NCBI GenBank assembly: GCA_030648835.1
Contig: JAUSGT010000002.1
Span: 501,458-565,457, forward strand
Source: Candidatus Moraniibacteriota bacterium
GTDB lineage: Bacteria > Patescibacteriota > Minisyncoccia > Moranbacterales > UBA1568
DNA length: 64,000 nucleotides
Reading direction: 5' to 3'
How positions within the stretch are numbered: the stretch's first letter is position 1; the number at the start of each line of letters is the position of its first letter. Position numbers and translations under genes: made by a program. Shown in pieces: positions 1 through 64,000 of the stretch. A model generated the notes under the pieces. That model did not search any database. It was not told where the DNA came from and saw only the letters and a list, made by a program, of their open reading frames with translations.

Positions 1-2
1 AC

Positions 3-1574
3 GTTGGAGGGAAAATTTGTTCCTCACGCGTACCGAAACTGGAATACACCCCGGAGCTAATAATTGATGGCGACGGGACAGTCGTGGCTCCGAGCGCTCT
101 GGCGATGAGTACGAGTAGCTCGAATATTTCGCGTTGGTGGGTGGATCTGTTTAGATATGGTGACGATAATATTATTGGGCGAAAACACGCTAGTATTCTT
201 GAGGTTTTTGAATTAAGGGATTTCATCAAAGACAATATTTTGACTCAATCCGTTACTACGCTTCCTAAATATATCTCAGATTCAGAACCTCCAATAAGTT
301 CTGAAAAACGTCTCCGTTACTTTCTCCACTCACCACTGGCTCTTTCCGCTCACGATGATGCCGGCAATGAAATCAGCGCTTCTATCGCAACCATTCCCGG
401 CGCGGAGTACAGGCGCTTTGGCGAAGTCCAGTATGTTTCGCTTCCCGCGGCAAGCCATCCGACAGTCGTGTTGGATGGACAAGAAGATGGATCATTCACG
501 CTTGAGGTGCAAGAAGTGACAGGTGATACAGTGACGGCAACGACCACTTTCTCCGGCATCCCGAGCTCCGCGGATACGCAAGCCACTATGGATTTTTCGG
601 ATGGCACGATAGCTGACGCCTCGGCGCTCACAGTCGATTATGATGGCAATGGGACAGCTGATTTCTCGCTTGAGCCAAGCCCTGGTGAGACAGTGCTGTT
701 TGATATCACTCCTCCGGTAACCACCGCTTCAGTAACCGGTACCACGGGGACCAATGATTGGTACATGAGCGACGTTTCAATAACCCTTACCGCTCAAGAT
801 GAAGCGAATGGGAGCGGCGTGGCGGAGACAACCTACTCTCTCGATAACGGTGTCAATTGGCGCACATACACTGCTCCGGTAGTGATTTCTCAAGAAGGAG
901 CGACCAGTATTCTCTACGCTTCTACCGATAAACAGGGAAACAAGGAGGATATAAAGACAGAGAGCGTCAAAATAGACAAAACCGCTCCGGAAGGGAAAAT
1001 TGTTTTCAATCCGCTGACACAGAAACTCGACATCATCGGAACAGATAATCTTTCAAAGAATGTCTCCGTTACGACAATGGAATCCGTCGTTCCCAGCGTT
1101 GTTCCGAGCGAGAGATTAGGAGAAGAAAAAGAAACGAAAGAATCAGACAGGGAAGGAAAAGATGTCCGGATAAAAAGTGTGACATCCATCACTGACGAAG
1201 CGGGACATGCTACAATACTGACACTGGTGATGTCGAAAGACAGAGAGCGGCGTATACTTCGTTCGGTGGAGTCCATATCTTACGACGGTGTGCTAAATTT
1301 GATTGCGAATACGGCTCTCCAATACAAATGGAACTTAGAAAAAAAGAAAAATACCTACAGTATGTTCGCTTCCAATATGAGAACCGTTTCGAAAACGATT
1401 GAATCTCACTACTTGCCCAAGAAAAACATCACCATCATTATGCAGAAGCCGATAAACTTGGATGAGAGAGATGAGGATAGTGATGTCGAATCAAGGCCGG
1501 TAAAAGAAAAACTTTCCGGAATGATCATCCCGGGACTCATAACGGAGAAAGGGAGTGTGAAAGTAAATTATTAA
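3..1574 (+). CDS. Secreted/surface protein with bacterial Ig-like repeat segments (5' partial; frame stays open to the window edge)
   Basis: No in-frame stop between position 3 and the first ATG at 84. Repeated 'D(I/V)T(P/A)P...Y(S/T)xD.G..W...Y...V' segments typical of bacterial Ig-like surface domains. Ser/Thr-rich. Lys/Glu-rich C-terminal tail. Confidence 0.45.
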   Translation, partial: VGGKICSSRVPKLEYTPELIIDGDGTVVAPSALAMSTSSSNISRWWVDLFRYGDDNIIGRKHASILEVFELRDFIKDNILTQSVTTLPKYISDSEPPISSEKRLRYFLHSPLALSAHDDAGNEISASIATIPGAEYRRFGEVQYVSLPAASHPTVVLDGQEDGSFTLEVQEVTGDTVTATTTFSGIPSSADTQATMDFSDGTIADASALTVDYDGNGTADFSLEPSPGETVLFDITPPVTTASVTGTTGTNDWYMSDVSITLTAQDEANGSGVAETTYSLDNGVNWRTYTAPVVISQEGATSILYASTDKQGNKEDIKTESVKIDKTAPEGKIVFNPLTQKLDIIGTDNLSKNVSVTTMESVVPSVVPSERLGEEKETKESDREGKDVRIKSVTSITDEAGHATILTLVMSKDRERRILRSVESISYDGVLNLIANTALQYKWNLEKKKNTYSMFASNMRTVSKTIESHYLPKKNITIIMQKPINLDERDEDSDVESRPVKEKLSGMIIPGLITEKGSVKVNY

Positions 1575-1602
1575 GTTTCTAAAATCCTAATTTTTAAGAA
1601 TT

Positions 1603-2019
1603 ATGACAAAGAAAAACGTCTTGATGTTATCTTTGATAGGAGTAATGATATTTGTTGTTTCAATGTACTCAGTTGATTTCGGAGTTTGCAAAGATGTTAG
1701 TTATGATTGTAGAAAAACAGCTGATTCAGTGCAGACAATTTTTAGTATTTTTCTTTTGTTATCTCTCTTCTCTCTCATCACTTACAAAATGCAGGAGGAA
1801 GTTTTTCAGGCGTGGTGGAGATTTGCGCGCTGGTTTGTCCCGATTATCATTATCGTTACATATCTCTTGAATACAAGCCACGAGCAGAGTGGTTTCGGCG
1901 GAGTCGCTCAGGGAGCTTTCGATTTCCTCATCCTTATCGTTCTCTACATCATTTTCATCATCACTTCGCTTGTCAGAATCATCCTTGCCTACAGAAGGGT
2001 GAAAAATGGGAATTATTAG
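1603..2019 (+). CDS. Small polytopic membrane protein, hypothetical
   Basis: 138 aa ORF with 3-4 hydrophobic helices. No recognisable motif. Confidence 0.35.
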   Translation: MTKKNVLMLSLIGVMIFVVSMYSVDFGVCKDVSYDCRKTADSVQTIFSIFLLLSLFSLITYKMQEEVFQAWWRFARWFVPIIIIVTYLLNTSHEQSGFGGVAQGAFDFLILIVLYIIFIITSLVRIILAYRRVKNGNY

Positions 2020-2138
2020 GGAGAAAAGAGAGAAAGAGAGAGGTGAATAAAAGATGGTGTATAATGATAGGGTAGTTCGTACACAATGTGGTGAATAGTT
2101 GCTTTTGTAGCCCATCCCGGGCTGTAGAGGAGGTCTCA

Positions 2139-2294
2139 ATGTTGAAGATTTTCGGCGTTATGATGGTAGCTACATCGCTCGTGGTGTTCCGGGTCGAAAA
2201 TCACGGGCGTACGGCCGAAGAGCGGCCGATCAAGCTCGATCTGAAGTGTGATGCCTTGTTTGTACTCGGTCTCATACTAGCCGTGGTTGGATGA
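2139..2294 (+). CDS. Candidate small (51 aa) membrane protein in a GC-rich segment
   Basis: GGAGG Shine-Dalgarno 7 nt upstream of ATG at 2139. Two hydrophobic segments. Local GC is much higher than in the flanks. Could instead be part of a structured RNA. Confidence 0.25.
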   Translation: MLKIFGVMMVATSLVVFRVENHGRTAEERPIKLDLKCDALFVLGLILAVVG

Positions 2295-2431
2295 AGAGGG
2301 GACGACCATGGAGCCAATAGGAAACAAGCGGTGGAGGCTCAAAAGTCTTCACCGCGTATTATTTCTGTAGGTATCAAATGGGGTATGAGAAAAGTGGTAT
2401 ACTGGAGGGGTAATTTTCTAACTAAAATTCT

Positions 2432-2776
2432 ATGCTTTTATTCAAATGGTTGGTGAGCGCGTTGGCGTTTCTGGCGTTGCCGTACATCGTAGCGGGGATT
2501 AGCGTGCAGGGCTTCGGGACGGCGCTTATCTTGGCGCTTCTGTGGGGGCTGCTCAATATCACTATCCGGCCGGTACTGCTCCTTCTGGCGCTGCCTTTCA
2601 ATCTGCTGACGTTTGGCATCTTTACTTTTATTATCAACGGCTTCCTTCTGTGGCTGCTCGGAGGCCTCATCAAAGGTTTCGAAGTGCAGGGTTTCTTAGC
2701 GGCTATTCTCGGCGCTCTGGTGCTTTCGGCCGTCAGCTCTCTTACCCACTGGGTACTTCACAAAAGCGAAATGTAA
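2432..2776 (+). CDS. DUF360 / phage-holin-family-4-like small membrane protein
   Basis: 114 aa, four TM helices, Gly/Leu-rich pattern (LLWGLLNITIRP...LTFGIFTFIINGFLLWLLGG) typical of the DUF360 family. Confidence 0.5.
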   Translation: MLLFKWLVSALAFLALPYIVAGISVQGFGTALILALLWGLLNITIRPVLLLLALPFNLLTFGIFTFIINGFLLWLLGGLIKGFEVQGFLAAILGALVLSAVSSLTHWVLHKSEM

Positions 2777-2825
2777 TTTTTGGTATAAAAAACCCGCACG
2801 AAGTGAGCGTTGGTTTGTATTGTCT

Positions 2826-4124
2826 ATGAAACGAATAGCCGCTATTTTTCAGGAAAATATTTTTGTCAGGAATAGTATCGTTCTTTTTTCAGGAACGATG
2901 GTGGTGAACGTGCTCAATTATATTTTTCATCTTGTCGTCGGAAGAATGGTAACCCCGAGCGCTTATGGAGAAATAGAGTCGCTTATCTCGCTTCTTGCCA
3001 TCATCTCGGTGCCGGCCTCGACGCTCACGCTCATTGCTACCAAATATGCGGCGGATATGAAAGCGGCGGGGAATTTTCGAGGGACATTGTCCTTGTCGAA
3101 ATATCTCACCGCCAAAGTTTTCTTGTATGGCACCCCTTTGTTTCTCATCGTTTTGCTTTTTACACCGCTGGTAAAAAGTTTTCTTAATATTGAGAACAGC
3201 CTGCCCATCCTGCTTCTCTGGTGCGTGATGTTTTTTTCTTTTCTCAGCGCGGCTACTTCCGGGATCCTTACCGGGTGGCAGAAGTTTTCCAAGATGAATC
3301 TCGTCGGCATACTTTCCATTGTTCTGAAGCTTTTGTCGGTGATACTTCTTCTCCGGCTTGGTTTCGCGGTGAGCGGTGTGGTCGGAAGCTATGTCCTTTC
3401 GACGCTCTTTATCTACCTGATGAACTTGTTCCTTCTCAAGAAATTTTTTCAAAGTAACTCATCCGGAGAAGAGGAGACAACCACTCTTTCATTTGCCACT
3501 CTCAAGAGTTATATTATCCCGGTCTTTTATGGGACTCTTTCCGTGGCAATTTTGGGGAATGCGGATATGATATTTGCCAAGCATCATCTCGACGCGGCCC
3601 TCTCCGGCGGATATGGAGCTCTCTCAATCGCGGCCAAGACGATTTTCTTTGTCACCGGGGTGTTTACAACAGTACTGTTTGCTATGTCAGCCGAAGAGAG
3701 TAACCACAGCAAAAAAGATTCGCGAACCTTCCGTTTAGCTGTCTGGCTAATGGTTCTCGTTGTATTTTTTTCCGTGACCTTTCTCTCTCTTTTCCCCGAA
3801 TTTGTCGTTTCGGTTCTTTTTGGCGAAAAATATCTCTCGGTAAGTCATTCTTTGGGTTGGTTCGCTCTGGCAGCCGGTATTTATTCGCTTGCCAACTTCT
3901 TTCTCCAATATTTGCTTTCTTTGCGCGAAACAAAAATTACCCTCTTCTTTTTGGCTTTATCCGGGCTTGAAATAGCCGTACTTTTCTTCTTTGGAGAGAC
4001 TTTTTATGCTATAATCGGCATAACGATTGCCACACAGATTTTGGCGGTACTTTTGGGACTCTGGTTCGTTTTGAAAAGAAAACACTATGGCGAAGAAGAT
4101 CTCGGTAGTTATACCGGCATATAA
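2826..4124 (+). CDS. Wzx-like oligosaccharide/polysaccharide flippase (MOP superfamily)
   Basis: About 12 predicted TM helices. N-terminal pattern 'NSIVLFSGTMVVNVLNYIFHLVVGRMVTPSAYGEIESLISL' is typical of polysaccharide biosynthesis flippases. ATG at 2826; the track ORF begins at an upstream TTG. Confidence 0.7.
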   Translation: MKRIAAIFQENIFVRNSIVLFSGTMVVNVLNYIFHLVVGRMVTPSAYGEIESLISLLAIISVPASTLTLIATKYAADMKAAGNFRGTLSLSKYLTAKVFLYGTPLFLIVLLFTPLVKSFLNIENSLPILLLWCVMFFSFLSAATSGILTGWQKFSKMNLVGILSIVLKLLSVILLLRLGFAVSGVVGSYVLSTLFIYLMNLFLLKKFFQSNSSGEEETTTLSFATLKSYIIPVFYGTLSVAILGNADMIFAKHHLDAALSGGYGALSIAAKTIFFVTGVFTTVLFAMSAEESNHSKKDSRTFRLAVWLMVLVVFFSVTFLSLFPEFVVSVLFGEKYLSVSHSLGWFALAAGIYSLANFFLQYLLSLRETKITLFFLALSGLEIAVLFFFGETFYAIIGITIATQILAVLLGLWFVLKRKHYGEEDLGSYTGI

Positions 4125-5049
4125 TGAAGAGAAGAATATTCCACTTGTCAGTCAGGCGATTGTGGATGTTTTTTCGTCGCTCCCGTATGCATATGAGATT
4201 ATTTTCGTAAATGATGGCAGTTCTGACAATAGCCTTCTTGAATTATTGCGTCTTGGTCAGAGCGATCATCGGATAAAGTGTCTGGATTTCTCGAGAAATT
4301 TTGGCAAAGAATCGGCGACATCGGCCGGGTGTCACGTGGCACAAGGTGATGCGATCATTACGATGGATGCCGATTTGCAACATCCGCCGGCGCTCATTTT
4401 GAAATTCCTCCAGTTGTGGGAGCAGGGTGCGGAAGTCGTCTATACCGTGCGGAAAGAAAATAAGGGCTCCAGTTGGATCAAGAAGATTTTTTCCAAGCTT
4501 TTCTATTTTATCTTCAACCGGGTTTCGGGAATGCGGACAGAGTCCGGATCGACTGATTTTCGTTTGATGGACAAAAAAGTCATCGAGGTGTTCCGTAAAT
4601 TTCCCGAGCGGGAACGGATGTTCCGGGGGATGATCGATTGGATGGGATACAAACGTGAAAAAGTGGAATTTGTCGCCCCGGAGCGAATCCACGGCAACGC
4701 GAATTATTCCTATAACAAGCTTTTCCAGCTGGCGTTGAACAGTTTCACGTCTTTCTCGCTGCTCCCGCTTCGTTTGGCGGGGTATTTCGGCATTTTCATT
4801 ACTTTCGTGAGCGGTCTCTTGCTTGCGATAATGCTCATCACAGATTGGTTTTTCAACCCGACTACATTCACTCCGATCGCCATTCTTGGAGTGAGCAACA
4901 TGTTCTTGATCGGCATCGTACTCATCTCACTCGGCTTTATCGCTCTCTATATCGCCCGTATTCACAATGAGGTCATCAATCGCCCGTTGTATATCGTGCG
5001 GGAAAAAGTGAATTTCGATGGCGAGGAAAAAGTTGATCAATTAATGTAA
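4087..5049 (+). CDS. GT2 polyprenyl-phosphate glycosyltransferase (GtrB/ArnC/DPM1-like) with C-terminal TM helices
   Basis: '[12 protein letters not shown]...[12 protein letters not shown]...RNFGKESA...[11 protein letters not shown]' GT-A DxD core followed by two C-terminal TM helices. Overlaps the flippase gene by 38 nt. Confidence 0.8.
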
Positions 5050-5058
5050 GCGTGTCCT

Positions 5059-6030
5059 ATGGAAAAGAAAAAGATCTTGGTGACGGGAGGGGCGGGTTTC
5101 TTGGGCTCGCATCTCTGCAAGCGGTTGCTCGATGACGGGCACGAAGTCGTCTGTCTGGACAATTTTTTTACCGGCAACAAGGATAACGTCATTGAGCTCA
5201 TGTCGAATCCGCGTTTCGAGCTTCTGCGCCACGATGTGACGTTCCCTATTTATTTGGAAGTGAATCAAATTTACAATCTCGCCTGTCCCGCCTCCCCGAT
5301 CCATTATCAATTCGATCCGGTCCAGACGACCAAGACTTCGGTGCATGGGGCGATCAATATGCTGGGACTGGCCAAGCGGACCAAGGCCCGCATTCTTCAG
5401 GCCTCCACTTCGGAAGTGTATGGTGATCCGCAAGTTCATCCGCAGACAGAAGATTACTGGGGGCACGTCAACCCCATCGGTTTCCGTTCCTGCTATGACG
5501 AGGGCAAGCGTTGCGCCGAGACGCTCTTCTTCGATTATTATCGTCAGAACCAGCTGGACATCCGTGTCGTGCGGATTTTCAATACCTACGGTCCGAATAT
5601 GCATCCTAATGACGGCCGAGTAGTATCCAATTTTATCGTCCAGGCTCTGAAAAATGAAGACATCACCATCTATGGAGATGGTTCACAGACACGGAGTTTT
5701 CAGTATGTGGATGATCTGATCGAGGGAATGGTGAGGATGATGAATCAGGACGGTTTCATCGGGCCAGTGAATTTGGGTAATCCTCATGAGTTTACTATTA
5801 AAGAGCTCGCTGAAAGAGTACTTCACCTTATTCCAGAAAGCAAAAGTAAAATCATTTATAAGCCCTTGCCGGAAGATGACCCGCTGCAGCGTCAGCCGGA
5901 TATTACTCTGGCTAAGACAAAGCTTGACGGCTGGGATCCGAAGATCCAGTTGGAAGAAGGGTTGGCTCGGACCATTGGTTATTTCCGCGAGTACTTTGAA
6001 AAAGATGAGAAAAAAGTGGCTTCTTGTTGA
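5059..6030 (+). CDS. uxs: UDP-glucuronate decarboxylase (UDP-xylose synthase)
   Basis: '[32 protein letters not shown]', '[19 protein letters not shown]', '[26 protein letters not shown]', '[16 protein letters not shown]' are near-identical to characterised UXS enzymes. Confidence 0.9.
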
Positions 6031-6054
6031 TGCTGTTGTCTTTGAAAGATAAAT

Positions 6055-6747
6055 ATGAAAGCGTTTGTGTTGGCAGCGGGAGTAGGAAGCCGTATGATGC
6101 CTTTAACAAAAGAGGTACCCAAGCCTATGTTAAAGCTTCTTGGTAAGCCCTTATTACAATATATTCTCGAATATCTCCCTCAAGAGGTGAGTGAAATTAT
6201 TCTTGTGGTTGGGTATAAAAGGGAAATAATCCAAAGTTATTTTGGAGAATCATTCAAAGGAAAAAAGATAACGTATCTTATACAAGAAAACCCAACAGGG
6301 ACCGCAGATGCTCTAAAAATATGTCGCCCATATCTGACGGATGGTGAGCGTTTTTTACTTACCTTCGGAGATGATATTTATGATAAAGAAAGTGTTGCTC
6401 GCTGCTTGCTTCACCCATACGCTTTTTTAATAGGTGAAGTTGCTGATCCGAGGCGCTATGGTGTTGTTGTTCTTGAGAAAGACGAAACGATTTTAGAAAT
6501 AGAAGAAAAGCCCCAGCAACCAAAATCAAACCTTGTCGCTCCCGGTTTGTATATTATTGATACCACTATTTTTGATTATGAAAGCTATGTCGATTTGTCT
6601 CACGAGTGTTATTTGACGCCTCTACTTAACCAGTTTGTGAAAAGGAAATCAGTTTTTGTCGAAAAGGTTGATTTTTGGCTTACTTTTGCCTATCCTGAGG
6701 ATTTACAAAAAGCAGAAAAAATCCTCAAATCACATGAGAAGGGTTGA
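6055..6747 (+). CDS. Sugar-phosphate nucleotidyltransferase (NTP_transferase family, short form)
   Basis: 'MKAFVLAAGVGSRMMPLTKEVPKPMLKLLGKPLLQYILEYL' is the canonical G-x-G-x-R nucleotidyltransferase N-terminus. Substrate not assignable. Confidence 0.7.
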   Translation: MKAFVLAAGVGSRMMPLTKEVPKPMLKLLGKPLLQYILEYLPQEVSEIILVVGYKREIIQSYFGESFKGKKITYLIQENPTGTADALKICRPYLTDGERFLLTFGDDIYDKESVARCLLHPYAFLIGEVADPRRYGVVVLEKDETILEIEEKPQQPKSNLVAPGLYIIDTTIFDYESYVDLSHECYLTPLLNQFVKRKSVFVEKVDFWLTFAYPEDLQKAEKILKSHEKG

Positions 6748-6772
6748 CATAAATGCTAAAAGAGAGTATAAT
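6744..6772 (+). promoter_or_regulatory. Consensus sigma-70-type promoter (TTGACA-17 nt-TATAAT) upstream of the Nudix gene
   Basis: TTGACA at 6744-6749, 17-nt spacer, TATAAT at 6767-6772. GGGGG Shine-Dalgarno before ATG 6852. Confidence 0.6.
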
Positions 6773-6851
6773 ACTACGTTACTCTATTTTTGAGTGATCA
6801 GTTATAATTTGTTGTAACTGTAATGTATTTTTTACATTTAGAGGGGGCCAC

Positions 6852-7562
6852 ATGGCTGCAACAAAGAAGTTGTCAGGAGTTCCCGGCTATAGGCCTGGTT
6901 GGAGGCTGACAGTAGACGGAATGTCTGTCGAGGGCGAATGGAAAATTATTTCGCCATTTGGATCGGTAGAAACCGCCGTTGTACTCCATGCCGATGGCAG
7001 TCCGAATTTTGATCGGCCAGCGTATCGAGAGGCGCCACACGTGAATTGTGTTGTGTGGGGCCGGGACAAGGATGGCGTGGCGAAGTTCGCTGTTATCCGT
7101 CAGCCACGTCCGCATGCCGATGACCCGGAACAGTCAGGAAATGATCATCAGTCGGTAGTGTTTGGGCAGACTCCTATGGGGTTTCTCGAAAAAATTATCG
7201 GCAAGGATCTTATTCCCAGGCTCGAGGATGTGGAACATGCCGCAGAGCGTGAAGCGTTGGAAGAGGCTGGTGCGCGGGTGGTGCTCAATGTCGAGCGTCC
7301 GCCATATCCGTGGCACAATCCGAACCCGACCTTCGTCGCCACGTGGGCGGATATCGTTTTCATCGAAGTCGATCTTGCCAAGATTGCTGAACTGAAGCCC
7401 GACCGTAGCGAGCCCATCTTTTCGGCAGAGTATGTCACGGTCGGAGAGCTTCGTCATCGGATTGCAGCAGGAAAGGATGAAGCGGGTGCGGTATATCGAG
7501 GCTGCACTTCAAACTCGGTATGGCTGATATTCTTTGCCCTCCATCCCGAACTTTGGCAGTAG
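6852..7562 (+). CDS. Nudix hydrolase
   Basis: Nudix-box core 'EHAAEREALEEAGA' (REUxEExGU). GC-rich relative to neighbours. Driven by its own consensus promoter. Confidence 0.7.
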   Translation: MAATKKLSGVPGYRPGWRLTVDGMSVEGEWKIISPFGSVETAVVLHADGSPNFDRPAYREAPHVNCVVWGRDKDGVAKFAVIRQPRPHADDPEQSGNDHQSVVFGQTPMGFLEKIIGKDLIPRLEDVEHAAEREALEEAGARVVLNVERPPYPWHNPNPTFVATWADIVFIEVDLAKIAELKPDRSEPIFSAEYVTVGELRHRIAAGKDEAGAVYRGCTSNSVWLIFFALHPELWQ

Positions 7563-7713
7563 ATACAAGGAGACTTGTGGAACTTTTTCTTAGCAACGGC
7601 TACGGAAAGGACAAGGCGTTTACCCGCAAGGGAGACGCCTTTTTTCTGCCCATTTTCTTTTCTAAGTAAGGAACCTTTGCTATACTGCAAGGGATAGATT
7701 TTTTAAAGTTTCT

Positions 7714-8691
7714 ATGATCAGATATAGTTTCATTATCCCGGTCAAGGCTATCAATGATTATATCCATGAAGCCGTACCAAAAATCCTCCAGATCGAGCGG
7801 GATGATTACGAGATTATCATTTATCCTGATAGAGCAAACGATGAGTCGTGGCGGAAGACGAGGCAAATCGCTACCGGACATTGTGGCCCGGCGGAGAAAA
7901 GGACGAGAGCCATTCATGACGCGCTGGGTGAGATTCTTATTTTCGTCGATGATGACGCGTATCCGGAAAAAGATTTCCTCGATCATTTGGAAGAAGATTT
8001 CCGAGACCTTGGCATTACGGCAGTCGGCGGACCGGCCATCACGCCAAAGCATGATTCTTTTTGGCAGAAAGTATCCGGCGCGGTATTTCTCAGCTTTCTT
8101 TCCGGTGGCTCACCGGAGCGCTATGTGTCGGTGGGGAAGAAACGGCTGGTGGATGACTGGCCCAGTGTGAATCTTTCGATACGCAAGGATGCCTTTATAG
8201 CTCTGAATGGTTTCGATTGCGAATTTTGGCCGGGAGAAGATACAAAACTCTGTCTCGATATCATCAAGAAGATCAAGGGGAAAATCCTCTATGACCCGGC
8301 TCTTATCGTGTATCATCACAGGCGCGAGGGTTTGTGGCGGCATATGAAGCAAGTCGCAGGCTACGGGTTGCATCGGGGATTTTTTGCCAAGAGATACCCG
8401 GCAACATCGCTCCGGTGGAAATATTTTCTCCCCACGTTCTTTTTCCTGTTTGTGAGTTTCGGAACAGTCGCGGTTCTTCTTGACAGAGATTTTCTTATCT
8501 GGTATTTGGCTCTATGGAGCCTTTATTTTGTAGGTCTCCTGAAATCCGCGGTAGATATTTATCGTTATGAACAAAATATTGCTATCATAAGCCACGCTCT
8601 TTATTATATTTTTTTCACCCATCTCGCGTACGGTTTTTCTTTTCTCAGGGGTTTTTTGTGGACTTGGAAACTCAAGAGCAAACTTCGCTAA
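7714..8691 (+). CDS. GT2 glycosyltransferase with C-terminal membrane domain
   Basis: 'SFIIPVKAIN...YEIIIYPD', 'IFVDDDAYP' DxD motif, 'ED' motif, four C-terminal TM helices. Confidence 0.7.
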   Translation: MIRYSFIIPVKAINDYIHEAVPKILQIERDDYEIIIYPDRANDESWRKTRQIATGHCGPAEKRTRAIHDALGEILIFVDDDAYPEKDFLDHLEEDFRDLGITAVGGPAITPKHDSFWQKVSGAVFLSFLSGGSPERYVSVGKKRLVDDWPSVNLSIRKDAFIALNGFDCEFWPGEDTKLCLDIIKKIKGKILYDPALIVYHHRREGLWRHMKQVAGYGLHRGFFAKRYPATSLRWKYFLPTFFFLFVSFGTVAVLLDRDFLIWYLALWSLYFVGLLKSAVDIYRYEQNIAIISHALYYIFFTHLAYGFSFLRGFLWTWKLKSKLR

Positions 8692-8802
8692 ATTTACCCT
8701 GTTACCTATTCAGGGAAAATTAAACGTTACGGAAACTGTAAGACGAAGTCGCCTTATGGCACCAGTGAACAATAGCTTGAAAAGCTTCGTCAAATAGGTG
8801 AT

Positions 8803-8832
8803 AGGGGGTTTTGACCAAGACCCCTTTTTTTG
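8803..8832 (+). terminator. Rho-independent terminator candidate
   Basis: AGGGGG-tttgaccaaga-CCCCT stem-loop followed by a T7 run. Confidence 0.5.
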
Positions 8833-8900
8833 GTATCCTGAACCAGCGATAGAGGTTGATCATTGGTTACTTGTTATCGGAATTTGGTTATTGTTTATTT

Positions 8901-9155
8901 ATGGAACAAACGGAAAACGTTCAGGCAGTAAAAAAAGATGATATTGAGATACGAATTTTTCGGGAAAAATGCATCGGTGCCGCTACGTGTGTTGTCTATG
9001 GTCCATCTACTTTCGATTTGGATGAAAAGAGCATCGCCGTCGTGAAAGAGGGGCAGTGGGATGAGTTGGAGAAGATTATTTCCGCGGCCCAATCCTGTCC
9101 GGTGACAGCTATAGAAATTTATCAAAATGGGAAAAAAATCCATCCCACTACGTAA
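8901..9155 (+). CDS. Small mono-cluster [4Fe-4S] ferredoxin-like protein
   Basis: 'CIGAATCVVYGPSTFDLDE...AAQSCPVTAI' matches the C-x-G-x3-C...C-P pattern of divergent single-cluster ferredoxins (Fer4_13-like). Confidence 0.5.
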   Translation: MEQTENVQAVKKDDIEIRIFREKCIGAATCVVYGPSTFDLDEKSIAVVKEGQWDELEKIISAAQSCPVTAIEIYQNGKKIHPTT

Positions 9156-9178
9156 TCCCAATTATCAAACAAAAAGGT

Positions 9179-10870
9179 ATGAATCTTGAGTCAAAAAATG
9201 CCAAGAGACCGCTTGAGAAAGAAATCATAGTCGTCGTCGGATATCCTCCGATCAAGTCGGACAAGGGAGTGGCGCTTCTCAGTCAGAATCGCCAATTTCA
9301 ATATTTCAATGCCCCGACGTATATTTATCCGATGGTTCCGGCGTATGCCGCGTCATTGCTTCAGGAGGAAGGATATCGAGTGTATTGGATGGATGGTATT
9401 TCCGAGCACAAGAGCTACGATCAGTGGGTAGATGAGTTGCGAGCGACGGGCGCAGAGTATCTCATGGTGGAATCCAAGTCTCCGATTATCAAGACACACT
9501 GGAAGCAAATCAATGACCTGAAGGAAAAGTTGCCGCATCTGAAACTCATCTGGGTAGGCGACCACGTGACATTTATGCCACTGGAGCAATTCGAGCATAG
9601 CCGGGTGGATTATATTCTTCGCGGTGGGGATTACGATTTTCTTGTCACCAATCTGCTCAATCATATTCACAGGGGAGAAGAGCTGGAGGGCGGTGTCTTT
9701 TGGCGCGAAGGAAACACGGAAATCAAGGCCGTTCCGAAAGAAACATCCGCTTTGCCTACGGGTGAAAAAGTACATTCATCCGGCGCGGATTGGGTGCGTC
9801 ACAATCTCGATACGTTGCCGTTCGTCGACCGTGATCTGACGCGCTGGGAGCTGTATGCCTACGAAAACGGGAATTACAAATATACGCCGGGGACCTATAT
9901 GTACAGCGGGCGCGATTGTTGGTGGAATCGCTGCACATTCTGCGTGTGGGATCATACTATCAATCCCATCGGAACCTACCGCAGTTTTTCACCGGAGCGT
10001 CTGTTTGCCGAAGTGAAACACGTGGTGGACAAATACGGCATCAAGGAGATCTTTGACGATGCCGGAACGCTTTTCATCGGGCCGAAGCTCAAAAAATTCT
10101 GCGAACTTTTGATTGAGAGCGGTTACAACAAAAAAGTGATTTATGGCTGTAATATGCGTTTCAACGCCTTGAATCAGGAGTATTACAATCTGATGGCCAA
10201 GGCTGGTTTTCGCTTCATTCTTTATGGTATGGAGTCAGGCAATCAGAAAACGCTCGATAAGCTGGACAAGGGCACGAAGGAGGCGGATACGATCAATGGC
10301 TCACGTATGGCATCGAAAGCCGGGCTGGAACCACACGCGACCATTATGCTCGGCTATCCATGGGAAGACTATGAAGACTCCAAACGTACCATCGCTGTCG
10401 CCAAATATTGTTTCAAGAAAGGCTATTTCAGTACGATGCAGGCCACCATCGTCGTGCCATACCCGGGAACGCCGCTTTGGAAGGAATGCAAGGAGAAGGG
10501 CCTGCTCTTGACCGAAGATTACGATGATTACGATATGCGCGGATCGGTGATGAAGATCCCCATTACGCAAGAACAGCTTTTGCATCTTACCCAGGACCTC
10601 TACTCGGCATTTCTCTCGCCTCAGTTCATCTTCCGCAAGATCATCAGTATCCGCAGTTTTGATGACATCAAGTTTTTCATTTCGGCCGGGAAAAAATTGC
10701 TTGGACACTTGCTCGATTTCGATCCCAATCAGACCAAGGTCGGTTTCGCTTCCAAGAAATTTTGGAAGAATGCTTTTGGCAAGCTGACTGGCCATTTCGT
10801 GGCTTCAAAAACGACGGTGGATGCCGAGAAAGACAAGGTTCGTCTGGAAGATAGCGCCGTCAATCGCTGA
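9179..10870 (+). CDS. B12-binding-domain radical SAM enzyme (class B-like)
   Basis: N-terminal Rossmann-like cobalamin-binding region, then 'GRDCWWNRCTFCVWDH' Cys triad. Spacing here is Cx4Cx2C rather than the usual Cx3Cx2C. Confidence 0.7.
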   Translation: MNLESKNAKRPLEKEIIVVVGYPPIKSDKGVALLSQNRQFQYFNAPTYIYPMVPAYAASLLQEEGYRVYWMDGISEHKSYDQWVDELRATGAEYLMVESKSPIIKTHWKQINDLKEKLPHLKLIWVGDHVTFMPLEQFEHSRVDYILRGGDYDFLVTNLLNHIHRGEELEGGVFWREGNTEIKAVPKETSALPTGEKVHSSGADWVRHNLDTLPFVDRDLTRWELYAYENGNYKYTPGTYMYSGRDCWWNRCTFCVWDHTINPIGTYRSFSPERLFAEVKHVVDKYGIKEIFDDAGTLFIGPKLKKFCELLIESGYNKKVIYGCNMRFNALNQEYYNLMAKAGFRFILYGMESGNQKTLDKLDKGTKEADTINGSRMASKAGLEPHATIMLGYPWEDYEDSKRTIAVAKYCFKKGYFSTMQATIVVPYPGTPLWKECKEKGLLLTEDYDDYDMRGSVMKIPITQEQLLHLTQDLYSAFLSPQFIFRKIISIRSFDDIKFFISAGKKLLGHLLDFDPNQTKVGFASKKFWKNAFGKLTGHFVASKTTVDAEKDKVRLEDSAVNR

Positions 10871-10890
10871 CAGATTTCGGAAAGAAATGA

Positions 10891-12633
10891 TTACGGTATT
10901 TTCCCTCGGATCACTTGCAAGTTTTCTTGCAAGTTTTTGTTTTGTGGGTCGATTTGCAAAGCTTGCTCTATATATTCCGAGGCCTTTTGAAAATCGCCTT
11001 GATTGAAAGAAATAGCGGCTAGATTCTGATACGACTGCCATAAACGCGGATTGAATTCCAAGGCTTTCTGATAGTTTTCTATAGCCAAATCGATTTTTCC
11101 CATATCACGATATGTGTTGCCCAAATTATGATAAGCATCGGCATAACGAGGGTTTATTTCAACGGCTTTCTTGAATTCTTCCACCGCTTTTTCCGGATTG
11201 CCTTGTCGGGCATAGACATCGCCTAAATTGTTGTGGATAACTTGTCCGGAAGGTGACGTCTTGGCCGTGGCAATCCAAAGTGTATCTTCATTTTTCCAAT
11301 CCATACCTCGGATAATTGTTCGGATAGAGAGGGATAAAATTATAATCACGAAAAGAGCTACAAGCGCGTGCTTATACTTTTCGTTTTTCTCTTGCGCTTT
11401 TTCCCAAACCCAATTAAAAAATATCGCCACGACGACAAAAATTCCGATGGATCCCAGGTAAACATAGCGCTCGGCGACAATCCAGGAAACACCAAGTGGT
11501 GTGAGTGTCGGAGAAAGAGCAATAAGAAAAAAAGATAACCAGAAAAAAACTGTCTTATTCTTTTTCCAAGTGAAAATAATCGCTGCTAAGAATAAAATAA
11601 AAATAAACAGCATAAAAATATAGGTTCCGGAAGAAAATGACATTTCAGTGTGGTATAAAGAGAGTTTGTCCGGCCACAGCAGAAGCTTCAGATAGTTGAT
11701 AATGGCAATCGGTATTTGGACAAAAATCGAATGGATATTTGTATCTTGGTATTCCTCAGTTTTGATAGAGGCCATTCTTTGCCCGATTTTAGAGATATAT
11801 ATAATTGCCCAAATAAAACTCAATCCGGCGTAGGGCAATAGCTTCTTCCAATTATTTTTGAGATTCCCCCAGATAAACTCAAAAATTATAAAAATCAAAA
11901 ATAGCGGTATTATTTTTTCGGAAGCAATAAGCGCTAAAAAAAAGAAGAAATATGACGCAAATAGTCTTTTTTTGTTTATTCTCGTGATAAAAAGAAAAAA
12001 GGAAATTAAAAACATAAAAACCGATAGGGCATATGGCATAGCGGAAATCCAAACAACTGTTTCGGTCAGAACAGGGTGGACAGCAAAAAGAATTGCCGCG
12101 AAAACAGCAATTCTTTTTTTTGAAATAATACTTAAAATAGAAAAGATAAGAAAAACTGAACCGATATGAGAAATAACATTGATTAAGCGAAAGAAGAAAG
12201 GAGATAATCCAAATAAACTAACAATGGTAAAATGAAAGAAGCGTTGCAGGCTCCCCAGTAGTGAAGGATCCAGTATATTGCTAAAATTTTTAATAGTAGC
12301 AGTGCTGCCTGAAATGACCGGGATATCATCCGATACAAAGCCGCTTCCCAGAGAATTGAAATAAATCACAAAAATCAAGAAAAACAATCCGATGAAAATA
12401 AACAAGTTTTTTTGAAAAAATTCGGCAAAAACAAAATCTGTTTGCCGGTTTTCCGGAATATCTCCCGGTGTATTGTTCCGGGTATATTTATTATATTTTT
12501 CTAAGCGCCAGATTTTTTTTAGATATTTTTTGATTATTTCTTGTTCAACGTCCAAGTTCTCAGCAAGCGTTTCTATAGGGAAATGCTTGATGTTTTTATG
12601 GATATATTCTTTCTGTTTCGATGTCAGACCCAT
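10891..12633 (-). CDS. GT-C membrane glycosyltransferase (PMT_2/DUF1736-like, 'FVSDDIP' motif) fused to C-terminal TPR repeats (TMTC-like architecture)
   Basis: About 10 TM helices. Extracytoplasmic 'FVSDDIPVI' acidic motif after TM1. C-terminal TPR units 'AYHNLGNTYRDMGKIDLAIENYQKALEFNP...'. Confidence 0.6.
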   Translation of the reverse strand: MGLTSKQKEYIHKNIKHFPIETLAENLDVEQEIIKKYLKKIWRLEKYNKYTRNNTPGDIPENRQTDFVFAEFFQKNLFIFIGLFFLIFVIYFNSLGSGFVSDDIPVISGSTATIKNFSNILDPSLLGSLQRFFHFTIVSLFGLSPFFFRLINVISHIGSVFLIFSILSIISKKRIAVFAAILFAVHPVLTETVVWISAMPYALSVFMFLISFFLFITRINKKRLFASYFFFFLALIASEKIIPLFLIFIIFEFIWGNLKNNWKKLLPYAGLSFIWAIIYISKIGQRMASIKTEEYQDTNIHSIFVQIPIAIINYLKLLLWPDKLSLYHTEMSFSSGTYIFMLFIFILFLAAIIFTWKKNKTVFFWLSFFLIALSPTLTPLGVSWIVAERYVYLGSIGIFVVVAIFFNWVWEKAQEKNEKYKHALVALFVIIILSLSIRTIIRGMDWKNEDTLWIATAKTSPSGQVIHNNLGDVYARQGNPEKAVEEFKKAVEINPRYADAYHNLGNTYRDMGKIDLAIENYQKALEFNPRLWQSYQNLAAISFNQGDFQKASEYIEQALQIDPQNKNLQENLQVIRGKIP

Positions 12634-12733
12634 AGTATTGTGGCTTTAAAGCAACGTTTCTGCTAGTATTATAGTATATTGCAAACATAAAATCTATAAT
12701 CCGAGTGGGATCAGAGAGAGTACTCTCTTGCCT

Positions 12734-13231
12734 ATGAGTTTACCTATACATTTATTCATTCATTTCTTCTTTGCTTTTGTGGCCGGGGGCATTTCTTGGT
12801 TCTTTTTTGGTAATCCGGTTTTATCCTTTATTTCAGGATTTCTTGGCGGAGTGCTCATTGATTTGGATCATCTTATTGACTATTTTCTGGCTTTTGGCTC
12901 TCGCTGGAATCTCAGTTATTTTATCCGCGGATATCAGTTTTTGAAAAGCGACAAAGTGTATGTATTGTTCCATGGTTGGGAATACGTTATACTGCTGGCA
13001 ATCGTTGTTTGGGCAGTTGGAGCGCAGTCAAGCCTGGGAGTGGCTTTGTTCGCGTTGGGATTAGGGGGATTGTTTCATCTGATTGCGGATACGCTGATCA
13101 ATCACGGGATGTCATTTCGGGCGTACTCGATCCTCTATAGATTGGTGAACAAATTTGAAGTAGAAAAAATAGTGACCCCTGAACATTATCTGGAGCATAT
13201 GAGAGAAAAGCAATCAACTCGTTTTGAATAA
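12734..13231 (+). CDS. Membrane-bound metal-dependent hydrolase-like protein (YdjM/DUF457-like)
   Basis: Polytopic. 'GGVLIDLDHLIDY' and 'HLIADTLINHG' His/Asp clusters resemble DUF457. Confidence 0.45.
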   Translation: MSLPIHLFIHFFFAFVAGGISWFFFGNPVLSFISGFLGGVLIDLDHLIDYFLAFGSRWNLSYFIRGYQFLKSDKVYVLFHGWEYVILLAIVVWAVGAQSSLGVALFALGLGGLFHLIADTLINHGMSFRAYSILYRLVNKFEVEKIVTPEHYLEHMREKQSTRFE

Positions 13232-13235
13232 AAAT

Positions 13236-14093
13236 ATGCTTGTTTCAGTCATTATCACGACTAAGAACGAAGAGAAGAATATAGAGAACTGTCTAAAATC
13301 AATCAAAGAGCAGGGTTACCCTCAAGAATTGATTGAAGTTATTGTTGTTGATAATAATTCTACCGACAAAACAAAAGAAATTGCTCTTCGTTATACTAAC
13401 CAGGTTTTTGATAAGGGCCCGGAAAGATCCGCCCAAAGGAATTTTGGCGTTGAGAAGTCCAAGGGGGAATATTTTCTCTATCTGGATGCGGATATGACTT
13501 TGCATAAAGATGTTATCAAACATTGTGTAGAAAAAATTTCTGTCATTTCCGCTACCTCTCTTGTCATTCCCGCGGAGGCGGGAATCCAGGTTAGTAATCC
13601 CGACATTGTCGCCCTCTATATTTCAGAAATCGTGATGGGCAAAAAGTTTTTTTCCCAAGTTCGCAGGTTTGAACGAAGTTTTTATGACGCGACGGTTATT
13701 GACTGCGCGCGTTTTATCAAGAAAAGCGCTTTTCAAAAAGTAGGAGGCTTTGATGAGAATCTGACTGGTCCGGAAGATTGGGATTTGGATAAAAAATTGC
13801 GGAAAATCGGAACGACAGCTCTCGTGAAGACACCAATATATCATAACGAAGCAGAGTTTGAATTGAGGAAGTATCTGGACAAAAAAGGGTACTATGCCAA
13901 GAAATTTGATACCTATATCGCCAAATGGGGAAAAAATGATCCAGACTTGCAAAAGCAATTCGGCTTGTACTACCGGTTTCTTGGAGTTTTTGTGGAAAAA
14001 GGGAAGTGGAAAAAAATGTTTGCTCACCCACTACTGACTTTTGGCATGTTTTTTCTTCGATTTCTCGTCGGATTGAAGTTTGTGTTGAGATAG
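13236..14093 (+). CDS. GT2 glycosyltransferase
   Basis: 'VSVIITTKNEEKNIENCLKSI', 'EVIVVDNNSTDKT', 'YLDADMTLHKD', 'PEDWDLD'. Confidence 0.7.
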   Translation: MLVSVIITTKNEEKNIENCLKSIKEQGYPQELIEVIVVDNNSTDKTKEIALRYTNQVFDKGPERSAQRNFGVEKSKGEYFLYLDADMTLHKDVIKHCVEKISVISATSLVIPAEAGIQVSNPDIVALYISEIVMGKKFFSQVRRFERSFYDATVIDCARFIKKSAFQKVGGFDENLTGPEDWDLDKKLRKIGTTALVKTPIYHNEAEFELRKYLDKKGYYAKKFDTYIAKWGKNDPDLQKQFGLYYRFLGVFVEKGKWKKMFAHPLLTFGMFFLRFLVGLKFVLR

Positions 14094-14171
14094 GATATTT
14101 TATAAAATAGGTAAGGAAAGTATTCCTGGCTTGGTTAAAGCAAATTCGAACTTTCTTTGGAAAGAAATACT

Positions 14172-15152
14172 ATGCACGAACTACCTATTCAGAAAAAACA
14201 TATCGTTCAACAAAGAGAACTTCCTTCTGAATACGCATCCTATAAACGCGAAGATCTCCCGACTGTTCAAGAAATATGGGAGCAAATTCAGGCTGTCAAC
14301 GGCGAGGTCAATAGAGCTCGAGAGCATAAAAATTTTCAGGAAATACCTGCGGATCAACTGCACCAATGCATTGAGGATTGTCTCAATGAAATCGATGCTA
14401 TAGAGCGAGCGGCTAGAAACAAAGAGAAATGGAAAATTTCTGCAGAAATGGCACAGCGAAGGCATCTGATAGTAAACCTTGCTGCGCCTGGAACCTATTA
14501 TCTGTCATCGAAAAATGATAAATATCGGGATAAGCCATGGGCGACCCTTTTGGATCGGGAAAGAGCGGATACCTCAGCTATCTTGGGGATACAAATTGCC
14601 GCTCAAACAACCGGTCAAAACCATTCTTTGTTTACAAAGTCGCGCATTCTCGATGGTCTTGATCCGGATCTGAACAGGCTCCGCCCTGATGTGCACGAAA
14701 GTATCGAAGCATCTGGGACACATTTTTTGTATATTGGGACTGAACAAGAGGGGGACGCCATTAGAAAAGTTCTTGCCTCACCGACTTCTTTCATTCCTGA
14801 AGATGTGGTCACGATCATTGATCAGTCTATCGGGAATACGCTCGATTCGATACACGCCCTGAAGCAATTTTTGCAGAGTTCCTACCCACCTGGAGAAACA
14901 ACTCACGGAAAGCCTTTGAGTATTGACTTCGTCATGGGAGCTCAGGCTTTGAGGACTTTGCGGATGTGCAATAAATTTGATGTTATTCCTTCAGAGGCTC
15001 TAGTCAACCTTTTTCCGATGGCGACTCCTCAAAGTGGCATAAGAGAATACCCGAAAAATGAAATAAGTGGTACCATCTACTATGCCTTGACAAACGATGC
15101 TTCCTTGAAGCCGGTTCCCTACTCGTTGATGGGGGAAGATAACATCTTATAA
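14172..15152 (+). CDS. Hypothetical protein, possible DUF218 (YdcF/ElyC-like) domain
   Basis: 'EDVVTIIDQSIGNTLDSIHALKQFL' resembles the DUF218 C-terminal motif. Weak. Confidence 0.3.
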   Translation: MHELPIQKKHIVQQRELPSEYASYKREDLPTVQEIWEQIQAVNGEVNRAREHKNFQEIPADQLHQCIEDCLNEIDAIERAARNKEKWKISAEMAQRRHLIVNLAAPGTYYLSSKNDKYRDKPWATLLDRERADTSAILGIQIAAQTTGQNHSLFTKSRILDGLDPDLNRLRPDVHESIEASGTHFLYIGTEQEGDAIRKVLASPTSFIPEDVVTIIDQSIGNTLDSIHALKQFLQSSYPPGETTHGKPLSIDFVMGAQALRTLRMCNKFDVIPSEALVNLFPMATPQSGIREYPKNEISGTIYYALTNDASLKPVPYSLMGEDNIL

Positions 15153-15164
15153 TGGTAAAAAGTT

Positions 15165-15962
15165 ATGAAAGTAGTCATACTAGCTGGAGGTTTGGGGTCA
15201 CGTTTAAGTGAAGAAACGTCAATAAAACCGAAACCGATGGTGGAAATTGGGGGAAAGCCAATTTTGTGGCATATCATGAAAATATATTCCCACTATGGAT
15301 TCAATGATTTTGTCATTTGTTTGGGATACAAGGGCTACTATATAAAAGAATGGTTCAACAACTATTACCTGCATAATAGCGATGTGACATTCGATTTGGA
15401 AAAAAACAGTATACAGTACTGTAAAAATTGGGCGGAAAAGTGGAAAGTGACACTGGTGGATACCGGCGAAGATACTATGACAGGTGGACGCATAAAGAGG
15501 ATCCAAGAATATGTCAATAATGAGACCTTCATGTTGACGTATGGTGATGGTGTGGCTGATATAAATATTATGGAGCTTCTTCAATTTCACAAACAGCATA
15601 AAAAGATAGCGACGGTGACAGCAGTCGTTCCGGAGGGAAGATTTGGCACCCTAAAAATAAATAAAGAAGGTGGTGTCACAATTTTTGGGGAAAAGAAAGA
15701 TAATAAAAATAGAATTAATGGGGGTTTCTTTGTTCTTGAGCCGAAATTTTTTGACTATTTGAAAAATGATGAAACAGTACTTGAAAAAACGCCTCTTGAA
15801 ACACTCGCGGAAGAAGGTGAATTGAAAGCTTTTTTCCATGACGGATTTTGGAAACCTATGGACAGTTTAAAGGATAGGCATACTCTTGAGGGATTATGGG
15901 AAAGCAAACAAGCTCCCTGGAAAATGTGGGAAAATACTCATGATCACTGCAAACATGAATAA
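15165..15962 (+). CDS. rfbF: Glucose-1-phosphate cytidylyltransferase
   Basis: 'MKVVILAGGLGSRLSEETSIKPKPMVEIGGKPILWHIMKIYSHYGFNDFVICLGYKGYYIKEWF' is near-identical in pattern to RfbF/DdhA. Confidence 0.9.
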   Translation: MKVVILAGGLGSRLSEETSIKPKPMVEIGGKPILWHIMKIYSHYGFNDFVICLGYKGYYIKEWFNNYYLHNSDVTFDLEKNSIQYCKNWAEKWKVTLVDTGEDTMTGGRIKRIQEYVNNETFMLTYGDGVADINIMELLQFHKQHKKIATVTAVVPEGRFGTLKINKEGGVTIFGEKKDNKNRINGGFFVLEPKFFDYLKNDETVLEKTPLETLAEEGELKAFFHDGFWKPMDSLKDRHTLEGLWESKQAPWKMWENTHDHCKHE

Positions 15963-17022
15963 TTTTTTCAAAGATAAAAAAGTACTTATTACGGGGCACA
16001 CCGGATTCAAGGGATCTTGGCTTACTCAAGTGTTGTTAAACTGGGGAGCCGAAATCACCGGAGTGGCGCTTGTACCCAGTACGCAACCGAACCTATTTAC
16101 CATCCTGAAGCTCGAAAAAAGAATCAGGAATAATTACTTGGATATTCGAGACTTTCAAAAAGTGAAAGACCTCTTGATGAAGGAAAAACCTGAGATTCTT
16201 TTTCATTTTGCGGCCCAGCCGATCGTGCGAGACAGCTATGACGACCCTTTGAAAACATATACCACCAATACTTTGGGAACAGCCAATGTCTTGCAAGCGA
16301 TCAAAGAAACCGGGTGTGTGAAGTCTGCGGTTATCATTACTACCGATAAAGTATACGAAAATAAAGAATCGCACCATCCGTATAGGGAGAATGATCCGTT
16401 GGGAGGCTATGATCCGTATAGCGCCAGCAAAGCGGCTGCTGATATCATTGCCCAATCCTATATCCGGTCTTTCTTCCATCCGGACGATTTTGGTACAAAA
16501 CACAGCACGCTGGTTGCCGTAGCGCGTGCCGGAAATGTCATCGGAGGAGGCGATTGGTCTCCCTATAGGTTGGTTCCCGACATTGTGAGATCTATTTATG
16601 AAAAAAAAGAAAGAATTATCATCAGGAATCCACAAGCTATCCGTCCATGGGAACATGTGCTGGAACCGCTTTCGGGGTATCTGATGTTGGCGGAGAAGCT
16701 GTATAATGGTGAAAAAAGTATCTCTGGCGCCTGGAATTTCGGTCCGGACGAAGAAAGCTTTGTTTCTGTCGAAAAGCTGGTTGATGAAGCCGTACGAATC
16801 TTGGGGAAAGGGGAGATACAAATCAGCCCAGACGATTCCAAGCATGAAGCCGGTATTCTGAAACTCGATACGAGCAAGGCAAAGAATCTTCTCAGTTGGA
16901 AACCGAGACTCTCTTTCAATGAGAATCTGTCACTGACTTTCGAATGGTATAGAAACTACTATGAAAAAATCGAGGACCCGATTGAATTTACAAATACCCA
17001 GATAGATTCTTTCTTCAAGTAG
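15955..17022 (+). CDS. rfbG: CDP-glucose 4,6-dehydratase
   Basis: 'KKVLITGHTGFKGSWLTQVLLNWGAEITGVAL', 'YSASKAAADII', extended SDR fold. ATG at 15955 overlaps rfbF by 8 nt. Confidence 0.9.
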   Translation: MNNFFKDKKVLITGHTGFKGSWLTQVLLNWGAEITGVALVPSTQPNLFTILKLEKRIRNNYLDIRDFQKVKDLLMKEKPEILFHFAAQPIVRDSYDDPLKTYTTNTLGTANVLQAIKETGCVKSAVIITTDKVYENKESHHPYRENDPLGGYDPYSASKAAADIIAQSYIRSFFHPDDFGTKHSTLVAVARAGNVIGGGDWSPYRLVPDIVRSIYEKKERIIIRNPQAIRPWEHVLEPLSGYLMLAEKLYNGEKSISGAWNFGPDEESFVSVEKLVDEAVRILGKGEIQISPDDSKHEAGILKLDTSKAKNLLSWKPRLSFNENLSLTFEWYRNYYEKIEDPIEFTNTQIDSFFK

Positions 17023-17055
17023 TAATTATTACCTTTTTTGCATCGTAAGGCGGCA

Positions 17056-17084
17056 TTGACATAACTTGTAAAAAATGCTATAAT
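17056..17084 (+). promoter_or_regulatory. Consensus sigma-70-type promoter (TTGACA-17-TATAAT) upstream of a GC-rich inserted gene
   Basis: TTGACA at 17056-17061, 17-nt spacer, TATAAT at 17079-17084. AGGTGA Shine-Dalgarno before GTG 17144. Confidence 0.6.
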
Positions 17085-17143
17085 GGACTTTACCTAAATA
17101 GGTAAAAATGTCCGTTCCAAATTCAATAGAGAAGAGGTGAAAA

Positions 17144-17737
17144 GTGGATAAATTTGCAATAAAGGCTTTAAAGAGCCTTGCAATCGGGCTGGAAACGAAT
17201 TCAGCTACGAAGGACGAGGTGAAAGCAGCCGCCGTGGCAGTACTTGGTTTGGTTGACCCGCGGGAACCGTATGGTTCGGCTCTCTTCAATGCTTTGGCAC
17301 GACTAACCATTTCCGTGTGTGTGGAGATGGTGATCTTGCGAAAAGCTGCGGATTCATCGCAAGAGGTGCTTCTCCGCAAGCGGGGAGCCGACGAGGTCTA
17401 CGCTCATCAATGGCACGCGGTAGGCTCGTCGTTCCGTCCCGGTGACCCAGTAGCCAAAACGAGCGCTCGGGCGCTTCGGGAATTGGGGAATATACCCCTT
17501 CCGTCACCCGTTTTTCGTGGGCACTTCAACTGTCTCACCGAGGAGCGCGGGCACTACGTCCAGTTGATTTACGCCATCGACGCCACGGGTGTGGAAATAC
17601 CCACAATGCCGGGGCATATCGAATGGTTTTCCACTGAGGCCTTGCCCCAAGACCTCGTCGAGAACCACCGCGAAGTAGTGCTTCCGGTGGCTCTCGGACA
17701 CTATGACTCACGCGACATGGAAAGCTTCGTTCGCTGA
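17144..17737 (+). CDS. GC-rich hypothetical protein with degenerate Nudix-like segment
   Basis: GTG start. 'VCVEMVILRK...EVLLRKRG...GSSFRPGDPVAKTSARALRELGN' resembles a Nudix box lacking the catalytic Glu pair. Inserted between rfbG and rfbH with its own promoter. Confidence 0.4.
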   Translation: MDKFAIKALKSLAIGLETNSATKDEVKAAAVAVLGLVDPREPYGSALFNALARLTISVCVEMVILRKAADSSQEVLLRKRGADEVYAHQWHAVGSSFRPGDPVAKTSARALRELGNIPLPSPVFRGHFNCLTEERGHYVQLIYAIDATGVEIPTMPGHIEWFSTEALPQDLVENHREVVLPVALGHYDSRDMESFVR

Positions 17738-17897
17738 TCAGGCGGGGATCGATTCGGCCTTGTGCAAGATATTTGCGCAAGGCCGTTTTATTTATCATAA
17801 AATCTCAGATTTTGAAGAATGACGTATTTGCCGTCTTTTATTGGTTTTTCCTTTCAAACCGTGTATACTATGCATACTAATTACTGAGAGCGGTCCC

Positions 17898-19202
17898 ATG
17901 GATACGTCTTTAAAGGATTCCATAAAAGCAGAATATAACAAGAGATTTCCTCAAAAAAAGTTTATTCCTGGGGAATCGGTAGTGCCCGTTTCAGGGAAGA
18001 TTTTCGATGCACAAGAAATGATTGGAATGACCGAGGCTGTTTTGGAAGGCTGGTGGACTGAGGGCCACGTTGCCGAGGAATTCGAGAAGAAATTGGCTGA
18101 ATTTGTCGGAGTGAAATTCTGTACCACGGTCAACTCGGGTTCTTCCGCCAACTTGACTGCCTTCACCGCCTTGACTTCGCCTTGGCTTGGAGAAAAAAGA
18201 ATCAAAGCGGGTGATGAAGTGATCACAATCGCGGCGAGCTTTCCGACAACTGTCAACCCCATTATTCAAAACGGGTGTGTTCCCGTGTTCGTCGATATCG
18301 AGATGAAGACCCTCTCTATCGATACCTCGCAGATGAAGAAAGCCTTGAGTAAGAAGACACGCGCGGTGATGGTGGCTCATACTTTGGGAAATCCTTTCGA
18401 GGTGAAAAAAGTCCGAGATTTTTGTAAAAAACATCGTCTCTGGTTTATCGAAGATAATTGTGATGGTCTTGGTAGCGAATATGACGGGCAAAGAACCGGT
18501 TCTTTCGGCGATATTTCGACACTCAGCTTTTATCCGGCACATCATATCAGTACTGGTGAAGGGGGCGCTATCTTCACGAACAACGCTCTGCTTCACAAGG
18601 CCATTCGGTCTATCCGTGACTGGGGAAGGGATTGCTGGTGCCCGACGGGGAAAGAAAATACCTGCGGAGTGCGTTTCAATTGGAAACTAGGCGAATTGCC
18701 TCAGGGCTATGATCATAAATATATTTATTCCCATATCGGTTATAACCTCAAGATGACCGATATTCAGGCCGCTTGCGGATTGGCTCAGCTGAAAAAATTG
18801 GACTCATTCATACGGCAGAGGCGAGAGAATTATGCCTCTTTGCGGAAAAAGTTAGCCAAGTTCCATACGTACTTCGATATCGTCGAAGCAACAGAGAAGA
18901 GTAAGCCCAGTTGGTTTGGGCTATTGCTTACTTTGAAAGATGACTGCGGTTTTCAGCGCAAGGACTTCACGCAATACTTGAATACCAAGAAAATAGGCAC
19001 CCGTCTTCTTTTTGCTGGCAATATCACCAAACAACCGTATTTTATCAACTATCAGGTACCCTATCGCAAGATTGGAGATCTCAAGAATACGGATAAAGTG
19101 ATGAACCAAACACTCTGGCTTGGGGTGTATCCGGGCATAACTGAAGAAATGATTGATTGGATTGCCCAATCCTTTGAAGATTACTTTGAACAGTTCAAAT
19201 AA
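17898..19202 (+). CDS. rfbH: CDP-6-deoxy-D-xylo-4-hexulose 3-dehydrase (E1, PMP-dependent, DegT family)
   Basis: 'TVNSGSSANLTAFTALTSP', 'GDEVITIAASFPTTVNPIIQNG', 'SFYPAHHISTGEGG' (His replaces the PLP Lys, the E1/DdhC hallmark), 'RDWGRDCWCPTG', 'GYNLKMTDIQAACGLAQL'. Confidence 0.85.
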   Translation: MDTSLKDSIKAEYNKRFPQKKFIPGESVVPVSGKIFDAQEMIGMTEAVLEGWWTEGHVAEEFEKKLAEFVGVKFCTTVNSGSSANLTAFTALTSPWLGEKRIKAGDEVITIAASFPTTVNPIIQNGCVPVFVDIEMKTLSIDTSQMKKALSKKTRAVMVAHTLGNPFEVKKVRDFCKKHRLWFIEDNCDGLGSEYDGQRTGSFGDISTLSFYPAHHISTGEGGAIFTNNALLHKAIRSIRDWGRDCWCPTGKENTCGVRFNWKLGELPQGYDHKYIYSHIGYNLKMTDIQAACGLAQLKKLDSFIRQRRENYASLRKKLAKFHTYFDIVEATEKSKPSWFGLLLTLKDDCGFQRKDFTQYLNTKKIGTRLLFAGNITKQPYFINYQVPYRKIGDLKNTDKVMNQTLWLGVYPGITEEMIDWIAQSFEDYFEQFK

Positions 19203-19207
19203 AAAAT

Positions 19208-20977
19208 ATGAAAGCATCAGATTATATTATTGATTTTATTCATGAACAAGGCATTGATCATGTTTTCGGCTATATCGGAGGGGCCATTACTCACTTGGTA
19301 GATTCCATGGATAAGTCAACGACCGTCAAATATATTCAGGTGTATCACGAGCAGACAGCGGCATTGGCAGCCGAAGGGTACGCAAAAAATTCCGGAAAAA
19401 CAGGCGTAGCCATGGCAACGAGTGGTCCCGGCGCTACCAATCTCATGACAGGAATAGCGGATGCCTATTTCGATTCCATCCCGACCGTCTTTATCACCGG
19501 CCAGGTCAACACGTACGAATTCAAATATGACAAGCCGATCAGACAGCAGGGATTCCAGGAGACGGATATCGTAAGCATCGTCCAATCAATTACCAAGTAC
19601 GCCACTATCGTCAGTGACCCGAAAAAAATCCGCTATGAGCTTGAGAAAGCGTTTTATATGGCCAAGGAGGGCAGGCCGGGGCCGGTAGTCATCGATATTC
19701 CTATGGATATCCAAAGAACGGACATTGATCCTGAAAAACTTGAGGGTTTCAGCCCAGAGAAAGAAGGGACGCAGGCCGAAGAGGTTTCTGAGGAAGCTTT
19801 TCAGGAAATTATCGCCCTGCTCAAGCGAAGCAAGCGGCCTATCATACTTGCCGGAGGCGGGATTATTCGCGGAAAAGCGGAAAAAGAACTCCTGCAATTT
19901 GCAAAAAATAACCATATTCCTGTAGTCGCGTCACTCATGGGCAAGGGGTGTTTCCCCGAAAATGATGATTTATTCGTGGGTGTTATTGGCGCTTACGGGA
20001 ATCGTTGTGCCAACATCACACTGGCAAATGCTGACCTCTTGTTCGCGCTCGGCTCGAGAATGGACACGAGACAGATCGGTACGCTATTAAAAAGTTTTTT
20101 ACGGGGTGGAAAGATTATTCATATTGATTTGGATAAGAATGAGATTGAATACCACCGGCTTGAAGGCAGGATAAAAATAAGAGCTGACGTAAAAATTTTC
20201 TTGGAAAAGATGAACAATCATCAGGATGCGAAAGAAGCGCAGGAAGAATGGCTCAGTTACATGAGAAAAATCAGAGAAAAGTATTCTCAAGTCAAGGAAG
20301 TTGAAAAGAATTGTGCCAATAAGCTTCCTTACGAAATGATATGGCTCATCGATAAAAATGCCAAAGAAGACCAGATCTATTGCGTGGATGTCGGGCAGAA
20401 CCAGATGTTTGCCTTCCAAGCGCTTCAAATACGCGCTGGTCAGAAATTCTTTACCAGCGGCGGATTGGCACCCATGGGTTGTGCTGTACCATTTGCCGTG
20501 GGGGCGAGTTTTAGCGATGAGAAGAAAAAGAACATCGTGGTTATTACCGGGGACGGTGGACTCCATATATCCGTCCAGGCTCTGATGCTTATTTCCCAAT
20601 ACGATTTACCTATTAAAGTCGTCGTACTGAACAACTATGCTCTGGGTATGATCACTCAGTTTCAGGATCTCTATTTCGACAAAAAAAAGGTGGGTACAAC
20701 AAAAAAGGGCGGCTATGTGGTTCCGAATTTCAAAGCTCTCGCCAGAGCCTACCACCTTCCCTATTACAGGATCGATAAGAAAAACCTCGCAACGTACGGT
20801 GAAATAGTAGGAAAACCCGGACCATGTTTTATAGAGGTCGTCATTCGCGGAACAACGGAGGTCTATCCAAAATTGGAAGTGAATAATCCCATTGAAGATA
20901 TTAGCCCAAAACTCAGCCGGGAAGAGTTAAAGGAAAGTATGATCATCGATCCGATCAGCACTGAAGCCGCCTTCTAA
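19208..20977 (+). CDS. Thiamine-diphosphate-dependent enzyme, acetolactate-synthase-large-subunit-like (candidate YerE-like C-branching enzyme)
   Basis: TPP_enzyme N, central and C domains: 'GYIGGAITHLVDSM', 'GVAMATSGPGATNLMTGIADAYFDSIPTVFITGQV', 'ITGDGGLHISVQALM...VVLNNYALGMI'. Sits directly after rfbFGH. Confidence 0.75.
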   Translation: MKASDYIIDFIHEQGIDHVFGYIGGAITHLVDSMDKSTTVKYIQVYHEQTAALAAEGYAKNSGKTGVAMATSGPGATNLMTGIADAYFDSIPTVFITGQVNTYEFKYDKPIRQQGFQETDIVSIVQSITKYATIVSDPKKIRYELEKAFYMAKEGRPGPVVIDIPMDIQRTDIDPEKLEGFSPEKEGTQAEEVSEEAFQEIIALLKRSKRPIILAGGGIIRGKAEKELLQFAKNNHIPVVASLMGKGCFPENDDLFVGVIGAYGNRCANITLANADLLFALGSRMDTRQIGTLLKSFLRGGKIIHIDLDKNEIEYHRLEGRIKIRADVKIFLEKMNNHQDAKEAQEEWLSYMRKIREKYSQVKEVEKNCANKLPYEMIWLIDKNAKEDQIYCVDVGQNQMFAFQALQIRAGQKFFTSGGLAPMGCAVPFAVGASFSDEKKKNIVVITGDGGLHISVQALMLISQYDLPIKVVVLNNYALGMITQFQDLYFDKKKVGTTKKGGYVVPNFKALARAYHLPYYRIDKKNLATYGEIVGKPGPCFIEVVIRGTTEVYPKLEVNNPIEDISPKLSREELKESMIIDPISTEAAF

Positions 20978-21026
20978 CTACCCATTCCTATTTACCGGTA
21001 ATGAAATACAGGCAGTTGAACATCAT

Positions 21027-21953
21027 ATGAGAAATATAGCCATACTGGGTGCTACAGGATATATTGGAAAGTCTTTGGTTCAGCACTTATCTAGACAAAA
21101 AGAAGATAAGTTTTTTTTATTTGCCAGATCACAGGAAAAGTTGAAAAAACTTTTGTATGTCACTGATCGTAATCCGCTATTTACCACCGGATCATTCCAG
21201 AAATTTTCTGCCGGCCACTATGATGTTGTGATAAATTGTGTTGGGATGGGTAATCCGAATGAGGTAAGGAAGTCAGGAATGAAAATTATTCAAGTTACGG
21301 AAAAATTTGATAATTTGATTTTAAAATACTTAGAGAAGCACCCGAACACACTGTATATAAATTTGAGTAGCGGGGCAGTGTATGGAAAAATAATTGAGAA
21401 GCCTCTGGAAATTACTTCACAATCTGTTATCGACATAAACAACCTTGACTCTGGTGATTATTATGCTATCGCCAAAATGAACTCAGAGGCAAAGCACAGG
21501 GCATTGCCAAATTTCAATATTGTTGATATTAGGGTTTTTTCTTTTTTCAGCCATTTTATTGACTTATCTTCCGGTTATCTCCTGGCTGATATTATAAACT
21601 CTTTGCGGTATAAAAAGGAACTGATAACGAGTCCGGATGATATTATTCGTGATTATGTCGGTGCGGTCGAGCTTTGGGATCTGATGAAACTAATAATGAA
21701 AAAAAGAACGGCGAATGATGTCTTCGATATTTATAGCGCTAAGCCGGTATCGAAATTTGCATTGCTTAAATACTTAAAAAGAAGATACGGATTGCAATAC
21801 TCGATAGTGAAAACTTCTCGGAAACAAAGCCCTACCGGTATCAAAAAATTTTACTATTCAAAAAATAGAAAAGCCAAAAACATAGGCTATTCCCCAAAAA
21901 AAACTTCTTTAGAAATAGTTGATGATGAAATTAAGTACTGTTTACTCCCATGA
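21027..21953 (+). CDS. NAD(P)-dependent epimerase/dehydratase/reductase family protein (candidate YerF-like ketoreductase)
   Basis: 'MRNIAILGATGYIGKSLV' Rossmann motif, 'SSGAVYG'. Atypical SDR fold. Confidence 0.6.
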   Translation: MRNIAILGATGYIGKSLVQHLSRQKEDKFFLFARSQEKLKKLLYVTDRNPLFTTGSFQKFSAGHYDVVINCVGMGNPNEVRKSGMKIIQVTEKFDNLILKYLEKHPNTLYINLSSGAVYGKIIEKPLEITSQSVIDINNLDSGDYYAIAKMNSEAKHRALPNFNIVDIRVFSFFSHFIDLSSGYLLADIINSLRYKKELITSPDDIIRDYVGAVELWDLMKLIMKKRTANDVFDIYSAKPVSKFALLKYLKRRYGLQYSIVKTSRKQSPTGIKKFYYSKNRKAKNIGYSPKKTSLEIVDDEIKYCLLP

Positions 21954-22648
21954 ACATCGAAAAATACTCGGAAGTAGCCCCCCAATATTACCAGGAGGAG
22001 GTTCCTCAACTTCTTGATAAGTACTTACTGAGTACCAAATTTTCGAATATTTTGGATTGTGGATGTGGGGATGGGCCTTTGCTGTATGCTCTCTGCAGGC
22101 GGGAGGATTTTGGCACAAAGAAAATATTTGCCATAGATCTCTCACAAAAACGAATAGAGCTGGTGAAAAAAATAAGCACCAATATTATTGCCACGGTGGA
22201 TAGCGCTGAAGAGATGGACACCATTGCTGACCAAAGCATCGATTTTTTCATCTCTACGCAAGTAATAGAACACGTAGATGACAAAAAAATGATAATGAAA
22301 ATAGCTGAAAAAGTGAAAAGCGGGGGAACAATCTATGTATCCACTGTATTTAAGAAGTGGTATGGCTGGTATTTCTACCGAAATCACGGAACGTGGGTTC
22401 TGGATCCGACTCATTTGAGAGAATACTCTTCCGATGAACAACTCTTGGACTTATTTGATAAGAGAGAATTTGTGTTGTTGGAGAACAGGAAACAACTGCA
22501 ATGGTTTCCTGTTTCTGATTTCTTCATAAAAAGATTGGGGTTGAAAGACAGGAAGCTATATGAAAATAGGCTTATGCAGATCATCCGAAAAGTGAAAATA
22601 CCGATTTTAGGCTATTATAATTGGGAAATTGTCATGAGAAGAGTATGA
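21950..22648 (+). CDS. Class I SAM-dependent methyltransferase
   Basis: 'ILDCGCGDGPLLYAL' motif I, 'STQVIEHVDD', 'KSGGTIYVS'. Confidence 0.7.
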   Translation: MNIEKYSEVAPQYYQEEVPQLLDKYLLSTKFSNILDCGCGDGPLLYALCRREDFGTKKIFAIDLSQKRIELVKKISTNIIATVDSAEEMDTIADQSIDFFISTQVIEHVDDKKMIMKIAEKVKSGGTIYVSTVFKKWYGWYFYRNHGTWVLDPTHLREYSSDEQLLDLFDKREFVLLENRKQLQWFPVSDFFIKRLGLKDRKLYENRLMQIIRKVKIPILGYYNWEIVMRRV

Positions 22649-23700
22649 TGTCTGGCCAAGAACCATTGACAATAAGCGTGGTTATTCCGACGTATAATAT
22701 GGCGCATGTTATTGGTGATACGATCAAGAGCGTCCTCAATCAGTCATACGGAAATTTTGAAATAATCGTTCAAGATAATGATTCTCAGGATAATACCGCG
22801 ACCGTAATCCGATCTTTTGCCGATCCTAGGATCAAATACTTCAAAAACAGCGCTAATCTCGGGTATGCCAAAAATCTTATTGCCGGATGGAAAAATTGCA
22901 CTGGTGATATTCTCTATTTCTTGGGGGCGGATGATGTATTATCAAAAAACGCTCTCAAAGAAACAAGCGCGGCTTTTATGAGAGATGAAAACATCGGAGC
23001 GGTGACGCGGTCGTATTTCTGGTTTCAAGGCTCTACAGAGCATATACGGACTCCGATAAGGGTAACCCCGATACTCAATGAACATCAGGATGAAACAATT
23101 GATATTCATAATATTCAAAAAGCGATGTATGTTATGCATAATGAGATTTTGGGTCAGTTATCAGGCCTGGCTTTTCGGATACAATACTTACAAGAGAGTT
23201 TCTTCACCAGAGAGAACAATTGGATAGCGCATGGATACCCGTTTCTTCATATTTTTAAAAAGCACCCGGTAGTTTTTTTGAAAAATCATCAGGTAGCGGT
23301 GAGAATAGGGGAAAACACGATACGACAAAAAGGGAATACGTTCTATCTCATATCGCCCACAAAACGGTGGATCGAAATGCTGGACGAAATATTGTATGAA
23401 GATGAATTTAAGGAATTAAAAACATGTTTCATTAAAAAAATTATTGCTTCCAATTACGTTGGTCTGGTTCAAATCAAATCCTACGCGGGTATGTATTTCC
23501 TCCTCCGAGAAATTGGTTATTTGCTGAAATATAGGATATCAAATATCTTGAGTGTCAGATTCTGGTTTTTTTCTCTGGGGAGCATAGTGGTTCCCGGCTT
23601 TCTTTTGGGGAGAATGGCTGACTACTACAAAAATCGAATCAACAGTAAAATTATGAAGGAAATTCATTTTGAGTACGATCTAAGCAGTAAACAAACATAA
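22645..23700 (+). CDS. GT2 glycosyltransferase
   Basis: 'ISVVIPTYNMAHVIGDTIKSVLNQSY..FEIIVQDNDSQDNT', 'LGADDVL'. Confidence 0.7.
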   Translation: MMSGQEPLTISVVIPTYNMAHVIGDTIKSVLNQSYGNFEIIVQDNDSQDNTATVIRSFADPRIKYFKNSANLGYAKNLIAGWKNCTGDILYFLGADDVLSKNALKETSAAFMRDENIGAVTRSYFWFQGSTEHIRTPIRVTPILNEHQDETIDIHNIQKAMYVMHNEILGQLSGLAFRIQYLQESFFTRENNWIAHGYPFLHIFKKHPVVFLKNHQVAVRIGENTIRQKGNTFYLISPTKRWIEMLDEILYEDEFKELKTCFIKKIIASNYVGLVQIKSYAGMYFLLREIGYLLKYRISNILSVRFWFFSLGSIVVPGFLLGRMADYYKNRINSKIMKEIHFEYDLSSKQT

Positions 23701-23704
23701 TAGT

Positions 23705-24613
23705 ATGGGATTGACCTCATCCAATTTGAAATTTATCCTAAAGAAAAGCAAGAAGTATGCATTTACCGGCCCTCTTCTGACTTTTGGAAATCAGGATATC
23801 TATGCCACTGCGGAGAATATCAGGCGTTGGGCGAAAGAAGACGATATTCTTTTGTCTCAACCAGAGAAGATTCTGCTTTCGACGAGCGGAGATGTGCCTA
23901 CCATCAACAAAGAGGCGAAAGAGTATATCCATGCCAAAACTTTCTTTGAATTTTTGGGGATCCGAGAAGCTGACTATTACGACATTGACAAATTTGATTT
24001 TGATCGGCCCAAGATCATTCACGACCTGCAGTACCCGGTTGATGCCAAGTATCATGATTTTTTCAATCTTATTGTAGATAGTGGAACATTGGAGCATATC
24101 TTTGACGTGAGAGCGGTGATGGAAAATACCGTGAAAATGACCAAAGTAGGGGGGTATGTGCTGCAATTTATACCCGCTCAAAACTTCTTGAATCACGGAT
24201 TCTATCAATTTTCCCCGACATTTTTTTATGACTTTTTTACAGCCAATGGCTTCGAAATCGTTGAATCTTATCTGATAGAAGTCCGAGGCAGATCGGACAG
24301 ATACCACTCATATGATCAGGAAAAAGATTATACGGGGGTATTTTTCAATCCGCGGAACCGACTGGTGAATTGCTTTCTCTCGAGAAAGGTCAAAAAGGTG
24401 GATCACATAGAACTTCCTGATCAATTCTTTTACAAAAAGCTGGCCGAAGATACGAAAAAAGTTGCACAAGATTTCCGGAAGTCCGGGTTCGACAAGGTAA
24501 GCACGTATTTTCGCTCCTTGATCCCCATCAGATTTCACGGCTTATTTTTTGGATTGTATACGTTTTTGAAAAGGATGTCGTCAAAAAGAAAGTACATTGA
24601 TATAAGAAAATAG
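23705..24613 (+). CDS. Hypothetical protein, possibly divergent SAM-methyltransferase fold
   Basis: 'FNLIVDSGTLEHIFDVRAVMENTVKMTKVGGYVLQFIPA' resembles MTase motifs II-III. No clear GxGxG. Confidence 0.35.
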   Translation: MGLTSSNLKFILKKSKKYAFTGPLLTFGNQDIYATAENIRRWAKEDDILLSQPEKILLSTSGDVPTINKEAKEYIHAKTFFEFLGIREADYYDIDKFDFDRPKIIHDLQYPVDAKYHDFFNLIVDSGTLEHIFDVRAVMENTVKMTKVGGYVLQFIPAQNFLNHGFYQFSPTFFYDFFTANGFEIVESYLIEVRGRSDRYHSYDQEKDYTGVFFNPRNRLVNCFLSRKVKKVDHIELPDQFFYKKLAEDTKKVAQDFRKSGFDKVSTYFRSLIPIRFHGLFFGLYTFLKRMSSKRKYIDIRK

Positions 24614-24614
24614 T

Positions 24615-25838
24615 ATGGAGAACAATGTTCCTCATCTGGCTAAGAAAAAAATAATTTTCATAGCCAATCTTGATACCGGCCAAGGGATGAGCGGTGGGAG
24701 TAGAATCTATTTCGAGTTGCTGAAAAAAATTCCCGAGAATTTTGAGACTTTTTTCTTTGGTTCTCGTGGTACTATCAAACGCCTACAGCAGGAGAACGTG
24801 AAGAATACTACGTTTTTTGAGACGGATAAAAGTGATAAAACGAATCTCTATTCATTGTTTGGTGTTTTCTATCACTCTCTCACAAGGCTTATTAAAGGTA
24901 TTAGTATTGTGAGAAAAGAAAAAGACATAATAGAGAACGCAAACTACGTATTTTCGACTTCAGACTTTCTGCCTGATGTTATTCCGGCGATATTTCTCAA
25001 ATGGAAGCAGCCTCACACAAAATGGATTGCGGCTTTTTATTTTTTTGCACCAAAGCCGTGGCAGAAGGTCAATCCTTACGCGACTTCTATTGCCAGAAGA
25101 ATCATGGGAGTTGGATATTGGCTGACACAGTTACTCAGCTATTGGTTGATAAGAAAATGGGCTGATTTGGTTATTTCCTGTAATGAACTTGACAGGAAAA
25201 TTTTCACACAGGAGGGATTCCCCGCAGAAAAAATCATATCAATCTATGGGGGGGTGGATCTGGATTTTATAAATAGTGTTCCGGCTCCGCAGGAAAAGAG
25301 CTACGACGCTGTATTTATGGCTCGCTTTCATCCCCAGAAAGGACCTTTGACAGCCGTACGGGCTTGGGAAGAGGTTGTGAGAAGTATGCCGCATGCCCAA
25401 TTGGTGATGATTGGCAATGGTTCGGAAGAAGCTCAAGTCATTTCTTTTATTAAAGAAAAACATCTGGAGCAAAATATCACATTGGTAGGCTTTAAGGATG
25501 GAGTAGAGAAGTATACTCTTCTAAAATCCGCTAAAATTTTCCTCCACTCAGCTATTTATGAAACCGGTGGGATGGCGGCAGCCGAAGGCATGGCATGTGG
25601 GCTTCCGGTGGTTGCTTTTGACCAAGAAGGTTTTGAGTATTGCTATCCACAGGGGCTCTTAGCAGTGTCTCCTATAGGGGATTATCGCAAAATGGCGGAG
25701 GCAGTCCTGCAACTGTTGTATAACGAAGAAAAATATAGTACCCTTAAGAACGATGCTCTGGAGCTCGTTTCACGGGAATGGGATTGGAAGAAAAGGGTCT
25801 CTTTTATTCTGGATAAAATGAGAAATTTAGGAGATTAA
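24615..25838 (+). CDS. GT4 glycosyltransferase
   Basis: C-terminal 'FLHSAIYETGGMAAAEGMACGLPVVAFDQEG' (E-x7-E region of GT-B retaining enzymes). Confidence 0.8.
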   Translation: MENNVPHLAKKKIIFIANLDTGQGMSGGSRIYFELLKKIPENFETFFFGSRGTIKRLQQENVKNTTFFETDKSDKTNLYSLFGVFYHSLTRLIKGISIVRKEKDIIENANYVFSTSDFLPDVIPAIFLKWKQPHTKWIAAFYFFAPKPWQKVNPYATSIARRIMGVGYWLTQLLSYWLIRKWADLVISCNELDRKIFTQEGFPAEKIISIYGGVDLDFINSVPAPQEKSYDAVFMARFHPQKGPLTAVRAWEEVVRSMPHAQLVMIGNGSEEAQVISFIKEKHLEQNITLVGFKDGVEKYTLLKSAKIFLHSAIYETGGMAAAEGMACGLPVVAFDQEGFEYCYPQGLLAVSPIGDYRKMAEAVLQLLYNEEKYSTLKNDALELVSREWDWKKRVSFILDKMRNLGD

Positions 25839-25857
25839 TTGGTTTAACTGTTTTTGT

Positions 25858-27105
25858 ATGAAAAGGCAACCGGTAAAAATAGCCAAGCACTGCAGAACAT
25901 GCAAATCGTCGGATTTGGAGAAGATTCTCTCATTAGGCGATATGCCGATGGTGAATAATTTTTTGACTTCGTACCAGTTAGATCAGCCTGAATTGAAGTT
26001 TCCTTTGACAGTCGTTTTTTGTCCGAAGTGCGGTATGGTCGAGACACTGGAAGTGGTGAATCCATCTCTCATGTATACCAACTACGTCTATATCTCGACA
26101 TTCTCCAAAACTATGGCCGATCACTTTGATACGTTGGCCAAGTCGCTTATAGAGCGATTCGGGATGACATCGCGTTCATTGGTGGTAGAGATGGGGAGCA
26201 ACGACGGACTTTTTTTGAAAAAGTTCAAGAAATACGGTGTAAAGGTCCTGGGTGTGGATCCTGCCAAAAACCTTGCGAAAATCGCCAATCAGGAAGGTAT
26301 CGAAACTTTAGATACATTTTTCAGCAAGAAGATCGCCGGTAAAATCGTCAAAGAAAAAGGTCGGGCCTCTCTGGTAATCGGCACCAACGTGTTCGCACAT
26401 ATCGATGATCTTGACGACGTTCTGAAAGGTTTGAATACCGTTTTGAAAAAAGATGGTATTTTTGTTGCAGAATTTCCCTACCTTGTTGATCTGGTTTCCG
26501 GCGTGCAATTCGATACTATCTATCATGAGCACCTGAGTTACTTTTCGATGAAACCATTGGCGCACCTGTTCAATCGTTTCGATCTGGAACTTTTTGATGT
26601 GGAACGAACCCCGGTACATGGCGGATCGGTGATAATCTATGTGAAAAGAAAGGGGATAAAATCGGCGCAAACTGCGCGGCTGAAGCGTTTGTTGGCGGAA
26701 GAGGAAAGGCTAGGAATCCACAAGAAGAAGACTCTTGATGTGTTCGCAAAAAAAGTGCTCGTTATCAAAAGGGATCTCAACAAGCTTCTTGCCAGCTTGA
26801 AGAAAAGAAAAAAGAAGGTTGTGGGTTTTGGAGCTCCGGCCAAAGGCAACATTCTTCTCAACTACTGCGGCATTGATGGCAAACTCATTGATTACTTGAC
26901 GGACAACATCCCGTACAAGCATGGGCTCTATGCGCCAGGAACACATTTGCAAGTTTTCCCAGAGGAGAGAGTAGCGGAAGAACAGCCGGATTATCTCCTT
27001 CTTCTTCCATGGAATTTTAAAAAAGAAATACTTCGTAAGTTGGGGAATTATAGAAAAAAGGGTGGGAAGATTATCATTCCTGTACCAAAAGTTGAAATCA
27101 TTTAG
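25858..27105 (+). CDS. SAM-dependent C-methyltransferase, TylC3/NovU-like (N-terminal Zn ribbon + MTase + C-terminal C-methyltransferase domain)
   Basis: 'CRTCKS....CPKCGMVE' four-Cys zinc ribbon, 'VVEMGSNDGLF' motif I, 'GFGAPAKGNILLNYCGI' C-terminal domain. Confidence 0.6.
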   Translation: MKRQPVKIAKHCRTCKSSDLEKILSLGDMPMVNNFLTSYQLDQPELKFPLTVVFCPKCGMVETLEVVNPSLMYTNYVYISTFSKTMADHFDTLAKSLIERFGMTSRSLVVEMGSNDGLFLKKFKKYGVKVLGVDPAKNLAKIANQEGIETLDTFFSKKIAGKIVKEKGRASLVIGTNVFAHIDDLDDVLKGLNTVLKKDGIFVAEFPYLVDLVSGVQFDTIYHEHLSYFSMKPLAHLFNRFDLELFDVERTPVHGGSVIIYVKRKGIKSAQTARLKRLLAEEERLGIHKKKTLDVFAKKVLVIKRDLNKLLASLKKRKKKVVGFGAPAKGNILLNYCGIDGKLIDYLTDNIPYKHGLYAPGTHLQVFPEERVAEEQPDYLLLLPWNFKKEILRKLGNYRKKGGKIIIPVPKVEII

Positions 27106-27139
27106 AAGTAAAAAATTCAAGGTATAAAAATTTGCTGCA

Positions 27140-28069
27140 ATGAGCGAGCTTAAGTGTAAAGTATGTGTTTCCTCGAGTAACCGTAAGCTATTTACTTCAA
27201 AAAATGTTCATGGCCGGCATCTTTTGGGGGACGAGAAGTTCTCGGTCATTGAATGTTTGAAGTGCAAGACTGTCTTCACGGATGTCGTCGTCGATGCCGG
27301 TTATTATAAGAAGTATTATCTTGAGGACTATTATGATCCTACGTCAGCAACGGATAACGTTGTAGCACGAGCTGTTTTGGGATGGGTGGATTTCTTGGGA
27401 CACTGGCGTCGCATGAGGACAATAAAAAAATTCGCGCAAAAAGGGAAAAAGTTATTGGAAATAGGCTGTGGACGTGGCGCATTTCTGGCTCGATTACCGA
27501 AGTACTTTGAGAAGTACGGGGTGGAAATCAATGACGACGGCGTTTCTTACATCAAGGCGCATTATCCGGATGTGACGGTATACGGCGAGAAAATCGACTT
27601 GCCCGGATTTTCGGGAAATCGGAAGTATGATGTGATTATAATGTGGCATGTTTTGGAGCATATTGACGATCCGAATAGTTTTTTTCAGGCCTTGAGAGGA
27701 CTCCTCGCCCCGAATGGCGTTTTCATCTGTGATATACCGAACAGAGATAGCTTGGGGTTTACCATTACAAAGAGCAATTGGTTTCATCTTGACACGCCGA
27801 GGCACCTTTTCTTTTATAATTATACAAGCCTCAGGGCGTTACTTAAGAGACATCAATTAGAAATAATTTCTTTTTCGGCTGATCCTTACTATTACTTTCA
27901 TGATTTATCTGCCAGTTTCTATGGAAAGTTTAAATGCAATAATCGGTTTATCAATAGAGCGCTGTTTATTCTCATTGTGCCACCGATGCTGGTAGTGAGA
28001 TTTATCATTTCGATACTTCTGCCCCGAAAGGCAGAAATAAATACATATGTAATTGCTCACTCGAATTAG
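27140..28069 (+). CDS. Class I SAM-dependent methyltransferase with N-terminal Zn ribbon
   Basis: 'CKVC....CLKCKTVF', 'LLEIGCGRGAFLARL', 'IMWHVLEHIDDP'. Confidence 0.65.
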   Translation: MSELKCKVCVSSSNRKLFTSKNVHGRHLLGDEKFSVIECLKCKTVFTDVVVDAGYYKKYYLEDYYDPTSATDNVVARAVLGWVDFLGHWRRMRTIKKFAQKGKKLLEIGCGRGAFLARLPKYFEKYGVEINDDGVSYIKAHYPDVTVYGEKIDLPGFSGNRKYDVIIMWHVLEHIDDPNSFFQALRGLLAPNGVFICDIPNRDSLGFTITKSNWFHLDTPRHLFFYNYTSLRALLKRHQLEIISFSADPYYYFHDLSASFYGKFKCNNRFINRALFILIVPPMLVVRFIISILLPRKAEINTYVIAHSN

Positions 28070-28070
28070 T

Positions 28071-30803
28071 ATGTCCAGTGTTCAAAATTTCTTTTCTAGA
28101 GTAAAAAGTATACTCAACCAACGACCCCTAGTTATTCTACTGGGATTTTGTTTTTTATTGGTTTCTCTCATTATCCTTTATTCCAAAAACTTCATTCTCC
28201 TAGGCGGGGAGGGCAACTACTTCACAAATACCCTTCTGACAAAAGAACTATACGATTTCGCGTGGGTTTCAGTGAATAATGGCACGGGTTTTTCCAATCC
28301 TATATTAAATTTTACGGTTGGTGTTTTCAATGTTTTTTACTGGCTTCAGTTTTTTGGGTTCTCACTGAAATTTGTGAATACTCTGAGTATTTTTCTCATA
28401 TATGCGCTGCCTTTCTTTTCGATGCTGTGGCTTTTGAAAAATATATTCAGACAGGACTTCAGATTGGCATTTTTACTCTCTCTGTTTTACATTATTAATC
28501 CATTTTCTACCTATCACCTCCATAGCATGATGTTTTGGAACGTTGCGCCGTTATTTGTTCTACCGCTTCTCTTCGGCGTAATTTATAAATACTATTTTAA
28601 AAGTTTGCAGTTATTTATCATTTTTGGATTTTTAACTGTGCTACTATCTTATTCGTTTGCGAATGTCCCTTATTTAGGAGTTTTTCATATTTTTTTGCTG
28701 ATTTCGGTTATAGTAATTTACTACTTTCGATTTGAAAAATCCAGAGAGACTAGCTACTGGTTAATGATAAAGAACTTCTTTCTTCTAGAATTAAGCTTTA
28801 TTCTCTTCAACGCTTGGTGGTTTATTAATCTCGTAAGGTTTCAACAGCAAGATTTAGGTCTTTATACTAAAAATTTTGCCATCAATTGGACTAAATATTC
28901 TGATAATGACGAAGGTATCATTGGAAGAATATTCTCGCTAAAAACTTTGACACCGGATAGTGACAGTAGTTTTTTTTCAGTTTTCTACAATAATATCCCA
29001 ATGGATATTATCCTTCTTATTCCGTTTGTTTTGATTATTTGGAATTTGTTTGTATATAGAGATAACCAAAGGAAAGAGTATCAAAAAAAATATATTATAG
29101 TTGCCGGTTTCGCTTTGTTGGTGCTTTTTCTTAATAAAGGTATCAATCAACCGTTTAAGGATGCTTATCTATGGATGTTAAACAATATTCCCTTTTTTAT
29201 TATTTTCAAAAGTCCTTTGGAAAAATTTAGTGTCTTACTAGTGTTTCTATTAACCCTTGTTCTGATTCCTATTCTAGCTGACAAAAAACGCAAATGGTCT
29301 TACTACGCGTTTATTATTTATTTGGTAGCTTGCAGTATTCCTTACCTGACGTTGAACTTTATCCCGGATTTCAAAATTGATGAAGACAAGTATGTATCGA
29401 GAAGATACCTCTATAAGGAAAACTACTTCAATGCCATGAAGGAATTGAATACCGACAAACTCGATTACCGGTACTTGAGCTTGCCGGGGTCTCTCAATTA
29501 TCAGGTAACCATACTGAGTCACAACGGCAACAGATACTATCGAGGTATGGATCCTTTGATTTACTCTATCAACAAACCTTTTATAGCGGCCTATTCGGCG
29601 CTTTCTCCGGAGTTTGATTCAATCTTCGATAATTTTTCAAACGACTTGATTGATACCTCGTTGGATATGTATAGCATAAAGAAGATTGTCATCAATCAAG
29701 ACATCTACCCATCATTCGGAGTGAGGGAGAAGGAGAAGGTAGAAACTTTACTCGATATATTTTCCCAAAAAGATGAGAAGATAGAATTTGATCCGATAAC
29801 TGTTTTTGATAGAGGGATGTTTCTCCCGCATTTTTATACCGCGAAAAGAACAATTGTTTCCAACAGTTCTATCGACCAGATGCCGATTCTTCTCTCTGGC
29901 GATAATCAGGCAGGGCGTTCAGTGGCTTATATAAAAAATCAAAATATTGGAAAAGAGGTAACATTGGAACAGCTACAGGAGGGCATGAAGGGAGATGATG
30001 AAGCCCCAGTATTAGAATTCAAAAAAATTAATCCAACAAAATATCGAGTAAAAATTCATTCAGCAAATGGACAATTTCCGTTGGTTTTTTCGGAAAGTTT
30101 TCATGAGGGATGGAAAATGTACTTGGTGGAGTCCGGACTGGATTCCCGCCGGATGTTTATCCGCCAACTGGAGGACGGGAATGGCAATGTAGGGGATTAT
30201 AAAATATTAGACGGGAATGAGGATGATCAGGCAAGTAAGGATGAGTTAAATAACTACATAAATAATGGTTGGGTAACGACTCTAGGAGATAATAGTGACA
30301 AAGAAATAAAGCATAAGAAATGGGAAAACAATGGTGAAAAATTAGATTATATTGAGAAATACAGGATTGACTTTATTTCCAAGAATTTTCAGGGGACAAT
30401 CCAAAACGATAACTTACCAGAGGATCATTTTTGGGAAACATGGTTCAAAAAACCGATTGATGACAATGCCAATCACTTGATGGCCAACGGTTATGCCAAT
30501 AGCTGGATTATTGATACGAGCGAAGTCTGTAGTCCCGCACTTGATGCGGGATCCAGTAGATTCCGGCTCGGAGACCGGAATGACAATGAGAGTTTTTGTA
30601 TAAAGAACTCAGATGGAAGTTACGATTTCGAAATCATAGTCGAGTTTTGGCCAGAGAGGCTCTATTACCTTGGCTCAATTATTTCGATCACTACCTTGAT
30701 TTTCTGTCTTTTATGGATGGGGATTTTACGGATAAAAGGTCGTGGAAGCAATAAGGTAGTCTTTATGACAAAAGCCGATGATTCTGCTAAAATGGAGCAA
30801 TAA
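28071..30803 (+). CDS. Giant polytopic membrane protein (900+ aa), GT-C-like (YfhO/AftD-like?) with large extracytoplasmic C-terminal region
   Basis: More than 12 TM helices in the first ~430 aa. 'ILLGGEGNYFTN' motif after TM1, paralogous to the 32473 gene. Final C-terminal TM. ATG at 28071. Confidence 0.45.
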   Translation: MSSVQNFFSRVKSILNQRPLVILLGFCFLLVSLIILYSKNFILLGGEGNYFTNTLLTKELYDFAWVSVNNGTGFSNPILNFTVGVFNVFYWLQFFGFSLKFVNTLSIFLIYALPFFSMLWLLKNIFRQDFRLAFLLSLFYIINPFSTYHLHSMMFWNVAPLFVLPLLFGVIYKYYFKSLQLFIIFGFLTVLLSYSFANVPYLGVFHIFLLISVIVIYYFRFEKSRETSYWLMIKNFFLLELSFILFNAWWFINLVRFQQQDLGLYTKNFAINWTKYSDNDEGIIGRIFSLKTLTPDSDSSFFSVFYNNIPMDIILLIPFVLIIWNLFVYRDNQRKEYQKKYIIVAGFALLVLFLNKGINQPFKDAYLWMLNNIPFFIIFKSPLEKFSVLLVFLLTLVLIPILADKKRKWSYYAFIIYLVACSIPYLTLNFIPDFKIDEDKYVSRRYLYKENYFNAMKELNTDKLDYRYLSLPGSLNYQVTILSHNGNRYYRGMDPLIYSINKPFIAAYSALSPEFDSIFDNFSNDLIDTSLDMYSIKKIVINQDIYPSFGVREKEKVETLLDIFSQKDEKIEFDPITVFDRGMFLPHFYTAKRTIVSNSSIDQMPILLSGDNQAGRSVAYIKNQNIGKEVTLEQLQEGMKGDDEAPVLEFKKINPTKYRVKIHSANGQFPLVFSESFHEGWKMYLVESGLDSRRMFIRQLEDGNGNVGDYKILDGNEDDQASKDELNNYINNGWVTTLGDNSDKEIKHKKWENNGEKLDYIEKYRIDFISKNFQGTIQNDNLPEDHFWETWFKKPIDDNANHLMANGYANSWIIDTSEVCSPALDAGSSRFRLGDRNDNESFCIKNSDGSYDFEIIVEFWPERLYYLGSIISITTLIFCLLWMGILRIKGRGSNKVVFMTKADDSAKMEQ

Positions 30804-30904
30804 ATCCAGCACCTTCCAGAATACCTTGTGGTCTTGTCACGGGGATGAGTGGAAACATCAATCCTTTCCACAGGACTTAATACCTTGTGGTGAAGGTGCT
30901 GGAT
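30804..30904. repeat. Palindromic ~100-nt repeat element, family A, copy 1
   Basis: 12-bp terminal inverted repeat ATCCAGCACCTT / AAGGTGCTGGAT enclosing a conserved core. Begins on the base after the TAA stop of the upstream gene. Two more copies at 41115 and 48858. Confidence 0.7.
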
Positions 30905-30917
30905 AAATGCGTTTTTG

Positions 30918-32438
30918 ATGACTATGGAACCAAAAGTTATTTTTGATAAAACTATCTCGTTTTTGAGGAAGAAACCGCGCTATCTTCTCGTTTTTTTTGT
31001 ATTTATTTTTGCTATTTTCTATTACCATTTCATCATCCCTCCCCAGGCATCAAAAGGGAACAAAGCGTCGAAAGAAAAGGTACAAACTGTGCAGCCGGAC
31101 TTGGATGTGAAGCGTTCGGAAAAAATATACTCGCATATACTTCAGTCTCAAGCCGGTGATGTTTTCCGGGTGGGAGCTTTTGCCGATACCAAGAATACCG
31201 AAGATATTGAGATTTTTGCGGAGTCGGAGCTGAACGAAGTCTTGAAAATAGGTGAGTGGCACCTCGAGCCATCGGAAAACGGAGAGTACAAAGAACTGTT
31301 TTTTTCCGCACCGGGACGTTATGAAAATATCGTACTCCGTCTTCAAAAAAATGAAGAGCGGGATGCTGCCGTATCGGAACAGAATAAAACTACGATTCAC
31401 AAGAAGTGGGATGATTCAGCGGTGTATATCCGTTCATTTTTTGTATCGCGCGTAGAGGCAAGAGACGCTCTAGAATTGCGTAATTTGACCCCGACTGTTT
31501 TTGGCATCTCTTCACTGAAAAGAGATATTTTGCAGAGAGAGGAAGATGCCGGCAGGGATGCGAAAGAACAGAGCAATCTTACAGAATGGGTGTTTCAATC
31601 AAATGGAGATTCTCTTCAAGCGTTGGAGTTTAGCGGCAAAAAAGTTGGTAGCGGAAGGCAGGAATATGTTTTCAGTCTTAGACGCTATTTTCCTGACAAG
31701 AAAGAGAAAGAGGGCGAATTATTGCATACAGCGGCGTTTGTTCTTGACGCGCTTGACGATTTGTTGGTATCTATGGGGAATTACCGAATACCGTTTCCTT
31801 TTCCTCTTGTACAGGGAGAATGGTACAAAATGACTTTGGCGAAGACACCCTCAAAAGATAAAGACAATTCCTTTACTGTCGGTCCCTTGGAGGCGGATGT
31901 TGCGACCAATACTGATTCGACCGGTGATTTGGCACTCTTGATACGAGAACGCTTGCGCGCGAAGAATGATGCCAGCTTTCCCGACGGAGCCAAATTCGAA
32001 GACCTCGGGGAAAGATTCTTCTATTTTTTCTCCCTCAATGGAACACCGCTGGATTTTGCCAATGTTTTTGACGCGAGTGGGAGCATACGCTATGACGTGA
32101 AGAAACATCTGGTTACAGGCGGTCAGAAAAACAAGGAATATCTTATCTACAAATTCAATATGCCGTACCCGTTCAATCGATTCGTTCTCGAGGCGACGCA
32201 GGAAGGCAATGATGAAAAAGAAATAAAATTGGAATACTCATTTGACAACGCATTTTGGAGAGAGATCGCTTTCACTCAGGAGCCTGGCGATGCGCAGGAG
32301 TTTCTGCTTACGCTGGAGGGGGATGACAAGTCGCGTACAGTCTATGTCCGTGCCAGTTATACTGGTCCAGAGAAGAAGTCAGGATTCTTTGCATTGAAGG
32401 CGTTGAATGTTACCGCATCTATAGGGAAGACGCGATGA
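30918..32438 (+). CDS. Hypothetical exported/membrane-anchored protein (single N-terminal TM)
   Basis: N-terminal hydrophobic anchor 'LLVFFVFIFAIFYYHFII', remainder hydrophilic. No recognisable motif. Sits between two paralogous giant membrane proteins. Confidence 0.4.
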   Translation: MTMEPKVIFDKTISFLRKKPRYLLVFFVFIFAIFYYHFIIPPQASKGNKASKEKVQTVQPDLDVKRSEKIYSHILQSQAGDVFRVGAFADTKNTEDIEIFAESELNEVLKIGEWHLEPSENGEYKELFFSAPGRYENIVLRLQKNEERDAAVSEQNKTTIHKKWDDSAVYIRSFFVSRVEARDALELRNLTPTVFGISSLKRDILQREEDAGRDAKEQSNLTEWVFQSNGDSLQALEFSGKKVGSGRQEYVFSLRRYFPDKKEKEGELLHTAAFVLDALDDLLVSMGNYRIPFPFPLVQGEWYKMTLAKTPSKDKDNSFTVGPLEADVATNTDSTGDLALLIRERLRAKNDASFPDGAKFEDLGERFFYFFSLNGTPLDFANVFDASGSIRYDVKKHLVTGGQKNKEYLIYKFNMPYPFNRFVLEATQEGNDEKEIKLEYSFDNAFWREIAFTQEPGDAQEFLLTLEGDDKSRTVYVRASYTGPEKKSGFFALKALNVTASIGKTR

Positions 32439-32472
32439 GATAATCAGAAGATGCTTGTATCCGTACTACAGT

Positions 32473-34647
32473 ATGCTTTTTTTCAAGAATTTTTTTGTGG
32501 AGTATCGATGGGAAGCTCTCGGAGCTCTTGTGCTTCTTTTTGTCGTGTTTATAAACCGTTTTCCATCCGGATATATTTTTCTCGGCGGAGATGTTCTCCA
32601 GCCGATAAACATGGCAAAGAGTTTCTTTTCTTACTACTACGAGCTATTTGGGAGCGCTTCTCTGTTTTTTGGCATTTTCTATTTGCTTGACGTGCTGCGA
32701 GTGAGTGATACGGCGCAACTCTCTTGGTATCTGGGGATATTCCTGTTCGGGTCGTACGCGTCTTTTCTTACTTTTTCTTTCTTGGTTTTCCCTCAAGTGT
32801 CGAAATTGACGCGGACGATTGTGGCGCTTTTCTATGCGATGAACCTCTACACCCTGTATATCTTCACGGCCTCCTGGGGGTTTTCGCATTACCAGATAGT
32901 GTATATTTTTATTCCGATACTGACGGGTTTGTACATTAGGGTTTTGGAAACAAAGAAAGCTGTTTACGTCTTTTTCTTTTTCCTCGCTATGTTTTTTGCT
33001 TCAATGAGCTTTAGCAATCCGGCTTTTGCTCTGTCTCTTGGCATATACTTTTTTTTACTGACAATTCTCCTTTTTCTCTTCCACTTCGTCAAACCGGACA
33101 AGAGAGTTATCAAATTGATAGCCATTGTGGCAATCGGATCATCTCTCTTGAATGCCTACTGGGTACTACCGCTTTTACCACAGTTGCGTAGTGGTATCCA
33201 GGGAGTCTATGCATCAGAATTTGTAGATCTTTCAGAACGACTGGAAAAAACGTCGAACGCCATCTTCGACACCATCCGCCTCTTGCCGACGAGCGAGCAG
33301 AGCCGCTATTACCCGGCGAACTTTCCGTATCCGAATTTTTCTTGGTTGAAAAAATACCTCGTTTTTCTCGCGTTTGCTCCGTTTTTCTTGGTTCTCATCG
33401 GCTATATGAGGAAGAAAGATACAAGGGAGCGGAGACTCTATGGGACATTCTTCGTGTTGTTTGTCATTTTCACCGCACTAGTGGCTCGGGTACGCTTCCC
33501 ATTCGACACGATAAATAATTTTTTATTTCATCTCCCCGGTTTTAACGTTCTCAGGAGTTGGGACAAATTGGCAACTATCGTACCATTCCTTTTATCCATG
33601 CTTCTTCTTTTGGCGCTTGCAACGCAGGAGGGGAAACGCTATTTCAAAACCGTTCTAGCTTCCTTCGTCATCGTAGCTATTCTGCTCGCGTTGCCGTTTT
33701 ATGCCGGAGGTATTCAGACGAAACTGAGTTATATTTTTTCTACTCAGAAAGCCAAAGATTTTCGCACGGCAAAACTGAGCGCCCTCGTGAAAGTTCCTGA
33801 GGAATATTATGCCGTTACCAAAGTCATTCAGGCTGACAGGGCGGATAACAAAATCGCTATGTTGCCATTTTCTCCCGGGTCGAGCACGGGGAGGGTCAAT
33901 CTTCCGAAATGGAAAGTGAACGGACCCGACGCTACCAGTGTTTTGTATAGCAAAAAGTATGTCGAGCTGTATTCTTATTATATCCCCGGGTGGATGTTTG
34001 CCCAAGACTTCGAAAATGCCCAATATGATCCGCAGTGGATAGTTGACTTGTACGGACTCATCGGTGTGAAATATATCTTGTATCATAAGGACGCCAAGCC
34101 TGACAGCATCGAGAAAATGGAACCAGCCAGAAAATATTTGGAAAATATCGGATCAATGAAGAGTATAGATGACAACCGATTCTTCACGCTCTATACTATC
34201 GATGAAGACCGGATATTCCCGTATGTTTATGTGACGGATGAGTCGAATGTGTTTATTAAATCTAGTCCCGAGGGGCTTTCTGAGAAAGCGCAGGATTTAC
34301 ATAAGAAAGTATCTGTACCAAATTATGAACGGCAGAATCCGAAGAAAACCGTAGTGGCTGTTGATAGACTCGCGAGTCAGTCACATATATTTTTGAACGA
34401 AAAATATGATCCACTTTGGAGAGCGGAATATACAGCGCTTGATGGAAAGCGCGTCATGCTCGAGAGGGATGAAAATGTGAAGTATGCCAATGCCTGGAAG
34501 GTAGCTGATAATCTTCCAGGAGGAAGCATCGAGATATATTATGCGCCGCTCAAGCTTTTTTACATCGGACAATGGATATCGGGGATAGCACTGTTACTCA
34601 CTGTTTTCGGAATAGTGGTTACATTGCGAAAAAAGAATAATTCATAA
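32473..34647 (+). CDS. Giant polytopic membrane protein (about 725 aa), paralog of the 28071 gene, GT-C-like
   Basis: 'IFLGGDVLQPINM' after TM1 parallels 'ILLGGEGNYFTN'. More than 12 TM helices. C-terminal soluble region plus terminal TM. Confidence 0.45.
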   Translation: MLFFKNFFVEYRWEALGALVLLFVVFINRFPSGYIFLGGDVLQPINMAKSFFSYYYELFGSASLFFGIFYLLDVLRVSDTAQLSWYLGIFLFGSYASFLTFSFLVFPQVSKLTRTIVALFYAMNLYTLYIFTASWGFSHYQIVYIFIPILTGLYIRVLETKKAVYVFFFFLAMFFASMSFSNPAFALSLGIYFFLLTILLFLFHFVKPDKRVIKLIAIVAIGSSLLNAYWVLPLLPQLRSGIQGVYASEFVDLSERLEKTSNAIFDTIRLLPTSEQSRYYPANFPYPNFSWLKKYLVFLAFAPFFLVLIGYMRKKDTRERRLYGTFFVLFVIFTALVARVRFPFDTINNFLFHLPGFNVLRSWDKLATIVPFLLSMLLLLALATQEGKRYFKTVLASFVIVAILLALPFYAGGIQTKLSYIFSTQKAKDFRTAKLSALVKVPEEYYAVTKVIQADRADNKIAMLPFSPGSSTGRVNLPKWKVNGPDATSVLYSKKYVELYSYYIPGWMFAQDFENAQYDPQWIVDLYGLIGVKYILYHKDAKPDSIEKMEPARKYLENIGSMKSIDDNRFFTLYTIDEDRIFPYVYVTDESNVFIKSSPEGLSEKAQDLHKKVSVPNYERQNPKKTVVAVDRLASQSHIFLNEKYDPLWRAEYTALDGKRVMLERDENVKYANAWKVADNLPGGSIEIYYAPLKLFYIGQWISGIALLLTVFGIVVTLRKKNNS

Positions 34648-34659
34648 ACGAAATCTTAT

Positions 34660-35022
34660 ATGGACAGCACTAAAGAAGAGGTGCATTCAATTGAAACCTT
34701 TGTAAAGGGGAGAAAGCTGGATATGGGTTTTCTTCTGGCGGGGGTACTTCTCGGCATATTCTTTAGTTGGAATATCGTGGAAATTGCCATTTTTGCCGTA
34801 TTTATCTGGTCGATTATCGGTCCTATACAAAGTCGCTATTTGGCGTGGCCCGCTCTCTTTTTCTTGGCATTCACTCCCATACTGCTTACATTGGGGCGGA
34901 AGGTCCAGGCGGAGGAATTTGCCATCTATGCCTACTATTTCCTCGTGATGGCCGTCATCCGCGGCATCATCGAAGTCCGTTCCGAGTCGGATGATGACAC
35001 TCAAACCTCAGAAAAGCCCTAA
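34660..35022 (+). CDS. Small membrane protein, hypothetical
   Basis: 120 aa, three hydrophobic helices, acidic C-terminus. Confidence 0.3.
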   Translation: MDSTKEEVHSIETFVKGRKLDMGFLLAGVLLGIFFSWNIVEIAIFAVFIWSIIGPIQSRYLAWPALFFLAFTPILLTLGRKVQAEEFAIYAYYFLVMAVIRGIIEVRSESDDDTQTSEKP

Positions 35023-35102
35023 TTTGCCTGTTTTGGGAGGGTACGTTACAATATCAATAACAATTAACAAGCAACAATTAGCATTTTAGAGAACATTTTT
35101 CT

Positions 35103-36044
35103 ATGTCTGAAAATCAACCTTATTTATCCGTTGTTGTCCCGCTCTACAATGAAGAGGGGAATGTCGCAGAGTTGTATCGGAAAATCAAAGAGGCGGTCCA
35201 GAAAATCGGACTGCCGTTTGAAATTATCTTTATCGATGACGGATCCCAGGATGGCACGCTGGATGCCGCGAAGGGATTGACGCCCTTGAAACTTATCGCT
35301 TTTCGTAAGAACTTCGGTCAAACGGCGGCGTTTGACGCCGGTATCAAGGCTGCCAAGGGTGAGATTATCATCACGTTGGATGGCGACCTGCAGAATGACC
35401 CAGCGGATATCCCGCTCCTCTTAGCCAAGATGGATGAAGGCTACGATGTTGTTTCCGGGTGGCGCGTGAAACGCCAGGATCCTTGGAGTAAGAAAATCCC
35501 TTCCCGCATTGCCAATCTGCTCCGCAAAATTTTGATTCACGACAATATTCATGACTCCGGATGTAGTCTTAAGGCCTATCGCCGAGAATGTTTCAAAAAT
35601 GTCGATTTGTTCGGTGAAATGCATCGTTTTATTCCTGCTATCCTCGAACTGGATGGTTTCAAGGTATCGGAAGTGGCAGTGTCGCATTATCCGCGTATTC
35701 ATGGAGTGACGAAATACAACTGGAAACGCGGAATCAAAGGATTTGTGGATATGCTTTCCATTTGGTTCTGGCGCAAGTATTCCTATCGGCCGCTCCATCT
35801 GTTTGGCGGCGGTGGAGTGTTCTTGTTCACTATCGGGAGCGGTATTCTCGTCTGGATGCTGGTGGAAAAAGTTTTCTTTGGGGCATCGCTTGCTGAGCGC
35901 CTTTGGCCGCTCATCGGCATCTTTTTCATCCTGATCGGTGTGCAACTCTTCGTCTCCGGTCTCCTGGCTGATATGGTAGTGCGTAATTATTATCAGTCAC
36001 ACAATCGGATGAATTACTCTATACGCGAGACGCGGGAACAGTGA
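35103..36044 (+). CDS. GT2 polyprenyl-phosphate glycosyltransferase (GtrB/ArnC/DPM1-like)
   Basis: 'LSVVVPLYNEEGNV', 'IIFIDDGSQDGT', 'RNFGQTAA', 'ITLDGDLQNDPADI', two C-terminal TM helices. Confidence 0.8.
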   Translation: MSENQPYLSVVVPLYNEEGNVAELYRKIKEAVQKIGLPFEIIFIDDGSQDGTLDAAKGLTPLKLIAFRKNFGQTAAFDAGIKAAKGEIIITLDGDLQNDPADIPLLLAKMDEGYDVVSGWRVKRQDPWSKKIPSRIANLLRKILIHDNIHDSGCSLKAYRRECFKNVDLFGEMHRFIPAILELDGFKVSEVAVSHYPRIHGVTKYNWKRGIKGFVDMLSIWFWRKYSYRPLHLFGGGGVFLFTIGSGILVWMLVEKVFFGASLAERLWPLIGIFFILIGVQLFVSGLLADMVVRNYYQSHNRMNYSIRETREQ

Positions 36045-36153
36045 TAACTTGTAGTAAGTATCAAGTATTGAGTATAGTGTATAGAATCGGTATAAAAATC
36101 CGACATGCATTTTTATACATAATACGTGATACATAATACCTAATGCATATTGT

Positions 36154-37464
36154 ATGAAAATAACTTTTCTCGGGACGGGATATGTGGGATTGGTATCGGG
36201 CGCCTGTATGGCGGAAATCGGACACGAGGTGATTTGCGCGGACATCGACAAGAAAAAAATTGGGCTTTTGAAGAAAGGCGGGATTCCTATTTATGAAATC
36301 GGTTTGGAAGAAATCGTCGCGCGCAATGTCAAAGAAGGGCGCCTGAGCTTCACTACCGATCTGAAAAAAGCCATCCAGGAATCCGAGGTGGTGTTTATGG
36401 GAGTGGGGACTCCGGAGGACAAGGTGACCGGTCAGGCTGATCTCCAGTACGTATTCGCGGTGGCCGAGACCTTCGGCAAACATTTGAATGGTTACAAGGT
36501 GTTCGTGGACAAGTCTACCGTGCCGGTGGGAACGGCAGAAAAAGTAGAGGAAATCATCAAGCTTGCGTCCAAAGGGAAACATCCTTTCGATGTTGTTTCC
36601 AATCCGGAGTTCTTGCGCGAAGGAGCCGCCGTGAAGGATTTTCTCAACCCTGATCGCGTCGTGGTGGGCACCAAATCAACCAAGGCCCGCAAGCTGATGG
36701 AGCAGATCTATCGACCGTTGGCGCGCAGCGGCCGACCGATTATGTTTACCGATATACGCAGCGCGGAAATCATCAAATACGCCGCCAACGCCTTCTTGGC
36801 GATGAAAATCACCTTTATGAATGAGGTGGCGAATTTCTGCGATGTCGCCGGTGGCAACGTGAAAGAAGTGTCCAAGGGATTGGGCTATGACTCGCGCATC
36901 GGTGGGCGCTTTCTCTATGCCGGTATCGGGTACGGTGGTTCTTGTTTCCCCAAAGATGTGAAGGCATTTCTCGAATCCGGACGTGAGTACAATTCACATT
37001 TTCATATTATGGAGACGGTCTACGATGTGAATGTTGCTCAGCGCATCAAACCGTTTGTGAAACTGAAAGTTGAATTTAATAACCAGCTGAAAAACAAGAC
37101 TATCGCCGTGTGGGGACTAGCTTTCAAGCCGCGTACGGACGATATTCGCGAAGCGCCCGGAGTCGAAAACATCAAACTTTTTTTGGAGGAGGGATCGAAA
37201 GTGAGGGCATTCGACCCGGTGGCGATGCCCAATACCAAGAAAGTTCTTCGTCACAAGAATCTGACGTATACCAAGAAAGCGATCGATGCCTTGAAAGGCG
37301 CTGATGCACTGGTCATCTGCACGGAGTGGGATGAATTCCGCGTGATGGATTACAAAGAAGTGAAGAAATTGATGAAGGGCAAGATTATCTTCGATGGGCG
37401 CAACGTCTTGGAACGCAGTGAGGCGGAGGGTGAAGGCTTTACCTATTTTGGCATTGGAGCATGA
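36154..37464 (+). CDS. ugd: UDP-glucose 6-dehydrogenase
   Basis: 'MKITFLGTGYVGLVSGACMAEIGHEVICADID', 'GGSCFPKDV', 'GLAFKPRTDDIREAP'. Confidence 0.9.
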   Translation: MKITFLGTGYVGLVSGACMAEIGHEVICADIDKKKIGLLKKGGIPIYEIGLEEIVARNVKEGRLSFTTDLKKAIQESEVVFMGVGTPEDKVTGQADLQYVFAVAETFGKHLNGYKVFVDKSTVPVGTAEKVEEIIKLASKGKHPFDVVSNPEFLREGAAVKDFLNPDRVVVGTKSTKARKLMEQIYRPLARSGRPIMFTDIRSAEIIKYAANAFLAMKITFMNEVANFCDVAGGNVKEVSKGLGYDSRIGGRFLYAGIGYGGSCFPKDVKAFLESGREYNSHFHIMETVYDVNVAQRIKPFVKLKVEFNNQLKNKTIAVWGLAFKPRTDDIREAPGVENIKLFLEEGSKVRAFDPVAMPNTKKVLRHKNLTYTKKAIDALKGADALVICTEWDEFRVMDYKEVKKLMKGKIIFDGRNVLERSEAEGEGFTYFGIGA

Positions 37465-37588
37465 GTCTAATTTTCAATTTCCATTTTCCAATTTTCAATA
37501 AATTTTCAAAAAAAGAATTTTCAAGTTATTTGAATATTGAGAATTGATTATTCAATGAAAATTGTGAATTGATAATTGATCATTGAAT

Positions 37589-38755
37589 ATGAAGGTATTA
37601 TTTCTCAATTATGAATATCCTCCACTTGGGGGTGGGGCGAGTGTGGCGACAGAAGCGATACTGAAAGAGTGGTCCGCTCTGCTTGATATGGAGGTGCATT
37701 TGGTGACTGCATCCGTAGGTGCTGTTTTGGAACAGAGCCGGCTTGGCAACAATGTTCACATCCATCGCGTACCGATCGGAAAAAATCCGCAAAAACTGCA
37801 TTCCCAGTCACTCAAGGATATCTTGGTTTATAGCGTGAAGACCTGGTTTTTTTTGCGGACGTTTCTTCGAGAGGAATGTAAAAAGCAGAAGTTTGACGTG
37901 ACTTTGGCATTTTTTACGGTGCCTTGTGGGTTCATCGCTTACCTGGTTAAACTTTTCTATCGTATCCCGTATGTGGTGTCGCTCCGCGGCGCGGACGTGC
38001 CGGGATTCAGCGAAAAGTATGATACGTTTTATCTTTTTGCCAAGCCGTTGGTGCGTTTTCTTTGGAAACATGCGGAAAAAGTGATCCCCAATAGTATCGG
38101 TATCCGTGACTTGGCACAAAAAACAAGCGCGCATCAGCCGATGGAAGTCATCGAGAACGGTGTCAATACGGAGACCTTTCACCCGAAAAACGAGGGAAAA
38201 TCTTTCTCTCCGGTAATTTTTCTTTCCACTTCGCGCCTGACACCGCGCAAGGGCATTCATTCCCTCATCGAAGCCTTCGCCTTAGTGATCAAATATGCCA
38301 AAGTACCGGTTGAACTTCATCTCATCGGAGAGGGGGAACAGAAAGAACCGCTTGAGGCGCGAGTGAAGGAACTCGGGATAGAAAATCAAGTCAAATTTTT
38401 CGGGCGCGTGGAACATCGGCTCCTCCCACAGTTCTATCAAAAGGCGCATGTGTTTGTCCTACCATCGAAGAACGAAGGGATGAGCAATTCCGCCTTGGAA
38501 GCTCTGGCAAGCGGGCTGCCGCTCGTGGTTTCCGGTACCGGAGGGATGCAGGAGTTGGTGACGGAGGGCAAGAACGGATTTTTCATCGATCCGGAGTTGA
38601 CAGCTCCTTTTGCGGAAACGCTTCTCAGCCTGGTGCAGAATCAGGGGAGTCTCATCGCCTTCGGCCGAGAAAGCCGCCAGCGGGCGGAACTGCGTGGCTG
38701 GGACAAAGTCGCTCTGCATTTCAAAAACGCTCTCGAGCAAAGTATCAGAAAGTAG
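37589..38755 (+). CDS. GT4 glycosyltransferase
   Basis: 'YPPLGGGASVATEAI' N-terminus, 'PSKNEGMSNSALEALASGLPLVVSGTGG'. Confidence 0.8.
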   Translation: MKVLFLNYEYPPLGGGASVATEAILKEWSALLDMEVHLVTASVGAVLEQSRLGNNVHIHRVPIGKNPQKLHSQSLKDILVYSVKTWFFLRTFLREECKKQKFDVTLAFFTVPCGFIAYLVKLFYRIPYVVSLRGADVPGFSEKYDTFYLFAKPLVRFLWKHAEKVIPNSIGIRDLAQKTSAHQPMEVIENGVNTETFHPKNEGKSFSPVIFLSTSRLTPRKGIHSLIEAFALVIKYAKVPVELHLIGEGEQKEPLEARVKELGIENQVKFFGRVEHRLLPQFYQKAHVFVLPSKNEGMSNSALEALASGLPLVVSGTGGMQELVTEGKNGFFIDPELTAPFAETLLSLVQNQGSLIAFGRESRQRAELRGWDKVALHFKNALEQSIRK

Positions 38756-38779
38756 ACTGAATATTTTTTTAGGAAATTT

Positions 38780-38818
38780 AAAAGCCGGATGGAACGTAGT
38801 TATCGTTCACCGGCTTTT
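38780..38818. terminator. Bidirectional hairpin terminator candidate between convergent genes
   Basis: AAAAGCCGG ... CCGGCTTTT 9-bp stem flanked by A-run and T-run. Confidence 0.5.
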
Positions 38819-38833
38819 ATTGTGCGTCGCGTT

Positions 38834-39811
38834 TTACGCAACAACACTTGTTTGGCGGTATTTTTTCATGACACCTTTTCGGATGCGGCTGATGTCGGTG
38901 TGCATCATATAGGCCCAGTTCTGCATCCGTTGCCATTTGGTGCCCATCTTATTGACGAAGCGGGCGTAGGCCATCGGATCTTTCTCCGGGTCAGGTTTAT
39001 TCCAATCTCCGGTACCCGGAATGGGAGCGATGAATTCGAAGCCGTCTTCTCCTTCACCGAAAGCATCGAGCAGCTTGATGAGCGTGGGGACTTCTTCGAC
39101 CCCGTGTTCATCGTATTCATAATCCGCGGGTAAGATGTTGCCGGCTTTGTCACGCCGTTCATCGTCCCAGGCAGGGATGGTAGAGCGACGAGGATCATCG
39201 AGGCGCCGCTGCTCACACATCGTGTCGAAGCCACCGACCTGCATAAGAGAAATATTATGCCAGAGTGAGCACGTATTCATGATGTAGCCTTGCATCACGT
39301 ATGGCTTGATGGCGTCGAAGCCGAGGCCCGTGACGAGCGCGCCTTCGTCGAGCGCACCGAGCATACACGCGAAGGAATCGTGCGTAATGTTGGAGTCGGC
39401 CTCGCTTGAAAGGATGAGTGAATGACTGCAGCCTTTGACAAGCTGGACGGCGACTGCCCGATTCAGAATCTGACAGAAAATATCGCCGTGTTTCATTTCG
39501 TGAACCCAGACATTGGGTATATCACGTTCAATGATTTCGACGACCAGCGCCTCGGCGAGTTTCCCACAGTCATGGTCCTTGCGCGCTCTGTCAGACGCTA
39601 CCCAGATATCCACCCGTTTGATGGTATTCTTTTCCGGGTGGTGTCTCAAGGTTTGCAACATTTCGACGGTGCCAAGCAATTGCTTGACGCGCGCCGGGAC
39701 ACTTTCCTGTGTTCCGGCAAATCCGCGGAGGATGGCGCCAACAGTATTCTTTTCGAGGAAGTGTGCCGCGCCGCGTTCGTGGACTGCATTGCTGCGTATG
39801 TCTTGTATCAT
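38834..39811 (-). CDS. GC-rich hypothetical protein, GT-A-like fold candidate; paralog of the 60063 gene
   Basis: 'LSSEADSNITHDSFACMLGALDEGALVTGLGFD' aligns with 'CLDDNEHSFLSALDLLEKIEQGYLGAIGT' of the 60063 protein. AGGAGA Shine-Dalgarno. Own consensus promoter. Confidence 0.4.
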   Translation of the reverse strand: MIQDIRSNAVHERGAAHFLEKNTVGAILRGFAGTQESVPARVKQLLGTVEMLQTLRHHPEKNTIKRVDIWVASDRARKDHDCGKLAEALVVEIIERDIPNVWVHEMKHGDIFCQILNRAVAVQLVKGCSHSLILSSEADSNITHDSFACMLGALDEGALVTGLGFDAIKPYVMQGYIMNTCSLWHNISLMQVGGFDTMCEQRRLDDPRRSTIPAWDDERRDKAGNILPADYEYDEHGVEEVPTLIKLLDAFGEGEDGFEFIAPIPGTGDWNKPDPEKDPMAYARFVNKMGTKWQRMQNWAYMMHTDISRIRKGVMKKYRQTSVVA

Positions 39812-39942
39812 GAGTTTTCTCCTGAGGTTGGTAGACCTTTAGGCCCGGAGCTTTTTCAGGTATCCCAGAGGGTGAAATTGTCAAAGTACCCATACTACCG
39901 GGTACCGAGACCCAGTGTCGCGCATTTTTAGCTCGACCATAC

Positions 39943-39971
39943 ATTATACACCTTTTTAGTGATTTTGTCAA
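39943..39971 (-). promoter_or_regulatory. Consensus sigma-70-type promoter (TTGACA-17-TATAAT) on minus strand for the 38834..39811 gene
   Basis: Reverse complement reads TTGACA-aaatcactaaaaaggtg-TATAAT. Confidence 0.55.
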
Positions 39972-40025
39972 GAAGAAAATTAAGACGATTTATGTTAGAG
40001 TAAAGCAGAAATCATTTTATAGTGA

Positions 40026-40162
40026 CATGCCCGGTAGTGAAATTTCGACTAAGTTTTATTGGCCTAGCTATATAAGGGCTAGTGTTTGGTTTTTAAATAT
40101 AAATGTTTATTGAGTTTTTTTGACATAATGCAAATGTCGAAATTCTACTACCGGGTATGCGT
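40026..40162. repeat. Inverted-repeat cassette, family B, copy 1 (25-bp IRs about 110 bp apart; right IR contains the ATG of the downstream gene)
   Basis: CATGCCCGGTAGTGAAATTTCGA ... TCGAAATTCTACTACCGGGTATGCG. A degenerate extra box lies at 39871-39905. Confidence 0.6.
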
Positions 40163-41089
40163 AAAAACCTCCTGACCGCGGGGAAAATCCTCATAACGTT
40201 GGCACTGGTATTCTGGCTGATTGAGCGCGTCGATTGGCGGGGGGTATTGGCGCAGCTCTCCTCCATCACCTGGCCGCTCTTGTTTCTCTATGTCGTTTTT
40301 CAGCTGCTCGGTAATCTTATTTCCGCCAAGAAATGGCAGACTATCGGACGTTTTAAAGGGCTCGACTTCAGTTTGCGAGAAGCGTTCTTCGCTTATTTGG
40401 CAGGGACATTCATCAACAACTTCTTGCCATCCACCATTGGTGGCGATGCCTACCGTACTATTTGGTTGGTGAAGCGCTCCGGCGCGCGCGCGGCCGCTCT
40501 TTCCACGGTTATTTTTGATCGTTTCATCGGACTGTGGACGATCGCTCTTTTGGCACTCTTGTTCAGTCCGGTGTTGTTTCCTTTTATGAAAGAAAGTCTC
40601 CCGCTTTCTCTCTCCTACATCACCCTCGTCGTTTTTTTCGTGGTAGATCTCGTCATCACGTACGCGTACTGTCAAGCATGGTTTCATACTCTCGTGGCGC
40701 GCCTACCGTTTCACAAACTGCGCCGCTTTTTGGAAGAGATTATTTTTTACACCAAAAAACACATCTGGCTCAAAACCAGTCTCTGGTCAGCTCTCTTCAT
40801 CTTTGTCGGCTTGGTACTTTCCAACTTTACCTTGTTCCACGCTCTGGGAAGTGATATTGGGATTCTTCCCTTTGCGAGCGTCATGTTCCTTGTGGCCATC
40901 GTCGCGTCTATCCCGATCTCGATCAATAATATCGGTATCAAGGAGTGGGCTTATATCACCTTCTTTGGCCTGGTCGGGGTGAGCGTAGAAACGGCCGTGA
41001 CGGTGGCGCTCCTCTCCCGCTTCATCCAGATGCTTCTCTCTTTCATCGCTTTGCCGCAATACTTGAGGAAAGAAGATACCAAACAATAG
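40157..41089 (+). CDS. UPF0104 flippase-like membrane protein (lysyl-PG synthase TM-domain family)
   Basis: 'FINNFLPSTIGGDAYRTIWLVKRSG' family signature. 8 TM helices. Confidence 0.6.
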   Translation: MRKNLLTAGKILITLALVFWLIERVDWRGVLAQLSSITWPLLFLYVVFQLLGNLISAKKWQTIGRFKGLDFSLREAFFAYLAGTFINNFLPSTIGGDAYRTIWLVKRSGARAAALSTVIFDRFIGLWTIALLALLFSPVLFPFMKESLPLSLSYITLVVFFVVDLVITYAYCQAWFHTLVARLPFHKLRRFLEEIIFYTKKHIWLKTSLWSALFIFVGLVLSNFTLFHALGSDIGILPFASVMFLVAIVASIPISINNIGIKEWAYITFFGLVGVSVETAVTVALLSRFIQMLLSFIALPQYLRKEDTKQ

Positions 41090-41114
41090 ATATTTTTAAA
41101 AAGATTTTTCGTTT

Positions 41115-41209
41115 ATCCAGCACCTTCCAGAATACCCCGTGGTCTTGTCACGGGGGTAAATGGAAACATCAATCCATCCTGCGTGGTTCAATACCCTAAG
41201 GTGCTGGAT
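41115..41209. repeat. Palindromic repeat element, family A, copy 2
   Basis: ATCCAGCACCTTCCAGAATACCCCGTGGTCTTGTCACGGGGG...AAGGTGCTGGAT. The last 5 codons (NPAP*) of the convergent minus-strand gene are encoded inside it. Confidence 0.7.
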
Positions 41210-43034
41210 TTACTTTGACGACCTTGATAAAGTTTCCTTGACGGTTGCCGATAAAAAGTTGCCAAGCCGGATTGGGCGCGTTGTAATATCGGTACGCCGT
41301 GAGCCCCGATTTTTCTTCCCAGCGATCGTATTTCGGCATATAGCGGATCTGTCCGCGGCGCGTGAGGACGTAGTAATCCGGGTGGAGCGTTTCTTTATCG
41401 AATGAGTAGGCCGTGAGGCAACGCCCGACAAAAAATTCGCAGACGCCGTAGTAATCCGACCAGACGGTGAGCCGCTCTGCGTTTGGGAGACCATTCAGGT
41501 AGACCGCGGCTTCGTAGCCGCCATAGCCCCAGGCATCACTGATGAGGGCGTTTTGAGGGAGGAGGAAATTGGTGTAATTGAAGTAGAAAGGTTTGATGGT
41601 GATGAGACTGGCAAGCGAGCCCAAGAAAATGATGGAGGTTATGAAAAACGGCGTCCATCGTGGGGTGAACTTTTCACAGATAAACCAGAAACCAAGGGCT
41701 GCCAAAAAAGCGAAAAGAGGATAGAGGAAAACGCTGTAGCGCGGCGTCGAGAGGACATTGGAAAAAAGAAGGAGAAGTGTGTACGCGAGAGCGAAAAGGA
41801 GTAAACCGGAAGAGAAAAACGAATAGTTGTTTTTCTTTTTTACTATAAGCGTGGTGAGGAGAGCCGTCAGTCCCAAGAGTACGAGTGGCGTGAGTGAAAA
41901 GATTATCGGGTTCCATTCCAGAAGCAAGGCTTCCAAAAAGCGGGGAGTGTCCGTATAGTAGCGGGCGTTGGAAAGGTCTTTGATGTCGAAAGGGATGAGC
42001 GCGAAGATTCTCCACCCGGCAAAAAAGTTTCGGGCGATGATGAGGAAGAAAAAAATACCCAAAAACAGAAATGGTAGCGCGCGCGAGAGAGGAACAAGAA
42101 ATTTCCGGTAAAGGGTACGGACAAAGAAGAGGAACTTGTTTTTGAAAATGAAGGTGTCGAGGGCGAGCACGCCAAGGAGGAGTCCTCCACTTGAAAAGAA
42201 GATCAGTTTATGGGGAAGGGCAAGGAAGAAGGCATCTCGGGCGCTCGGACTGATGAGAAGAGCGGGAAGAAAAAGGCACAGAAGAATGAGCGCGCCAAAA
42301 ACAATTATGGTCCATTGGATGAGAGATTTCTTCAAAGCGCTCCGCAGAGTTTCATCGGTCGTCTCATCGGCACGCAAGAAGCGGAAAAGAATAAGCGCCA
42401 AGAAGAAAGGAAAGAGAATAAGTGCCGTGTATTTGGAAAGGAGTGCCAAGCCGGTACAGACGACAGTGAGCCACAGGAATTTCTTTTCTTCGGATTTTAA
42501 GAGGGCGAAAAAAGAAAATATCGCCACCATACCGAAGGACCAGAGGAGACTGTCGGGATTCACGATTTGCGAGATGCCCAGCAGAATCGGTGAAAGGGCC
42601 GAAAGGAGAGTAGTCCAGAGAGCGATCCAAGGATTCGTCAGTTTGACAATGAGAAAAAAGAGAAGGAAGAGAAGGCATCCGTTCAAAATGAGAAGAGGGA
42701 GACGAAAGTCTCTGTATATCGCCTCTACCCGATTCGTTTGGCAGGTGAGTATTTTGGCGTTGCTTTCGACGCATAGTGTCTTGGAATCGGGGTCGAGAAA
42801 GTAGCCTATGCCGGAAACCAAAGCCAGACTCACGCCGGGCTTGTCGTTGATAAAGGTTTTCTTCCATTTGCTGTTGGCTACGGCATCCCAGTATTGCGGG
42901 ACGCGTTCATAGACCCAGTAGTGCTCGTCCGCGGTGATGAACTTTCCCAGGTGTTGGAGGCCAAAGAAAAAATACGCGGAGAAAACAAGCGCCAATGAGA
43001 TATGGAAAAAATATCTGTTGAGAAAACCAAGCAT
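41196..43034 (-). CDS. GT-C polytopic glycosyltransferase, ArnT/PMT (GT39/83)-like
   Basis: 'FITADEHYWVYE' DE-motif in first extracytoplasmic loop, 'DKPG', about 13 TM helices, C-terminal soluble domain. Confidence 0.6.
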   Translation of the reverse strand: MLGFLNRYFFHISLALVFSAYFFFGLQHLGKFITADEHYWVYERVPQYWDAVANSKWKKTFINDKPGVSLALVSGIGYFLDPDSKTLCVESNAKILTCQTNRVEAIYRDFRLPLLILNGCLLFLLFFLIVKLTNPWIALWTTLLSALSPILLGISQIVNPDSLLWSFGMVAIFSFFALLKSEEKKFLWLTVVCTGLALLSKYTALILFPFFLALILFRFLRADETTDETLRSALKKSLIQWTIIVFGALILLCLFLPALLISPSARDAFFLALPHKLIFFSSGGLLLGVLALDTFIFKNKFLFFVRTLYRKFLVPLSRALPFLFLGIFFFLIIARNFFAGWRIFALIPFDIKDLSNARYYTDTPRFLEALLLEWNPIIFSLTPLVLLGLTALLTTLIVKKKNNYSFFSSGLLLFALAYTLLLLFSNVLSTPRYSVFLYPLFAFLAALGFWFICEKFTPRWTPFFITSIIFLGSLASLITIKPFYFNYTNFLLPQNALISDAWGYGGYEAAVYLNGLPNAERLTVWSDYYGVCEFFVGRCLTAYSFDKETLHPDYYVLTRRGQIRYMPKYDRWEEKSGLTAYRYYNAPNPAWQLFIGNRQGNFIKVVKVNPAP

Positions 43035-43163
43035 ACCCAGTAGTGAAACTTCGATAGTTTTTTAGGAAAACTATCTCTGTGTATCAAATGTTATTTTTTA
43101 TCAATGCTTCTTATGAAAGATTCCACCATAATACTTAATCGAAGTTCTACTACTGGGCATAGC
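43030..43163. repeat. Inverted-repeat cassette, family B, copy 2
   Basis: AGCATACCCAGTAGTGAAACTTCGA ... TCGAAGTTCTACTACTGGGCATAGC. Left IR overlaps the ATG (on minus) of the 41196..43034 gene. Right IR abuts the stop of the 43163..45433 gene. Confidence 0.6.
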
Positions 43164-45433
43164 TATTGTTCAAAACGGAACACTTTGACGAAGTGCGACG
43201 GACGATTATTGATGAGGATGTGGAAGAGCGGATTGGTTTTCGTGTAGTACTGATCAAAACGGATGATTCCGGGTTTATTATTGGCGATATCTCCGCCCAT
43301 CATCTTGGTTGTTCGACTCTGGCGGCCGGCAGAAACGACGATATAGTCGAGCCCGTTTTCCCGCATCATCGCATAGTTCCGACTGCTTGAGCATCGGCCG
43401 ACGAAGAATTTGCATACTCCATCTTTGTCCGTCCAAATGAGCATATTTTTGGCCTCAGGCAAGGAGTTCAGATACTGGGCGGCCTCATAGCTCCCCGCGC
43501 CCATATCTTTCACGTCAACGCTGTATTTGGCCGGCAGGAGCGCTGAGGCATAGCTCAGGGGAAAGGGTGTGAGAAAAAGCGTCAGCCCTCCCAAGAGGAT
43601 AACGAGAGAAGTCACGAAGACCGGTGTCGGCATTTCTTTGAGGGAGAATTTTTTGTGGATGGCAGTCAGACAATGTTCGAGAGTAATCCCGGCGATAATG
43701 GCGGCCAGGGGGAAGATGATAATCTGGTAACGGACAATCGCTCCCACGTGATTGACGGTTGTTCCGAGATAGTAGAGGAGAGTGAAGACGATGAGGTAGA
43801 AAGAAGTGCGCAAGGCGACCGATTCCGCAAAATGTTTTTTGAGAAAGAAAAAGGGCGCGATAATAAGAAAGAGGAAAACGAGCGGAGTGATACCGAAAAG
43901 GAGCGGGTAGAAATTCGTGAGGTAGGCGCCGATGAAATCGCTTTTGTCGGCAATCGTCTTGGGCGAGGCGAGGAGTTCCATAAAGTGATAGGGTGTCATA
44001 CCGAGCCACGTATCGAGAAGAGTGAAGGAAACAGCCGTAAAAAATATTCCACCGATGACCCAGGCGAGAGTGTGTTTTAGTTTTTGGAACAGGCTCAAAA
44101 TGACGCCGGTGAAACGGGATGCGTTCAGCCATTGATCGAGAAGAATGAGAAGCGTGACCACCAGAAAGAGAGGAGCCACTTTTTCAAAGGCTTGGCTTCC
44201 GAGGGTGGAGGTGAAGAGTTTCATTGGTTTGATCCACACGGCTGGAAAGAGAATGTAAAAAGTGGTGAGCGCCGCAAAGGTGAGGAGGGCAAGATGCTCA
44301 AGCGATTTTTTCAGGTAGCGAGTGAAAGGAATGAGCGCCTGTTTGGGATGGTAGAGATATTCGAGGAAAATGAGACCGAGGAAAAAAACAAAAAGAATAT
44401 TGGCGACATACTTGGTGAGGAGCGCCAAACCGAGAAAAATTCCGGAGAAGATGAGATAGCGAAACGAGCCACGTTTCTGAAATACAAGGTACGAGAGGAG
44501 CGAAAGCGGAGCAAAGACCCAAAGCAGCGAATCAGGGTTGATGATTTTGGTTATACCGATCAAGACCGGGGAAAGCGCGATAAAAGCGAAGCCGAACACA
44601 GCGTGTCTTCTCCCGAGCAGGCGTTCCAGAAAAAAGTAGAAAAGCGGCAGGAAGAGCGTGACAAAGAGAAGCTGTGGGAGACGGAAAGCGAAGTAATAGC
44701 TTTTTACATCGTTTTTGAGGTTGAGAACCTCACCTTGGTAGTGCGTGGTACGGTACTCTTTGGTCGATTTGAAAAATGTGCCGGGCCCGGTTACCAGAGC
44801 CACGGTAATACCCGGTTTATCGCTGATACCGGTGCCTTTCCAATCGCGCTCCCCGATATTTTTCCAGTATTTGGCGATGCGACCATCGATCCAGAGTGGT
44901 TCATCGACTGCGGCATACTCTGTGAGGCGGGAGAGTCCGAAAACAAAAAACATTCCTGTTACGATGAGGATGAGGAGAAGCGTCGGCAACCCTTGGGCGA
45001 TGAACCAATTCTTGCAGGTCAGCGCTTCACTGTCGATTCTGTTTTCAGCGGCGCGTTCTTTGCCAATGAACAGGGCGGAAACGAGTACACCGCTCGCGAT
45101 AACGTACATCCCAAGCGCTATCCAGAAAATATAGTGAAAATGACGAGAGGCGCTGAGGCCATAGGCCAAAATGAGTATGCCCGGAAGCCAGATGAGGAGC
45201 AGCCGGGAAAGCCACTTTTTCCAATCGAATTGCGAAGAAAAATAGGCAACCGCGCCTAAAGAAAGTACGCCGGCAATGGCGAAACCGAGATAAAATGGAT
45301 TGTTGCTCGAAGCGAGACGAAAGAGCGCGAGAGAATTTACTTGAAGAGAAACAAAGAGAAGTGTAAGCAATGCGTTGCAGACTGTCAAAATCCCGTAGAC
45401 ACGTTTTTCTTGGTTATCGAAAAAAGCCAACAT
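43163..45433 (-). CDS. GT-C polytopic glycosyltransferase, ArnT/PMT-like (tandem paralog)
   Basis: 'AAVDEPLWIDG' DE-motif, 'DKPGITVALVTG'. More than 14 TM helices. Confidence 0.6.
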   Translation of the reverse strand: MLAFFDNQEKRVYGILTVCNALLTLLFVSLQVNSLALFRLASSNNPFYLGFAIAGVLSLGAVAYFSSQFDWKKWLSRLLLIWLPGILILAYGLSASRHFHYIFWIALGMYVIASGVLVSALFIGKERAAENRIDSEALTCKNWFIAQGLPTLLLILIVTGMFFVFGLSRLTEYAAVDEPLWIDGRIAKYWKNIGERDWKGTGISDKPGITVALVTGPGTFFKSTKEYRTTHYQGEVLNLKNDVKSYYFAFRLPQLLFVTLFLPLFYFFLERLLGRRHAVFGFAFIALSPVLIGITKIINPDSLLWVFAPLSLLSYLVFQKRGSFRYLIFSGIFLGLALLTKYVANILFVFFLGLIFLEYLYHPKQALIPFTRYLKKSLEHLALLTFAALTTFYILFPAVWIKPMKLFTSTLGSQAFEKVAPLFLVVTLLILLDQWLNASRFTGVILSLFQKLKHTLAWVIGGIFFTAVSFTLLDTWLGMTPYHFMELLASPKTIADKSDFIGAYLTNFYPLLFGITPLVFLFLIIAPFFFLKKHFAESVALRTSFYLIVFTLLYYLGTTVNHVGAIVRYQIIIFPLAAIIAGITLEHCLTAIHKKFSLKEMPTPVFVTSLVILLGGLTLFLTPFPLSYASALLPAKYSVDVKDMGAGSYEAAQYLNSLPEAKNMLIWTDKDGVCKFFVGRCSSSRNYAMMRENGLDYIVVSAGRQSRTTKMMGGDIANNKPGIIRFDQYYTKTNPLFHILINNRPSHFVKVFRFEQ

Positions 45434-45526
45434 AGGAGGTTGCTTCAGAGCTTAAAATGGTTTAAAATGAAGGAAAGTTTACTTGTATCCTAGCCTAATT
45501 TAGGGAAAAAAGAAAGGCTGAAAAGT

Positions 45527-47314
45527 GTGTTTCAATTTTCTTCAAAGCAACTGGTAATTATCTCCTTGATAGCCATCATTTTATTTGGGGGTTTTTTGCG
45601 TACGTATCATTTTTCCGACTGGCTTCATTTTGAATTGGATCAGGCGCGGGATGCGCGCGTCGTCGATGACGCTCTTTCCCTGGGACCGGGTGAGTTGACG
45701 CTTTTGGGACCGAAGGCTGGCGGGACAGCGCTTCGTCTGGCGCCGGGATTTTATTATCTGGAGTATGTGAGCGCGCTCGTATTTGGTGGAACGCCCGCCG
45801 GTATGGCGGCGTTTGTGATGATCTTTTCCGTTCTTTCCCTTCCGCTTTTTTACTTTTTGCTCCGGAGGTTTTTCCCTTGGAAATTTTCTCTGGCGTTGAC
45901 ACTGCTTTTTGCCGTTTCGGAATACGCGGTGATGTACGGACGGTTCGCGTGGAATCCGAACCTTATCCCATTCTTCTCACTCTTGGGGTTCTACGCGCTT
46001 CTCCGATCGGTCGATCACGAAGAATCAAGGAAGAGTGGATGGTTCCTTGTCTCGGTTTTTTCCCTTACTTTGGCGACCCATTTTCACTTTCTCGCTTTTC
46101 TCGCCTTGCCGGCTATTTTTGTGCTTTTTCTTGTTTTTCGTCGGCCGCGTTTTCCTTGGAAAACATGGGTTTGGGCCGGAATAATTGCTCTCTGTCTCTA
46201 CGCGCCGCTTCTTTTGAATGAAATGGAAACCGGCGGCGCCAATACGCGTGAATTTTTCAAAGCGGTGACCGAAAAATCAAATAACGAAAAGCATTCTTTG
46301 ATTGAAAAGGCTCTTCGTGACGTATCGGGGCACGCGCTTTCCGGTATGGTTATCACGACCGGTTTTGAAGGGGGTACATTTCCGGCGGTGGTTGTCGCGA
46401 AGGAAGGTAAATGGATAGACTGGACCTGCGATAACCGCTGTGATAAGGGGAAATGGTATGGGATAGCGGCCACGCTCGTTTTCATAGCCAGTCTTTTTTC
46501 GCTTGGGTGGCTGTGGTTCAGGACAATGGAACGCAAACGACTCGATTTTCTGCTCCTCTGTGGGATATGGTTCGGTGTTACTTTTACTCTTTTCTTGCCG
46601 CTCGCGTATGATATCGTTCCGAGATTTTTTCTCCTTTCCCTTCCGCTTTTCTTTATTTTTATCGGGTTTGTTTTATTCTCCATAAGAAAGCTTTTCGGTG
46701 CCAGTCGAATCGTACGCCAGGCGGTATGGATACTGCTTGCTCTTCTTGTCGTTTCCAATCTTTTTTTCCTGACGCAGCGTTTTGACGAATTGTCGCAAGC
46801 CGGGAGCGCGGCCATCGATAGCCCGCCGGATCGTATTTTGAAGGAACGCATTCGTGTGACACTGGAGCAACAGAATGCGATTGTAGATTTTCTCGGGGAG
46901 CGTTTCCAAAAAACGGGCTACCCGGTGTTTATGTGGAGCGAACCTCAGCACCGTCGCGCGCTCAAGTACCTCTTGGAAAAACGTGGAATAGAGAATGCCG
47001 TCTTGGGTTTTGATGGGGTATATCGGCAAGGCGTTTACTATCTTATTTTACGGGCCCAATCCGATCTTGAGGACGCGCTCAAGAAATATCGCGCAAGCTA
47101 CACAGTCGGGAAGACGACCTCATTCGGGACGCTGGTTGTGATCGAACTCATGCCAAAACCGGAAGCTATCATGGGTGAACGCAGGGATTTTTCGGCGGCG
47201 AAACCTGTGGAAATCAAATCTTCACCGCGCTATACCTGGCGGGAATATTTCAGTCGCAATTTTTCTCAACCTGAGAACATAAAAGAGGATATCGAAGACG
47301 CAGAAGATAATTAA
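45527..47314 (+). CDS. GT-C-like polytopic membrane protein (ArnT/DUF2029-like)
   Basis: GTG start. 'FELDQARDARVVDD' acidic loop after TM1. About 11 TM helices plus C-terminal soluble domain. Confidence 0.45.
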   Translation: MFQFSSKQLVIISLIAIILFGGFLRTYHFSDWLHFELDQARDARVVDDALSLGPGELTLLGPKAGGTALRLAPGFYYLEYVSALVFGGTPAGMAAFVMIFSVLSLPLFYFLLRRFFPWKFSLALTLLFAVSEYAVMYGRFAWNPNLIPFFSLLGFYALLRSVDHEESRKSGWFLVSVFSLTLATHFHFLAFLALPAIFVLFLVFRRPRFPWKTWVWAGIIALCLYAPLLLNEMETGGANTREFFKAVTEKSNNEKHSLIEKALRDVSGHALSGMVITTGFEGGTFPAVVVAKEGKWIDWTCDNRCDKGKWYGIAATLVFIASLFSLGWLWFRTMERKRLDFLLLCGIWFGVTFTLFLPLAYDIVPRFFLLSLPLFFIFIGFVLFSIRKLFGASRIVRQAVWILLALLVVSNLFFLTQRFDELSQAGSAAIDSPPDRILKERIRVTLEQQNAIVDFLGERFQKTGYPVFMWSEPQHRRALKYLLEKRGIENAVLGFDGVYRQGVYYLILRAQSDLEDALKKYRASYTVGKTTSFGTLVVIELMPKPEAIMGERRDFSAAKPVEIKSSPRYTWREYFSRNFSQPENIKEDIEDAEDN

Positions 47315-47326
47315 AAATCCATACTT

Positions 47327-48847
47327 ATGCATTGGAAACAAACTGTGACTGTACTCGCGATCATTGTCGTTGTAGGAACGGCACTCCGTTTTTCCGGACT
47401 GGGCGGCAACTCTTTTGTAGCGGATGAATTTTTGGATATGAATTCGGCGTATGGATATTCGCAAACGGGGCAGTGGAAGGCTTGGGATTTCAACTTCGGC
47501 ACATTGTCCGAAATCAACATTAACGCTCCACGTGATGAACGGGCGGTCGTCTATAAATGGCAGGTAGCACAGATCTTCCATTTTTTGCCACCGACTGAAG
47601 CTGTCGCGCGTTCTGTCAGCGTTCTCTGGGGAATCGTTTCCTTTCTCGTGGTTTTTTGGGCGGCGTACACGATGACGAAACGTCGGGAAATCGGACTGAT
47701 CGCGGCTTTTCTGTTTGCCGTTTCGGTGAGTGGTATTGTACTTGATCGGACGCTCCGGATGTACGCGATGTTCTTCCCGCTCTACCTTGCGACAGCTACG
47801 TTCGCGTTTCTCGCTTTGGAGAGAATGTATGTCGGAAAAATGCGCTTTTGTCGGTACGTGTGGGAAAAATGCGGCATCCATATACATTTCGCGTTGGCGG
47901 CCGGAGCATTCTTTCTTCTTTCGCTTTTGACACACCAGCTGACGGGAACGTTTGTTTTCGTCCTGGCCGCGTACCTTCTGGCGGGGGCACTCTTAGCATA
48001 CCGACAGGGGCAAACCCTCAAGAACAAGTATTTTATTTTACTGTGCGTTCTCTTCGTCAGCGTGGCAGGTATAGCGATTTTTTTCCCGAAATTTTTCCGC
48101 TCTTTCGCTTCCGGGCTGGTTTTCTTCGACAATCATTACGGTTATGTGGGTTACGTTCTCCGTGATTACTACCATCCTCTTTTGGCGACTCTGCTTATTC
48201 TTTTCGGTGGGTGGTGGATTGCCAAGCGTGAGCATATGCCGAAAGAATCGCTCTGGCTCACTCTCTCGCTTCTCATACCGCTTATGATGGCGATATGGAT
48301 GTGGCGGCGCAATGTCGGAGCGCAGTATATATTTTTTGTCCAGTCGTTTGCCCTGATACTGGTTTCCGGGGGTATTTTTGGCTTCTGGAGGCTTATTCAG
48401 GAGAAATGGAGCCTCAAGGCAAGAGCAATGTCTTTACTTGTTCTCGGTGTCATATTGCTCTTGGTACCGAACTGGGGCTATTTTGGTGAGGAAAATAACA
48501 CATATCACGAGACCTCGTCCGGAGACAACCCGAATTATCGAAAGGTCTTCACCTATTTCAAGAAAAATCATCAAGTGACAGATGTCCTGGTAACGCGTAA
48601 CGTTCGCAATTACTACTTTAGCGGCGCGAAAGTGCCTGTCTACGACCTCGGGGATGAGATTTCACAGACGCATCTGACGCAGACAGATTTAGAAAGGTTG
48701 ATGACGGAATATCAAACCGGTTGGGTGATCCTTTCGGACAATGACTATGACTATGTCGGCAAAGGAGTGAAAGAATTTCTGAACAAGAATCTGATTCGTG
48801 TCAGCAATGATCAGGTGCGCGGTATGATCGATGTGTACCGCTGGTAA
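47327..48847 (+). CDS. GT-C polytopic glycosyltransferase, ArnT/PMT-like
   Basis: 'GGNSFVADEFLDMNSAYGYSQTGQW' DE-motif loop. About 11 TM helices. Confidence 0.6.
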   Translation: MHWKQTVTVLAIIVVVGTALRFSGLGGNSFVADEFLDMNSAYGYSQTGQWKAWDFNFGTLSEININAPRDERAVVYKWQVAQIFHFLPPTEAVARSVSVLWGIVSFLVVFWAAYTMTKRREIGLIAAFLFAVSVSGIVLDRTLRMYAMFFPLYLATATFAFLALERMYVGKMRFCRYVWEKCGIHIHFALAAGAFFLLSLLTHQLTGTFVFVLAAYLLAGALLAYRQGQTLKNKYFILLCVLFVSVAGIAIFFPKFFRSFASGLVFFDNHYGYVGYVLRDYYHPLLATLLILFGGWWIAKREHMPKESLWLTLSLLIPLMMAIWMWRRNVGAQYIFFVQSFALILVSGGIFGFWRLIQEKWSLKARAMSLLVLGVILLLVPNWGYFGEENNTYHETSSGDNPNYRKVFTYFKKNHQVTDVLVTRNVRNYYFSGAKVPVYDLGDEISQTHLTQTDLERLMTEYQTGWVILSDNDYDYVGKGVKEFLNKNLIRVSNDQVRGMIDVYRW

Positions 48848-48857
48848 AAACGAATAA

Positions 48858-48959
48858 ATCCAGCACCTTTCACCACAGGGTATTAAAACCCGTGGGAGGG
48901 ATTTATATTTTCATTCATCCCCATGGCAAGACCACAGGGTATTTTGGAAGGTGCTGGAT
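48858..48959. repeat. Palindromic repeat element, family A, copy 3 (inverted orientation)
   Basis: Reverse complement aligns base-for-base with copy 1 over about 100 nt. Sits between convergent genes. Confidence 0.7.
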
Positions 48960-49014
48960 AAAAAAGAAAACGCTCGAGGCCGGTGGAGCTTCGAGCGTTT
49001 TTCTTTGCGAAAAA

Positions 49015-50481
49015 TTATGATTTTTTGAAAAGTTTGAGAAAAGGGGCGATGTCTTCGTCTGCCAATTCGCCAAAAAACCTGAGTATTCCGAAGTAAGCGA
49101 TAAAGAGTACGGCGCCGGAAATGATGAAGCTGTACGCGCCATGCGGGAGAAAGCGTGAGAAAAAGAGTATGAGGAGGATGCTTGTCAGCGAGAACAGAAG
49201 AGTTTTTATCGGTATGTGGACATTGAAATGGCGTTTGGTGTAGACAAGGATACCGATTGTCAGAGCGAGACAAATGAGTGTGGTGGAAAGGGCGGCACCA
49301 ACGAGCTGCCACTTGGGTATGAGGAGAAAATTGAGTACGATCATGCCGAGGAATCCGAAGAACGCCAGTTTCATGGGGATTTTGACCAGTCCGGCGCCAT
49401 TCAGAGCAAAGCTTAATACGTAAAAAATTGTGAGAAATCCGACACCAACGGCATAGATACTCATCGGAGCGGCAGCGGCTTCGTATCTTTCTCCATAAAA
49501 GAGAGAGAGCACTTGGGGGGCATACAGAGCGAGCAGTGTCACCAGCGGGAACAACAGCAGTGTCAACAGGCGCAAAGAGCGATTGACGAGGTTCTCGGTT
49601 TCTCTCATGTTGTTTTCGGCGGTTGTTTTGGCGATCGCCGGCAGGAGAATGATGGCCAGCGCGTAAAACAAATAGTAAGGAATACGGCCAACGGTAATGG
49701 CGGCGTTGTAGATGCCGGTCTGGTAGTCGCTCTGGAGCAAACTTTTCACGAAGTACAGATCAAAGGTAAGAATACATTCATAAAAAAGGAGGAAAACGGT
49801 AAGTGGCCAAGCGTAGCGAAGGAGTGTCCGGTAGGGAAACGTGGAAGTGGTCTTGGCAGTATGCGCCGCGGGAAAGTATTTTTTCATCAGCATCTCTTCA
49901 AGCAAGAAACCAACCAGAAAAACGACGAGAGGGGACAGAATGTTTCCTGATATGGCGCCTTTGACGCCGAAGATGTAGGCGAGAGCAATAATAAAAAGCA
50001 CTCTCCCGAGAGAGCGGATAATTTTCAGTATGGCTTGAAGGCGGAAAAAATGCAGACCAACAAAGAAGTAGAGATTGAAAGAGGCCGCCGCGAAAGTGGG
50101 GATGACGAGAGCCGAGAGTTGAAACAAAGGAGTGAGACTCGGATCATGAAGAAGCCAGGCGATCGCTGGAGCCGAGAAAAAGAATACGAGCGTGACTACT
50201 CCCATGATGATGGCCTGGAGCTTCATGGCGGAGAGCCGGATGCCGAAGATTTGTTCGGGACTTTTTTCGAAGGCGGCACTCAAGTACTTCGACATGGTAG
50301 TGGGGATACCGTTGCCGATAAGCACGATGACCATCGTCGTGAGAGTGATGACGAGGCCGTAGCGTCCGTAGGCTTCCGGTCCCAAGATGCGGCCGGTAGC
50401 CGAATGGACGATGTAACCGGAGAGATTATAGATGATCTCAGCCACCGTGAGCCAGGCGAGAGATGATGAGAAGTTTTTCAT
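49015..50481 (-). CDS. Wzx/MurJ-like polysaccharide flippase (MOP superfamily)
   Basis: 14 TM helices. 'LTVAEIIYNLSGYIVHSATGRILGPEAYGRYGLV' N-terminal pattern. Confidence 0.7.
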   Translation of the reverse strand: MKNFSSSLAWLTVAEIIYNLSGYIVHSATGRILGPEAYGRYGLVITLTTMVIVLIGNGIPTTMSKYLSAAFEKSPEQIFGIRLSAMKLQAIIMGVVTLVFFFSAPAIAWLLHDPSLTPLFQLSALVIPTFAAASFNLYFFVGLHFFRLQAILKIIRSLGRVLFIIALAYIFGVKGAISGNILSPLVVFLVGFLLEEMLMKKYFPAAHTAKTTSTFPYRTLLRYAWPLTVFLLFYECILTFDLYFVKSLLQSDYQTGIYNAAITVGRIPYYLFYALAIILLPAIAKTTAENNMRETENLVNRSLRLLTLLLFPLVTLLALYAPQVLSLFYGERYEAAAAPMSIYAVGVGFLTIFYVLSFALNGAGLVKIPMKLAFFGFLGMIVLNFLLIPKWQLVGAALSTTLICLALTIGILVYTKRHFNVHIPIKTLLFSLTSILLILFFSRFLPHGAYSFIISGAVLFIAYFGILRFFGELADEDIAPFLKLFKKS

Positions 50482-51095
50482 ATTTTACTCAAAATTTCTT
50501 CAGAAATAATTTCCTTTTCTCTATTTGCATCGATAACAATCATTTTCCACTGGGGAATCTTCTGTTGGAAAAGTGCCTGTTTCACTCGGAGATATTCAAT
50601 ACCCTGTTCCGGCGTCCGTTCGCGAGACATGATAGTTTCGGGGGAGATGTCAAAATAGAACGCAATGTCTGCTTTCGGCATCCATTTTACCAAAATTTTC
50701 GTACCAAAATTAAGTATTGACTTCAAAGAGGAAACTTTTTGTGTTAGATATTCGATATTGATGATCGAGTCATAGAAAAAACGATCAGAAAGGAGGTAGT
50801 CGTAGTTCTCCTTGCGGAGTTTCTTGCGCAGAAACCAGAAGCGCACCATGTCGATAAACAAAAATTTGAGGCGCGTATGGAGAGTGAACCATGAAGCGTT
50901 GATTGAAGCCTTTTCTTTACCCGGTTGAAAGCTTTTTTGACCTTTGAAAAATCGGGCGACCCGGTTAGCCAAAGAGAATTCGACGGCATGAAAATAGGCT
51001 ATCTTTCTGCCTTCCCGTTCCAATTTTTCTCGCAAAAGGTTCAACTGGGTCGATTTGCCTGAGCCATCAACACCGGAAAAAGTAATAAATTTCAT
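50478..51095 (-). CDS. tmk: Thymidylate kinase-like P-loop kinase
   Basis: 'ITFSGVDGSGKST' P-loop, 'LSDRFFYDSI' DRY/F motif, 'FYFDISPE'. Confidence 0.55.
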   Translation of the reverse strand: MKFITFSGVDGSGKSTQLNLLREKLEREGRKIAYFHAVEFSLANRVARFFKGQKSFQPGKEKASINASWFTLHTRLKFLFIDMVRFWFLRKKLRKENYDYLLSDRFFYDSIINIEYLTQKVSSLKSILNFGTKILVKWMPKADIAFYFDISPETIMSRERTPEQGIEYLRVKQALFQQKIPQWKMIVIDANREKEIISEEILSKI

Positions 51096-51101
51096 GGTGT
51101 T

Positions 51102-52607
51102 TTAATACATAATAACTGAAATTGGCTGCATTTTTACCACGACCTTTCCGACATTATTCGCGGTGACATTTTCAATCACTTCTTCCCCGCGTTTGTAGTG
51201 AGAAGCATCCTGTTCGATGACATGCGATGAGCGGCCATTGTAGAGTTTTACGCCTTTTGTTTTGAGTTTTTCGTGGAGTTCTTCTTTGTTTTGTGGGATG
51301 ACGGTATCTGTTTTTTCCGTTGCGCGGCCCGCGCCGTGATTGCTGGAATAAAAACTGGATTGGTTGTCATCTTGGCCGACACAAAGGTAGGCTTCACTAC
51401 TCATAGAAATCGGGATAAAGGCCGGCTCACCGGTACTTCCGAAGAGGGGGTGATTCTCCATACGTGACTTTCCATACGCGCGGGATGTCCCGTTGCGATG
51501 GACCCAGATTTTTTTGCCGTAGTGTTCTTCCTGTGAAACGAGGATGTGCGGCATATCATAGAGGAGATCCATTTCCGGATCGCGGCCAAGGACTTTCTTG
51601 ATAGTTTCGGAGATGTTGTGAGTAATGGTAGCCCGGTTGGCGTGGGCAAAGTTGGAGCAGGCGTTGCGGGCGGCCATATAGAGCTGGCCATCTTCGGCGC
51701 TTCCGTCAAAAGTAATCAGTGGCTCTTTTTTTCCAAAATCCGATTGGCGAATTTTTTTCGCGATTTGGGCGACGGTTTTTTTGAAGGGCGTTCTCCAAAA
51801 AAAGCGGCCGATATTCATAAGGATAGCGGTTGATAAGTGTTCCCTCTTCTTGGCGGTATACATGTACATCGTGTACTGGCCAAGAATGCCGGAGCCGCAA
51901 TGTACCATAAAGACGTATTGACCCCGTTCTAAACCGAATTTTTTGGCTGTTTCTTCATCGACGACTTCGGTGATTTTCATCAGATCGAGGAAATGATTGC
52001 CGGCTGCCCCGAGTACACCAGCCCGAATTTGGGCGAAAAAAAGAAACAATTTTGGGATGACATTGAAAATATCTTTGGCTGTCACCTCTCGACTGAAGAA
52101 ATTGCCTCTCTCAATGCAGTTCAAGGTTTCATTCTTCGTTTTTATTCCCAAATATTTGATAAGCGGGGCAATACCCAGGCGGCAGATATCCACGACGACC
52201 GAGAAGGGGAGGTAGGTGCCGATGAATTTTTTGGTTGGTACGGTCTTTGTCAACTCTCGGAAGAGTTTGCCCAACTCATCTTCGGTAATATTGGTATCGT
52301 TCAGATTGGTACGGACAAGACGCATACCGCAGGCCGGATCAGAATCATTCACCTGAGGGAGGATATATTTTTCTGAAGTCACCGTCGTACCGGTGGCATT
52401 TTTGCGACCGGGCTTGGAATGCACATCGGCCATCGCGGCGATGTGATGGAAGACACAATCGTTTGAAGCGACGCTTTCCAATTGTGTGAGTGTAGCGGTT
52501 TCCGGCATCAGTTTCTCTTCCATATGAAAAACGACCGGGACTTTCATCTTGTCGGTCTTCATTTCGCTTTTATATGGAGAGAGTTTGGTAATATTGTCTT
52601 TGTACAT
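51102..52607 (-). CDS. rtcB: RtcB-family RNA ligase
   Basis: 'DPACGMR', 'SSNHGAGR' signature motifs. Confidence 0.8.
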   Translation of the reverse strand: MYKDNITKLSPYKSEMKTDKMKVPVVFHMEEKLMPETATLTQLESVASNDCVFHHIAAMADVHSKPGRKNATGTTVTSEKYILPQVNDSDPACGMRLVRTNLNDTNITEDELGKLFRELTKTVPTKKFIGTYLPFSVVVDICRLGIAPLIKYLGIKTKNETLNCIERGNFFSREVTAKDIFNVIPKLFLFFAQIRAGVLGAAGNHFLDLMKITEVVDEETAKKFGLERGQYVFMVHCGSGILGQYTMYMYTAKKREHLSTAILMNIGRFFWRTPFKKTVAQIAKKIRQSDFGKKEPLITFDGSAEDGQLYMAARNACSNFAHANRATITHNISETIKKVLGRDPEMDLLYDMPHILVSQEEHYGKKIWVHRNGTSRAYGKSRMENHPLFGSTGEPAFIPISMSSEAYLCVGQDDNQSSFYSSNHGAGRATEKTDTVIPQNKEELHEKLKTKGVKLYNGRSSHVIEQDASHYKRGEEVIENVTANNVGKVVVKMQPISVIMY

Positions 52608-52620
52608 AGCAAGCTTTTCA

Positions 52621-52720
52621 AATTTCTAATATCCAATACCTAATTTCTAATGAATACTTTAATATCAAATTCCTAAATTCAGTATTTTATTTGGTATTAG
52701 GAATTAGATATTAGGTATTT
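52621..52720. promoter_or_regulatory. AT-rich palindromic region upstream of rtcB containing AATACCTAAT / ATTAGGTATT inverted copies
   Basis: Left arm AATTTCTAATATCCAATACCTAATTTCTAATG, right arm TTGGTATTAGGAATTAGATATTAGGTATT. Confidence 0.3.
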
Positions 52721-53842
52721 TCACGAAAGTGAAGTATAGATTTCTTCGTACTGCTTAGCCGTATTTTTCAGATCAAGGTGTTGTTCTACAAAGGCTCTGG
52801 CTTCGCGACCGAGTGATTCGCAAACCGCCTTATTATCCTTTAGATAAGCCACAGATTCGATAAGTTTCGTCCCTGAATCTTTTGGAATAGTAACACAAAT
52901 ACGTTCATTGGCAAACTCTCGGAACTCCAGTAGATCGGAAAGAATGACCGGTTTTCCACAGGCATAGGCTTCAATAATCACCAGCGGCACATCGAATTTT
53001 CCTTTCAGATCGGCGACGGGAAAAATGATAAGATCGGAGGAATTGTAAAAACCGACAACATCGGTAATGGTATTCGCCGGGAAATAGGCGTAATGAAGGA
53101 GGTTGGCATGAGCGAACTGTTTTTCAATGTTGGCTTTTTTTTCTGCATCAGCGGTGTTTTTCACACGGCCGGGAAATACGATACGGATATTTGTTTCCGG
53201 ATTTTTCCGAAAAAAATCAATAAATGTTTTCGCGATCATATCGGTTGCGCCGAGGCGCGCATATTCGCCGACATAACTTACGATGAAATGTTCCTCAGTA
53301 AATCCCAGTTGTTTCAAGAGAGGAAGATTCTTTGGTTGCGGATGGAACTTATTTAAGTCAATGCCAGGATAGATGTGAGTCACATTGGTAAATCCCAACT
53401 TCTCAAGCTTCTGTTTTGCCGTATCGGTATAAACGACGAGCTGGTCGGCAAAAAAGAACGAACGTAACTCATCGGGGGAGTAGAGGTCATCGCGGAGTGT
53501 GGCAATGGTCTGGAGCGTTTTCCCTCTGGTCGGTTTGGCAAACCATTTGATAAGATTTGTGTTTTGTTTGGTCGGGGTAAAGAGGTAGTGTGTAATGTCG
53601 AATCGAGCACGCGCTTGACGAAGATAAGAGAACAATTCATATTTTGTTCTGAGATAAAAACGACCGCTTGAGAAAATTGATTCTTGACGGACGCTCTCCG
53701 GTAACTTCGAAAGAGGCTCTTTTGTCGTGAGGAGGGTCAGGGAATGATTTTTCACCTCTCTTCCAAGAAAATAGGCGAAATTTTTGGAAGCTTCATCCCA
53801 AGGAGGGACAAGTGGTCGGGTAGCGAGGAGTATTTTTTTCAT
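52721..53842 (-). CDS. GT4 glycosyltransferase
   Basis: GT-B fold. 'IIEAYACGKPVILSDL' C-terminal motif. Confidence 0.7.
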   Translation of the reverse strand: MKKILLATRPLVPPWDEASKNFAYFLGREVKNHSLTLLTTKEPLSKLPESVRQESIFSSGRFYLRTKYELFSYLRQARARFDITHYLFTPTKQNTNLIKWFAKPTRGKTLQTIATLRDDLYSPDELRSFFFADQLVVYTDTAKQKLEKLGFTNVTHIYPGIDLNKFHPQPKNLPLLKQLGFTEEHFIVSYVGEYARLGATDMIAKTFIDFFRKNPETNIRIVFPGRVKNTADAEKKANIEKQFAHANLLHYAYFPANTITDVVGFYNSSDLIIFPVADLKGKFDVPLVIIEAYACGKPVILSDLLEFREFANERICVTIPKDSGTKLIESVAYLKDNKAVCESLGREARAFVEQHLDLKNTAKQYEEIYTSLS

Positions 53843-53853
53843 AATATTTTACA

Positions 53854-54207
53854 TTATCTATAGATTTCTTTCTTTTCATTCCCAGTCGTGACGGTGATTT
53901 TTACGCGTTCTTTTTGTTTCGCGATGGACGGAGGCGTAACGATTGTCTTTTCTCCACGCTTCGCGATGAATGTATCTTTCGAAATAATCTCTTTCCCTAC
54001 GGCAATTTCATATTGAAAATCGGTCTTGTCGCTATGGTTTTCTAGAGTAAAACTGAGACTCTCTTCCCGTTCCGGCGCAGTGAACGAAAATGTCCACCAG
54101 TTTTTCCCTTGGTCGGGATCCAATTCACGCTCATTCTGCCAGAAAAGGAATACCGTAGTGGCGGTGAAAAAAAGAAACAAGCCGATAACGAGGTGTTTTT
54201 GTGGCAT
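53854..54207 (-). CDS. Small exported/membrane-anchored protein, hypothetical
   Basis: Start at internal Met ('MPQKHLVIGLFLFF'), which gives a signal-anchor and avoids overlap with the upstream gene. Confidence 0.3.
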   Translation of the reverse strand: MPQKHLVIGLFLFFTATTVFLFWQNERELDPDQGKNWWTFSFTAPEREESLSFTLENHSDKTDFQYEIAVGKEIISKDTFIAKRGEKTIVTPPSIAKQKERVKITVTTGNEKKEIYR

Positions 54208-54208
54208 A

Positions 54209-56176
54209 TTACTTTTTGCGTTGATAGATATGGATGTCATCGGAGGCGTAGATACGGGAAAACTGTTCTGATTTTTCGAATTGGGTCGTATCGAAATGAG
54301 GATTGATGATGACGAAGTTGACATCGAGATCAGCATAGCATTTTTCCCCGCGAGCCGTATTGGGTATGGAAATCATAAGAAGGGTACACTGTTCGCGATT
54401 GGGATTGTCTTCATAGCGTTTGAAGAAACCGCGCGAAAGCGGGTAGGCGTAGTCACGGAGAAAAAAGAGCTTTATCCAAGAATCGGCCGCGATGTAATTG
54501 TGATCTTTGAGAATGTTTTTCCCTTCACTGTGTTCCGCGAGATAGCGTGAGGCGGAAAACGTTTGGAGAAGAGAGAGCGCTTTGCTTTTGGGAAGAAGCG
54601 TCTGATTGTTATCGAGGGATCCGTTACCGAGAGAAAAAACGAAGAGAGTCAGACTCATAATGAGGATAACCATGCCTGGTACGCGCAATTTCGACTGGGC
54701 GTTACGAAGCGTGGCAAAAAAAGTGATGGTCGCAAACGCCGAGAGGAGACCGATGGGAAAGGAAAAGTAGGTTACGATGCGATTGGAGGGAATGTCGATG
54801 AAGAGCCATTGTGGACGGAGAGTCATAATGAGGAGAATGGCACACCATCCGATGAGAAAAGCTCCGGCATAGCGTCTCTGTCGGCGCAAACCTGCCAAAA
54901 TGGCCAACCCGACCAGACCGAGGGCAATGCGCGCCTCTCCTCCTGAAGAAGCCAGTTGAAAAAAAGAAAGTCCGGTACGCGTGGTTTTTGTTGGTGTCCC
55001 GATCGCGGTAACGACGGCATTCGTTTCGATATAGGTCGGCATAGCTACTCCGAAAAAGAAAACGATAGAGAGACAAGCGACGAGAAGCGGTCCCGGGGAA
55101 GAAACAAGTTTCCACCAGGAAGAGAGGAGGGTTTCAAGAGTGTCATAATGGGTGATCAAATACAGAAGCATTGAAGCAACCAGTACGAAAAGAAGAATGA
55201 GTGTGCTCAGATGATGTGTGTAGGCGAGAACGAAGGTGAGAAAAAAACCAAGCGCGAGAAAACCGGGACGTTTCTCTCTGAATGCCCGGTAGAGGACAAG
55301 GAGAATGAGCGGGATGAAAAAATTGCCTATGACGTTGCCCACTACGCCACCGGAAACAAATTTGGCTTGCGGTGAGGCAAGCGTGAAGAGCGGACCAAAG
55401 AAGAAAAGTGTTGCGAGAGCGATGTTTTGCGGTGTTAGAGCGTTTTTCGGAAGAAGTGGACTTTGCATGCCGGAGGCAAAACGGAGAGCCAGGATGGAAA
55501 GCGTGAGCAGGCTCAAAACATTGATAAGTAAGAGGAAAACCACCGGAAAGGCGGAGAGGAAATCAAGTCCCGTAAACAGAGAGAGAGCCGCAAAAGGCAG
55601 GTGTTCGCCGATAATGAAGTCGGGGATCGGTTCCGGTTCCGTTAGTCTATAGATGCCATCCGTGCCCGTAATGATCTCTTGTTTGGCATAGGAAGGCAGC
55701 GTTCCTGTTGTAACAATCAATTTAGACCAGTACATATGGTGCCCGAGATCAGTGGCCGTGGGAAGTATCGCATGCGTCAGATAAATCACCTTGATAAAGA
55801 GTGTCAGAGCGATGAGAATGATAAAGAGTGTGCCTTGCCGCCTACTGAAAGAAAATGTTTGTTCCGGTATTTCTTCCGTTCTCGTCTCGTTTTTTTTCAG
55901 GCGCTTTGTTATGAATGTTGCGTTGACAAGGAGAGCAAGGGTGGCAATCATCCCGACAAACAGTGAGAAAATATTGATCGCGATACCGAGTTTTCCGATG
56001 ATGATCATGAGAAAATCAATCAATCCGAGACTGATGCCGAAAGAAAGAATGAGCCTTTCCAAAGGGGAAAAGAGACTTTGTTTTTTGAAAAACACACGGA
56101 GAAGGGTCCAGCCGGGAAGATAGAAAAGTATCCCGGTAGCGAGAAAAAAAACAAATGTATCAATGAGTGGGCGCAT
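54209..56176 (-). CDS. Large polytopic membrane protein, GT-C-like/DUF2298-like
   Basis: More than 14 TM helices. Periplasmic-type loop with Asp/His residues. C-terminal soluble region. Confidence 0.4.
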   Translation of the reverse strand: MRPLIDTFVFFLATGILFYLPGWTLLRVFFKKQSLFSPLERLILSFGISLGLIDFLMIIIGKLGIAINIFSLFVGMIATLALLVNATFITKRLKKNETRTEEIPEQTFSFSRRQGTLFIILIALTLFIKVIYLTHAILPTATDLGHHMYWSKLIVTTGTLPSYAKQEIITGTDGIYRLTEPEPIPDFIIGEHLPFAALSLFTGLDFLSAFPVVFLLLINVLSLLTLSILALRFASGMQSPLLPKNALTPQNIALATLFFFGPLFTLASPQAKFVSGGVVGNVIGNFFIPLILLVLYRAFREKRPGFLALGFFLTFVLAYTHHLSTLILLFVLVASMLLYLITHYDTLETLLSSWWKLVSSPGPLLVACLSIVFFFGVAMPTYIETNAVVTAIGTPTKTTRTGLSFFQLASSGGEARIALGLVGLAILAGLRRQRRYAGAFLIGWCAILLIMTLRPQWLFIDIPSNRIVTYFSFPIGLLSAFATITFFATLRNAQSKLRVPGMVILIMSLTLFVFSLGNGSLDNNQTLLPKSKALSLLQTFSASRYLAEHSEGKNILKDHNYIAADSWIKLFFLRDYAYPLSRGFFKRYEDNPNREQCTLLMISIPNTARGEKCYADLDVNFVIINPHFDTTQFEKSEQFSRIYASDDIHIYQRKK

Positions 56177-56179
56177 AGC

Positions 56180-57313
56180 TTACTCTGTTTTTTTGATAAA
56201 AGTTTGGAGCGCTTCCGTGTAGAGACGCGCGATGATATTCCAGTGATAATGCGTTTCCGTATAGCGAAGTGCCCGCTCTCCCAGAGCATGGCATTTTTTC
56301 TCGTCTCTCGTAAGTGACAGAATAGCTTCTTTGAAAGCCTCGGCGTTTTCCGGATCCACAAACAGACCATTTTCATCGTGGCGGATGGCATCTTTCAACC
56401 CTTCGAGATTCGCGGCGATAACCGGCCGCCGACAGGCAGCCGCCTCGATAACCGCGATGCCGAACCCTTCCATATCTCCAGAAATATGGATATTTGGCTG
56501 AATGAAAATATCAGCCGTGTTCAAAAGAAGGTTGCGCTCCGTGTCAGTGACACGACCGAGCATTTTGACTTGTTTTTCTTTGTGTGTATCTTGTATGGCT
56601 GTTCTGATGTTTTTTTCTTCCGGCCCGGCTCCGGCGAGTACGTAGATTACTGTTTCCGGCAAAGATGGCAGGACTTCACGAATGAACCACTCGGCGCCTT
56701 TGCGTTTGGCGAGACGTCCGGTAGTGAGGAGCACGTGTTTTTTCGCGAGATCTTCACCCAGTAGTTTTTCCAAATCTTTGCGAACATAGTCTCCTTGCAA
56801 CGCTTCTATTTCGACGCCGTTGGGGATGACAACAATTTTTTCTTCCGGAATATTTTTTGTGATGGCGGTGGCGAGTGTTTCTCGACTCACGGCGATCAAC
56901 CCATCGAGCGTTGGGAGGAAACATCTCACCCAAAAAGCCTGATAGAAACTATTTCCATACGTGAGGTCGAGGCCGTGAATGACTGAGACGACGGGTTTTT
57001 TTGGATAAAAAAGTTTGATGAAAAATCCCACGACAGCCAGCACTCCATCGCCCAGAAGCACGACATCATATCGAGAAACGCTCAAAAGCGCTCGGAGCGT
57101 ACTGTAAGGAAGAAAAAACGGCAGGACTTTTTTCCCATAGTGATTGGCGATGGTCGTGACAGAATGAGAGCGCTTGAGCCATACGGAAAGGGCGTGATTC
57201 TGATTTTCAATGCCGCCGACGACGGGGGGATAAGCGCGTGAGATGAAAAGAATATTCATTGATTTGGTCGTTGTAAGATCCCTCAACAAGTTTGGGATGA
57301 CACTTTGTGTCAT
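56180..57313 (-). CDS. GT4 glycosyltransferase
   Basis: 'ILFISRAYPPVVGGIENQ', 'GDMEGFGIAVIEAAACRRPVIAANLEG'. Confidence 0.8.
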   Translation of the reverse strand: MTQSVIPNLLRDLTTTKSMNILFISRAYPPVVGGIENQNHALSVWLKRSHSVTTIANHYGKKVLPFFLPYSTLRALLSVSRYDVVLLGDGVLAVVGFFIKLFYPKKPVVSVIHGLDLTYGNSFYQAFWVRCFLPTLDGLIAVSRETLATAITKNIPEEKIVVIPNGVEIEALQGDYVRKDLEKLLGEDLAKKHVLLTTGRLAKRKGAEWFIREVLPSLPETVIYVLAGAGPEEKNIRTAIQDTHKEKQVKMLGRVTDTERNLLLNTADIFIQPNIHISGDMEGFGIAVIEAAACRRPVIAANLEGLKDAIRHDENGLFVDPENAEAFKEAILSLTRDEKKCHALGERALRYTETHYHWNIIARLYTEALQTFIKKTE

Positions 57314-58260
57314 TTCTTGTATTTCTCTTTTTTTACGAGATACATCAGATCTTCGGTCAGCTTGCGACTCGATTTGATCATATCGGCGATGAGCGAAAAA
57401 ACAAAAAACTGCAAGCCGATGAGAAGTGTAACGGCGGCAAAGAGCAAGTAGTTGCGGTAGGGAGAAATCTTGAAGTCCTGAAAGTAGAAAAAGAGGAAAC
57501 CGATGAATATTCCGAGCGAGACGAGGATGAGGAACAGCCCCGGAACACCGAAAAATTTCATGGGCCGCACGTCGCGTACCGCTTTCAGGATGATACGGGA
57601 ACTGTTGTTGACGTAGTTGAAAACACTTTTGACAACGCGTGACTTACGCCCTTCAAAATAGGTCACTTCCACCGGAACCCACTTGATTTTCAGATCTTTT
57701 CCGATAGCATCAATGATCGTTTCTTGGGTATAGGTAAAGCCTCCCGGGAGATTCAAGCGTAGGAGTGTTTCACGATTGTATCCGCGGAATCCGCAGGTGA
57801 GGTCTTTGATCGAAGTATCCATGAATCCGCTGATGATTTTGGCGGCTATGCGGTTGAGAATATTTTTGAGGAAAGGGATGTTTTTGGCTTTCAAGCGATC
57901 GAAGCGATCGGCGCTTACCATATCGGCTTCCTTCGCGAGGAGAGGCGCGATAATTTTCCGGATATCGGCAGGATCAAATTGCCCATCCGCATCGATATTG
58001 ACCATGATATCGGCGCCGTTTTCCAGCGCTTGCTCCACAGCGTGGCGGAATGTTCTGCCAATGCCGCGATTGATGCTGTTCTGATACACGAAGTCCGCGC
58101 CCGTTTCTTTGGCGACAGCGACAGTCCGATCTGTCGATCCATCGTCGATGACTTGCACCAGTATTTCATCAACACCATCCAAAACACGAGGGATTCTTTT
58201 TAGGGTATTTCCTATTTTTGCTTCCTCATTGAAAGCCGGCAGATTGACTACAAGACGCAT
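57310..58260 (-). CDS. GT2 polyprenyl-phosphate glycosyltransferase (GtrB/DPM1-like) with C-terminal TM helices
   Basis: 'VNLPAFNEE', 'VQVIDDGSTDRT', 'NIDADGQFDP', two C-terminal TM helices. Confidence 0.8.
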   Translation of the reverse strand: MRLVVNLPAFNEEAKIGNTLKRIPRVLDGVDEILVQVIDDGSTDRTVAVAKETGADFVYQNSINRGIGRTFRHAVEQALENGADIMVNIDADGQFDPADIRKIIAPLLAKEADMVSADRFDRLKAKNIPFLKNILNRIAAKIISGFMDTSIKDLTCGFRGYNRETLLRLNLPGGFTYTQETIIDAIGKDLKIKWVPVEVTYFEGRKSRVVKSVFNYVNNSSRIILKAVRDVRPMKFFGVPGLFLILVSLGIFIGFLFFYFQDFKISPYRNYLLFAAVTLLIGLQFFVFSLIADMIKSSRKLTEDLMYLVKKEKYKK

Positions 58261-58267
58261 AGATTTA

Positions 58268-58504
58268 TTATTTTTTCCGGATTAAAATACTCGGATCGAC
58301 GCATTGAAAATCGCATTTCTCTCTGGCGCCTTGGATACCGCCCTGGATCAGATCGCCCCGACACTGCAGAAGCTTTTCTTGGCAGACGGCTTTGCGTTCA
58401 TTCCAGTAATTGGTATTCACTTCATAGCCAAAATAGGGGAGGACAAAATAGGCGATAACCAGAACGCCAGCCAGCCAGATAATGAGTTTGATAATTGAAA
58501 ACAT
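58268..58504 (-). CDS. Small N-terminally anchored Cys-containing protein, hypothetical
   Basis: One TM helix, then a Cys-rich tail (CQEKLLQCRGD...CDFQC). Confidence 0.3.
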   Translation of the reverse strand: MFSIIKLIIWLAGVLVIAYFVLPYFGYEVNTNYWNERKAVCQEKLLQCRGDLIQGGIQGAREKCDFQCVDPSILIRKK

Positions 58505-58522
58505 AGTGTTATTGAGGAGTAT

Positions 58523-58590
58523 GTAGCAAGTAGTATGTAGTAAGGGAGCTCACGGGGCAAAGAGTTTGTCTTTTATACCTTGCTACTTAC
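58523..58590. repeat. Inverted repeat between two minus-strand genes
   Basis: AGCAAGTAGTATGTAGTAAG ... CTTGCTACTTACTGC. No T-run, so not a classical terminator. Confidence 0.3.
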
Positions 58591-58613
58591 TGCTTATCAC
58601 TTGATTCTTCATT

Positions 58614-59900
58614 TTACCGGCCGATACCTTTATAAGTAATCCCGGCTTTTTTGAGAGCGTCTTTATTGAGGCAGTTTTTCCCATCAACGATGACCTTGAT
58701 ACCATGTTTTTTCAACAGGGCTGGAGTAAGGGATTCCGTAAATTCTTTGTGGCTGGTAGCAAGGATCAAGGCTTGGGATTTTTTCAGAATCGCCTCGAGG
58801 GATTTCATACTGGACTGACTTTTGACATACGGATCAAAGGTCTCCACTTTGCAGTAGTGTTTCTTCAAAAGCTCAATGATTTCAAACGCCGGCGATTCAC
58901 GCAAGTCGTCTATATTGGCTTTGTAGGCCAGTCCCAAAACTCCCACCACCGTATCTTTCATCGGCATCCGATTCTCATTGAGCGCGTCCTGCAAGCGCTC
59001 TACCGTGTAGGTCGGCATATCGTTATTTGTCTTGATAGCCAGTTTGAGGAATTCATGGTTGAAGCCGGATTCCTTGGCCCGTTCCACGAGGTAATGCGGA
59101 TCGACAGGGATGCAATGCCCCCCCACACCGCAAGAAGGGTAATGCGCCATAAAGGCGAATGGCTTCGTCGCCGCTCCTTGAATGACATCTTTGACATCAA
59201 TATCCATCTTATCGAATGAGCGAGCGATTTCATTGACGAAAGCGATGTTGATATTGCGGAAAGAGTTTTCAAGAATCTTGACCGCCTCGGCCTCACGGAT
59301 GGTTTTCATCGGACGGATATCGGCATCCACAATACTTCGGTAAAACTGGAGTGACATTTCCAAACCCTTTTTATCGAAAGCGCCGACGACACGGGGGATG
59401 TTGGTGACATTCCACTTCGGATCTCCGGGATTGATGCGTTCCGGGCAGTGAGAGATAAAAATATCTTTGCCAACCGTAAAACCGGCTTTTTCAAAAATCG
59501 GCTTTACCACTTCTTCGGAAACATACGGATTGACCGTTGATTCGAGGACTACCAAAACATTCTTTTTACAATGAGCGGCTACCGTCTCCGACGCGCTGAT
59601 AACCGGAGCGAGATCCGGATGATGTTTGCTGTCTACCGGCGTCGGCACGCAAATGATATGGATGTCAGCCCCGGTGATATCTTTGGGATTGTCGGTTACC
59701 TTGAACGGATATTTCAAGAGATTTTTTTGCAGAAAAGTGTCTTTGAAAACATGCTGTCCTTTTTTCAGCAGACCGACTTTCCTTTTGTCGGTATCGAAAC
59801 CAATGACAGAATACCCCTTTTCTTTAGCTCGCATCGCGAGTGGCAGTCCGACATATCCGAGTCCGATAACCGCTACCGTTTTAAAGTCATATTTTGCCAT
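58614..59900 (-). CDS. UDP-N-acetyl-D-glucosamine/mannosamine 6-dehydrogenase family (nucleotide-sugar dehydrogenase)
   Basis: 'VAVIGLGYVGLPLAMRAKEKGYSVIGFDTD', 'CPERINPG', 'GVGGHCIPVDP', 'GLAYKANIDDLRESPA'. Confidence 0.8.
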   Translation of the reverse strand: MAKYDFKTVAVIGLGYVGLPLAMRAKEKGYSVIGFDTDKRKVGLLKKGQHVFKDTFLQKNLLKYPFKVTDNPKDITGADIHIICVPTPVDSKHHPDLAPVISASETVAAHCKKNVLVVLESTVNPYVSEEVVKPIFEKAGFTVGKDIFISHCPERINPGDPKWNVTNIPRVVGAFDKKGLEMSLQFYRSIVDADIRPMKTIREAEAVKILENSFRNINIAFVNEIARSFDKMDIDVKDVIQGAATKPFAFMAHYPSCGVGGHCIPVDPHYLVERAKESGFNHEFLKLAIKTNNDMPTYTVERLQDALNENRMPMKDTVVGVLGLAYKANIDDLRESPAFEIIELLKKHYCKVETFDPYVKSQSSMKSLEAILKKSQALILATSHKEFTESLTPALLKKHGIKVIVDGKNCLNKDALKKAGITYKGIGR

Positions 59901-59977
59901 ATTTAAGCCCTGAGAATAAGAATTAACCACTAGCTCCCATTGTAGAGAAAATCACCATTTTTGGCAAACATTTGCTA

Positions 59978-60006
59978 TTGACTTTCTCTCTTTTTTATGC
60001 TATCAT
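59978..60006 (+). promoter_or_regulatory. Near-consensus promoter (TTGACT-17-TATCAT) for the 60063 gene
   Basis: Spacing exactly 17. AAGGAGAG Shine-Dalgarno before GTG 60063. Confidence 0.45.
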
Positions 60007-60062
60007 ATAAGGTCCATAAAATTGGGCACTTGGTGCCTTAACAATTCCTTAAGGAGAGAAGA

Positions 60063-60926
60063 GTGAAGACACTCCACTTACTTATGCCGACGGTCAATCA
60101 GAAACCGGGGATACTTTTCAAGAAGGCGAAAGATATTGAAAACCTCCGTATCTTGCTTGAGCGGCGTGGTATGGAACTTCGGGTTTTGATAGCCGACGAT
60201 GGAAGTCAGGCAGAACATTCGACGCCACTTGTTTTGGCTCGGATGAAAGACCAGCTTGGGGATATGTTCGATTACACAACATATCCCAAAAACGTTGGAA
60301 AAACAGTGACCGTCATTGAAGGATTGCAGCAGCTGATGGCTGACGCTTCAAGCGAAGACCTCATTGGTTGTCTCGACGACAACGAACATTCGTTTTTGTC
60401 GGCTCTCGATCTGCTCGAAAAAATCGAACAGGGTTACTTGGGTGCGATCGGCACTATCAAATATCCGGACGAATTCCTCAGCTACATCGATCGGCACGCG
60501 ATGCCGGCGGTAGGTGCTATCGAATCCGAGATCATGGGACTCAAAGGTAAGCTGTGCATCTATGCCTCCGGGTATTGGATCCAGCATATCGGTATCGTGA
60601 AAGAGTCCCTCGTCCTTTATCCGAAGTACCAGAAATTATTTCGAGAGCTCTTTCCTAACGAGGCCATCGCGATTCCGAAGTGGGGGACACCGACCCTCAT
60701 GCAGGAGCTGATGAACTGGGTTCTTAAAAACCGGCAACCTTGGAGCGAGGTAGATGAAGAACATCGGAGGATGGCAGTCAGCTACCTACCTTGCATCGAA
60801 GTGCCGGCTTTGACTCCACTGGGGCGAGCCACGGAAAAGGCTCTCAATCAGCTTCGAGCACTCGTTTTGAATGGCATTGTGCTTGATGTTCTTCTTGGCG
60901 TAGATCGCAGGAAAGCGATCGACTAG
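60063..60926 (+). CDS. Hypothetical GT-A-like protein, paralog of the 38834..39811 gene
   Basis: GTG start. 'LRVLIADDGSQAEH', 'CLDDNEHSFLSALDLLEKIEQGYLGAIGT'. Confidence 0.4.
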   Translation: MKTLHLLMPTVNQKPGILFKKAKDIENLRILLERRGMELRVLIADDGSQAEHSTPLVLARMKDQLGDMFDYTTYPKNVGKTVTVIEGLQQLMADASSEDLIGCLDDNEHSFLSALDLLEKIEQGYLGAIGTIKYPDEFLSYIDRHAMPAVGAIESEIMGLKGKLCIYASGYWIQHIGIVKESLVLYPKYQKLFRELFPNEAIAIPKWGTPTLMQELMNWVLKNRQPWSEVDEEHRRMAVSYLPCIEVPALTPLGRATEKALNQLRALVLNGIVLDVLLGVDRRKAID

Positions 60927-61053
60927 CTACCCATCAACGGGTAATAGTCACGATGCGGGCAATTAATAGGGAAGGAATGTATGTGAAACTGCATACGTTC
61001 CGACCCTGTTTTTTATTACCCAAGTCTAAAATTACTGGTATAATAGAGGGGCT

Positions 61054-62241
61054 ATGACAATCGGCATCAATGTTTCATTTTTACGCAAGCCTGGAACGGG
61101 GATCGGACAGGTGACGCACAACGTTCTTCGAACGTTAATTTCTAATACCCAATACCCAATACCTAATGAACATGAGTTTTTTGTCTATTGTGAGGAGGAG
61201 CCGATACTCGATTTCAAATTACCGGAAAATTTTCATATACGCACATTTCTTCCTTTTTGGAAACGAGATGATGTACTGCGCAAGTGGCTCTGGGAAAAAC
61301 AATTGGCAAAGGAAGCGGTAAAAGACGGATGTGATGTATTTCTCAATCTCTACCAGTCAGCTACTTCCTTTGAGAAATATAAGCTACAAACTACAAGCTA
61401 CAAGCTACCTCGGCACGTAATGGTGGTACATGATGTTATTCCTGAGCTTTTTCCGGAGTATTTGAGGAAGTTTTCACAACGTATGCATTGGCGAGCGGTC
61501 AGGAAGGCCATTCGGAAAGCAGACGCGATCGTTGCCATATCGGAATCGACCAAACATGATCTGATGCGACTTGGCATACGAGAAGAAAAAATTACGGTAG
61601 CCTATCCAGACGTGGCGCCCCAATTCCGCCAACCTACTTCAGAAGAGAATGTTTCGCAAATACTGAAGAAATATTCTTTGGAGCGGGGATATATTTATCA
61701 TGGCGGGGGATTGGAAGTGCGCAAGAATGCGGAAAGGTTACTCCGAGCATATGCAAGTATGACTAAAAGCCCTTCGACTGCGCTCAGGGCGGAGATACCA
61801 ATACTTGTTATCTCCGGAAAAGTATTCGATAAGTCCAACAAGTTAGCAACGGATGTGGAAGGATTGATAAAAGAATTGTATCTGGAAGAAAAAGTAAAGC
61901 TTCTGGGTTTCGTACCGGATGAAGATTTGCCGGCATTGTATAAAGGAGCGTTGTTCTTTGTTTACCCGTCACTTTATGAGGGTTTCGGCCTTCCGGTACT
62001 CCAAGCGCTTTGTCAGAGTGTACCGGTTTTGACCGCCGGCAATTCATCGCTTCCTGAAGTCGGCGGAGAGGCAGCACTGTACGTCGATTCCAACGATACG
62101 GAAGCTATCGCTACTCAAATGGAGCATCTCTTGATTGATGAGACACTCCGCACGAACCTTGTTTCCCACAGCAACGCGCAAGCGGAAAAGTTCCATTGGG
62201 AGCATTTCGTACAGAAAATTTTAGCCACTCTAAAACAGTAA
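61054..62241 (+). CDS. GT4 glycosyltransferase
   Basis: 'YPSLYEGFGLPVLQALCQSVPVLTAGNSSLPEV'. Confidence 0.8.
   Translation: MTIGINVSFLRKPGTGIGQVTHNVLRTLISNTQYPIPNEHEFFVYCEEEPILDFKLPENFHIRTFLPFWKRDDVLRKWLWEKQLAKEAVKDGCDVFLNLYQSATSFEKYKLQTTSYKLPRHVMVVHDVIPELFPEYLRKFSQRMHWRAVRKAIRKADAIVAISESTKHDLMRLGIREEKITVAYPDVAPQFRQPTSEENVSQILKKYSLERGYIYHGGGLEVRKNAERLLRAYASMTKSPSTALRAEIPILVISGKVFDKSNKLATDVEGLIKELYLEEKVKLLGFVPDEDLPALYKGALFFVYPSLYEGFGLPVLQALCQSVPVLTAGNSSLPEVGGEAALYVDSNDTEAIATQMEHLLIDETLRTNLVSHSNAQAEKFHWEHFVQKILATLKQ
61144..61167 (+). repeat. 7-nt tandem repeat (AATACCC)x2 + AATACCT inside the GT4 coding sequence
   Basis: Direct reading. Unit length is not a multiple of 3. Confidence 0.6.
61383..61410 (+). 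repeat. 7-nt tandem repeat (GCTACAA-ACTACAA-GCTACAA-GCTACCT) inside the GT4 coding sequence
   Basis: Direct reading. Encodes KLQTTSYKL. Confidence 0.6.
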
Positions 62242-62244
62242 CCT

Positions 62245-63825
62245 ATGCCACTTCTTTTTGGATGGAGCACGAACAAACTACTGCTGGTCTGTTTCAACGT
62301 ATTGGCGGGCATTGCCCTCATCGGTATTTCGCATACATCCGTATTGCCGCTTGGCTCGGTCAATTTCTTTTTCTTTTCTTTCGTCGGTTTTCTTTTCGCG
62401 CTCTACCGGCCGGGATGGGTTTTTCTCCTTCTCATCGGTATGCTCCCGTATGAAATCATCAATATCGCACCAGTTAGTTTTGGTATCGCCATAAGACCAT
62501 ATCAGTGGCTTCTCGTCTTGGTCACGTTGGCCCTTCTTGTCCGCCTCATGCTCAAACGTTTTCCACTCGAGAAATTCATTCCGAATTTTTGGGATGTCAC
62601 TTTGGTCATTCTTGGTTTGGGTTCGTTTCTTTCCGCCCTTATAAGCGATCAAAAAGTCGTGGCAATGAAACTCACTATTATTCTCTTCTCATTTCTCCTT
62701 CTTTACTTCATCTGTCGAATTTTTGTACGTTCGACCGACGACGCGCGGATGCTCTTGCCGTTTCTCTTTTCTTCTTTTTTGGTAATTGTCGTCTATGCCA
62801 TATGGCAAAATATTTTTTTTCAGAGCGGTCAAGAGAGCTTTGAAGTGATGGCCGGCCGCCCCAACGCGACTTTCCCAGAAGCCGATTGGCTGGGAGGATA
62901 CGTGGCGGCAATAATCACAGTGTTGGTATCACTTATCGTTTCCCCGGCGCTCGTTTCGAAGTATGCCTCAATCAGGCAGACTCGGCTGATAGCCGGAGCT
63001 TTGCTCTTTCTTGGTTTTATCGCACTCATTATCACGGTCAGCCGGAGCGCGTGGCTTGCGACCCTGGTCGGCATAACGACGGCGCTGGTTCTTTTTGGCT
63101 GGCAACGAGGCATATTTGATGCCCTCTACTGGCGCAATAAGCAGGTTCTCAAGAGAGCCTTGTATGTGAAGCTCTTCATTTCGATTCCGTTTCTACTATC
63201 GCTTTTGGCGGTCTTTGTTTTCGGTTTGAGCCCGTTTGATCTCATGGATCGTAGTAAGAGTGTCGCTTCAGGGGAGCAAAAAATCACCGTCGCCTGTGAA
63301 AAGGAGACACCTCTTCCGGAAAAAATCGGTTCTCTGGAAGAACTTCAGAATTTTGGCTGTCGACACATCCGTTTGGAAAGTATTGAAGAAGAGCGTGTGG
63401 CTGGGCGGTATGTGACGGAAGTGTCACGTGACGATCCCAATGTGAAGATCCGTCAAAATACGTACACGAAAATCAGTCTCCTCCTCAAAGAACACTGGTT
63501 CTTCGGTATTGGGTTCGGCGCGGTTTCGCGGTATCTCGGGGAGGATGAGCGGGGGGTGGGATTGAATGCCAGTAATATCTTTTTGGAAGTATGGCTCGGA
63601 GCTGGGCTCGTCGGGTTTCTCGCTTTTATATTTTTCTGGTTTGGGCTCGGTTTCAAATGGCTTTTTATGGCTTACAGAGGAAATTCACCGCTGGCTCTCG
63701 TTCTCGGATCGGTGTTTGTTTCCATAACTGTCTTCAATCTTTTTAATTCCGGATTGTTTCTCGCTTGGTTTTTCGTTTTTCTGGCTTTTCTCGTCATTCC
63801 TGTTTCGGAAACTTCTCATGAATAA
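62245..63825 (+). CDS. O-antigen ligase-family (Wzy_C) polytopic membrane protein
   Basis: 'ITVSRSAWLATLVGI' ligase motif in the large periplasmic loop region. About 12 TM helices. Confidence 0.65.
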   Translation: MPLLFGWSTNKLLLVCFNVLAGIALIGISHTSVLPLGSVNFFFFSFVGFLFALYRPGWVFLLLIGMLPYEIINIAPVSFGIAIRPYQWLLVLVTLALLVRLMLKRFPLEKFIPNFWDVTLVILGLGSFLSALISDQKVVAMKLTIILFSFLLLYFICRIFVRSTDDARMLLPFLFSSFLVIVVYAIWQNIFFQSGQESFEVMAGRPNATFPEADWLGGYVAAIITVLVSLIVSPALVSKYASIRQTRLIAGALLFLGFIALIITVSRSAWLATLVGITTALVLFGWQRGIFDALYWRNKQVLKRALYVKLFISIPFLLSLLAVFVFGLSPFDLMDRSKSVASGEQKITVACEKETPLPEKIGSLEELQNFGCRHIRLESIEEERVAGRYVTEVSRDDPNVKIRQNTYTKISLLLKEHWFFGIGFGAVSRYLGEDERGVGLNASNIFLEVWLGAGLVGFLAFIFFWFGLGFKWLFMAYRGNSPLALVLGSVFVSITVFNLFNSGLFLAWFFVFLAFLVIPVSETSHE

Positions 63826-64000
63826 TACGCAAAAAACAATCGCTATTGATATCCGCCTCTTGGGTAAAGAACGGACCGGGGATGAGACGGTTTTTTTTCA
63901 TTTGACGAAAGAAGTGCTCAAGCTCGATAGAAAAAATCAATATCGTCTTCTGACCGATGAGACGGTGATGGAAAAGATAGCCTCGCTCTCTCTCCGTCTC
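63818..64000 (+). CDS. Glycosyltransferase (GT4-like) N-terminus, 3' partial
   Basis: 'KTIAIDIRLLGKERTGDETVF' is a typical GT4 N-terminal strand. Overlaps the upstream stop by 8 nt. Runs off the window. Confidence 0.4.
   Translation, partial: MNNTQKTIAIDIRLLGKERTGDETVFFHLTKEVLKLDRKNQYRLLTDETVMEKIASLSLRL

Follow-up and report, generated by a model that had tools for sequence, protein, structure and literature searches.

A palindromic repeat of about 100 bp, present in three copies within a 64,000-nucleotide stretch of DNA from a Candidatus Moraniibacteriota bacterium (hereafter the window), probably represents a previously undescribed MITE family of CPR bacteria that inserts at TTTA, a reading to which we assign a probability of roughly 0.8. 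The reading draws on target duplications, two empty sites and many copies, including 28 identical ones, in unrelated gene contexts, and it bears out the first of the interpretations proposed by an earlier sequence-only reading of this DNA. A literature search found no publication on the element.

Three copies of the element in the window

The three copies lie where the sequence-only reading had placed them and match a covariance model of the family at 72–87 bits, with E-values of 1e-16 to 1e-20 (Table 1); with filters off, the rest of the window holds no other match to this model above 15 bits. Mean identity among the copies is 85%, and each is bounded by a perfect 12-bp terminal inverted repeat, ATCCAGCACCTT/AAGGTGCTGGAT, as previously described, whose six exact matches in the window all fall at the copies' six ends. 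We additionally identified a direct repeat, AATACCYTGTGGT, that occurs twice per copy (7 matches versus 0.74 expected) and was absent from the earlier description. Target-site duplications, which the sequence-only reading had proposed as a check, are found intact at all three copies.

Table 1. Copies of the element in the window, their target duplications and the internal direct repeats of copy 1.
Feature	Position	Strand	Details
Copy 1	30804..30904	+	101 nt; 87.2 bits, family covariance model
Copy 2	41115..41209	+	95 nt, 6-7 nt missing near right end; 72.1 bits
Copy 3	48858..48959	-	102 nt; 83.7 bits
Left target duplication, copy 1	30801..30804	+	TAAA; register from empty sites and flank tally
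Right target duplication, copy 1	30904..30907	+	TAAA; read from sequence
First internal direct repeat, copy 1	30820..30832	+	AATACCTTGTGGT; contains 5′ arm of hairpin P2
Second internal direct repeat, copy 1	30879..30891	+	AATACCTTGTGGT; spans loop and 3′ arm of hairpin P4
Left target duplication, copy 2	41112..41115	+	TTTA; empty site in L102
Right target duplication, copy 2	41209..41212	+	TTTA; empty site in L102
One target duplication, copy 3	48855..48858	+	TAAA on + strand; read from sequence
Other target duplication, copy 3	48959..48962	+	TAAA on + strand; read from sequence

Copy 1 occupies the gap between the open reading frame 28053-30803 and the following gene (beginning at about 30918), and its interior takes the rare orientation relative to its own target duplication. 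As the sequence-only reading had noted, it starts right after a TAA stop codon (30801-30803), whose bases are the first three of the left duplication. Copy 2 sits in the 3′ end of a GT-C glycosyltransferase gene on the minus strand (41196-43034), and its insertion has rewritten the last four codons of that gene, the element contributing two bases of an Asn codon followed by Pro-Ala-Pro and a TAG stop. The earlier proposal that this copy donates the end of a gene thus stands for the coding tail and the stop, with fewer than the five codons then claimed. A Logan assembly contig is broken inside copy 2. Copy 3 lies between the convergent genes 47327-48847 (+) and 49015-50481 (-), as had been described, beginning 10 nt past the stop of the former and upstream of a separate terminator-like hairpin that adjoins it. 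The consequences for the window are modest: one GT-C C-terminus is rewritten and a strong hairpin stands in two intergenic regions.

Anatomy and fold of the element

Across the family, the unit of about 100 bp is delimited by perfect 12–14-bp terminal inverted repeats of the form (A)TCCAGCACCTT(CC), with TCCAGCACCTT..AAGGTGCTGGA as the pair of ends and the 14-bp form present in many relatives. Elements range from 40 to 122 nt, within the limit of about 300 bp for a MITE, and cannot encode a transposase. The interior lacks symmetry, and a single strand folds into a closing stem and three hairpins that together form a cloverleaf; the P2 and GGAAAC..TCC hairpins are both real. Two of the three hairpins are built on the same 8-bp duplex, giving the element two pairs of direct repeats.

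The fold is highly stable on both strands, with a consensus energy of -60 kcal/mol (z -7.7). We drew up the structure manually and tallied its pairs, RNAalifold on a MAFFT alignment having given the terminal stem only, and found 87.6% paired cells in this structure versus 40–51% with the partners slid. Double-sided changes number 112, compared to 52 ± 5.6 in shuffles, and the compensatory covariation that the sequence-only reading had put forward as a second check is present, although a mobile palindrome would be expected to show such change in its hairpins just as much. One copy carries a compensatory change in the ends, ATCCAGCGCC/GGCGCTGGAT, a hint that base pairing between the ends counts in addition to their sequence; conservation of the ends across the family is overstated by design, as the genome scan demanded perfect ends.

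The commonest element length adds exactly 34 codons and leaves three open frames. Length is frame-neutral in 35 of 67 distinct elements, and the number of open frames per element is 1.67 versus 0.86 in shuffles. The element decays by deletion between its own internal direct repeats, the route by which strain variants of 69 and 42 nt in the UvrC region were derived.

Insertion at TTTA and empty sites

The insertion target is a TTTA motif, usually TTTATT, with TTTA duplicated. Copies are flanked by TTTA/TTTA at 77 of 94 sites, by TAAA/TAAA at 5 and by TTCA/TTCA at 1, and in this last copy the off-consensus repeats match at both junctions, as a true duplication predicts. An alternative register, in which TT is duplicated and the element ends in AT..AT, fits equally. 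The interior is nearly always same-oriented relative to the asymmetric target (77 TTTA versus 5 TAAA). On the other strand the target reads TAAA, which contains TAA, so insertions frequently hit a TAA stop codon; because TAAA is duplicated, the stop codon stays intact.

Two empty sites capture the state before insertion. For window copy 2, a relative whose neighboring protein is 94% identical (L102) reads GATTTTTCATTCACTTTGACG where the filled site reads GATTTTTCGTTT[95 nt]TTACTTTGACG, and the pre-insertion site inferred for copy 2 differs from L102 by two synonymous changes only. The second site comes from homologues of a GmrSD/HNH gene in the Doudnabacteria genome MFEF01, at least 90% identical and exactly 34 aa shorter, with the empty DNA reading GAG TTTAT TTA and the filled DNA reading GAG TTTAT[CCAGC..GCTGGA]TTTAT TTA. 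In both cases the empty site has one copy of the target (TTTA, or TT) and the filled site has two. The neighbors of copy 3 have relatives at most 77% identical, too distant for an empty site. UvrC gave no DNA-level empty site, its relatives outside the strain cluster being at most 72% identical, and six strain variants of the UvrC region exhibit internal deletions only, with no presence/absence polymorphism.

Distribution across genomes

We scanned 185,579 species genomes for the two 12-mers spaced 55–85 nt apart and recovered 98 loci, mostly in CPR MAGs, against a chance expectation of about 0.1 by our own estimate. Three matches in Candidatus Enterocola do not belong to the family and represent a chance match inside PD40-repeat coding sequence. 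Model-confirmed copies with the same ends and a homologous cloverleaf interior occur at 94 sites in 27 species-representative genomes and the window. Most element-bearing genomes are Patescibacteria; several MAGs that hold copies bear non-CPR labels, their contigs being assigned to Gammaproteobacteria, Thermodesulfobacteriota, Nitrospirota and Syntrophaceae, which may reflect mis-binning. The copies are scattered in both orientations and adjoin unrelated genes in varying contexts. MFEF01 alone holds at least 35 copies, 28 of them identical, a pattern that favors recent transposition over site-by-site selection, and MFQY01 and JACRDY01 are further copy-rich MAGs.

Copies within genes and at gene ends

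Thirteen of the 94 copies lie in-frame within coding sequence, in genes for UvrC, RecX, GmrSD/HNH, Wzy_C, YfhO and PMT_2 proteins, and the inserts in UvrC, RecX and GmrSD/HNH are 34 aa long. With a commonest length of 34 codons and three open frames, copies thus also persist in-frame at tolerant positions of genes.

Several of these hosts (PMT_2, Wzy_C, YfhO) are membrane glycosyltransferase-type genes and all three window copies fall within a glycan-synthesis gene cluster, observations that, with the covarying conserved core, could be read as a small structured RNA gene or regulatory site coordinating neighboring GT-C glycosyltransferase genes. We regard this proposal of the sequence-only reading as extremely improbable. 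Copies also reside in UvrC, RecX and nuclease genes and beside unrelated genes, no gene family recurs among the neighbors in 25 genomes, and no Rfam family matches the element: the window has 0 matches at the gathering threshold and a consensus copy yields sub-threshold chance matches only. The accompanying claim that GT-C genes flank all three copies holds at copy 2, where PMT/PMT_2 matches identify the only demonstrable GT-C neighbor; at copy 3 it rests on the annotation of one homologue, and at copy 1 it is unsupported, the adjacent genes having no Pfam match and no similarity to the GT-C genes. We infer that Phe/Ile-rich membrane proteins offer plentiful TTTATT targets, which would account for the copies in membrane genes.

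Gene ends raise a separate question, as 19 of 107 copies abut an open reading frame of at least 100 codons and begin right after its stop codon. A host-selected cis-acting RNA that spread for its usefulness at gene ends, as an mRNA 3′ stabilizer, processing site or terminator, would agree with this placement, with the very stable fold on both strands, with the TTATT that follows the stem in the canonical orientation and with the position of copy 1 inside a co-directional gene pair. The TAAA target, however, already accounts for the link to stop codons, a gene ending at TAA usually reads through the hairpin into AAA rather than a U-tract, copy 3 adjoins a separate terminator-like hairpin, copies occur inside coding sequence, and the 28 identical copies in one genome suggest recent transposition. 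We therefore consider such a host function, which the sequence-only reading had offered as a REP-like stabilizing or terminator element, very unlikely to be the reason for the element's existence; a side effect on mRNA is possible when the element is transcribed. An intrinsic terminator in particular was rejected given the multi-branched 100-nt fold, the AAA that follows it in the usual gene-proximal reading and the copies inside open reading frames. An integron attC site was rejected as well, as this requires RYYYAAC ... GTTRRRY in same-orientation arrays and the element has ATCCAGC/GCTGGAT ends, TTTA flanks and a dispersed arrangement in both orientations. A tRNA-intron idea was considered and dropped.

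Possible mechanisms of mobility

For the MITE reading, we propose that a transposase encoded elsewhere would recognize the conserved ends and make a staggered cut at the target, that the two ends may be functionally different and so give rise to the orientation bias, and that the hairpins would serve mobility or tolerance of the element rather than a host function. No autonomous partner was found: the 745 kb around the copies contain no long element with the same ends, and single ends in the loci were just contig-end truncations and 1-mismatch chance matches. All-against-all BLASTN of the loci revealed no multi-copy segment of at least 180 nt except the orthologous Enterocola loci, and when open reading frames beside the copies were clustered, at most 4 of the 25 genomes shared any one family. 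In viral contigs the 14-mer gave chance matches alone and the full pattern 0 matches; two end pairs in such contigs, of 887 and 2294 nt, were rejected with flanks absent and ends mismatched.

The 77:5 orientation bias and non-palindromic target would be unusual for a symmetric cut-and-paste transposase and count against one. Both would be accommodated by a REPIN/PATE-like element that travels as single-stranded DNA through a host-encoded HUH (Y1) transposase, either of IS200/IS605 or of RAYT type, with the hairpins as binding sites of the enzyme, TTTA(T) as cleavage and target motif, and a duplication that is only apparent, the element's own 3′ end having the same motif. Such a model would also suit the compensatory change in the hairpins and in the terminal stem of one copy, the mild bias of the canonical strand toward the G-rich one (50:28) and the failure to find an IS partner despite long persistence in CPR lineages. 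We nevertheless judge it unlikely. The element has perfect 12–14-bp terminal inverted repeats, which are not a known feature of IS200/IS605 ends, the two hairpins are non-equivalent whichever strand is considered, and no Y1 transposase gene lies beside the copies, in contrast to RAYTs, which usually have their REPs on either side. The right repeat of copy 2 (TTTAC) is moreover closer to the L102 empty site (TTCAC) than the left repeat is, favoring a genuine duplication no longer than 4 bp. Measured against IS200/IS605-derived PATEs, which lack terminal inverted repeats, have equivalent subterminal hairpins on one strand and insert 3′ of a fixed tetra- or pentanucleotide, the element has the fixed target and orientation, together with terminal inverted repeats and non-equivalent hairpins.

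A broader version of this idea, which we hold as a speculative and rather doubtful proposition, is that the element is the REPIN-like partner of a conserved Patescibacteria host enzyme and not ordinary insertion sequence debris. An enzyme such as a domesticated single-strand transposase or recombinase might recognize the folded cloverleaf and insert it one-way at TTTA, which would explain ends identical across candidate phyla, compensatory change in the hairpins and the absence of an IS with the same ends. If so, CPR proteins would have a regular source of 34-residue insertions.

Relation to known repeats and significance

Among known systems, the Rickettsia palindromic elements are similar as palindromic selfish repeats of about 100–150 bp in the small genomes of host-dependent bacteria, found both between genes and in-frame within protein genes at tolerated positions, with no transposase identified for either family. 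The CPR element differs in its host clade, sharp 12–14-bp inverted repeats, TTTA duplication and fixed orientation, a comparison made at the level of description. Correia elements of Neisseria (CREE/NEMIS) are likewise MITEs of about 100–150 bp that end in inverted repeats and make a short AT-type duplication, abundant near gene ends, co-transcribed with their neighbors and with no known transposase. They have repeats of about 26 bp, a TA duplication, an IHF site and promoter elements, whereas the CPR element has 12–14-bp repeats, a TTTA (or TT) duplication, a fixed orientation and some in-frame copies in genes; we saw no sequence similarity between the two.

REPINs, the RAYT-mobilized REP doublets, share with the CPR element a unit length of about 100 nt, folding into a long hairpin, long-term persistence within lineages, intergenic sites after stop codons and the lack of an IS-like partner with the same ends. 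REPs, in contrast, have no target duplication, carry a GTAG-type 5′ motif and flank their own RAYT genes, whereas the CPR element has a demonstrated duplication and no linked gene was found. ERIC/IRU, RUP, BOX and the cyanobacterial Nezha MITEs are comparable as small structured non-coding genomic repeats, sometimes in transcribed regions, but belong to other sequence families and other hosts, and the literature searched reports no repeats of these types from CPR bacteria.

The genomes of CPR/Patescibacteria are small and densely packed with genes, and mobile DNA is usually described as scarce in them; a MITE family common to many candidate phyla is thus of practical and evolutionary interest. 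The MAG with at least 35 copies is presumably a small genome, if typical of CPR. The element breaks short-read assemblies, alters protein ends and places 34-residue segments into proteins such as UvrC and RecX, accounting for a group of odd 'insertions' and gene truncations found in CPR MAGs. It can also be used as a strain-level marker, and its strict choice of target and orientation provides a handle on the transposition enzyme.

A conserved, structured palindromic repeat

The three copies that the sequence-only reading had placed in the window were borne out, with a mean identity of 85% among the aligned copies. The 12-mer ATCCAGCACCTT has six exact matches in the whole window, all of them element ends, and the previously unmentioned direct repeat AATACCYTGTGGT lies near each end of every copy (seven window matches vs 0.74 expected). 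Every window copy folds far beyond its own shuffles on both strands (z −3.5 to −6.0), and a covariance model trained on relatives scores them at 87, 84 and 72 bits. Scanning the 64 kb with filters off revealed no match above 15 bits in the rest of the window, and the element has no match in Rfam. The window copies most resemble those of Moranbacteria MFSB01. Proteins encoded beside copies 2 and 3 match entries from a Candidatus Moranbacteria MAG identically, and a Logan assembly of that organism breaks off inside copy 2, in the way usual for assemblies at repeats.

Coordinates of element copies and associated features (window positions unless a locus from another genome is named)
Feature	Position	Strand	Remark
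Copy 1	30804–30904	+	duplication TAAA (+ strand)
Copy 2	41115–41209	+	duplication TTTA (+ strand)
Copy 3	48858–48959	−	duplication TAAA (+ strand)
GT-C gene holding copy 2	41196–43034	−	
Hairpin after copy 3	48963–49006		−25.5 and −21.3 kcal/mol on the two strands
AT-rich intergenic repeat	37469–37502, 52621–52654, 61137–61170 (and 36120–36150)		type AATTTCTAATAYCCAATACCYAAT...
Weak model match	52631–52709		15 bits, from the AT-rich repeat
Copy pair	L027:615–714, 1235–1334		common right flank TTATTGATCCCGGAA
GmrSD/HNH nuclease gene	L027:3790–5001, L230:3001–4110		
tRNA-Pro(UGG) between family ends	L067:7782–7887		MHSB01000049.1
HSP70/DnaK gene	L224–L229, ~300–2150		strain variants

The element consensus reads ATCCAGCACCTTCC AGAATA CCCCGCAGC TTG CTGCGGGG ATGAATGG CTCAATATAGCC TTC CTGCGGGG TGCAATA CCCCGACAG GAAGGTGCTGGAT and, as a single strand of either sense, folds into three hairpins closed by a 14-bp stem (−60 kcal/mol, z −7.7). 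The same 8-bp duplex, capped at opposite ends, makes up both hairpin P2 and hairpin P4, which explains the two AATAC-CCCCGCAG and the two CTGCGGGG direct repeats; the interior is asymmetric (~117 model bits on one strand vs ~41 on the other). In an alignment of 54 distinct sequences made blind to structure, 87.6% of cells form pairs vs 40–51% when partners are slid. Covariation, proposed earlier as a check, is present, with 112 double-sided changes vs 52 ± 5.6 in shuffles. Since the search pattern fixed the 12 bp at each end, these inform on pairing only in the one copy detected by the model alone, whose ends ATCCAGCGCC/GGCGCTGGAT form a compensatory pair.

The family is dispersed across candidate phyla

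We searched 185,579 species, each represented by one genome, for both 12-mers 55–85 nt apart and recovered 98 loci, against a chance expectation that we estimate at ~0.1. These lie mainly in Patescibacteria MAGs (Doudna-, Magasanik-, Falkow-, Moran-, Levy-, Kuenen-, Taylor- and Saccharibacteria), and a few are in MAGs with the database labels Gammaproteobacteria, Thermodesulfobacteriota, Nitrospirota or Syntrophaceae. Three Candidatus Enterocola loci (L017, L045, L055) were rejected as family members, their 12-mers lying by coincidence 105 nt apart within PD40-repeat coding sequence. The model confirmed 94 copies in 27 genomes and the window, including 35 in Doudnabacteria MFEF01 (28 of them identical), 11 in Magasanikbacteria MFQY01 and nine in Falkowbacteria JACRDY01, and ~10 additional loci keep family ends and flanks around an AT-rich interior that can no longer be aligned. 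Two copies at Doudnabacteria locus L027 lie 620 nt apart with a common right flank, which suggests tandem duplication of a segment holding the element and a DUF456 gene.

Target-site duplications and empty sites point to mobility

In model orientation the flanks follow the pattern TTT-element-TTATT, with per-position counts among the 94 copies of 92, 85 and 84 on the left and 86, 83, 90, 84 and 74 on the right. Two empty sites define the insertion. The copy 2 site is empty in a close relative (L102; neighbouring protein 94% identical), which reads GATTTTTCATTCACTTTGACG where the window reads GATTTTTCGTTT[ATCC..95 nt..GGAT]TTACTTTGACG; 2 nt were gained on top of the element. Two changes separate the inferred pre-insertion GTTTAC from ATTCAC of L102, and both are silent in the gene on the minus strand (GTG AAT to GTA AAC). 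The second site lies in a GmrSD/HNH protein of 403 aa in MFEF01, whose homologues of at least 90% identity have 369 aa, exactly 34 residues fewer; the empty DNA is GCGCGAG TTTAT TTATAAA and the filled DNA GCGCGAG TTTAT[CCAGC...GCTGGA]TTTAT TTACAAA. The left and right repeats of copy 2 disagree at their fifth base, where L102 agrees with the right one, which limits the duplication to at most 4 bp. These junctions can be read as a TTTA duplication around an element with ends T..A or, just as well, as a TT duplication around one with ends AT..AT.

In the 4-bp register, TTTA/TTTA flanks 77 of the 94 copies, comprising 35 of 35 in MFEF01 and 42 of the 59 elsewhere (window included); the others are five TAAA/TAAA, one TTCA/TTCA, an off-consensus repeat shared by its two junctions, which is what a true duplication would leave, and 11 with differing flanks. 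Duplications are intact at all three window copies, and copy 1 is one of five with the interior reversed relative to the target. Four of the 11 differing pairs are in JACRDY01, three (L044, L050, L012) joining a TTTA-type to a TAAA-type flank and one (L036) TTTA on the left to TAAT on the right, as expected if recombination between copies had inverted chromosome segments. On the evidence of duplications and both empty sites the element is mobile, and its dispersal further agrees with the earlier suggestion of a MITE.

A transposase that makes staggered cuts and acts in trans is suggested by the duplication. Across 745 kb around the copies we found no long element with family ends, no multi-copy segment and no recurrent neighbour gene, and viral contigs held no copy. 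A single-strand (HUH) or other structure-reading enzyme stays a candidate in view of the asymmetry of the target, the orientation bias of 77:5 and the changes that preserve structure; the canonical strand falls on the G-rich strand in 50 cases vs 28, too weak a skew to decide between mechanisms. A full-text literature search with either 12-mer returned unrelated papers only, and no MITE or palindromic element described in CPR bacteria. We file the element as a new family, a MITE with behaviour like that of Rickettsia palindromic elements (RPE), notable for its spread over candidate phyla and its strict target and orientation.

Stop-codon context is explained by the target

On the opposite strand the target is TAAA, usually AATAAA, and contains TAA. 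At 19 of 107 loci the element boundary falls exactly where an ORF of 100 codons or more ends; since the target motif is duplicated, the stop codon outlives insertion, as at copy 1. Copy 2 inserted 12 nt upstream of a stop, so that the gene ends ...VKVNPAP* in the window vs ...VKVNEKSF* in L102. Genes for membrane proteins (PMT_2, Wzy_C, YfhO) host several of the in-gene copies, possibly because TTTATT encodes Phe-Ile.

A role as terminator or mRNA stabiliser, raised by the sequence-only reading, does not explain why copies lie inside genes or why AAA comes after the hairpin when it is read, as usual, from the gene-proximal side, and copy 3 is already trailed by a separate hairpin. That strong hairpin, missed by the consensus scan, lies directly after copy 3 in the convergent-gene gap, with an A-run before and a T-run after, and looks like a bidirectional terminator. 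Effects on mRNA are possible when the element is transcribed. The contexts are too varied for a regulatory RNA coordinating GT-C genes: of the three copies said to flank such genes, copy 2 does, copies 1 and 3 have no demonstrable GT-C neighbour in the window, and no recurrent family appears among the genes next to the element in different genomes.

In-frame copies, decay and variants

Insertion of the 100-nt form lengthens the host sequence by 102 nt (34 codons), and by our reading of the consensus three of six frames are open. Thirteen of the 94 copies lie within long ORFs and five others provide a C-terminal tail, the in-frame presence described for RPE. In UvrC of MFEF01 the insert occupies residues 454–488, within the RNase H-like endonuclease domain, at a linker of variable length across homologues, and is found in all four full-length strain variants; in RecX it separates the second and third helical domains. 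Among 67 distinct but related elements, lengths are frame-neutral in 35 vs ~22 expected and open frames average 1.67 vs 0.86 in shuffles, figures that are indicative only. In other CPR UvrC proteins this UvrC linker, which runs between RRF and WPxPDL, holds different, unrelated insertions (e.g. SLRGAKQRSNLKNEIATQPVAARNDL in protein P0244) that look like translated repeats of other families; small mobile palindromes may generally collect there. Separately, the GmrSD/HNH genes of L027 and L230, Doudnabacteria vs a Taylorbacteria MAG, are at least 90% identical. This suggests that a defence gene recently passed horizontally from one CPR lineage to another.

One site is occupied by shortened forms in strains of the same Doudnabacteria: 69 nt in some, through deletion between the two CTGCGGGG repeats, and 42 nt in others, through deletion between the two AATACCCCG repeats. 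A simple hairpin of 40 nt, flanked by TAAA/TAAA, was also seen. The HSP70/DnaK gene of strain loci L224–L229 encodes 612 aa in three variants and 427 aa in one, and is split into 455 + 210 aa in another. In Taylorbacteria locus L067, the two 12-nt family ends, in a 13-bp stem, enclose a complete tRNA gene, and the usual TTTA flanks are absent; the sequences immediately outside resemble halves of another tRNA, and ARAGORN with introns allowed reports tRNA-Pro only. A second, AT-rich repeat occurs three to four times in the window and is unrelated to the element.

Follow-up and report, generated by a model that had tools for sequence, protein, structure and literature searches.

Start-codon cassettes in a 64-kb Patescibacteria DNA stretch: probable ORF-less members of a repeat family that also flanks GIY-YIG nuclease genes

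The two short cassettes with inverted ends found in the stretch of DNA analysed here (64 kb in all, hereafter the window), together with the decayed remnant of a third, are probably non-autonomous, ORF-less copies of a family of repeat elements of the Patescibacteria. Their ends, or arms, recur in many genomes of this group, sit on start codons, show compensatory changes between the two halves and, in full-length units, border a gene for a small GIY-YIG nuclease. Copies have sharp borders and are present or absent at the same site in related genomes. A first-pass annotation had taken the boxes for a dedicated regulon signal of glycosylation machinery; that reading is wrong.

RESULTS

Two cassettes and the remnant of a third in the window

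The box TCGAARTTYYACTACYGGGYAT occurs four times in the window with 0 mismatches, at 40027-40048(-), 40137-40158(+), 43033-43054(-) and 43139-43160(+). A scan of the full 64 kb with a tolerance of up to 3 mismatches revealed no fifth box anywhere, and none is expected by chance (no match in 100 dinucleotide-shuffled sequences). The four exact 22-nt copies form two inverted pairs, in line with the first-pass annotation, and in each pair one arm contributes the start codon of the gene that follows, at 40157 on the plus strand and at 43034 on the minus strand. The features are the following:

39865..39905, plus strand: third cassette, decayed and collapsed; a degenerate distal-type arm abuts a degenerate proximal-type arm (…ATACTACCGGGTAcc)
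40026..40049, plus strand: distal arm of cassette 1, in gene orientation CATG-CCCGGTAGTGAAATTTCGA-C; ATG at 40027-40029; inverted partner of 40136-40159
40050..40135, plus strand: interior of cassette 1, AT-rich, 26% GC
40064-40082, plus strand: hairpin in the interior of cassette 1, terminator-like, followed by a T-run
7 nt 5' of the proximal arm, plus strand: TGACATAAT in the interior of cassette 1, extended -10-like, read as a promoter by eye only
40136..40159, plus strand: proximal arm of cassette 1, G-TCGAAATTCTACTACCGGG-TATG; its final three bases are the LPG_synthase_TM start codon
40157-41089, plus strand: LPG_synthase_TM gene, 310 aa; ATG at 40157-40159, within the proximal arm of cassette 1
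41196-43034, minus strand: GT-C/PMT gene, 612 aa; start codon (CAT, 43032-43034) within the proximal arm of cassette 2
43032..43054, minus strand: proximal arm of cassette 2, TCGAAGTTTCACTACTGGG-TATG; the ATG at 43034..43032 is the start of the 612-aa GT-C gene
43055..43138, minus strand: interior of cassette 2, AT-rich, 25% GC
43139..43162, minus strand: distal arm of cassette 2, C-TATG-CCCAGTAGTAGAACTTCGA on the minus strand; begins 1 nt past the TAG of the 756-aa GT-C gene
43163-43165, minus strand: TAG stop of the 756-aa GT-C gene upstream of cassette 2, preceding the distal arm

The arms of cassette 1 extend over 24 nt with 88% complementarity; cassette 2 has a weaker arm extension of 42 nt (71% complementary). 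The interiors, 87 nt long in cassette 1 and 83 nt in cassette 2, had been described as AT-rich and unrelated, and indeed their alignment, in both orientations, was not significantly above that of shuffled controls. The degenerate box previously noticed at 39871-39905 also held up, and looks like the collapsed remains of a decayed third cassette (~39865-39905, ATACTACCGGGTA): local alignments to the arms of cassettes 1 and 2 score 18-25, and a half-motif scan found ACTACCGGGTAC at 39894, with 1 mismatch relative to the outer half-motif. There is no GIY-YIG gene within the 64-kb window. Other assemblies of the window genes came only from the same Logan sample and were identical, which left no variant for comparison.

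The box family across Patescibacteria

The exact 22-mer was found in >109 genome loci. With the sole exception of one (L090), titled Candidatus Humimicrobiaceae, their titles name either MAGs of the Patescibacteria group or 'uncultured' MAGs of other taxa; a single genome contributes up to 13 or more of them. The 225 boxes of the set make up 97 (-,+) pairs. In 77 of these (~80%), exactly one arm ends in a GGGTATG that opens an ORF of 50 aa or more, while the other arm reads GGGCAT-A. The claim that one arm is the reverse complement of the other is right as to the inverted pairing but not as to perfect complementarity: without exception, a dinucleotide is swapped between the paired arms (TTTCAC in one, TTCTAC in the other), and GGGCAT in one stands against GGGTAT in the other. 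Because the arms always differ at those positions, a cassette in gene orientation reads (T/C)ATG-CCCRG...CYGGG-TATG.

The genes that follow the box are very diverse and mostly of the essential housekeeping kind (112 Pfam families among 84 proteins): tRNA synthetases, TsaD, penicillin-binding proteins, ribosomal protein L10, pilus ATPases, SSB, MurA and others. This diversity contradicts the glycosylation regulon, as does the fact that the box is missing upstream of LPG_synthase orthologues in relatives (54-76% identity) and occurs nowhere in the 559 kb of related metagenome loci. That the genes start without a Shine-Dalgarno sequence, another remark of the annotation, is not a special trait, a core Shine-Dalgarno being present, by a crude measure, before only ~13% of the long ORFs in related loci. 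It is not enriched 5' of the distal ATG either (9/81 versus 13% for other ORFs).

The halves stand 36-290 nt apart and enclose either a nuclease ORF or AT-rich filler. The 289-nt spacing common to two loci (L009 and L060) is a coincidence, given the run of N in L060. Spacing bears directly on one of the earlier suggestions, that the arms are paired operators, considered here as sites at which a DNA-binding regulator would loop the intervening DNA. In its favour, each arm is a conserved 22-bp duplex sequence and the window arms are ~106-110 bp apart; yet arm spacing varies continuously from 58 to 289 nt with no helical phasing, the downstream genes are diverse and the distribution among relatives is patchy. 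Moreover, a freely variable position remains complementary between the arms, which favours base pairing over duplex read-out. We regard paired operators as very improbable.

In related loci the strongest promoters are found upstream of the distal arm (strong ones stand just upstream in ~12-15 of 77 cassettes), hence the distal and proximal arms are probably co-transcribed. The interiors themselves, scored with a PWM on the sense versus the antisense strand and against shuffled sequence, are not enriched in sigma-70-like promoters. Among the earlier suggestions, MITE terminal repeats come nearest to the evidence, but without the promoter capture that was attached to them. The same result weighs against an invertible promoter, that is, an AT-rich interior flipped between the arms by a site-specific recombinase to give phase variation. 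Such a device would suit inverted repeats around a short AT-rich segment 5' of surface-glycosylation genes, and also the two arm 'classes' (TC/CT swapped) that switch between orthologous cassettes. The polarity of the interior, however, tracks the gene and not the arm class (distal CYCRG and proximal AAATTG in both classes), a similar interior in opposite orientation was found in no cassette pair, the ten neighbouring genes include no recombinase and most genes behind the cassettes have essential housekeeping roles. Inversion is accordingly hardly credible.

Virus-borne spread received no support from IMG/VR (0 matches). In the literature on Patescibacteria dealing with inverted repeats, MITEs, Shine-Dalgarno sequences and leaderless genes, we found no description of the element.

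Full-length units with a nuclease ORF

The same arms form the ends of a full-length unit of ~310 bp which encodes a stand-alone, single-domain GIY-YIG nuclease of 85 aa. Four loci (L009, L192, L196 and L198) share one arrangement: the first arm is followed after 8 nt by the GIY-YIG ORF, whose stop lies 0-4 nt before the second arm, and the ATG of the host gene comes next. The ORFs between the arms are 95-100 aa long when counted from the arm ATG and 85-90 aa from an internal Met. The nuclease frame starts in the distal arm, which gives the N-terminus MPGSE[TN]S; an arm-encoded N-terminus of this type was found in 53 of the best 120 GIY-YIG homologues, six of which are without any other Met usable as a start. 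The Pfam GIY-YIG match (E=7.7e-18) covers residues 11-81, and among solved structures the closest in sequence belong to UPF0213 proteins (1zg2, E=7e-5). GIY-YIG genes without arms also occur in the loci (L023, L069, L110 and L057).

The site occupied by one such unit can be read at the prolyl-tRNA synthetase gene. Empty sites (L201-L203; orthologues with 81-85% identity) have the structure TTGGCA-17-TAAAAT-N7-ATG-gene, and the filled site (L192) is TTGGCA-17-TAAAAT-N6-ATG[element]TATG-gene: there is one (T)ATG when the site is empty and two when it is filled, and the unit is placed exactly on the leaderless start codon of the gene.

In the interiors of the short cassettes, no remnant of the nuclease ORF was detectable (all hmmsearch E-values >1), and an ATG at the ORF-start position was present in none of 79. 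The idea that the short cassettes are deletion derivatives of the nuclease ORF was thus left without a signal from either the protein profile or the position-specific ATG count. The upstream ORF that opens at the distal ATG of short cassettes has a median length of 20 codons, the same as another frame, and bears no sign of selection. Translational coupling in these cassettes was rejected as well, the stops of the upstream ORFs not being positioned near the proximal ATG.

Borders of the copies and presence/absence among relatives

When copies lie before different genes of one genome, their identity runs exactly from ATG to ATG and the flanks are unrelated. Two of them (L048 and L080) differ by one base, in the distal arm, and have identical interiors (86/86); copies in three other loci (L015, L022 and L025) are 94-96% identical. 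Gene conversion among existing cassettes, and not transposition, could be the source of such identical interiors within a genome. Tandem arrays in which neighbours share the TATG exist in two loci (L045 and L060), and a contiguous palindrome arises only there, where cassettes abut; a single arm is not self-complementary.

At orthologous genes of distant genomes, the cassette may stand at the same spot with conserved arms and fully diverged interiors, a pattern that also fits host-level selection on the arms. For the window cassettes the comparison with relatives gave the following. None of the 22 closest orthologous loci has cassette 1. At the site of cassette 2, distant relatives show tight GT-C/GT-C junctions, which suggest that the target was duplicated when cassette 2 was acquired, and the closest relative (L119) has a decayed orthologue of it.

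Pairing of the arms and the case for a regulatory RNA

The first-pass annotation also proposed that the arms, once transcribed, would pair and bury the start codon. The arms can indeed pair in this way: the predicted energies of the sense-strand RNA are -46.3 kcal/mol (z -6.0) for one cassette and -42.2 kcal/mol (z -5.7) for the other. Compensated changes occur at three positions; of 80 cassettes, 79 have a Watson-Crick pair (C-G, A-T or T-A) at the first interior base, and full-length units carry further compensated variants. Two conserved wobble pairs, T.G and G.T, are both on the sense strand.

The switch function that had been attached to this pairing belongs to a rival reading, according to which the cassette is a host cis-regulatory RNA: a leader whose arm stem hides the AUG and is opened or cleaved by a conserved factor or by ribosome traffic, which would make the cassette a switch for translation or a site of processing. 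The strength of the stem speaks for it, together with the advantage of sense over antisense RNA (-46.3 versus -36.8 and -42.2 versus -38.0 kcal/mol), the sense-strand wobbles, the promoters located just upstream of the distal arm and the retention of the arms at orthologous genes despite diverging interiors. Outside the fixed wobbles, however, mismatches have no sense bias (~20 G.U versus 16 A.C), and no Rfam family matches: hits in the window region were confined to microRNA-like hairpins below threshold, and seven related loci gave only tRNA and tmRNA. The upstream ORF of the short cassettes, as said above, is without a selection signal, and the downstream genes have no class specificity. 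Nor would a host leader be expected to be missing in close relatives and decayed in one of them, to precede unrelated genes as exact ATG-to-ATG copies, to form tandem arrays or to lend its arms to the two sides of a nuclease gene. On balance, a host regulatory RNA is an unlikely explanation for the cassettes.

DISCUSSION

A possible mode of propagation

We thus retain, as the probable reading, that the window cassettes are ORF-less members of a family of repeat elements. An element of this family has ~23-nt inverted ends and occupies a start codon precisely, each border carrying (T)ATG. When it is full-length, its nuclease frame opens at the border ATG; it thereby takes over the promoter and start codon of the host gene, and the latter would restart at the second ATG, 20-24 nt past the nuclease stop. 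Within a single strand, the arms would pair into a ~24-bp stem with a conserved tandem G.T/A.C mismatch. By analogy with the Ssn nucleases and their hairpin repeats (see below), the cognate nuclease may recognise and cut the arm hairpin, and cutting might lead to copying or movement to other TATG sites. In transcripts, the sequestration of the downstream AUG by the stem is probably a by-product, possibly exploited later, and not the reason for the boxes.

Taken as a whole, these steps would define an undescribed, very small selfish element (~310 bp when full-length), whose GIY-YIG nuclease recognises the split hairpin made by its own ends in single-stranded DNA, and which inserts at TATG starts, often those of leaderless and essential genes, borrows the promoter and start of the host and hands translation back 20-24 nt past its stop. 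ORF-less miniatures, the two of the window among them, would be mobilised in trans and leave a start-sequestering stem that hosts may co-opt. We put this complete scheme forward as tentative, and it may well prove incorrect in its details or as a whole. To our knowledge, no GIY-YIG enzyme is known as a DNA transposase.

A conserved 22-mer occupies the start codons of many essential genes of Patescibacteria, and explaining it removes a false regulon. The annotation of gene starts, leaders and small ORFs in this group should change. If the link with the nuclease is true, Ssn-type nucleases gain a new repeat architecture, in which the halves of a split hairpin surround the gene, and a new phylum-level group of hosts. 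If it is a selfish element, the full-length unit may be the smallest self-contained one known, a parasite of the host start codon. Patescibacteria take up DNA as single strands; because DNA enters in this form, gene exchange among them could be shaped by a hairpin-specific single-strand nuclease, as in Neisseria. The pairs of enzyme and site may also find use as tools that cut single-stranded DNA.

Comparison with known systems

Free-standing GIY-YIG homing endonuclease genes, such as the seg genes of phage T4, are likewise small selfish GIY-YIG genes located between host genes and show presence/absence polymorphism among relatives. Homing copies the gene to the corresponding locus of a genome that lacks it; unlike what is seen here, this creates no inverted ends, multi-locus spread or ORF-less miniatures, and homing enzymes carry DNA-binding domains.

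The Correia elements (CREE/NEMIS) and those of the ERIC type are miniature inverted-repeat elements, intergenic and 100-160 bp long, with terminal inverted repeats of ~25 bp and a short target duplication; variants of their ends occur in different combinations, they are co-transcribed with their neighbours and their long hairpins can affect the fate of the mRNA. The cassettes resemble them in these respects. They differ in that the interiors are conserved in Correia/ERIC-type elements and vary freely here, in the target (TA versus (T)ATG at a start codon) and in the tandem mismatch that is fixed in the arms here. For Correia/ERIC-type elements, no full-length partner that shares their ends and codes for a nuclease is known.

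In the REP/BIME systems with their RAYT (TnpA-REP) proteins, one small gene of nuclease type lies between copies of the short repeat that is also scattered over the genome, recognition of a single-strand hairpin is presumed and arrays have alternating orientation, all of which has its likeness in the present family. RAYTs, however, are HUH/Y1 enzymes and not GIY-YIG proteins, each REP is a self-contained palindrome, and REPs are mostly found at gene ends whereas the present elements lie on start codons.

The REP/RAYT analogy has also been drawn for the Ssn system (PMC11893778). Ssn nucleases are single-domain GIY-YIG enzymes of ~94 aa, whose genes are flanked by genome-dispersed hairpin repeats (Chenal et al., Nat Commun 2025, PMC11893778). 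Their cleavage is confined to single-stranded DNA and persists if the two halves of the hairpin are separate molecules (PMC11893778). The differences are these: the Ssn repeat is one hairpin of 20-50 nt, whereas in the present family the halves are 36-290 nt apart, the element described here lies exactly on start codons, its nuclease frame opens inside the distal arm, its arm sequences are unrelated to NTS, and its hosts are Patescibacteria, which are unmentioned in the main text of PMC11893778. What the two have in common is a single-domain GIY-YIG protein of ~90-100 aa (known here from the full-length loci, not from the window), a repeat on both sides of the nuclease gene (four DNA loci here), the dispersal of this repeat in many mostly intergenic copies beside genes and its dependence on base pairing. 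Ssn/NTS, i.e. the NTS/dRS3 repeats of Neisseria with their nucleases, is the closest known system, and the element found here is probably a new variant of it.

Inverted box pairs at start codons in the window

The box TCGAARTTYYACTACYGGGYAT has four exact matches in the window, at 40027(-), 40137(+), 43033(-) and 43139(+), with no further match at up to three mismatches, and none of 100 shuffled sequences contained it. The four boxes form two inverted pairs with their TCGA ends inward. The pairing and the start-codon overlap described in the first-pass annotation are confirmed. The genes concerned are:

38834-39811, minus strand: 325-aa ORF, no match in Pfam or NCBIfam
40157-41089, plus strand: LPG_synthase_TM gene
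41196-43034, minus strand: GT-C/PMT gene, 612 aa
43163-45433, minus strand: GT-C gene, 756 aa

The two arms of a pair differ at their ends: the proximal one closes with GGGTATG, whose ATG starts the downstream gene, and the distal one with GGGCAT. Read in gene direction, cassettes 1 (~40026-40159) and 2 (~43032-43162) are thus (T/C)ATG-CCCRGTAGT..TTCGA-[83-87 nt, 25-26% GC]-TCGAA..ACTACYGGG-TATG. Their interiors, already annotated as unrelated, give no significant alignment. In alignments, the 'degenerate box' at ~39865-39905 resolves into a distal-type arm joined directly to a proximal-type arm, and it looks like the remnant of a collapsed cassette.

Relative to 22 orthologous loci, 38756-40156 is a 1.4-kb insertion containing the 325-aa minus-strand ORF, its AGGAG ribosome site, the remnant and cassette 1. 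A perfect sigma-70 consensus (TTGACA-17-TATAAT, 12/12; 39943-39971, minus strand) is aimed at this ORF, and the remnant lies antisense within the expected leader of ~120 nt.

Spread of the box and nature of the downstream genes

The scan for the box took in species-representative genomes. Among the matches listed (more than 109 loci), all but one are titled either as MAGs of Patescibacteria groups (Moranbacteria, Parcubacteria, Buchananbacteria, Uhrbacteria, Portnoybacteria, Sungiibacteriota and Gottesmanbacteria are named) or as 'uncultured' MAGs of other taxa; the single exception by title is a Candidatus Humimicrobiaceae locus (L090). Some genomes carry at least 13 box loci each. At up to four mismatches, 225 boxes and 97 (-,+) pairs were counted in the listed loci, with a start-to-start arm spacing of mainly 100-133 nt and minor groups at 58-72, 175-184 and 289 nt. 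In 77 of these 97 pairs, an ORF of 50 aa or more starts at the terminal ATG of one arm, and of one only; this arm is GGGTATG and its partner GGGCAT-A.

The proposal of a dedicated glycosylation regulon is refuted by the genes that follow: 84 downstream proteins matched 112 Pfam families and include class I tRNA synthetases, TsaD, penicillin-binding proteins, L10, T2SSE/F, GT4, SSB and MurA-type enzymes.

Two departures from the usual layout were seen. A lone distal-type arm stands 3 nt 5' of the ribosomal protein L10 start codon in one locus (L058, 7523, minus strand), unlike three other genomes where L10 has a complete cassette. The GC-rich genomes ERP125453_co1_301 and _304 hold a variant with an arm spacing of ~175-184 nt and GC-rich interiors partly common to the copies (L004, L007, L010, L052, L056, L075, L086, L092, L093 and L099); several copies lie at contig ends, so that the assemblies are broken by them.

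The cassette behaves as a discrete, copied unit

In same-genome cassettes preceding different genes, the stretch of identity is bounded precisely by the distal and proximal ATGs, and the flanks are unrelated. One such comparison (L048/L080) shows a single-base difference, in the distal arm, with interiors identical at 86/86 positions; three others (L015/L022/L025) are 94-96% identical. Tandem arrays with a common TATG also occur (L045, period 129; L060). Before orthologous genes of different genomes, the cassette sits at the same site with its arms kept and its interior diverged beyond alignment.

The distribution is patchy. The box is absent upstream of the 22 closest orthologues of the window LPG_synthase (54-76% identity), where this gene directly follows a GT4 gene; it was found neither in 80 related loci (559 kb, up to three mismatches) nor in IMG/VR. 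At the cassette 2 site, the GT-C/GT-C junction is tight in more distant relatives (ATGA overlap or CTATG), and the closest relative (L119, 75-79% identity) has a decayed cassette 2 orthologue. Both the window and L119 have the 612-aa GT-C gene, which several relatives (L118, L120, L121 and L127) lack; in these, a 756-aa-type gene is directly convergent to LPG_synthase. The 612-aa gene looks like a lineage-specific gain or duplication adjoining cassette 2. Between the convergent LPG_synthase and GT-C genes, 41090-41195 carries a 12-bp inverted repeat, ATCCAGCACCTT...AAGGTGCTGGAT, enclosing a GC hairpin (CCCCGTG...CACGGGG), and two Logan contigs of the window's sample break and overlap exactly at 41118-41144 within it; it could be a terminator acting in both directions, or a further small element.

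The ProRS gene provides an empty site. Its orthologues in L201-L203 (81-85% identity) read TTGGCA-17-TAAAAT-N7-ATG-ProRS, a leaderless-type promoter, versus TTGGCA-17-TAAAAT-acgcat-ATG[element]TATG-ProRS in L192. The (T)ATG is single in the empty site and doubled in the filled site, which places the element exactly on the start codon; from this alignment, its frame inherits the host promoter and start codon. Elsewhere too, -10 boxes recur 6-11 nt 5' of the distal ATG, and the strongest promoters cluster directly upstream of distal arms. Promoters are not enriched in interiors, against both an interior promoter module and the earlier suggestion of captured promoters.

Leaderless starts, the -10 box lying 6-11 nt 5' of the ATG, are seemingly frequent in Moranbacteria-type genomes (L201-L203, 1390-1503; L192, 2950-3004; many other loci), and by a crude count only ~13% of long ORFs in these genomes have a core Shine-Dalgarno.

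Arm pairing is maintained

Among 80 distinct cassettes, pairing of the arms spans ~24 positions, with compensated variation at three: one is G-C 55, A-T 16 or G-T 6, another C-G 41 or T-A 36, and the first interior base is C-G 40, A-T 20 or T-A 19 (Watson-Crick in 79/80). A tandem purine-pyrimidine mismatch always occupies two positions, as G.T then A.C (49 cassettes) or A.C then G.T (27). At the outer ends, four bases per arm form a direct repeat, TATG...TATG, for which wobble pairing on the sense strand is the only pairing available. The long stem is predicted on both strands, the sense being more stable (RNA: -46.3 versus -36.8 and -42.2 versus -38.0 kcal/mol; DNA: -20.3 versus -18.9 and -20.6 versus -17.8 kcal/mol).

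The hairpin foreseen in the first-pass annotation stands. What survives of its translational switch is that the stem would hide the AUG in transcripts, likely a side effect. Its paired operators are disfavoured by an unphased spacing and by pairing kept at an otherwise freely variable position. Such complementarity is consistent with a nuclease reading a structure, as is the fixed mismatch.

The two dinucleotides swap together, defining two arm classes. In 5 of 9 groups of orthologous cassettes, the class flips among members and the interior is not inverted; an inverton is rejected, since no opposite-orientation interiors were found and, in either arm class, the polarity of the interior goes with the gene. 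No known RNA family matched. In genome H41-bin156_1 (L008, L009, L040, L041, L072 and L074), the distal arm leads into a GC hairpin capped by a stable tetraloop and then into CYGGGCA, which can pair and covaries with the distal-arm AUGCCCRG (CCCAG/CTGGG, CCCGG/CCGGG), a possible alternative local fold competing with the long-range stem.

Full-length units encode a GIY-YIG nuclease

A small GIY-YIG ORF was found inside two cassettes. Searching with this ORF plus the arm-encoded peptide retrieved hundreds of GIY-YIG proteins of ~95-100 aa. An MPGSE[TN]S-type N-terminus, i.e. the distal arm read in frame, is present in 53 of the best 120, and in six of these no further Met precedes the catalytic core. 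At the other end, some read-through C-termini extend into the proximal arm. Four units (L009, L192, L196 and L198) share the layout TATG-arm-8 nt-ATG...ORF...stop-0..4 nt-arm-TATG-host gene, the host genes being those for ProRS, PrgI, VanW and a 539-aa protein. Their variant arms are compensated too, and all nuclease-bearing units seen are of one arm class. The protein is a bare GIY-YIG domain whose closest relatives of solved structure, judged by sequence, are UPF0213 proteins. Interiors of short cassettes hold no trace of the ORF. In full-length units, the downstream gene could plausibly be translated by re-initiation 20-24 nt past the nuclease stop.

Comparison with known systems

The element is a GIY-YIG/Ssn-like repeat system or a MITE-like element. 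Of the first-pass interpretation, the hairpin and the MITE alternative hold and the regulon does not. No description of this element was found in the searchable literature. According to a survey of rRNA-gene insertions in these bacteria (PMC11270868), GIY-YIG ORFs occur in insertions other than group I and group II introns; these might belong to the same family. The closest documented system is Ssn/NTS, where ~94-aa single-domain GIY-YIG enzymes have genes flanked by hairpin repeats that are also dispersed in the genome, and cut only single-stranded DNA, near the hairpin, even when its halves are supplied as two oligonucleotides (PMC11893778). By analogy, the arms would pair in single-stranded DNA to form the nuclease's site, and the element would move to new TATG sites.

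Follow-up and report, generated by a model that had tools for sequence, protein, structure and literature searches.

The 64-kb window analysed here, the whole stretch of DNA under study, comes from a Candidatus Moranbacteria MAG, an uncultivated ultra-small bacterium of the CPR/Patescibacteria, and glycan biosynthesis, including NDP-sugar pathways, occupies nearly all of it. Our focus is on four adjacent long reading frames: G1 (positions 41196-43034, minus strand, 612 aa), labelled by NCBI as 'phospholipid carrier-dependent glycosyltransferase'; G2 (43163-45433, minus, 756 aa), with an N-terminal extension of five helices; G3 (45527-47314, plus, 595 aa); and G4 (47327-48847, plus, 506 aa), whose NCBI label is 'hypothetical protein Q7S04_03755'. 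A preliminary description of this DNA had reported four genes for polytopic proteins of 500-750 aa here, and all four are present, with 8-14 hydropathy peaks per protein. It had also called them a tandem array, but they do not run head to tail; they form two divergent pairs (- - + +), and paralogy can be detected between G1 and G2 only.

Three of the four proteins have Pfam matches over the gathering cut-offs: G1 to PMT (36.1 bits) and PMT_2 (34.6 bits), G2 to PMT_2 (46.9 bits) and PMT (37.9 bits), and G3 to PMT_2 (32.3 bits against a cut-off of 26.1). Pfam and NCBIfam searches gave no match for G4, and among the 120 listed out of its 394 homologs no Pfam domain occurs. Despite this we count G4 as a GT-C, because its AlphaFold2 model (pLDDT 81.3, pTM 0.80) matches only GT-C enzymes: in a Foldseek search of the PDB the best 21 matches all belong to this class, with probabilities of 0.97-1.00, and they include AglB (3.7e-6), ArnT (8.4e-6), STT3, PglB, DPY19, AftA, AftD and Pmt4. 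For the G1 model (pLDDT 90.2, pTM 0.92) the best 32 Foldseek matches are likewise all GT-C enzymes, with probabilities >0.95. The label 'ArnT/PMT-like' first given to these genes holds at the level of the superfamily but no closer, as the NCBIfam model for ArnT matches none of the focal proteins, PDB searches with sequences and family profiles found no sequence relative for any of the four families, and the Foldseek TM-scores of the G1 and G4 models to ArnT, PMT and STT3 are about 0.3-0.55.

The acidic motif that had been described in the first outside loop is real, and it is invariant in the alignments of all four families. It consists of D36-E37 in G1 (alignment A1), D177-E178 in G2, downstream of its five hydrophobic N-terminal helices (23 orthologs), E36, D38 and D42 after TM1 in G3 (alignment A5, 19 orthologs), and D33-E34 and D37 in G4 (alignment A2). 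G1 also has a C-terminal extracytoplasmic domain with a WGYGGYE motif and two invariant Cys residues, and G3 ends in a soluble domain of ~180 aa. The evidence supports reading G1-G4 as enzymes of the GT-C fold whose first loop carries conserved acidic residues.

G1 and G2 share 31% identity over 615 aa (E 2e-73) and are old paralogs. Comparison of the G3 family with the G1 and G4 families by hhalign was not significant, and neither G3 nor G4 has a relationship to G1/G2 or to each other that hhalign can detect; they are related to G1/G2 only by fold. The adjacency of the genes and the paralogy of G1 and G2 could suggest that the array duplicated in tandem not long ago, or that its genes are redundant or degenerating copies without distinct roles, an idea to which we give almost no credence: the identity of the one paralogous pair is low, G3 and G4 have no detectable sequence relation, and in 13 other species every one of the four has a distinct ortholog, with gene order kept and catalytic residues intact. 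Synteny and conservation refute it. G1-G4 are four long-diverged, individually conserved orthologous groups of non-redundant enzymes.

Among species-representative genomes, 13 other species carry G4-G3-G2-G1 as direct neighbours in this order, so the four-gene grouping reflects more than chance, and G4-G3-G2 are colinear in 18. Each of the four is kept at 37-79% identity between species. The G2 orthologs form a single clade and always reside in this module, while one genome (L078) has the entire module without G1. The full conserved block comprises a GT2 synthase, Ugd, a GT4, a UPF0104 flippase-like protein, G1-G4 and a MOP flippase; nine loci contain the GT2, Ugd, GT4 and UPF0104 genes in addition to the array.

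The GT2 (35103-36044, plus; Glycos_transf_2 E 1.8e-34) is a candidate polyprenyl-phosphate sugar synthase of the ArnC/GtrB/PgfS type, aligning over its full length to ArnC (1.5e-51) and PgfS (3e-41), both under the equivalog cut-offs, and its conservation is the highest in the module (67-83% identity between species). Next to it lies a Ugd/TuaD-like UDP-glucose 6-dehydrogenase (36154-37464, plus) with all three UDPG_MGDP_dh Pfam domains, an NCBIfam nucleotide-sugar dehydrogenase score of 445.9 bits against a cut-off of 189.8, and TuaD as its nearest equivalog (540 bits). It is syntenic across related loci and is the predicted source of UDP-glucuronic acid. The cytoplasmic GT4 glycosyltransferase (37583-38755, plus; Glycos_transf_1 E 2.3e-38) is likewise syntenic in related loci. 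The flippase-like UPF0104 protein proposed earlier is borne out by its family matches: this MprF-TM-like protein with 7 TM helices (40157-41089, plus) matches LPG_synthase_TM (E 8.1e-37) and TIGR00374 of NCBIfam (73.4 bits against a cut-off of 43.2), and is syntenic beside G1/G2. The MOP-superfamily (Wzx/Polysacc_synt) flippase (49015-50481, minus; Polysacc_synt 93.1 bits, with MurJ and MatE matches) is syntenic after G4 in related loci.

The surroundings hold further membrane proteins of interest. Immediately upstream of the GT2 gene, a small protein of 120 aa with 3-4 TM helices (34660-35022, plus) belongs to no Pfam family and is neither GtrA nor DUF2304; its orthologs hold the equivalent position in L025, L027 and L078. 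It is preceded by a polytopic protein of an uncharacterised family (32455-34647, plus) with 10 N-terminal TM helices, a large outside domain and a C-terminal TM helix, which matches nothing in Pfam, NCBIfam or PDB searches and adjoins the GT2 gene in the same three loci. Its family comprises 2283 representative clusters, and the Asp46 that follows TM1 does not vary among close relatives and hardly varies in distant members; this protein is no more than a GT-C candidate. A 916-aa protein in a low-GC stretch (28053-30803, plus; 35% GC) is its distant homolog (hhalign probability 97.9%, E 4.2e-13, 591 columns); no link from either to any known family was found.

A second conserved block (54209-58260) lies beside G1-like arrays in L054, L057, L063, L069 and L073 and is also found in L078. 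All on the minus strand, it encodes a polytopic protein (54209-56176) that is borderline for DUF6541 (28.6 bits against a cut-off of 29), a GT4 identified by Pfam (56180-57313) and an AglJ/PpgS-like GT2 (57310-58260; NCBIfam AglJ 1.2e-36, PpgS 1.3e-24). A GT4 (61054-62241, plus; Glycos_transf_1 E 4.4e-24) is paired with a Wzy_C-family protein of the O-antigen ligase/polymerase/PglL type (62245-63825, plus; Wzy_C E 2.2e-16), and the pair recurs in L043, L054, L057 and L073. Towards the other end of the window are a GtrB/PgfS-type GT2 (4087-5049, plus; Glycos_transf_2 E 8.3e-30), matching the NCBIfam models PgfS (4.7e-69) and ArnC (1.6e-48) over its full length, and a protein with 11 TM helices and TPR repeats at its C-terminus (10891-12633, minus). 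The latter has strong matches to Pfam TPR families and sub-threshold matches to Glucos_trans_II (22.7 bits, cut-off 30) and PMT_2 (16.7 bits, cut-off 26.1), and is probably a GT-C of TfpW/TMTC-type architecture. The original count of at least nine GT-C proteins therefore contracts to four firm ones, with two borderline (10891, 54209) and two from an uncharacterised family (28053, 32455); we rejected the protein at 62245, since Wzy_C is a different family. All three GT2s put forward as GtrB/ArnC-like have two C-terminal TM helices, and those at 4087 and 35103 align to ArnC and PgfS over their full length, but the one at 57310 aligns mainly to AglJ/PpgS; that the three supply as many distinct monosaccharides, as first proposed, is a conjecture.

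G1 also occurs in another genomic context. In at least 12 species its ortholog adjoins 2-7 VirB2-like T4SS_pilin genes, divergently arranged with a spacing of roughly 25-150 bp; the adjacent gene is complete in L004, L005, L006, L008, L009, L010, L011, L031, L039, L045, L047 and L053, and three further loci are partial. Nine of the 10 array proteins tested pass the PF18895 cut-off, and the pilin-like proteins are enriched in Ser, Thr, Gly and Pro over their exposed N-terminal portions (S+T 18.9%; background 11.8%). In the tree, G1 genes beside pilins intermingle with those that reside in the module, and the two kinds show equal similarity to each other (50-63%); on these simple NJ distance trees, Fitch parsimony counts seven changes of context, with at least four in every one of 100 bootstraps. 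Because the ortholog has repeatedly switched between module and pilin arrays, G1 is likely a protein O-glycosyltransferase acting on pilin-like proteins, and the gene neighbourhoods hint that VirB2-like pilins are what it glycosylates. The guess of pilin O-glycosylation thus gains comparative support, but no pilin-like gene lies in the 64-kb window, so that in this genome G1 is tied to pilins by orthology only.

Extracytoplasmic glycosylation from lipid-linked sugars, as initially suggested, fits a stretch devoted to glycan biosynthesis in which GT-Cs sit with polyprenyl-phosphate-type GT2s and flippase-like proteins. The reading we lean towards, with somewhat better than even confidence, is that G1-G4 are four non-redundant GT-Cs of a conserved Moranbacteria module with a lipid-linked sugar donor, and that G1, perhaps with G2, O-glycosylates pilin-like proteins. 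The GT2 at 35103 would use a UDP-sugar to charge polyprenyl phosphate on the cytoplasmic side of the membrane; because the Ugd gene neighbours the GT2, one candidate is UDP-glucuronic acid or a derivative, although we know of no precedent for a polyprenyl-phosphate-glucuronate donor. The UPF0104 protein, the MOP flippase or both may carry the lipid-linked sugar to the outer face, where G1-G4 would transfer it to extracytoplasmic acceptors by means of the conserved Asp/Glu residues of the first outside loop. The acceptors of G1, and perhaps of its paralog G2, would be secreted VirB2-like pilin-like proteins. What we observed is the fold and family of G1-G4, their conserved acidic residues, a module kept across species, and G1 orthologs placed beside pilin arrays; donor lipid, sugar, flippase and acceptors are all inferred here.

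The same gene set could instead assemble a glycopolymer, with G1-G4 acting in series outside the membrane and elongating or decorating a polysaccharide of the wall, or a lipoglycan, from one polyprenyl-phosphate sugar, on a primer that the GT4s would make and the MOP or UPF0104 protein would flip. Stepwise GT-C action is familiar from Emb/Aft/Mpt of Corynebacteriales, ALG3/9/12 of the ER and the GacL and YfhO side-chain transferases. A single conserved GT2 for four distinct conserved GT-Cs is commoner in such assembly than in protein O-glycosylation, the GT4s, Wzx-like flippase, Ugd and Wzy_C protein lie in the module or its surroundings, the window as a whole is an island of the polysaccharide type, NDP-sugar pathways included, and the Foldseek matches include ALG9 and ALG12 for G1 and AftA and AftD for G4. 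We nonetheless regard this as possible rather than probable, since it leaves the repeated adjacency of G1 to pilin arrays unexplained and no WecA/WbaP-type initiating phosphoglycosyltransferase is found among window ORFs of at least 150 aa. It could also apply to G2-G4 alone, with G1 acting on proteins. The closest parallels, EmbA-C, AftA-D, MptA-C and PimE of Corynebacteriales and ALG3/9/12/6/8/10 of the ER, similarly combine one lipid-phosphate donor with several GT-Cs, each acting at a defined step outside the membrane, but G1-G4 have no sequence-level relationship to them, and no arabinose or mannose donor pathway was identified.

Less likely still, G1 and G2 might resemble oligosaccharyltransferases: like STT3, AglB and PglB, they would move a whole, pre-assembled oligosaccharide to proteins from polyprenyl diphosphate, after flipping by a Wzx protein. 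The lowest Foldseek E-values of G1 are to STT3 and AglB (about 3e-6), a Wzx-like flippase and GT4s are close by, and an invariant D-A-W-G-Y-G-G-Y-E lies ~20 residues past the last TM helix of G1 (alignment A1), a position that we take to be reminiscent of the oligosaccharyltransferase WWDYG motif. However, WWDYG itself is absent, Pfam STT3 does not match where PMT and PMT_2 do, the TM-scores of G1 to oligosaccharyltransferases are only about 0.4-0.47, and the most tightly conserved partner is a GtrB/ArnC-type synthase of monosaccharide-lipids.

Our preferred reading, lipid-linked sugar transfer with pilin-like proteins as acceptors of G1, has relatives among several known systems. The three-component systems (GtrA/GtrB/GtrC, ArnC/ArnEF/ArnT, GacI/J/K/L, CsbB/GtcA/YfhO and the GT136 pentofuranose system) share a GT2 with C-terminal TM helices, flippase candidates and a GT-C with acidic residues in an outside loop, and flippases of the Wzx or MATE type have precedents in GacK and the GT136 system. 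Here, in a CPR host, there are four distinct conserved GT-Cs per GT2 instead of one, and a UPF0104 protein at a conserved position, with no GtrA or ArnE/F homolog found. GT39/PMT enzymes, including actinobacterial Pmt with Ppm1, resemble G1-G3 in their Pfam PMT/PMT_2 matches and G1, G2 and G4 in the D-E motif that opens the first outside loop, and a lipid-phosphate sugar donor is implied for both. Unlike them, G1-G4 lack PMT_4TMC and MIR domains and have their own C-terminal domains, the Pfam alignments of G1-G3 span the TM3-TM6 region only, family profiles give no PDB sequence match, and Foldseek TM-scores to Pmt are about 0.3-0.55.

[quoted passage not shown] G1 orthologs are similarly placed immediately beside pilin genes, and the TM-plus-TPR architecture recurs in the window protein at 10891. 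In contrast to TfpW, G1 lacks a TPR domain, the neighbours of its orthologs are VirB2/TrbC-like T4SS_pilin proteins in place of type IV pilins, and the window copy is not beside pilins. In streptococci, a GT2, two GT-C enzymes and their adhesin acceptors are encoded together in the Pgf cluster, and in Pgf and GtrB/PgtC2 a GT2 (PgfS/GtrB) with one or two GT-Cs glycosylates Ser/Thr-rich extracytoplasmic regions. The full-length match of the GT2 at 4087 to PgfS recalls this arrangement, but PgfM1, PgfM2 and PgtC2 are YfhO-family GT-Cs, which G1-G4 are not, and the Moranbacteria module has Ugd, UPF0104 and four GT-Cs. The module thus varies the design of the polyprenyl-phosphate-sugar/GT-C glycosylation systems already known, and the adjacency of G1 orthologs to pilin arrays offers a testable hypothesis of pilin glycosylation.

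The four adjacent long open reading frames (ORFs) of the preliminary description were recovered by ORF calling at 41196-43034 (G1, minus strand, 612 aa), 43163-45433 (G2, minus strand, 756 aa), 45527-47314 (G3, plus strand, 595 aa) and 47327-48847 (G4, plus strand, 506 aa, annotated "hypothetical protein Q7S04_03755"). They are not a same-strand tandem: G1-G4 lie as two pairs diverging from a 94-bp spacer, so there is no head-to-tail array. All four proteins are polytopic, with 8-14 hydropathy peaks each, and the helix pattern in the AlphaFold2 model of G1 fits 13 transmembrane (TM) helices. In GT-C enzymes the catalytic acids lie where the first helix beyond TM1 begins, and the first-loop acidic motif noticed earlier is indeed present in G1-G4, invariant or at least 95% conserved across the family alignments. 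It reads F-x-T-A-D36-E37-H-Y-W in G1, V-D177-E178-x-L-W in G2 (after five hydrophobic helices that extend its N terminus), W-x-H-F-E36-L-D38-Q-x-R-D42 in G3 and V-x-D33-E34-F-L-D37 in G4. In the AlphaFold2 models of G1 and G4 it occupies the corresponding place, where the helix following TM1 begins.

Recognition of these proteins by family databases is uneven. Pfam scores exceed the gathering scores of both PMT (PF02366, cut-off 22.7 bits) and PMT_2 for G1 (36.1 and 34.6 bits) and G2 (37.9 and 46.9 bits), with the PMT matches partial at profile positions of about 81-232 of 245. G3 passes PMT_2 only (32.3 bits), PMT matches neither G3 nor G4, and G4 has no match in Pfam at all. None of the ten large membrane proteins searched, G1-G4 included, exceeds an NCBIfam cut-off, the hints below it being weak Agl23 and archaeo_STT3, the latter with G4 at E 0.08. 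G4 has 394 homologs, and the 120 listed contain no Pfam domain. The AlphaFold2 model of G4, built on a 35-sequence alignment (mean pLDDT 81.3, pTM 0.80), has nothing but GT-C enzymes as its top 21 Foldseek matches in the PDB, among them AglB (3.7e-6), ArnT (8.4e-6, TM-score 0.50 normalised to target), STT3, PglB, DPY19, AftA, AftD and Pmt4, and beyond these the probabilities drop below 0.2. Judged by its predicted structure, the only route by which it was found, G4 is thus a GT-C-fold protein that Pfam and NCBIfam miss. The top 32 matches of the G1 model (pLDDT 90.2, pTM 0.92) are likewise all GT-C enzymes, with STT3/AglB at about 3e-6 followed by DPY19, ALG9/12, Pmt4, ArnT, PglB and AftA. Since the Foldseek TM-scores of both models to solved GT-C enzymes are just 0.3-0.55, the fold is clear, yet neither protein has a close relative among them. 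Sequence searches of the PDB, with G1 and G2 singly and with profiles of the G1, G3, G4 and 28053/32455 families (the last being two further large membrane proteins), returned no meaningful relative. The GT-C fold can probably be extended to G2 by its homology to G1 and to G3 by its PMT_2 match.

G1 and G2, which are old paralogs, are 31% identical over 615 residues (E 2e-73); the C-terminal domain common to both carries an invariant D-A-W-G-Y-G-G-Y-E motif and two cysteines that are likewise invariant. G3 and G4 show no kinship to G1/G2 or to each other detectable by BLAST or hhalign (5-8% probability when the family profiles of G1, G3 and G4 are compared), and hhalign gave no match between the G3 profile and the membrane protein at 10891. 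G1-G4 are best described, as far as sequence comparison reaches, as four separate families with a common fold, of which G1 and G2 alone are linked. A recent tandem duplication was considered and rejected because of the low G1-G2 identity and the undetectable relatedness of G3 and G4.

The earlier label "ArnT/PMT-like" therefore stands at the level of the superfamily and not beyond it, with no ArnT match in NCBIfam and no PMT_4TMC or MIR domain. GT39/PMT enzymes have a PMT_4TMC module and, in eukaryotic members, MIR, whereas Pfam finds neither in any of the four proteins. GT83/ArnT enzymes are similarly distant: no ArnT NCBIfam match appears at E <= 0.1 for G1-G4, and the G1 and G4 models have Foldseek TM-scores of 0.30-0.53 to the ArnT structure. 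The surrounding genes include an ArnC-like GT2 and Ugd, as in the arn operon, but ArnA, ArnB, ArnD, ArnE and ArnF are missing. As for GT66 (STT3/AglB/PglB), none of the four has an STT3 Pfam match, and G1 has D-A-W-G-Y-G-G-Y-E in place of the GT66 motif WWDYG. Both differences count against an oligosaccharyltransferase-like role for G1/G2, which we regard as a weak third option after the two readings discussed below.

The preliminary description had also counted at least nine GT-C-like proteins in this island. The observation is real but over-counted: it holds for G1-G4, while the others comprise two proteins with sub-threshold matches (10891 and 54209), an uncharacterised family (28053 and 32455) and a Wzy_C protein (62245). 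Protein 10891 combines 11 TM helices with TPR repeats at its C terminus, matching the TM-plus-TPR architecture of TfpW, whose gene adjoins pilA; its GtrII and PMT_2 matches in Pfam are sub-threshold only. Protein 54209 scores 28.6 bits against DUF6541 (cut-off 29). The genes at 28053-30803, in a stretch of 35% GC compared with about 46% elsewhere, and 32455-34647 encode distant homologs (hhalign 97.9%, E 4e-13). Their family has 2283 representative clusters at 50% identity in a profile search of 1.8 billion proteins, and an Asp after TM1 is invariant among close members and nearly so among distant ones. Members are about 700-1700 aa long and combine 10 TM helices at the N-terminal end with a large outside domain and a C-terminal TM anchor; some carry CBM_4_9 carbohydrate-binding domains. 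No tie to known families emerged from 95 close homologs, Pfam searches of 30 diverse members, PDB profiles or hhalign against G1. Protein 62245 passes Wzy_C (60.4 bits, cut-off 31.7) and was for that reason left out of the count of ArnT/PMT-kind enzymes.

The four genes belong to a conserved neighbourhood. Scanning one genome per species gave 74 loci with G1 relatives, all in Moranbacteria or other Patescibacteria, though some of the records bear mislabelled titles, and comparison of their ORFs with the window proteins defined Module I, which comprises a GT2 (35103), Ugd (36154), a GT4 (37583), a UPF0104 gene (40157), G1-G4 and a MOP flippase (49015), together with a thymidylate-kinase-like gene and RtcB by synteny. 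In 13 other species G4-G3-G2-G1 stand side by side and colinear, their relative orientations unchanged; G4, G3 and G2 are neighbours in 18, and at nine loci the GT2, Ugd, GT4 and UPF0104 genes also lie within 10 kb. Module II recurs as well, consisting of 54209, a GT4 (56180), a GT2 (57310), a UDP-HexNAc dehydrogenase (58614), another GT4 (61054) and the Wzy_C protein 62245; in more distant Parcubacteria it adjoins tandem sets of two to four G1-like paralogs.

Several smaller features accompany Module I. The weak thymidylate-kinase-like gene (39.5 bits) and the RtcB RNA ligase gene at 50478-52607 (minus strand) are syntenic with the glycosylation genes across species, for example at L002, L023, L055 and L078, for no obvious functional reason. 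In one relative (L001), a bAvd/23S_rRNA_IVP-type gene (17804-18178, minus strand) sits inside the module, between GT4 and Ugd; genes of this type encode accessory proteins for diversity-generating retroelements. The position is a variable one, since L078 has an Exo_endo_phos gene there and the window an unrelated protein of 325 aa (38834-39811). A 120-aa membrane protein with 3-4 TM helices (34660-35022, plus strand), between 32455 and the GT2 gene, is conserved at L025, L027 and L078 and has no family assignment; Pfam does not support identifying it, or the N-terminal extension of G2, as GtrA or DUF2304/GacJ. Some G1 orthologs (P0010, P0044 and P0113, about 912-941 aa; L019, 912 aa) bear an extra C-terminal domain of ~300 aa with the metallophosphoesterase-type motifs D-x-H, GDN, GDHD, SDHP and GEAH, scoring 19.1 bits against Pfam Metallophos (cut-off 21.5). 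The window contains no counterpart of this domain.

The conserved neighbours point to a supply of lipid-linked sugar. The GtrB/ArnC-like character proposed for three GT2s (35103, 4087 and 57310) was borne out, with two C-terminal TM helices in each. GT2 35103 and GT2 4087 align over their full length to ArnC and PgfS, and GT2 57310 is AglJ/PpgS-like (AglJ best, PpgS over most of its length). All score below the NCBIfam equivalog cut-offs, so they are GtrB/ArnC-type synthases without assignable sugar specificity. The product of 36154 is of the UDP-glucose 6-dehydrogenase type, its nearest equivalog being TuaD (540 bits), and 40157, described earlier as flippase-like, passes LPG_synthase_TM and TIGR00374, "flippase-like domain". 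The window thus shares with three-component systems a GT2 synthase with C-terminal TM helices. Those systems use flippases such as GtrA, ArnEF, GtcA or Wzx/MATE. The window has no GtrA-family match, and its flippase candidates are the UPF0104 protein, above the TIGR00374 cut-off, and the MOP flippase. The flippase of the GacI/J/K/L system, GacK, is of Wzx type and that of the GT136 system of MATE type; Pgf and GtrB/PgtC2 are protein glycosylation systems.

The original interpretation, GT-C enzymes supplied by lipid-linked sugars, is right in kind, and from the conserved neighbouring GtrB/ArnC-type GT2 we infer that G1-G4 use a lipid-phosphate-linked sugar donor. In the mechanism that we consider most likely, which goes further than the evidence of fold, motif, synteny and adjacency to pilins, the GT2 would load a sugar onto polyprenyl phosphate at the inner side of the membrane, the UPF0104 and/or MOP protein would flip the lipid-linked sugar, and the four GT-C enzymes would pass it to different acceptors outside, with G1, and perhaps G2, most likely acting on VirB2-like pilins. 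The GacI/J/K/L, GT136, Pgf and GtrB/PgtC2 systems offer precedents for this, as does the location of tfpW beside pilA.

The main rival to this proposal is that a wall glycopolymer or lipoglycan is built up or decorated step by step, as mycobacterial Emb/Aft/Mpt enzymes do. It fits the ratio of one GT2 to four GT-C enzymes and also the polysaccharide-type neighbours, and may well hold for G2-G4. Almost all of the remaining window is devoted to glycan biosynthesis. Although the window as a whole has no fewer than five GT4s and six GT2s, along with two or three MOP flippases and one Wzy_C protein, no initiating phosphoglycosyltransferase of the WecA/MraY or WbaP/Bac_transf type was detected among its ORFs of at least 150 aa, nor was any tRNA or Rfam element found. 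A CDP-3,6-dideoxyhexose-type pathway occupies 15165-21953 (plus strand), where glucose-1-phosphate cytidylyltransferase (408 bits, cut-off 300), CDP-glucose 4,6-dehydratase (465, cut-off 278) and RfbH (683, cut-off 423) pass NCBIfam equivalogs. Next come an acetolactate-synthase-like TPP enzyme, whose 486 bits fall short of the 538-bit cut-off, and an SDR. This arrangement resembles the YerE/YerF route to branched sugars (yersiniose). A B12-binding radical SAM enzyme, a sugar C-methyltransferase (Methyltransf_14/13) and two more SAM methyltransferases (9179-10870, 21950-22648 and 25858-28069) suggest methylated sugars in the glycan of this strain. At 84-1574 (plus strand) lies a gene for a Thr/Ser-rich protein with Ig-like repeat-looking segments, no TM helix and no Pfam match; much longer homologs (1093-1316 aa) are encoded inside or beside Module I at L026 and L040, and this could be a surface protein and candidate acceptor.

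It is the setting of G1 in other genomes that points to pilins. Outside Module I, G1 orthologs are divergent from an array of two to seven small genes, at a distance of roughly 25-150 bp in 10 of the 12 loci; in the other two, the called ORFs overlap (L011) or a G1-like gene intervenes (L047). The array genes at L076 (for example 7332-9862, minus strand) carry the precomputed Pfam assignment T4SS_pilin (PF18895), and nine of ten array proteins tested pass this family at 34-75 bits (cut-off 26.6), the remaining one scoring 26.5. By iterated search, pilin arrays lie directly upstream of G1 in at least 12 species where the adjacent gene is complete (L004, L005, L006, L008, L009, L010, L011, L031, L039, L045, L047 and L053), with three partial cases besides; pilin-array loci span L004-L013, L031, L039/L076, L045, L047 and L053, all from Moranbacteria. 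No PF18895-type pilin gene occurs within the 64-kb window. In a tree of 116 G1/G2-like proteins, pilin-adjacent and module-resident G1 are intermixed, and their similarity between contexts (50-63%) is the same as within contexts. Trees of 32 orthologs require seven context changes by Fitch parsimony, with a minimum of four over 100 bootstrap replicates, and at L078 Modules I and II are colinear with the window while G1 is missing and the UPF0104 gene abuts G2. Together these observations indicate one orthologous gene that has repeatedly moved between a donor-supply module and a pilin array. A common genome of origin for L078, which has the module but no G1, and L004, where G1 is pilin-adjacent, was considered and is unsupported, their locus tags being A2808 and A2878.

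The pilin-like proteins have an exposed N-terminal part in which Ser, Thr, Gly, Pro and Cys are abundant (Ser plus Thr 18.9% versus a background of 11.8%) and a C-x-P-x-x-T-G-L-S-S segment recurs. Two pilin-like proteins (L005:6217-6993 and L031:1292-2035, both minus strand) have an N-terminal Cys-rich segment scoring 26.3 and 25.2 bits, respectively, against Defensin_beta_2 (gathering cut-off 22.2); one would not expect a defensin-like module on a bacterial pilin, and this may be a chance cysteine pattern. We tentatively propose, as a possibility and well short of an expectation, that G1-family enzymes O-glycosylate the VirB2-like pilins of the type-IV-secretion-like apparatus of the Candidate Phyla Radiation (CPR), and that the module (GT2, Ugd, UPF0104, MOP flippase and G2-G4) would in that case be a machine dedicated to the supply and use of lipid-linked sugars for coating the cell-contact surface of these ultra-small bacteria. 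CPR are known to carry VirB2-like pilin arrays, which were reported to be essential for the epibiotic lifestyle of one cultivated Saccharibacterium. The string "glycosyl" is absent from the paper surveying these arrays, a paper on type IV pili of Saccharibacteria calls glycosylation in the group "unexplored", and literature searches combining CPR or Moranbacteria with GT39, mannosyltransferase or glycosyltransferase found nothing relevant.

CPR bacteria, or Patescibacteria, account for much of bacterial diversity, and their lifestyle is one of attachment to host cells; to our knowledge, their surface chemistry is almost unknown. The 64-kb glycan island takes up about 10% of the 635-kb contig, which suggests that surface glycans are a priority for this organism. 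New here are a conserved, portable module whose four GT-C enzymes are distinct, a "dark" GT-C (G4) recognised structurally, and a testable hypothesis that the acceptors are VirB2-like pilins, the arrays of which have already been connected with epibiosis. The interest lies in finding such a four-enzyme module in a minimal genome, in the dark G4 and in the repeated tie of G1 to VirB2-like pilin arrays. If pilin glycosylation by G1 is true, no protein glycosylation pathway would have been defined in the CPR before this one, and the pilin would be the first glycosylated one of VirB2 type; it would suggest targeting the GT2 and G1 genes in the few CPR systems amenable to genetics, and would link glycan machinery to the apparatus of host contact.
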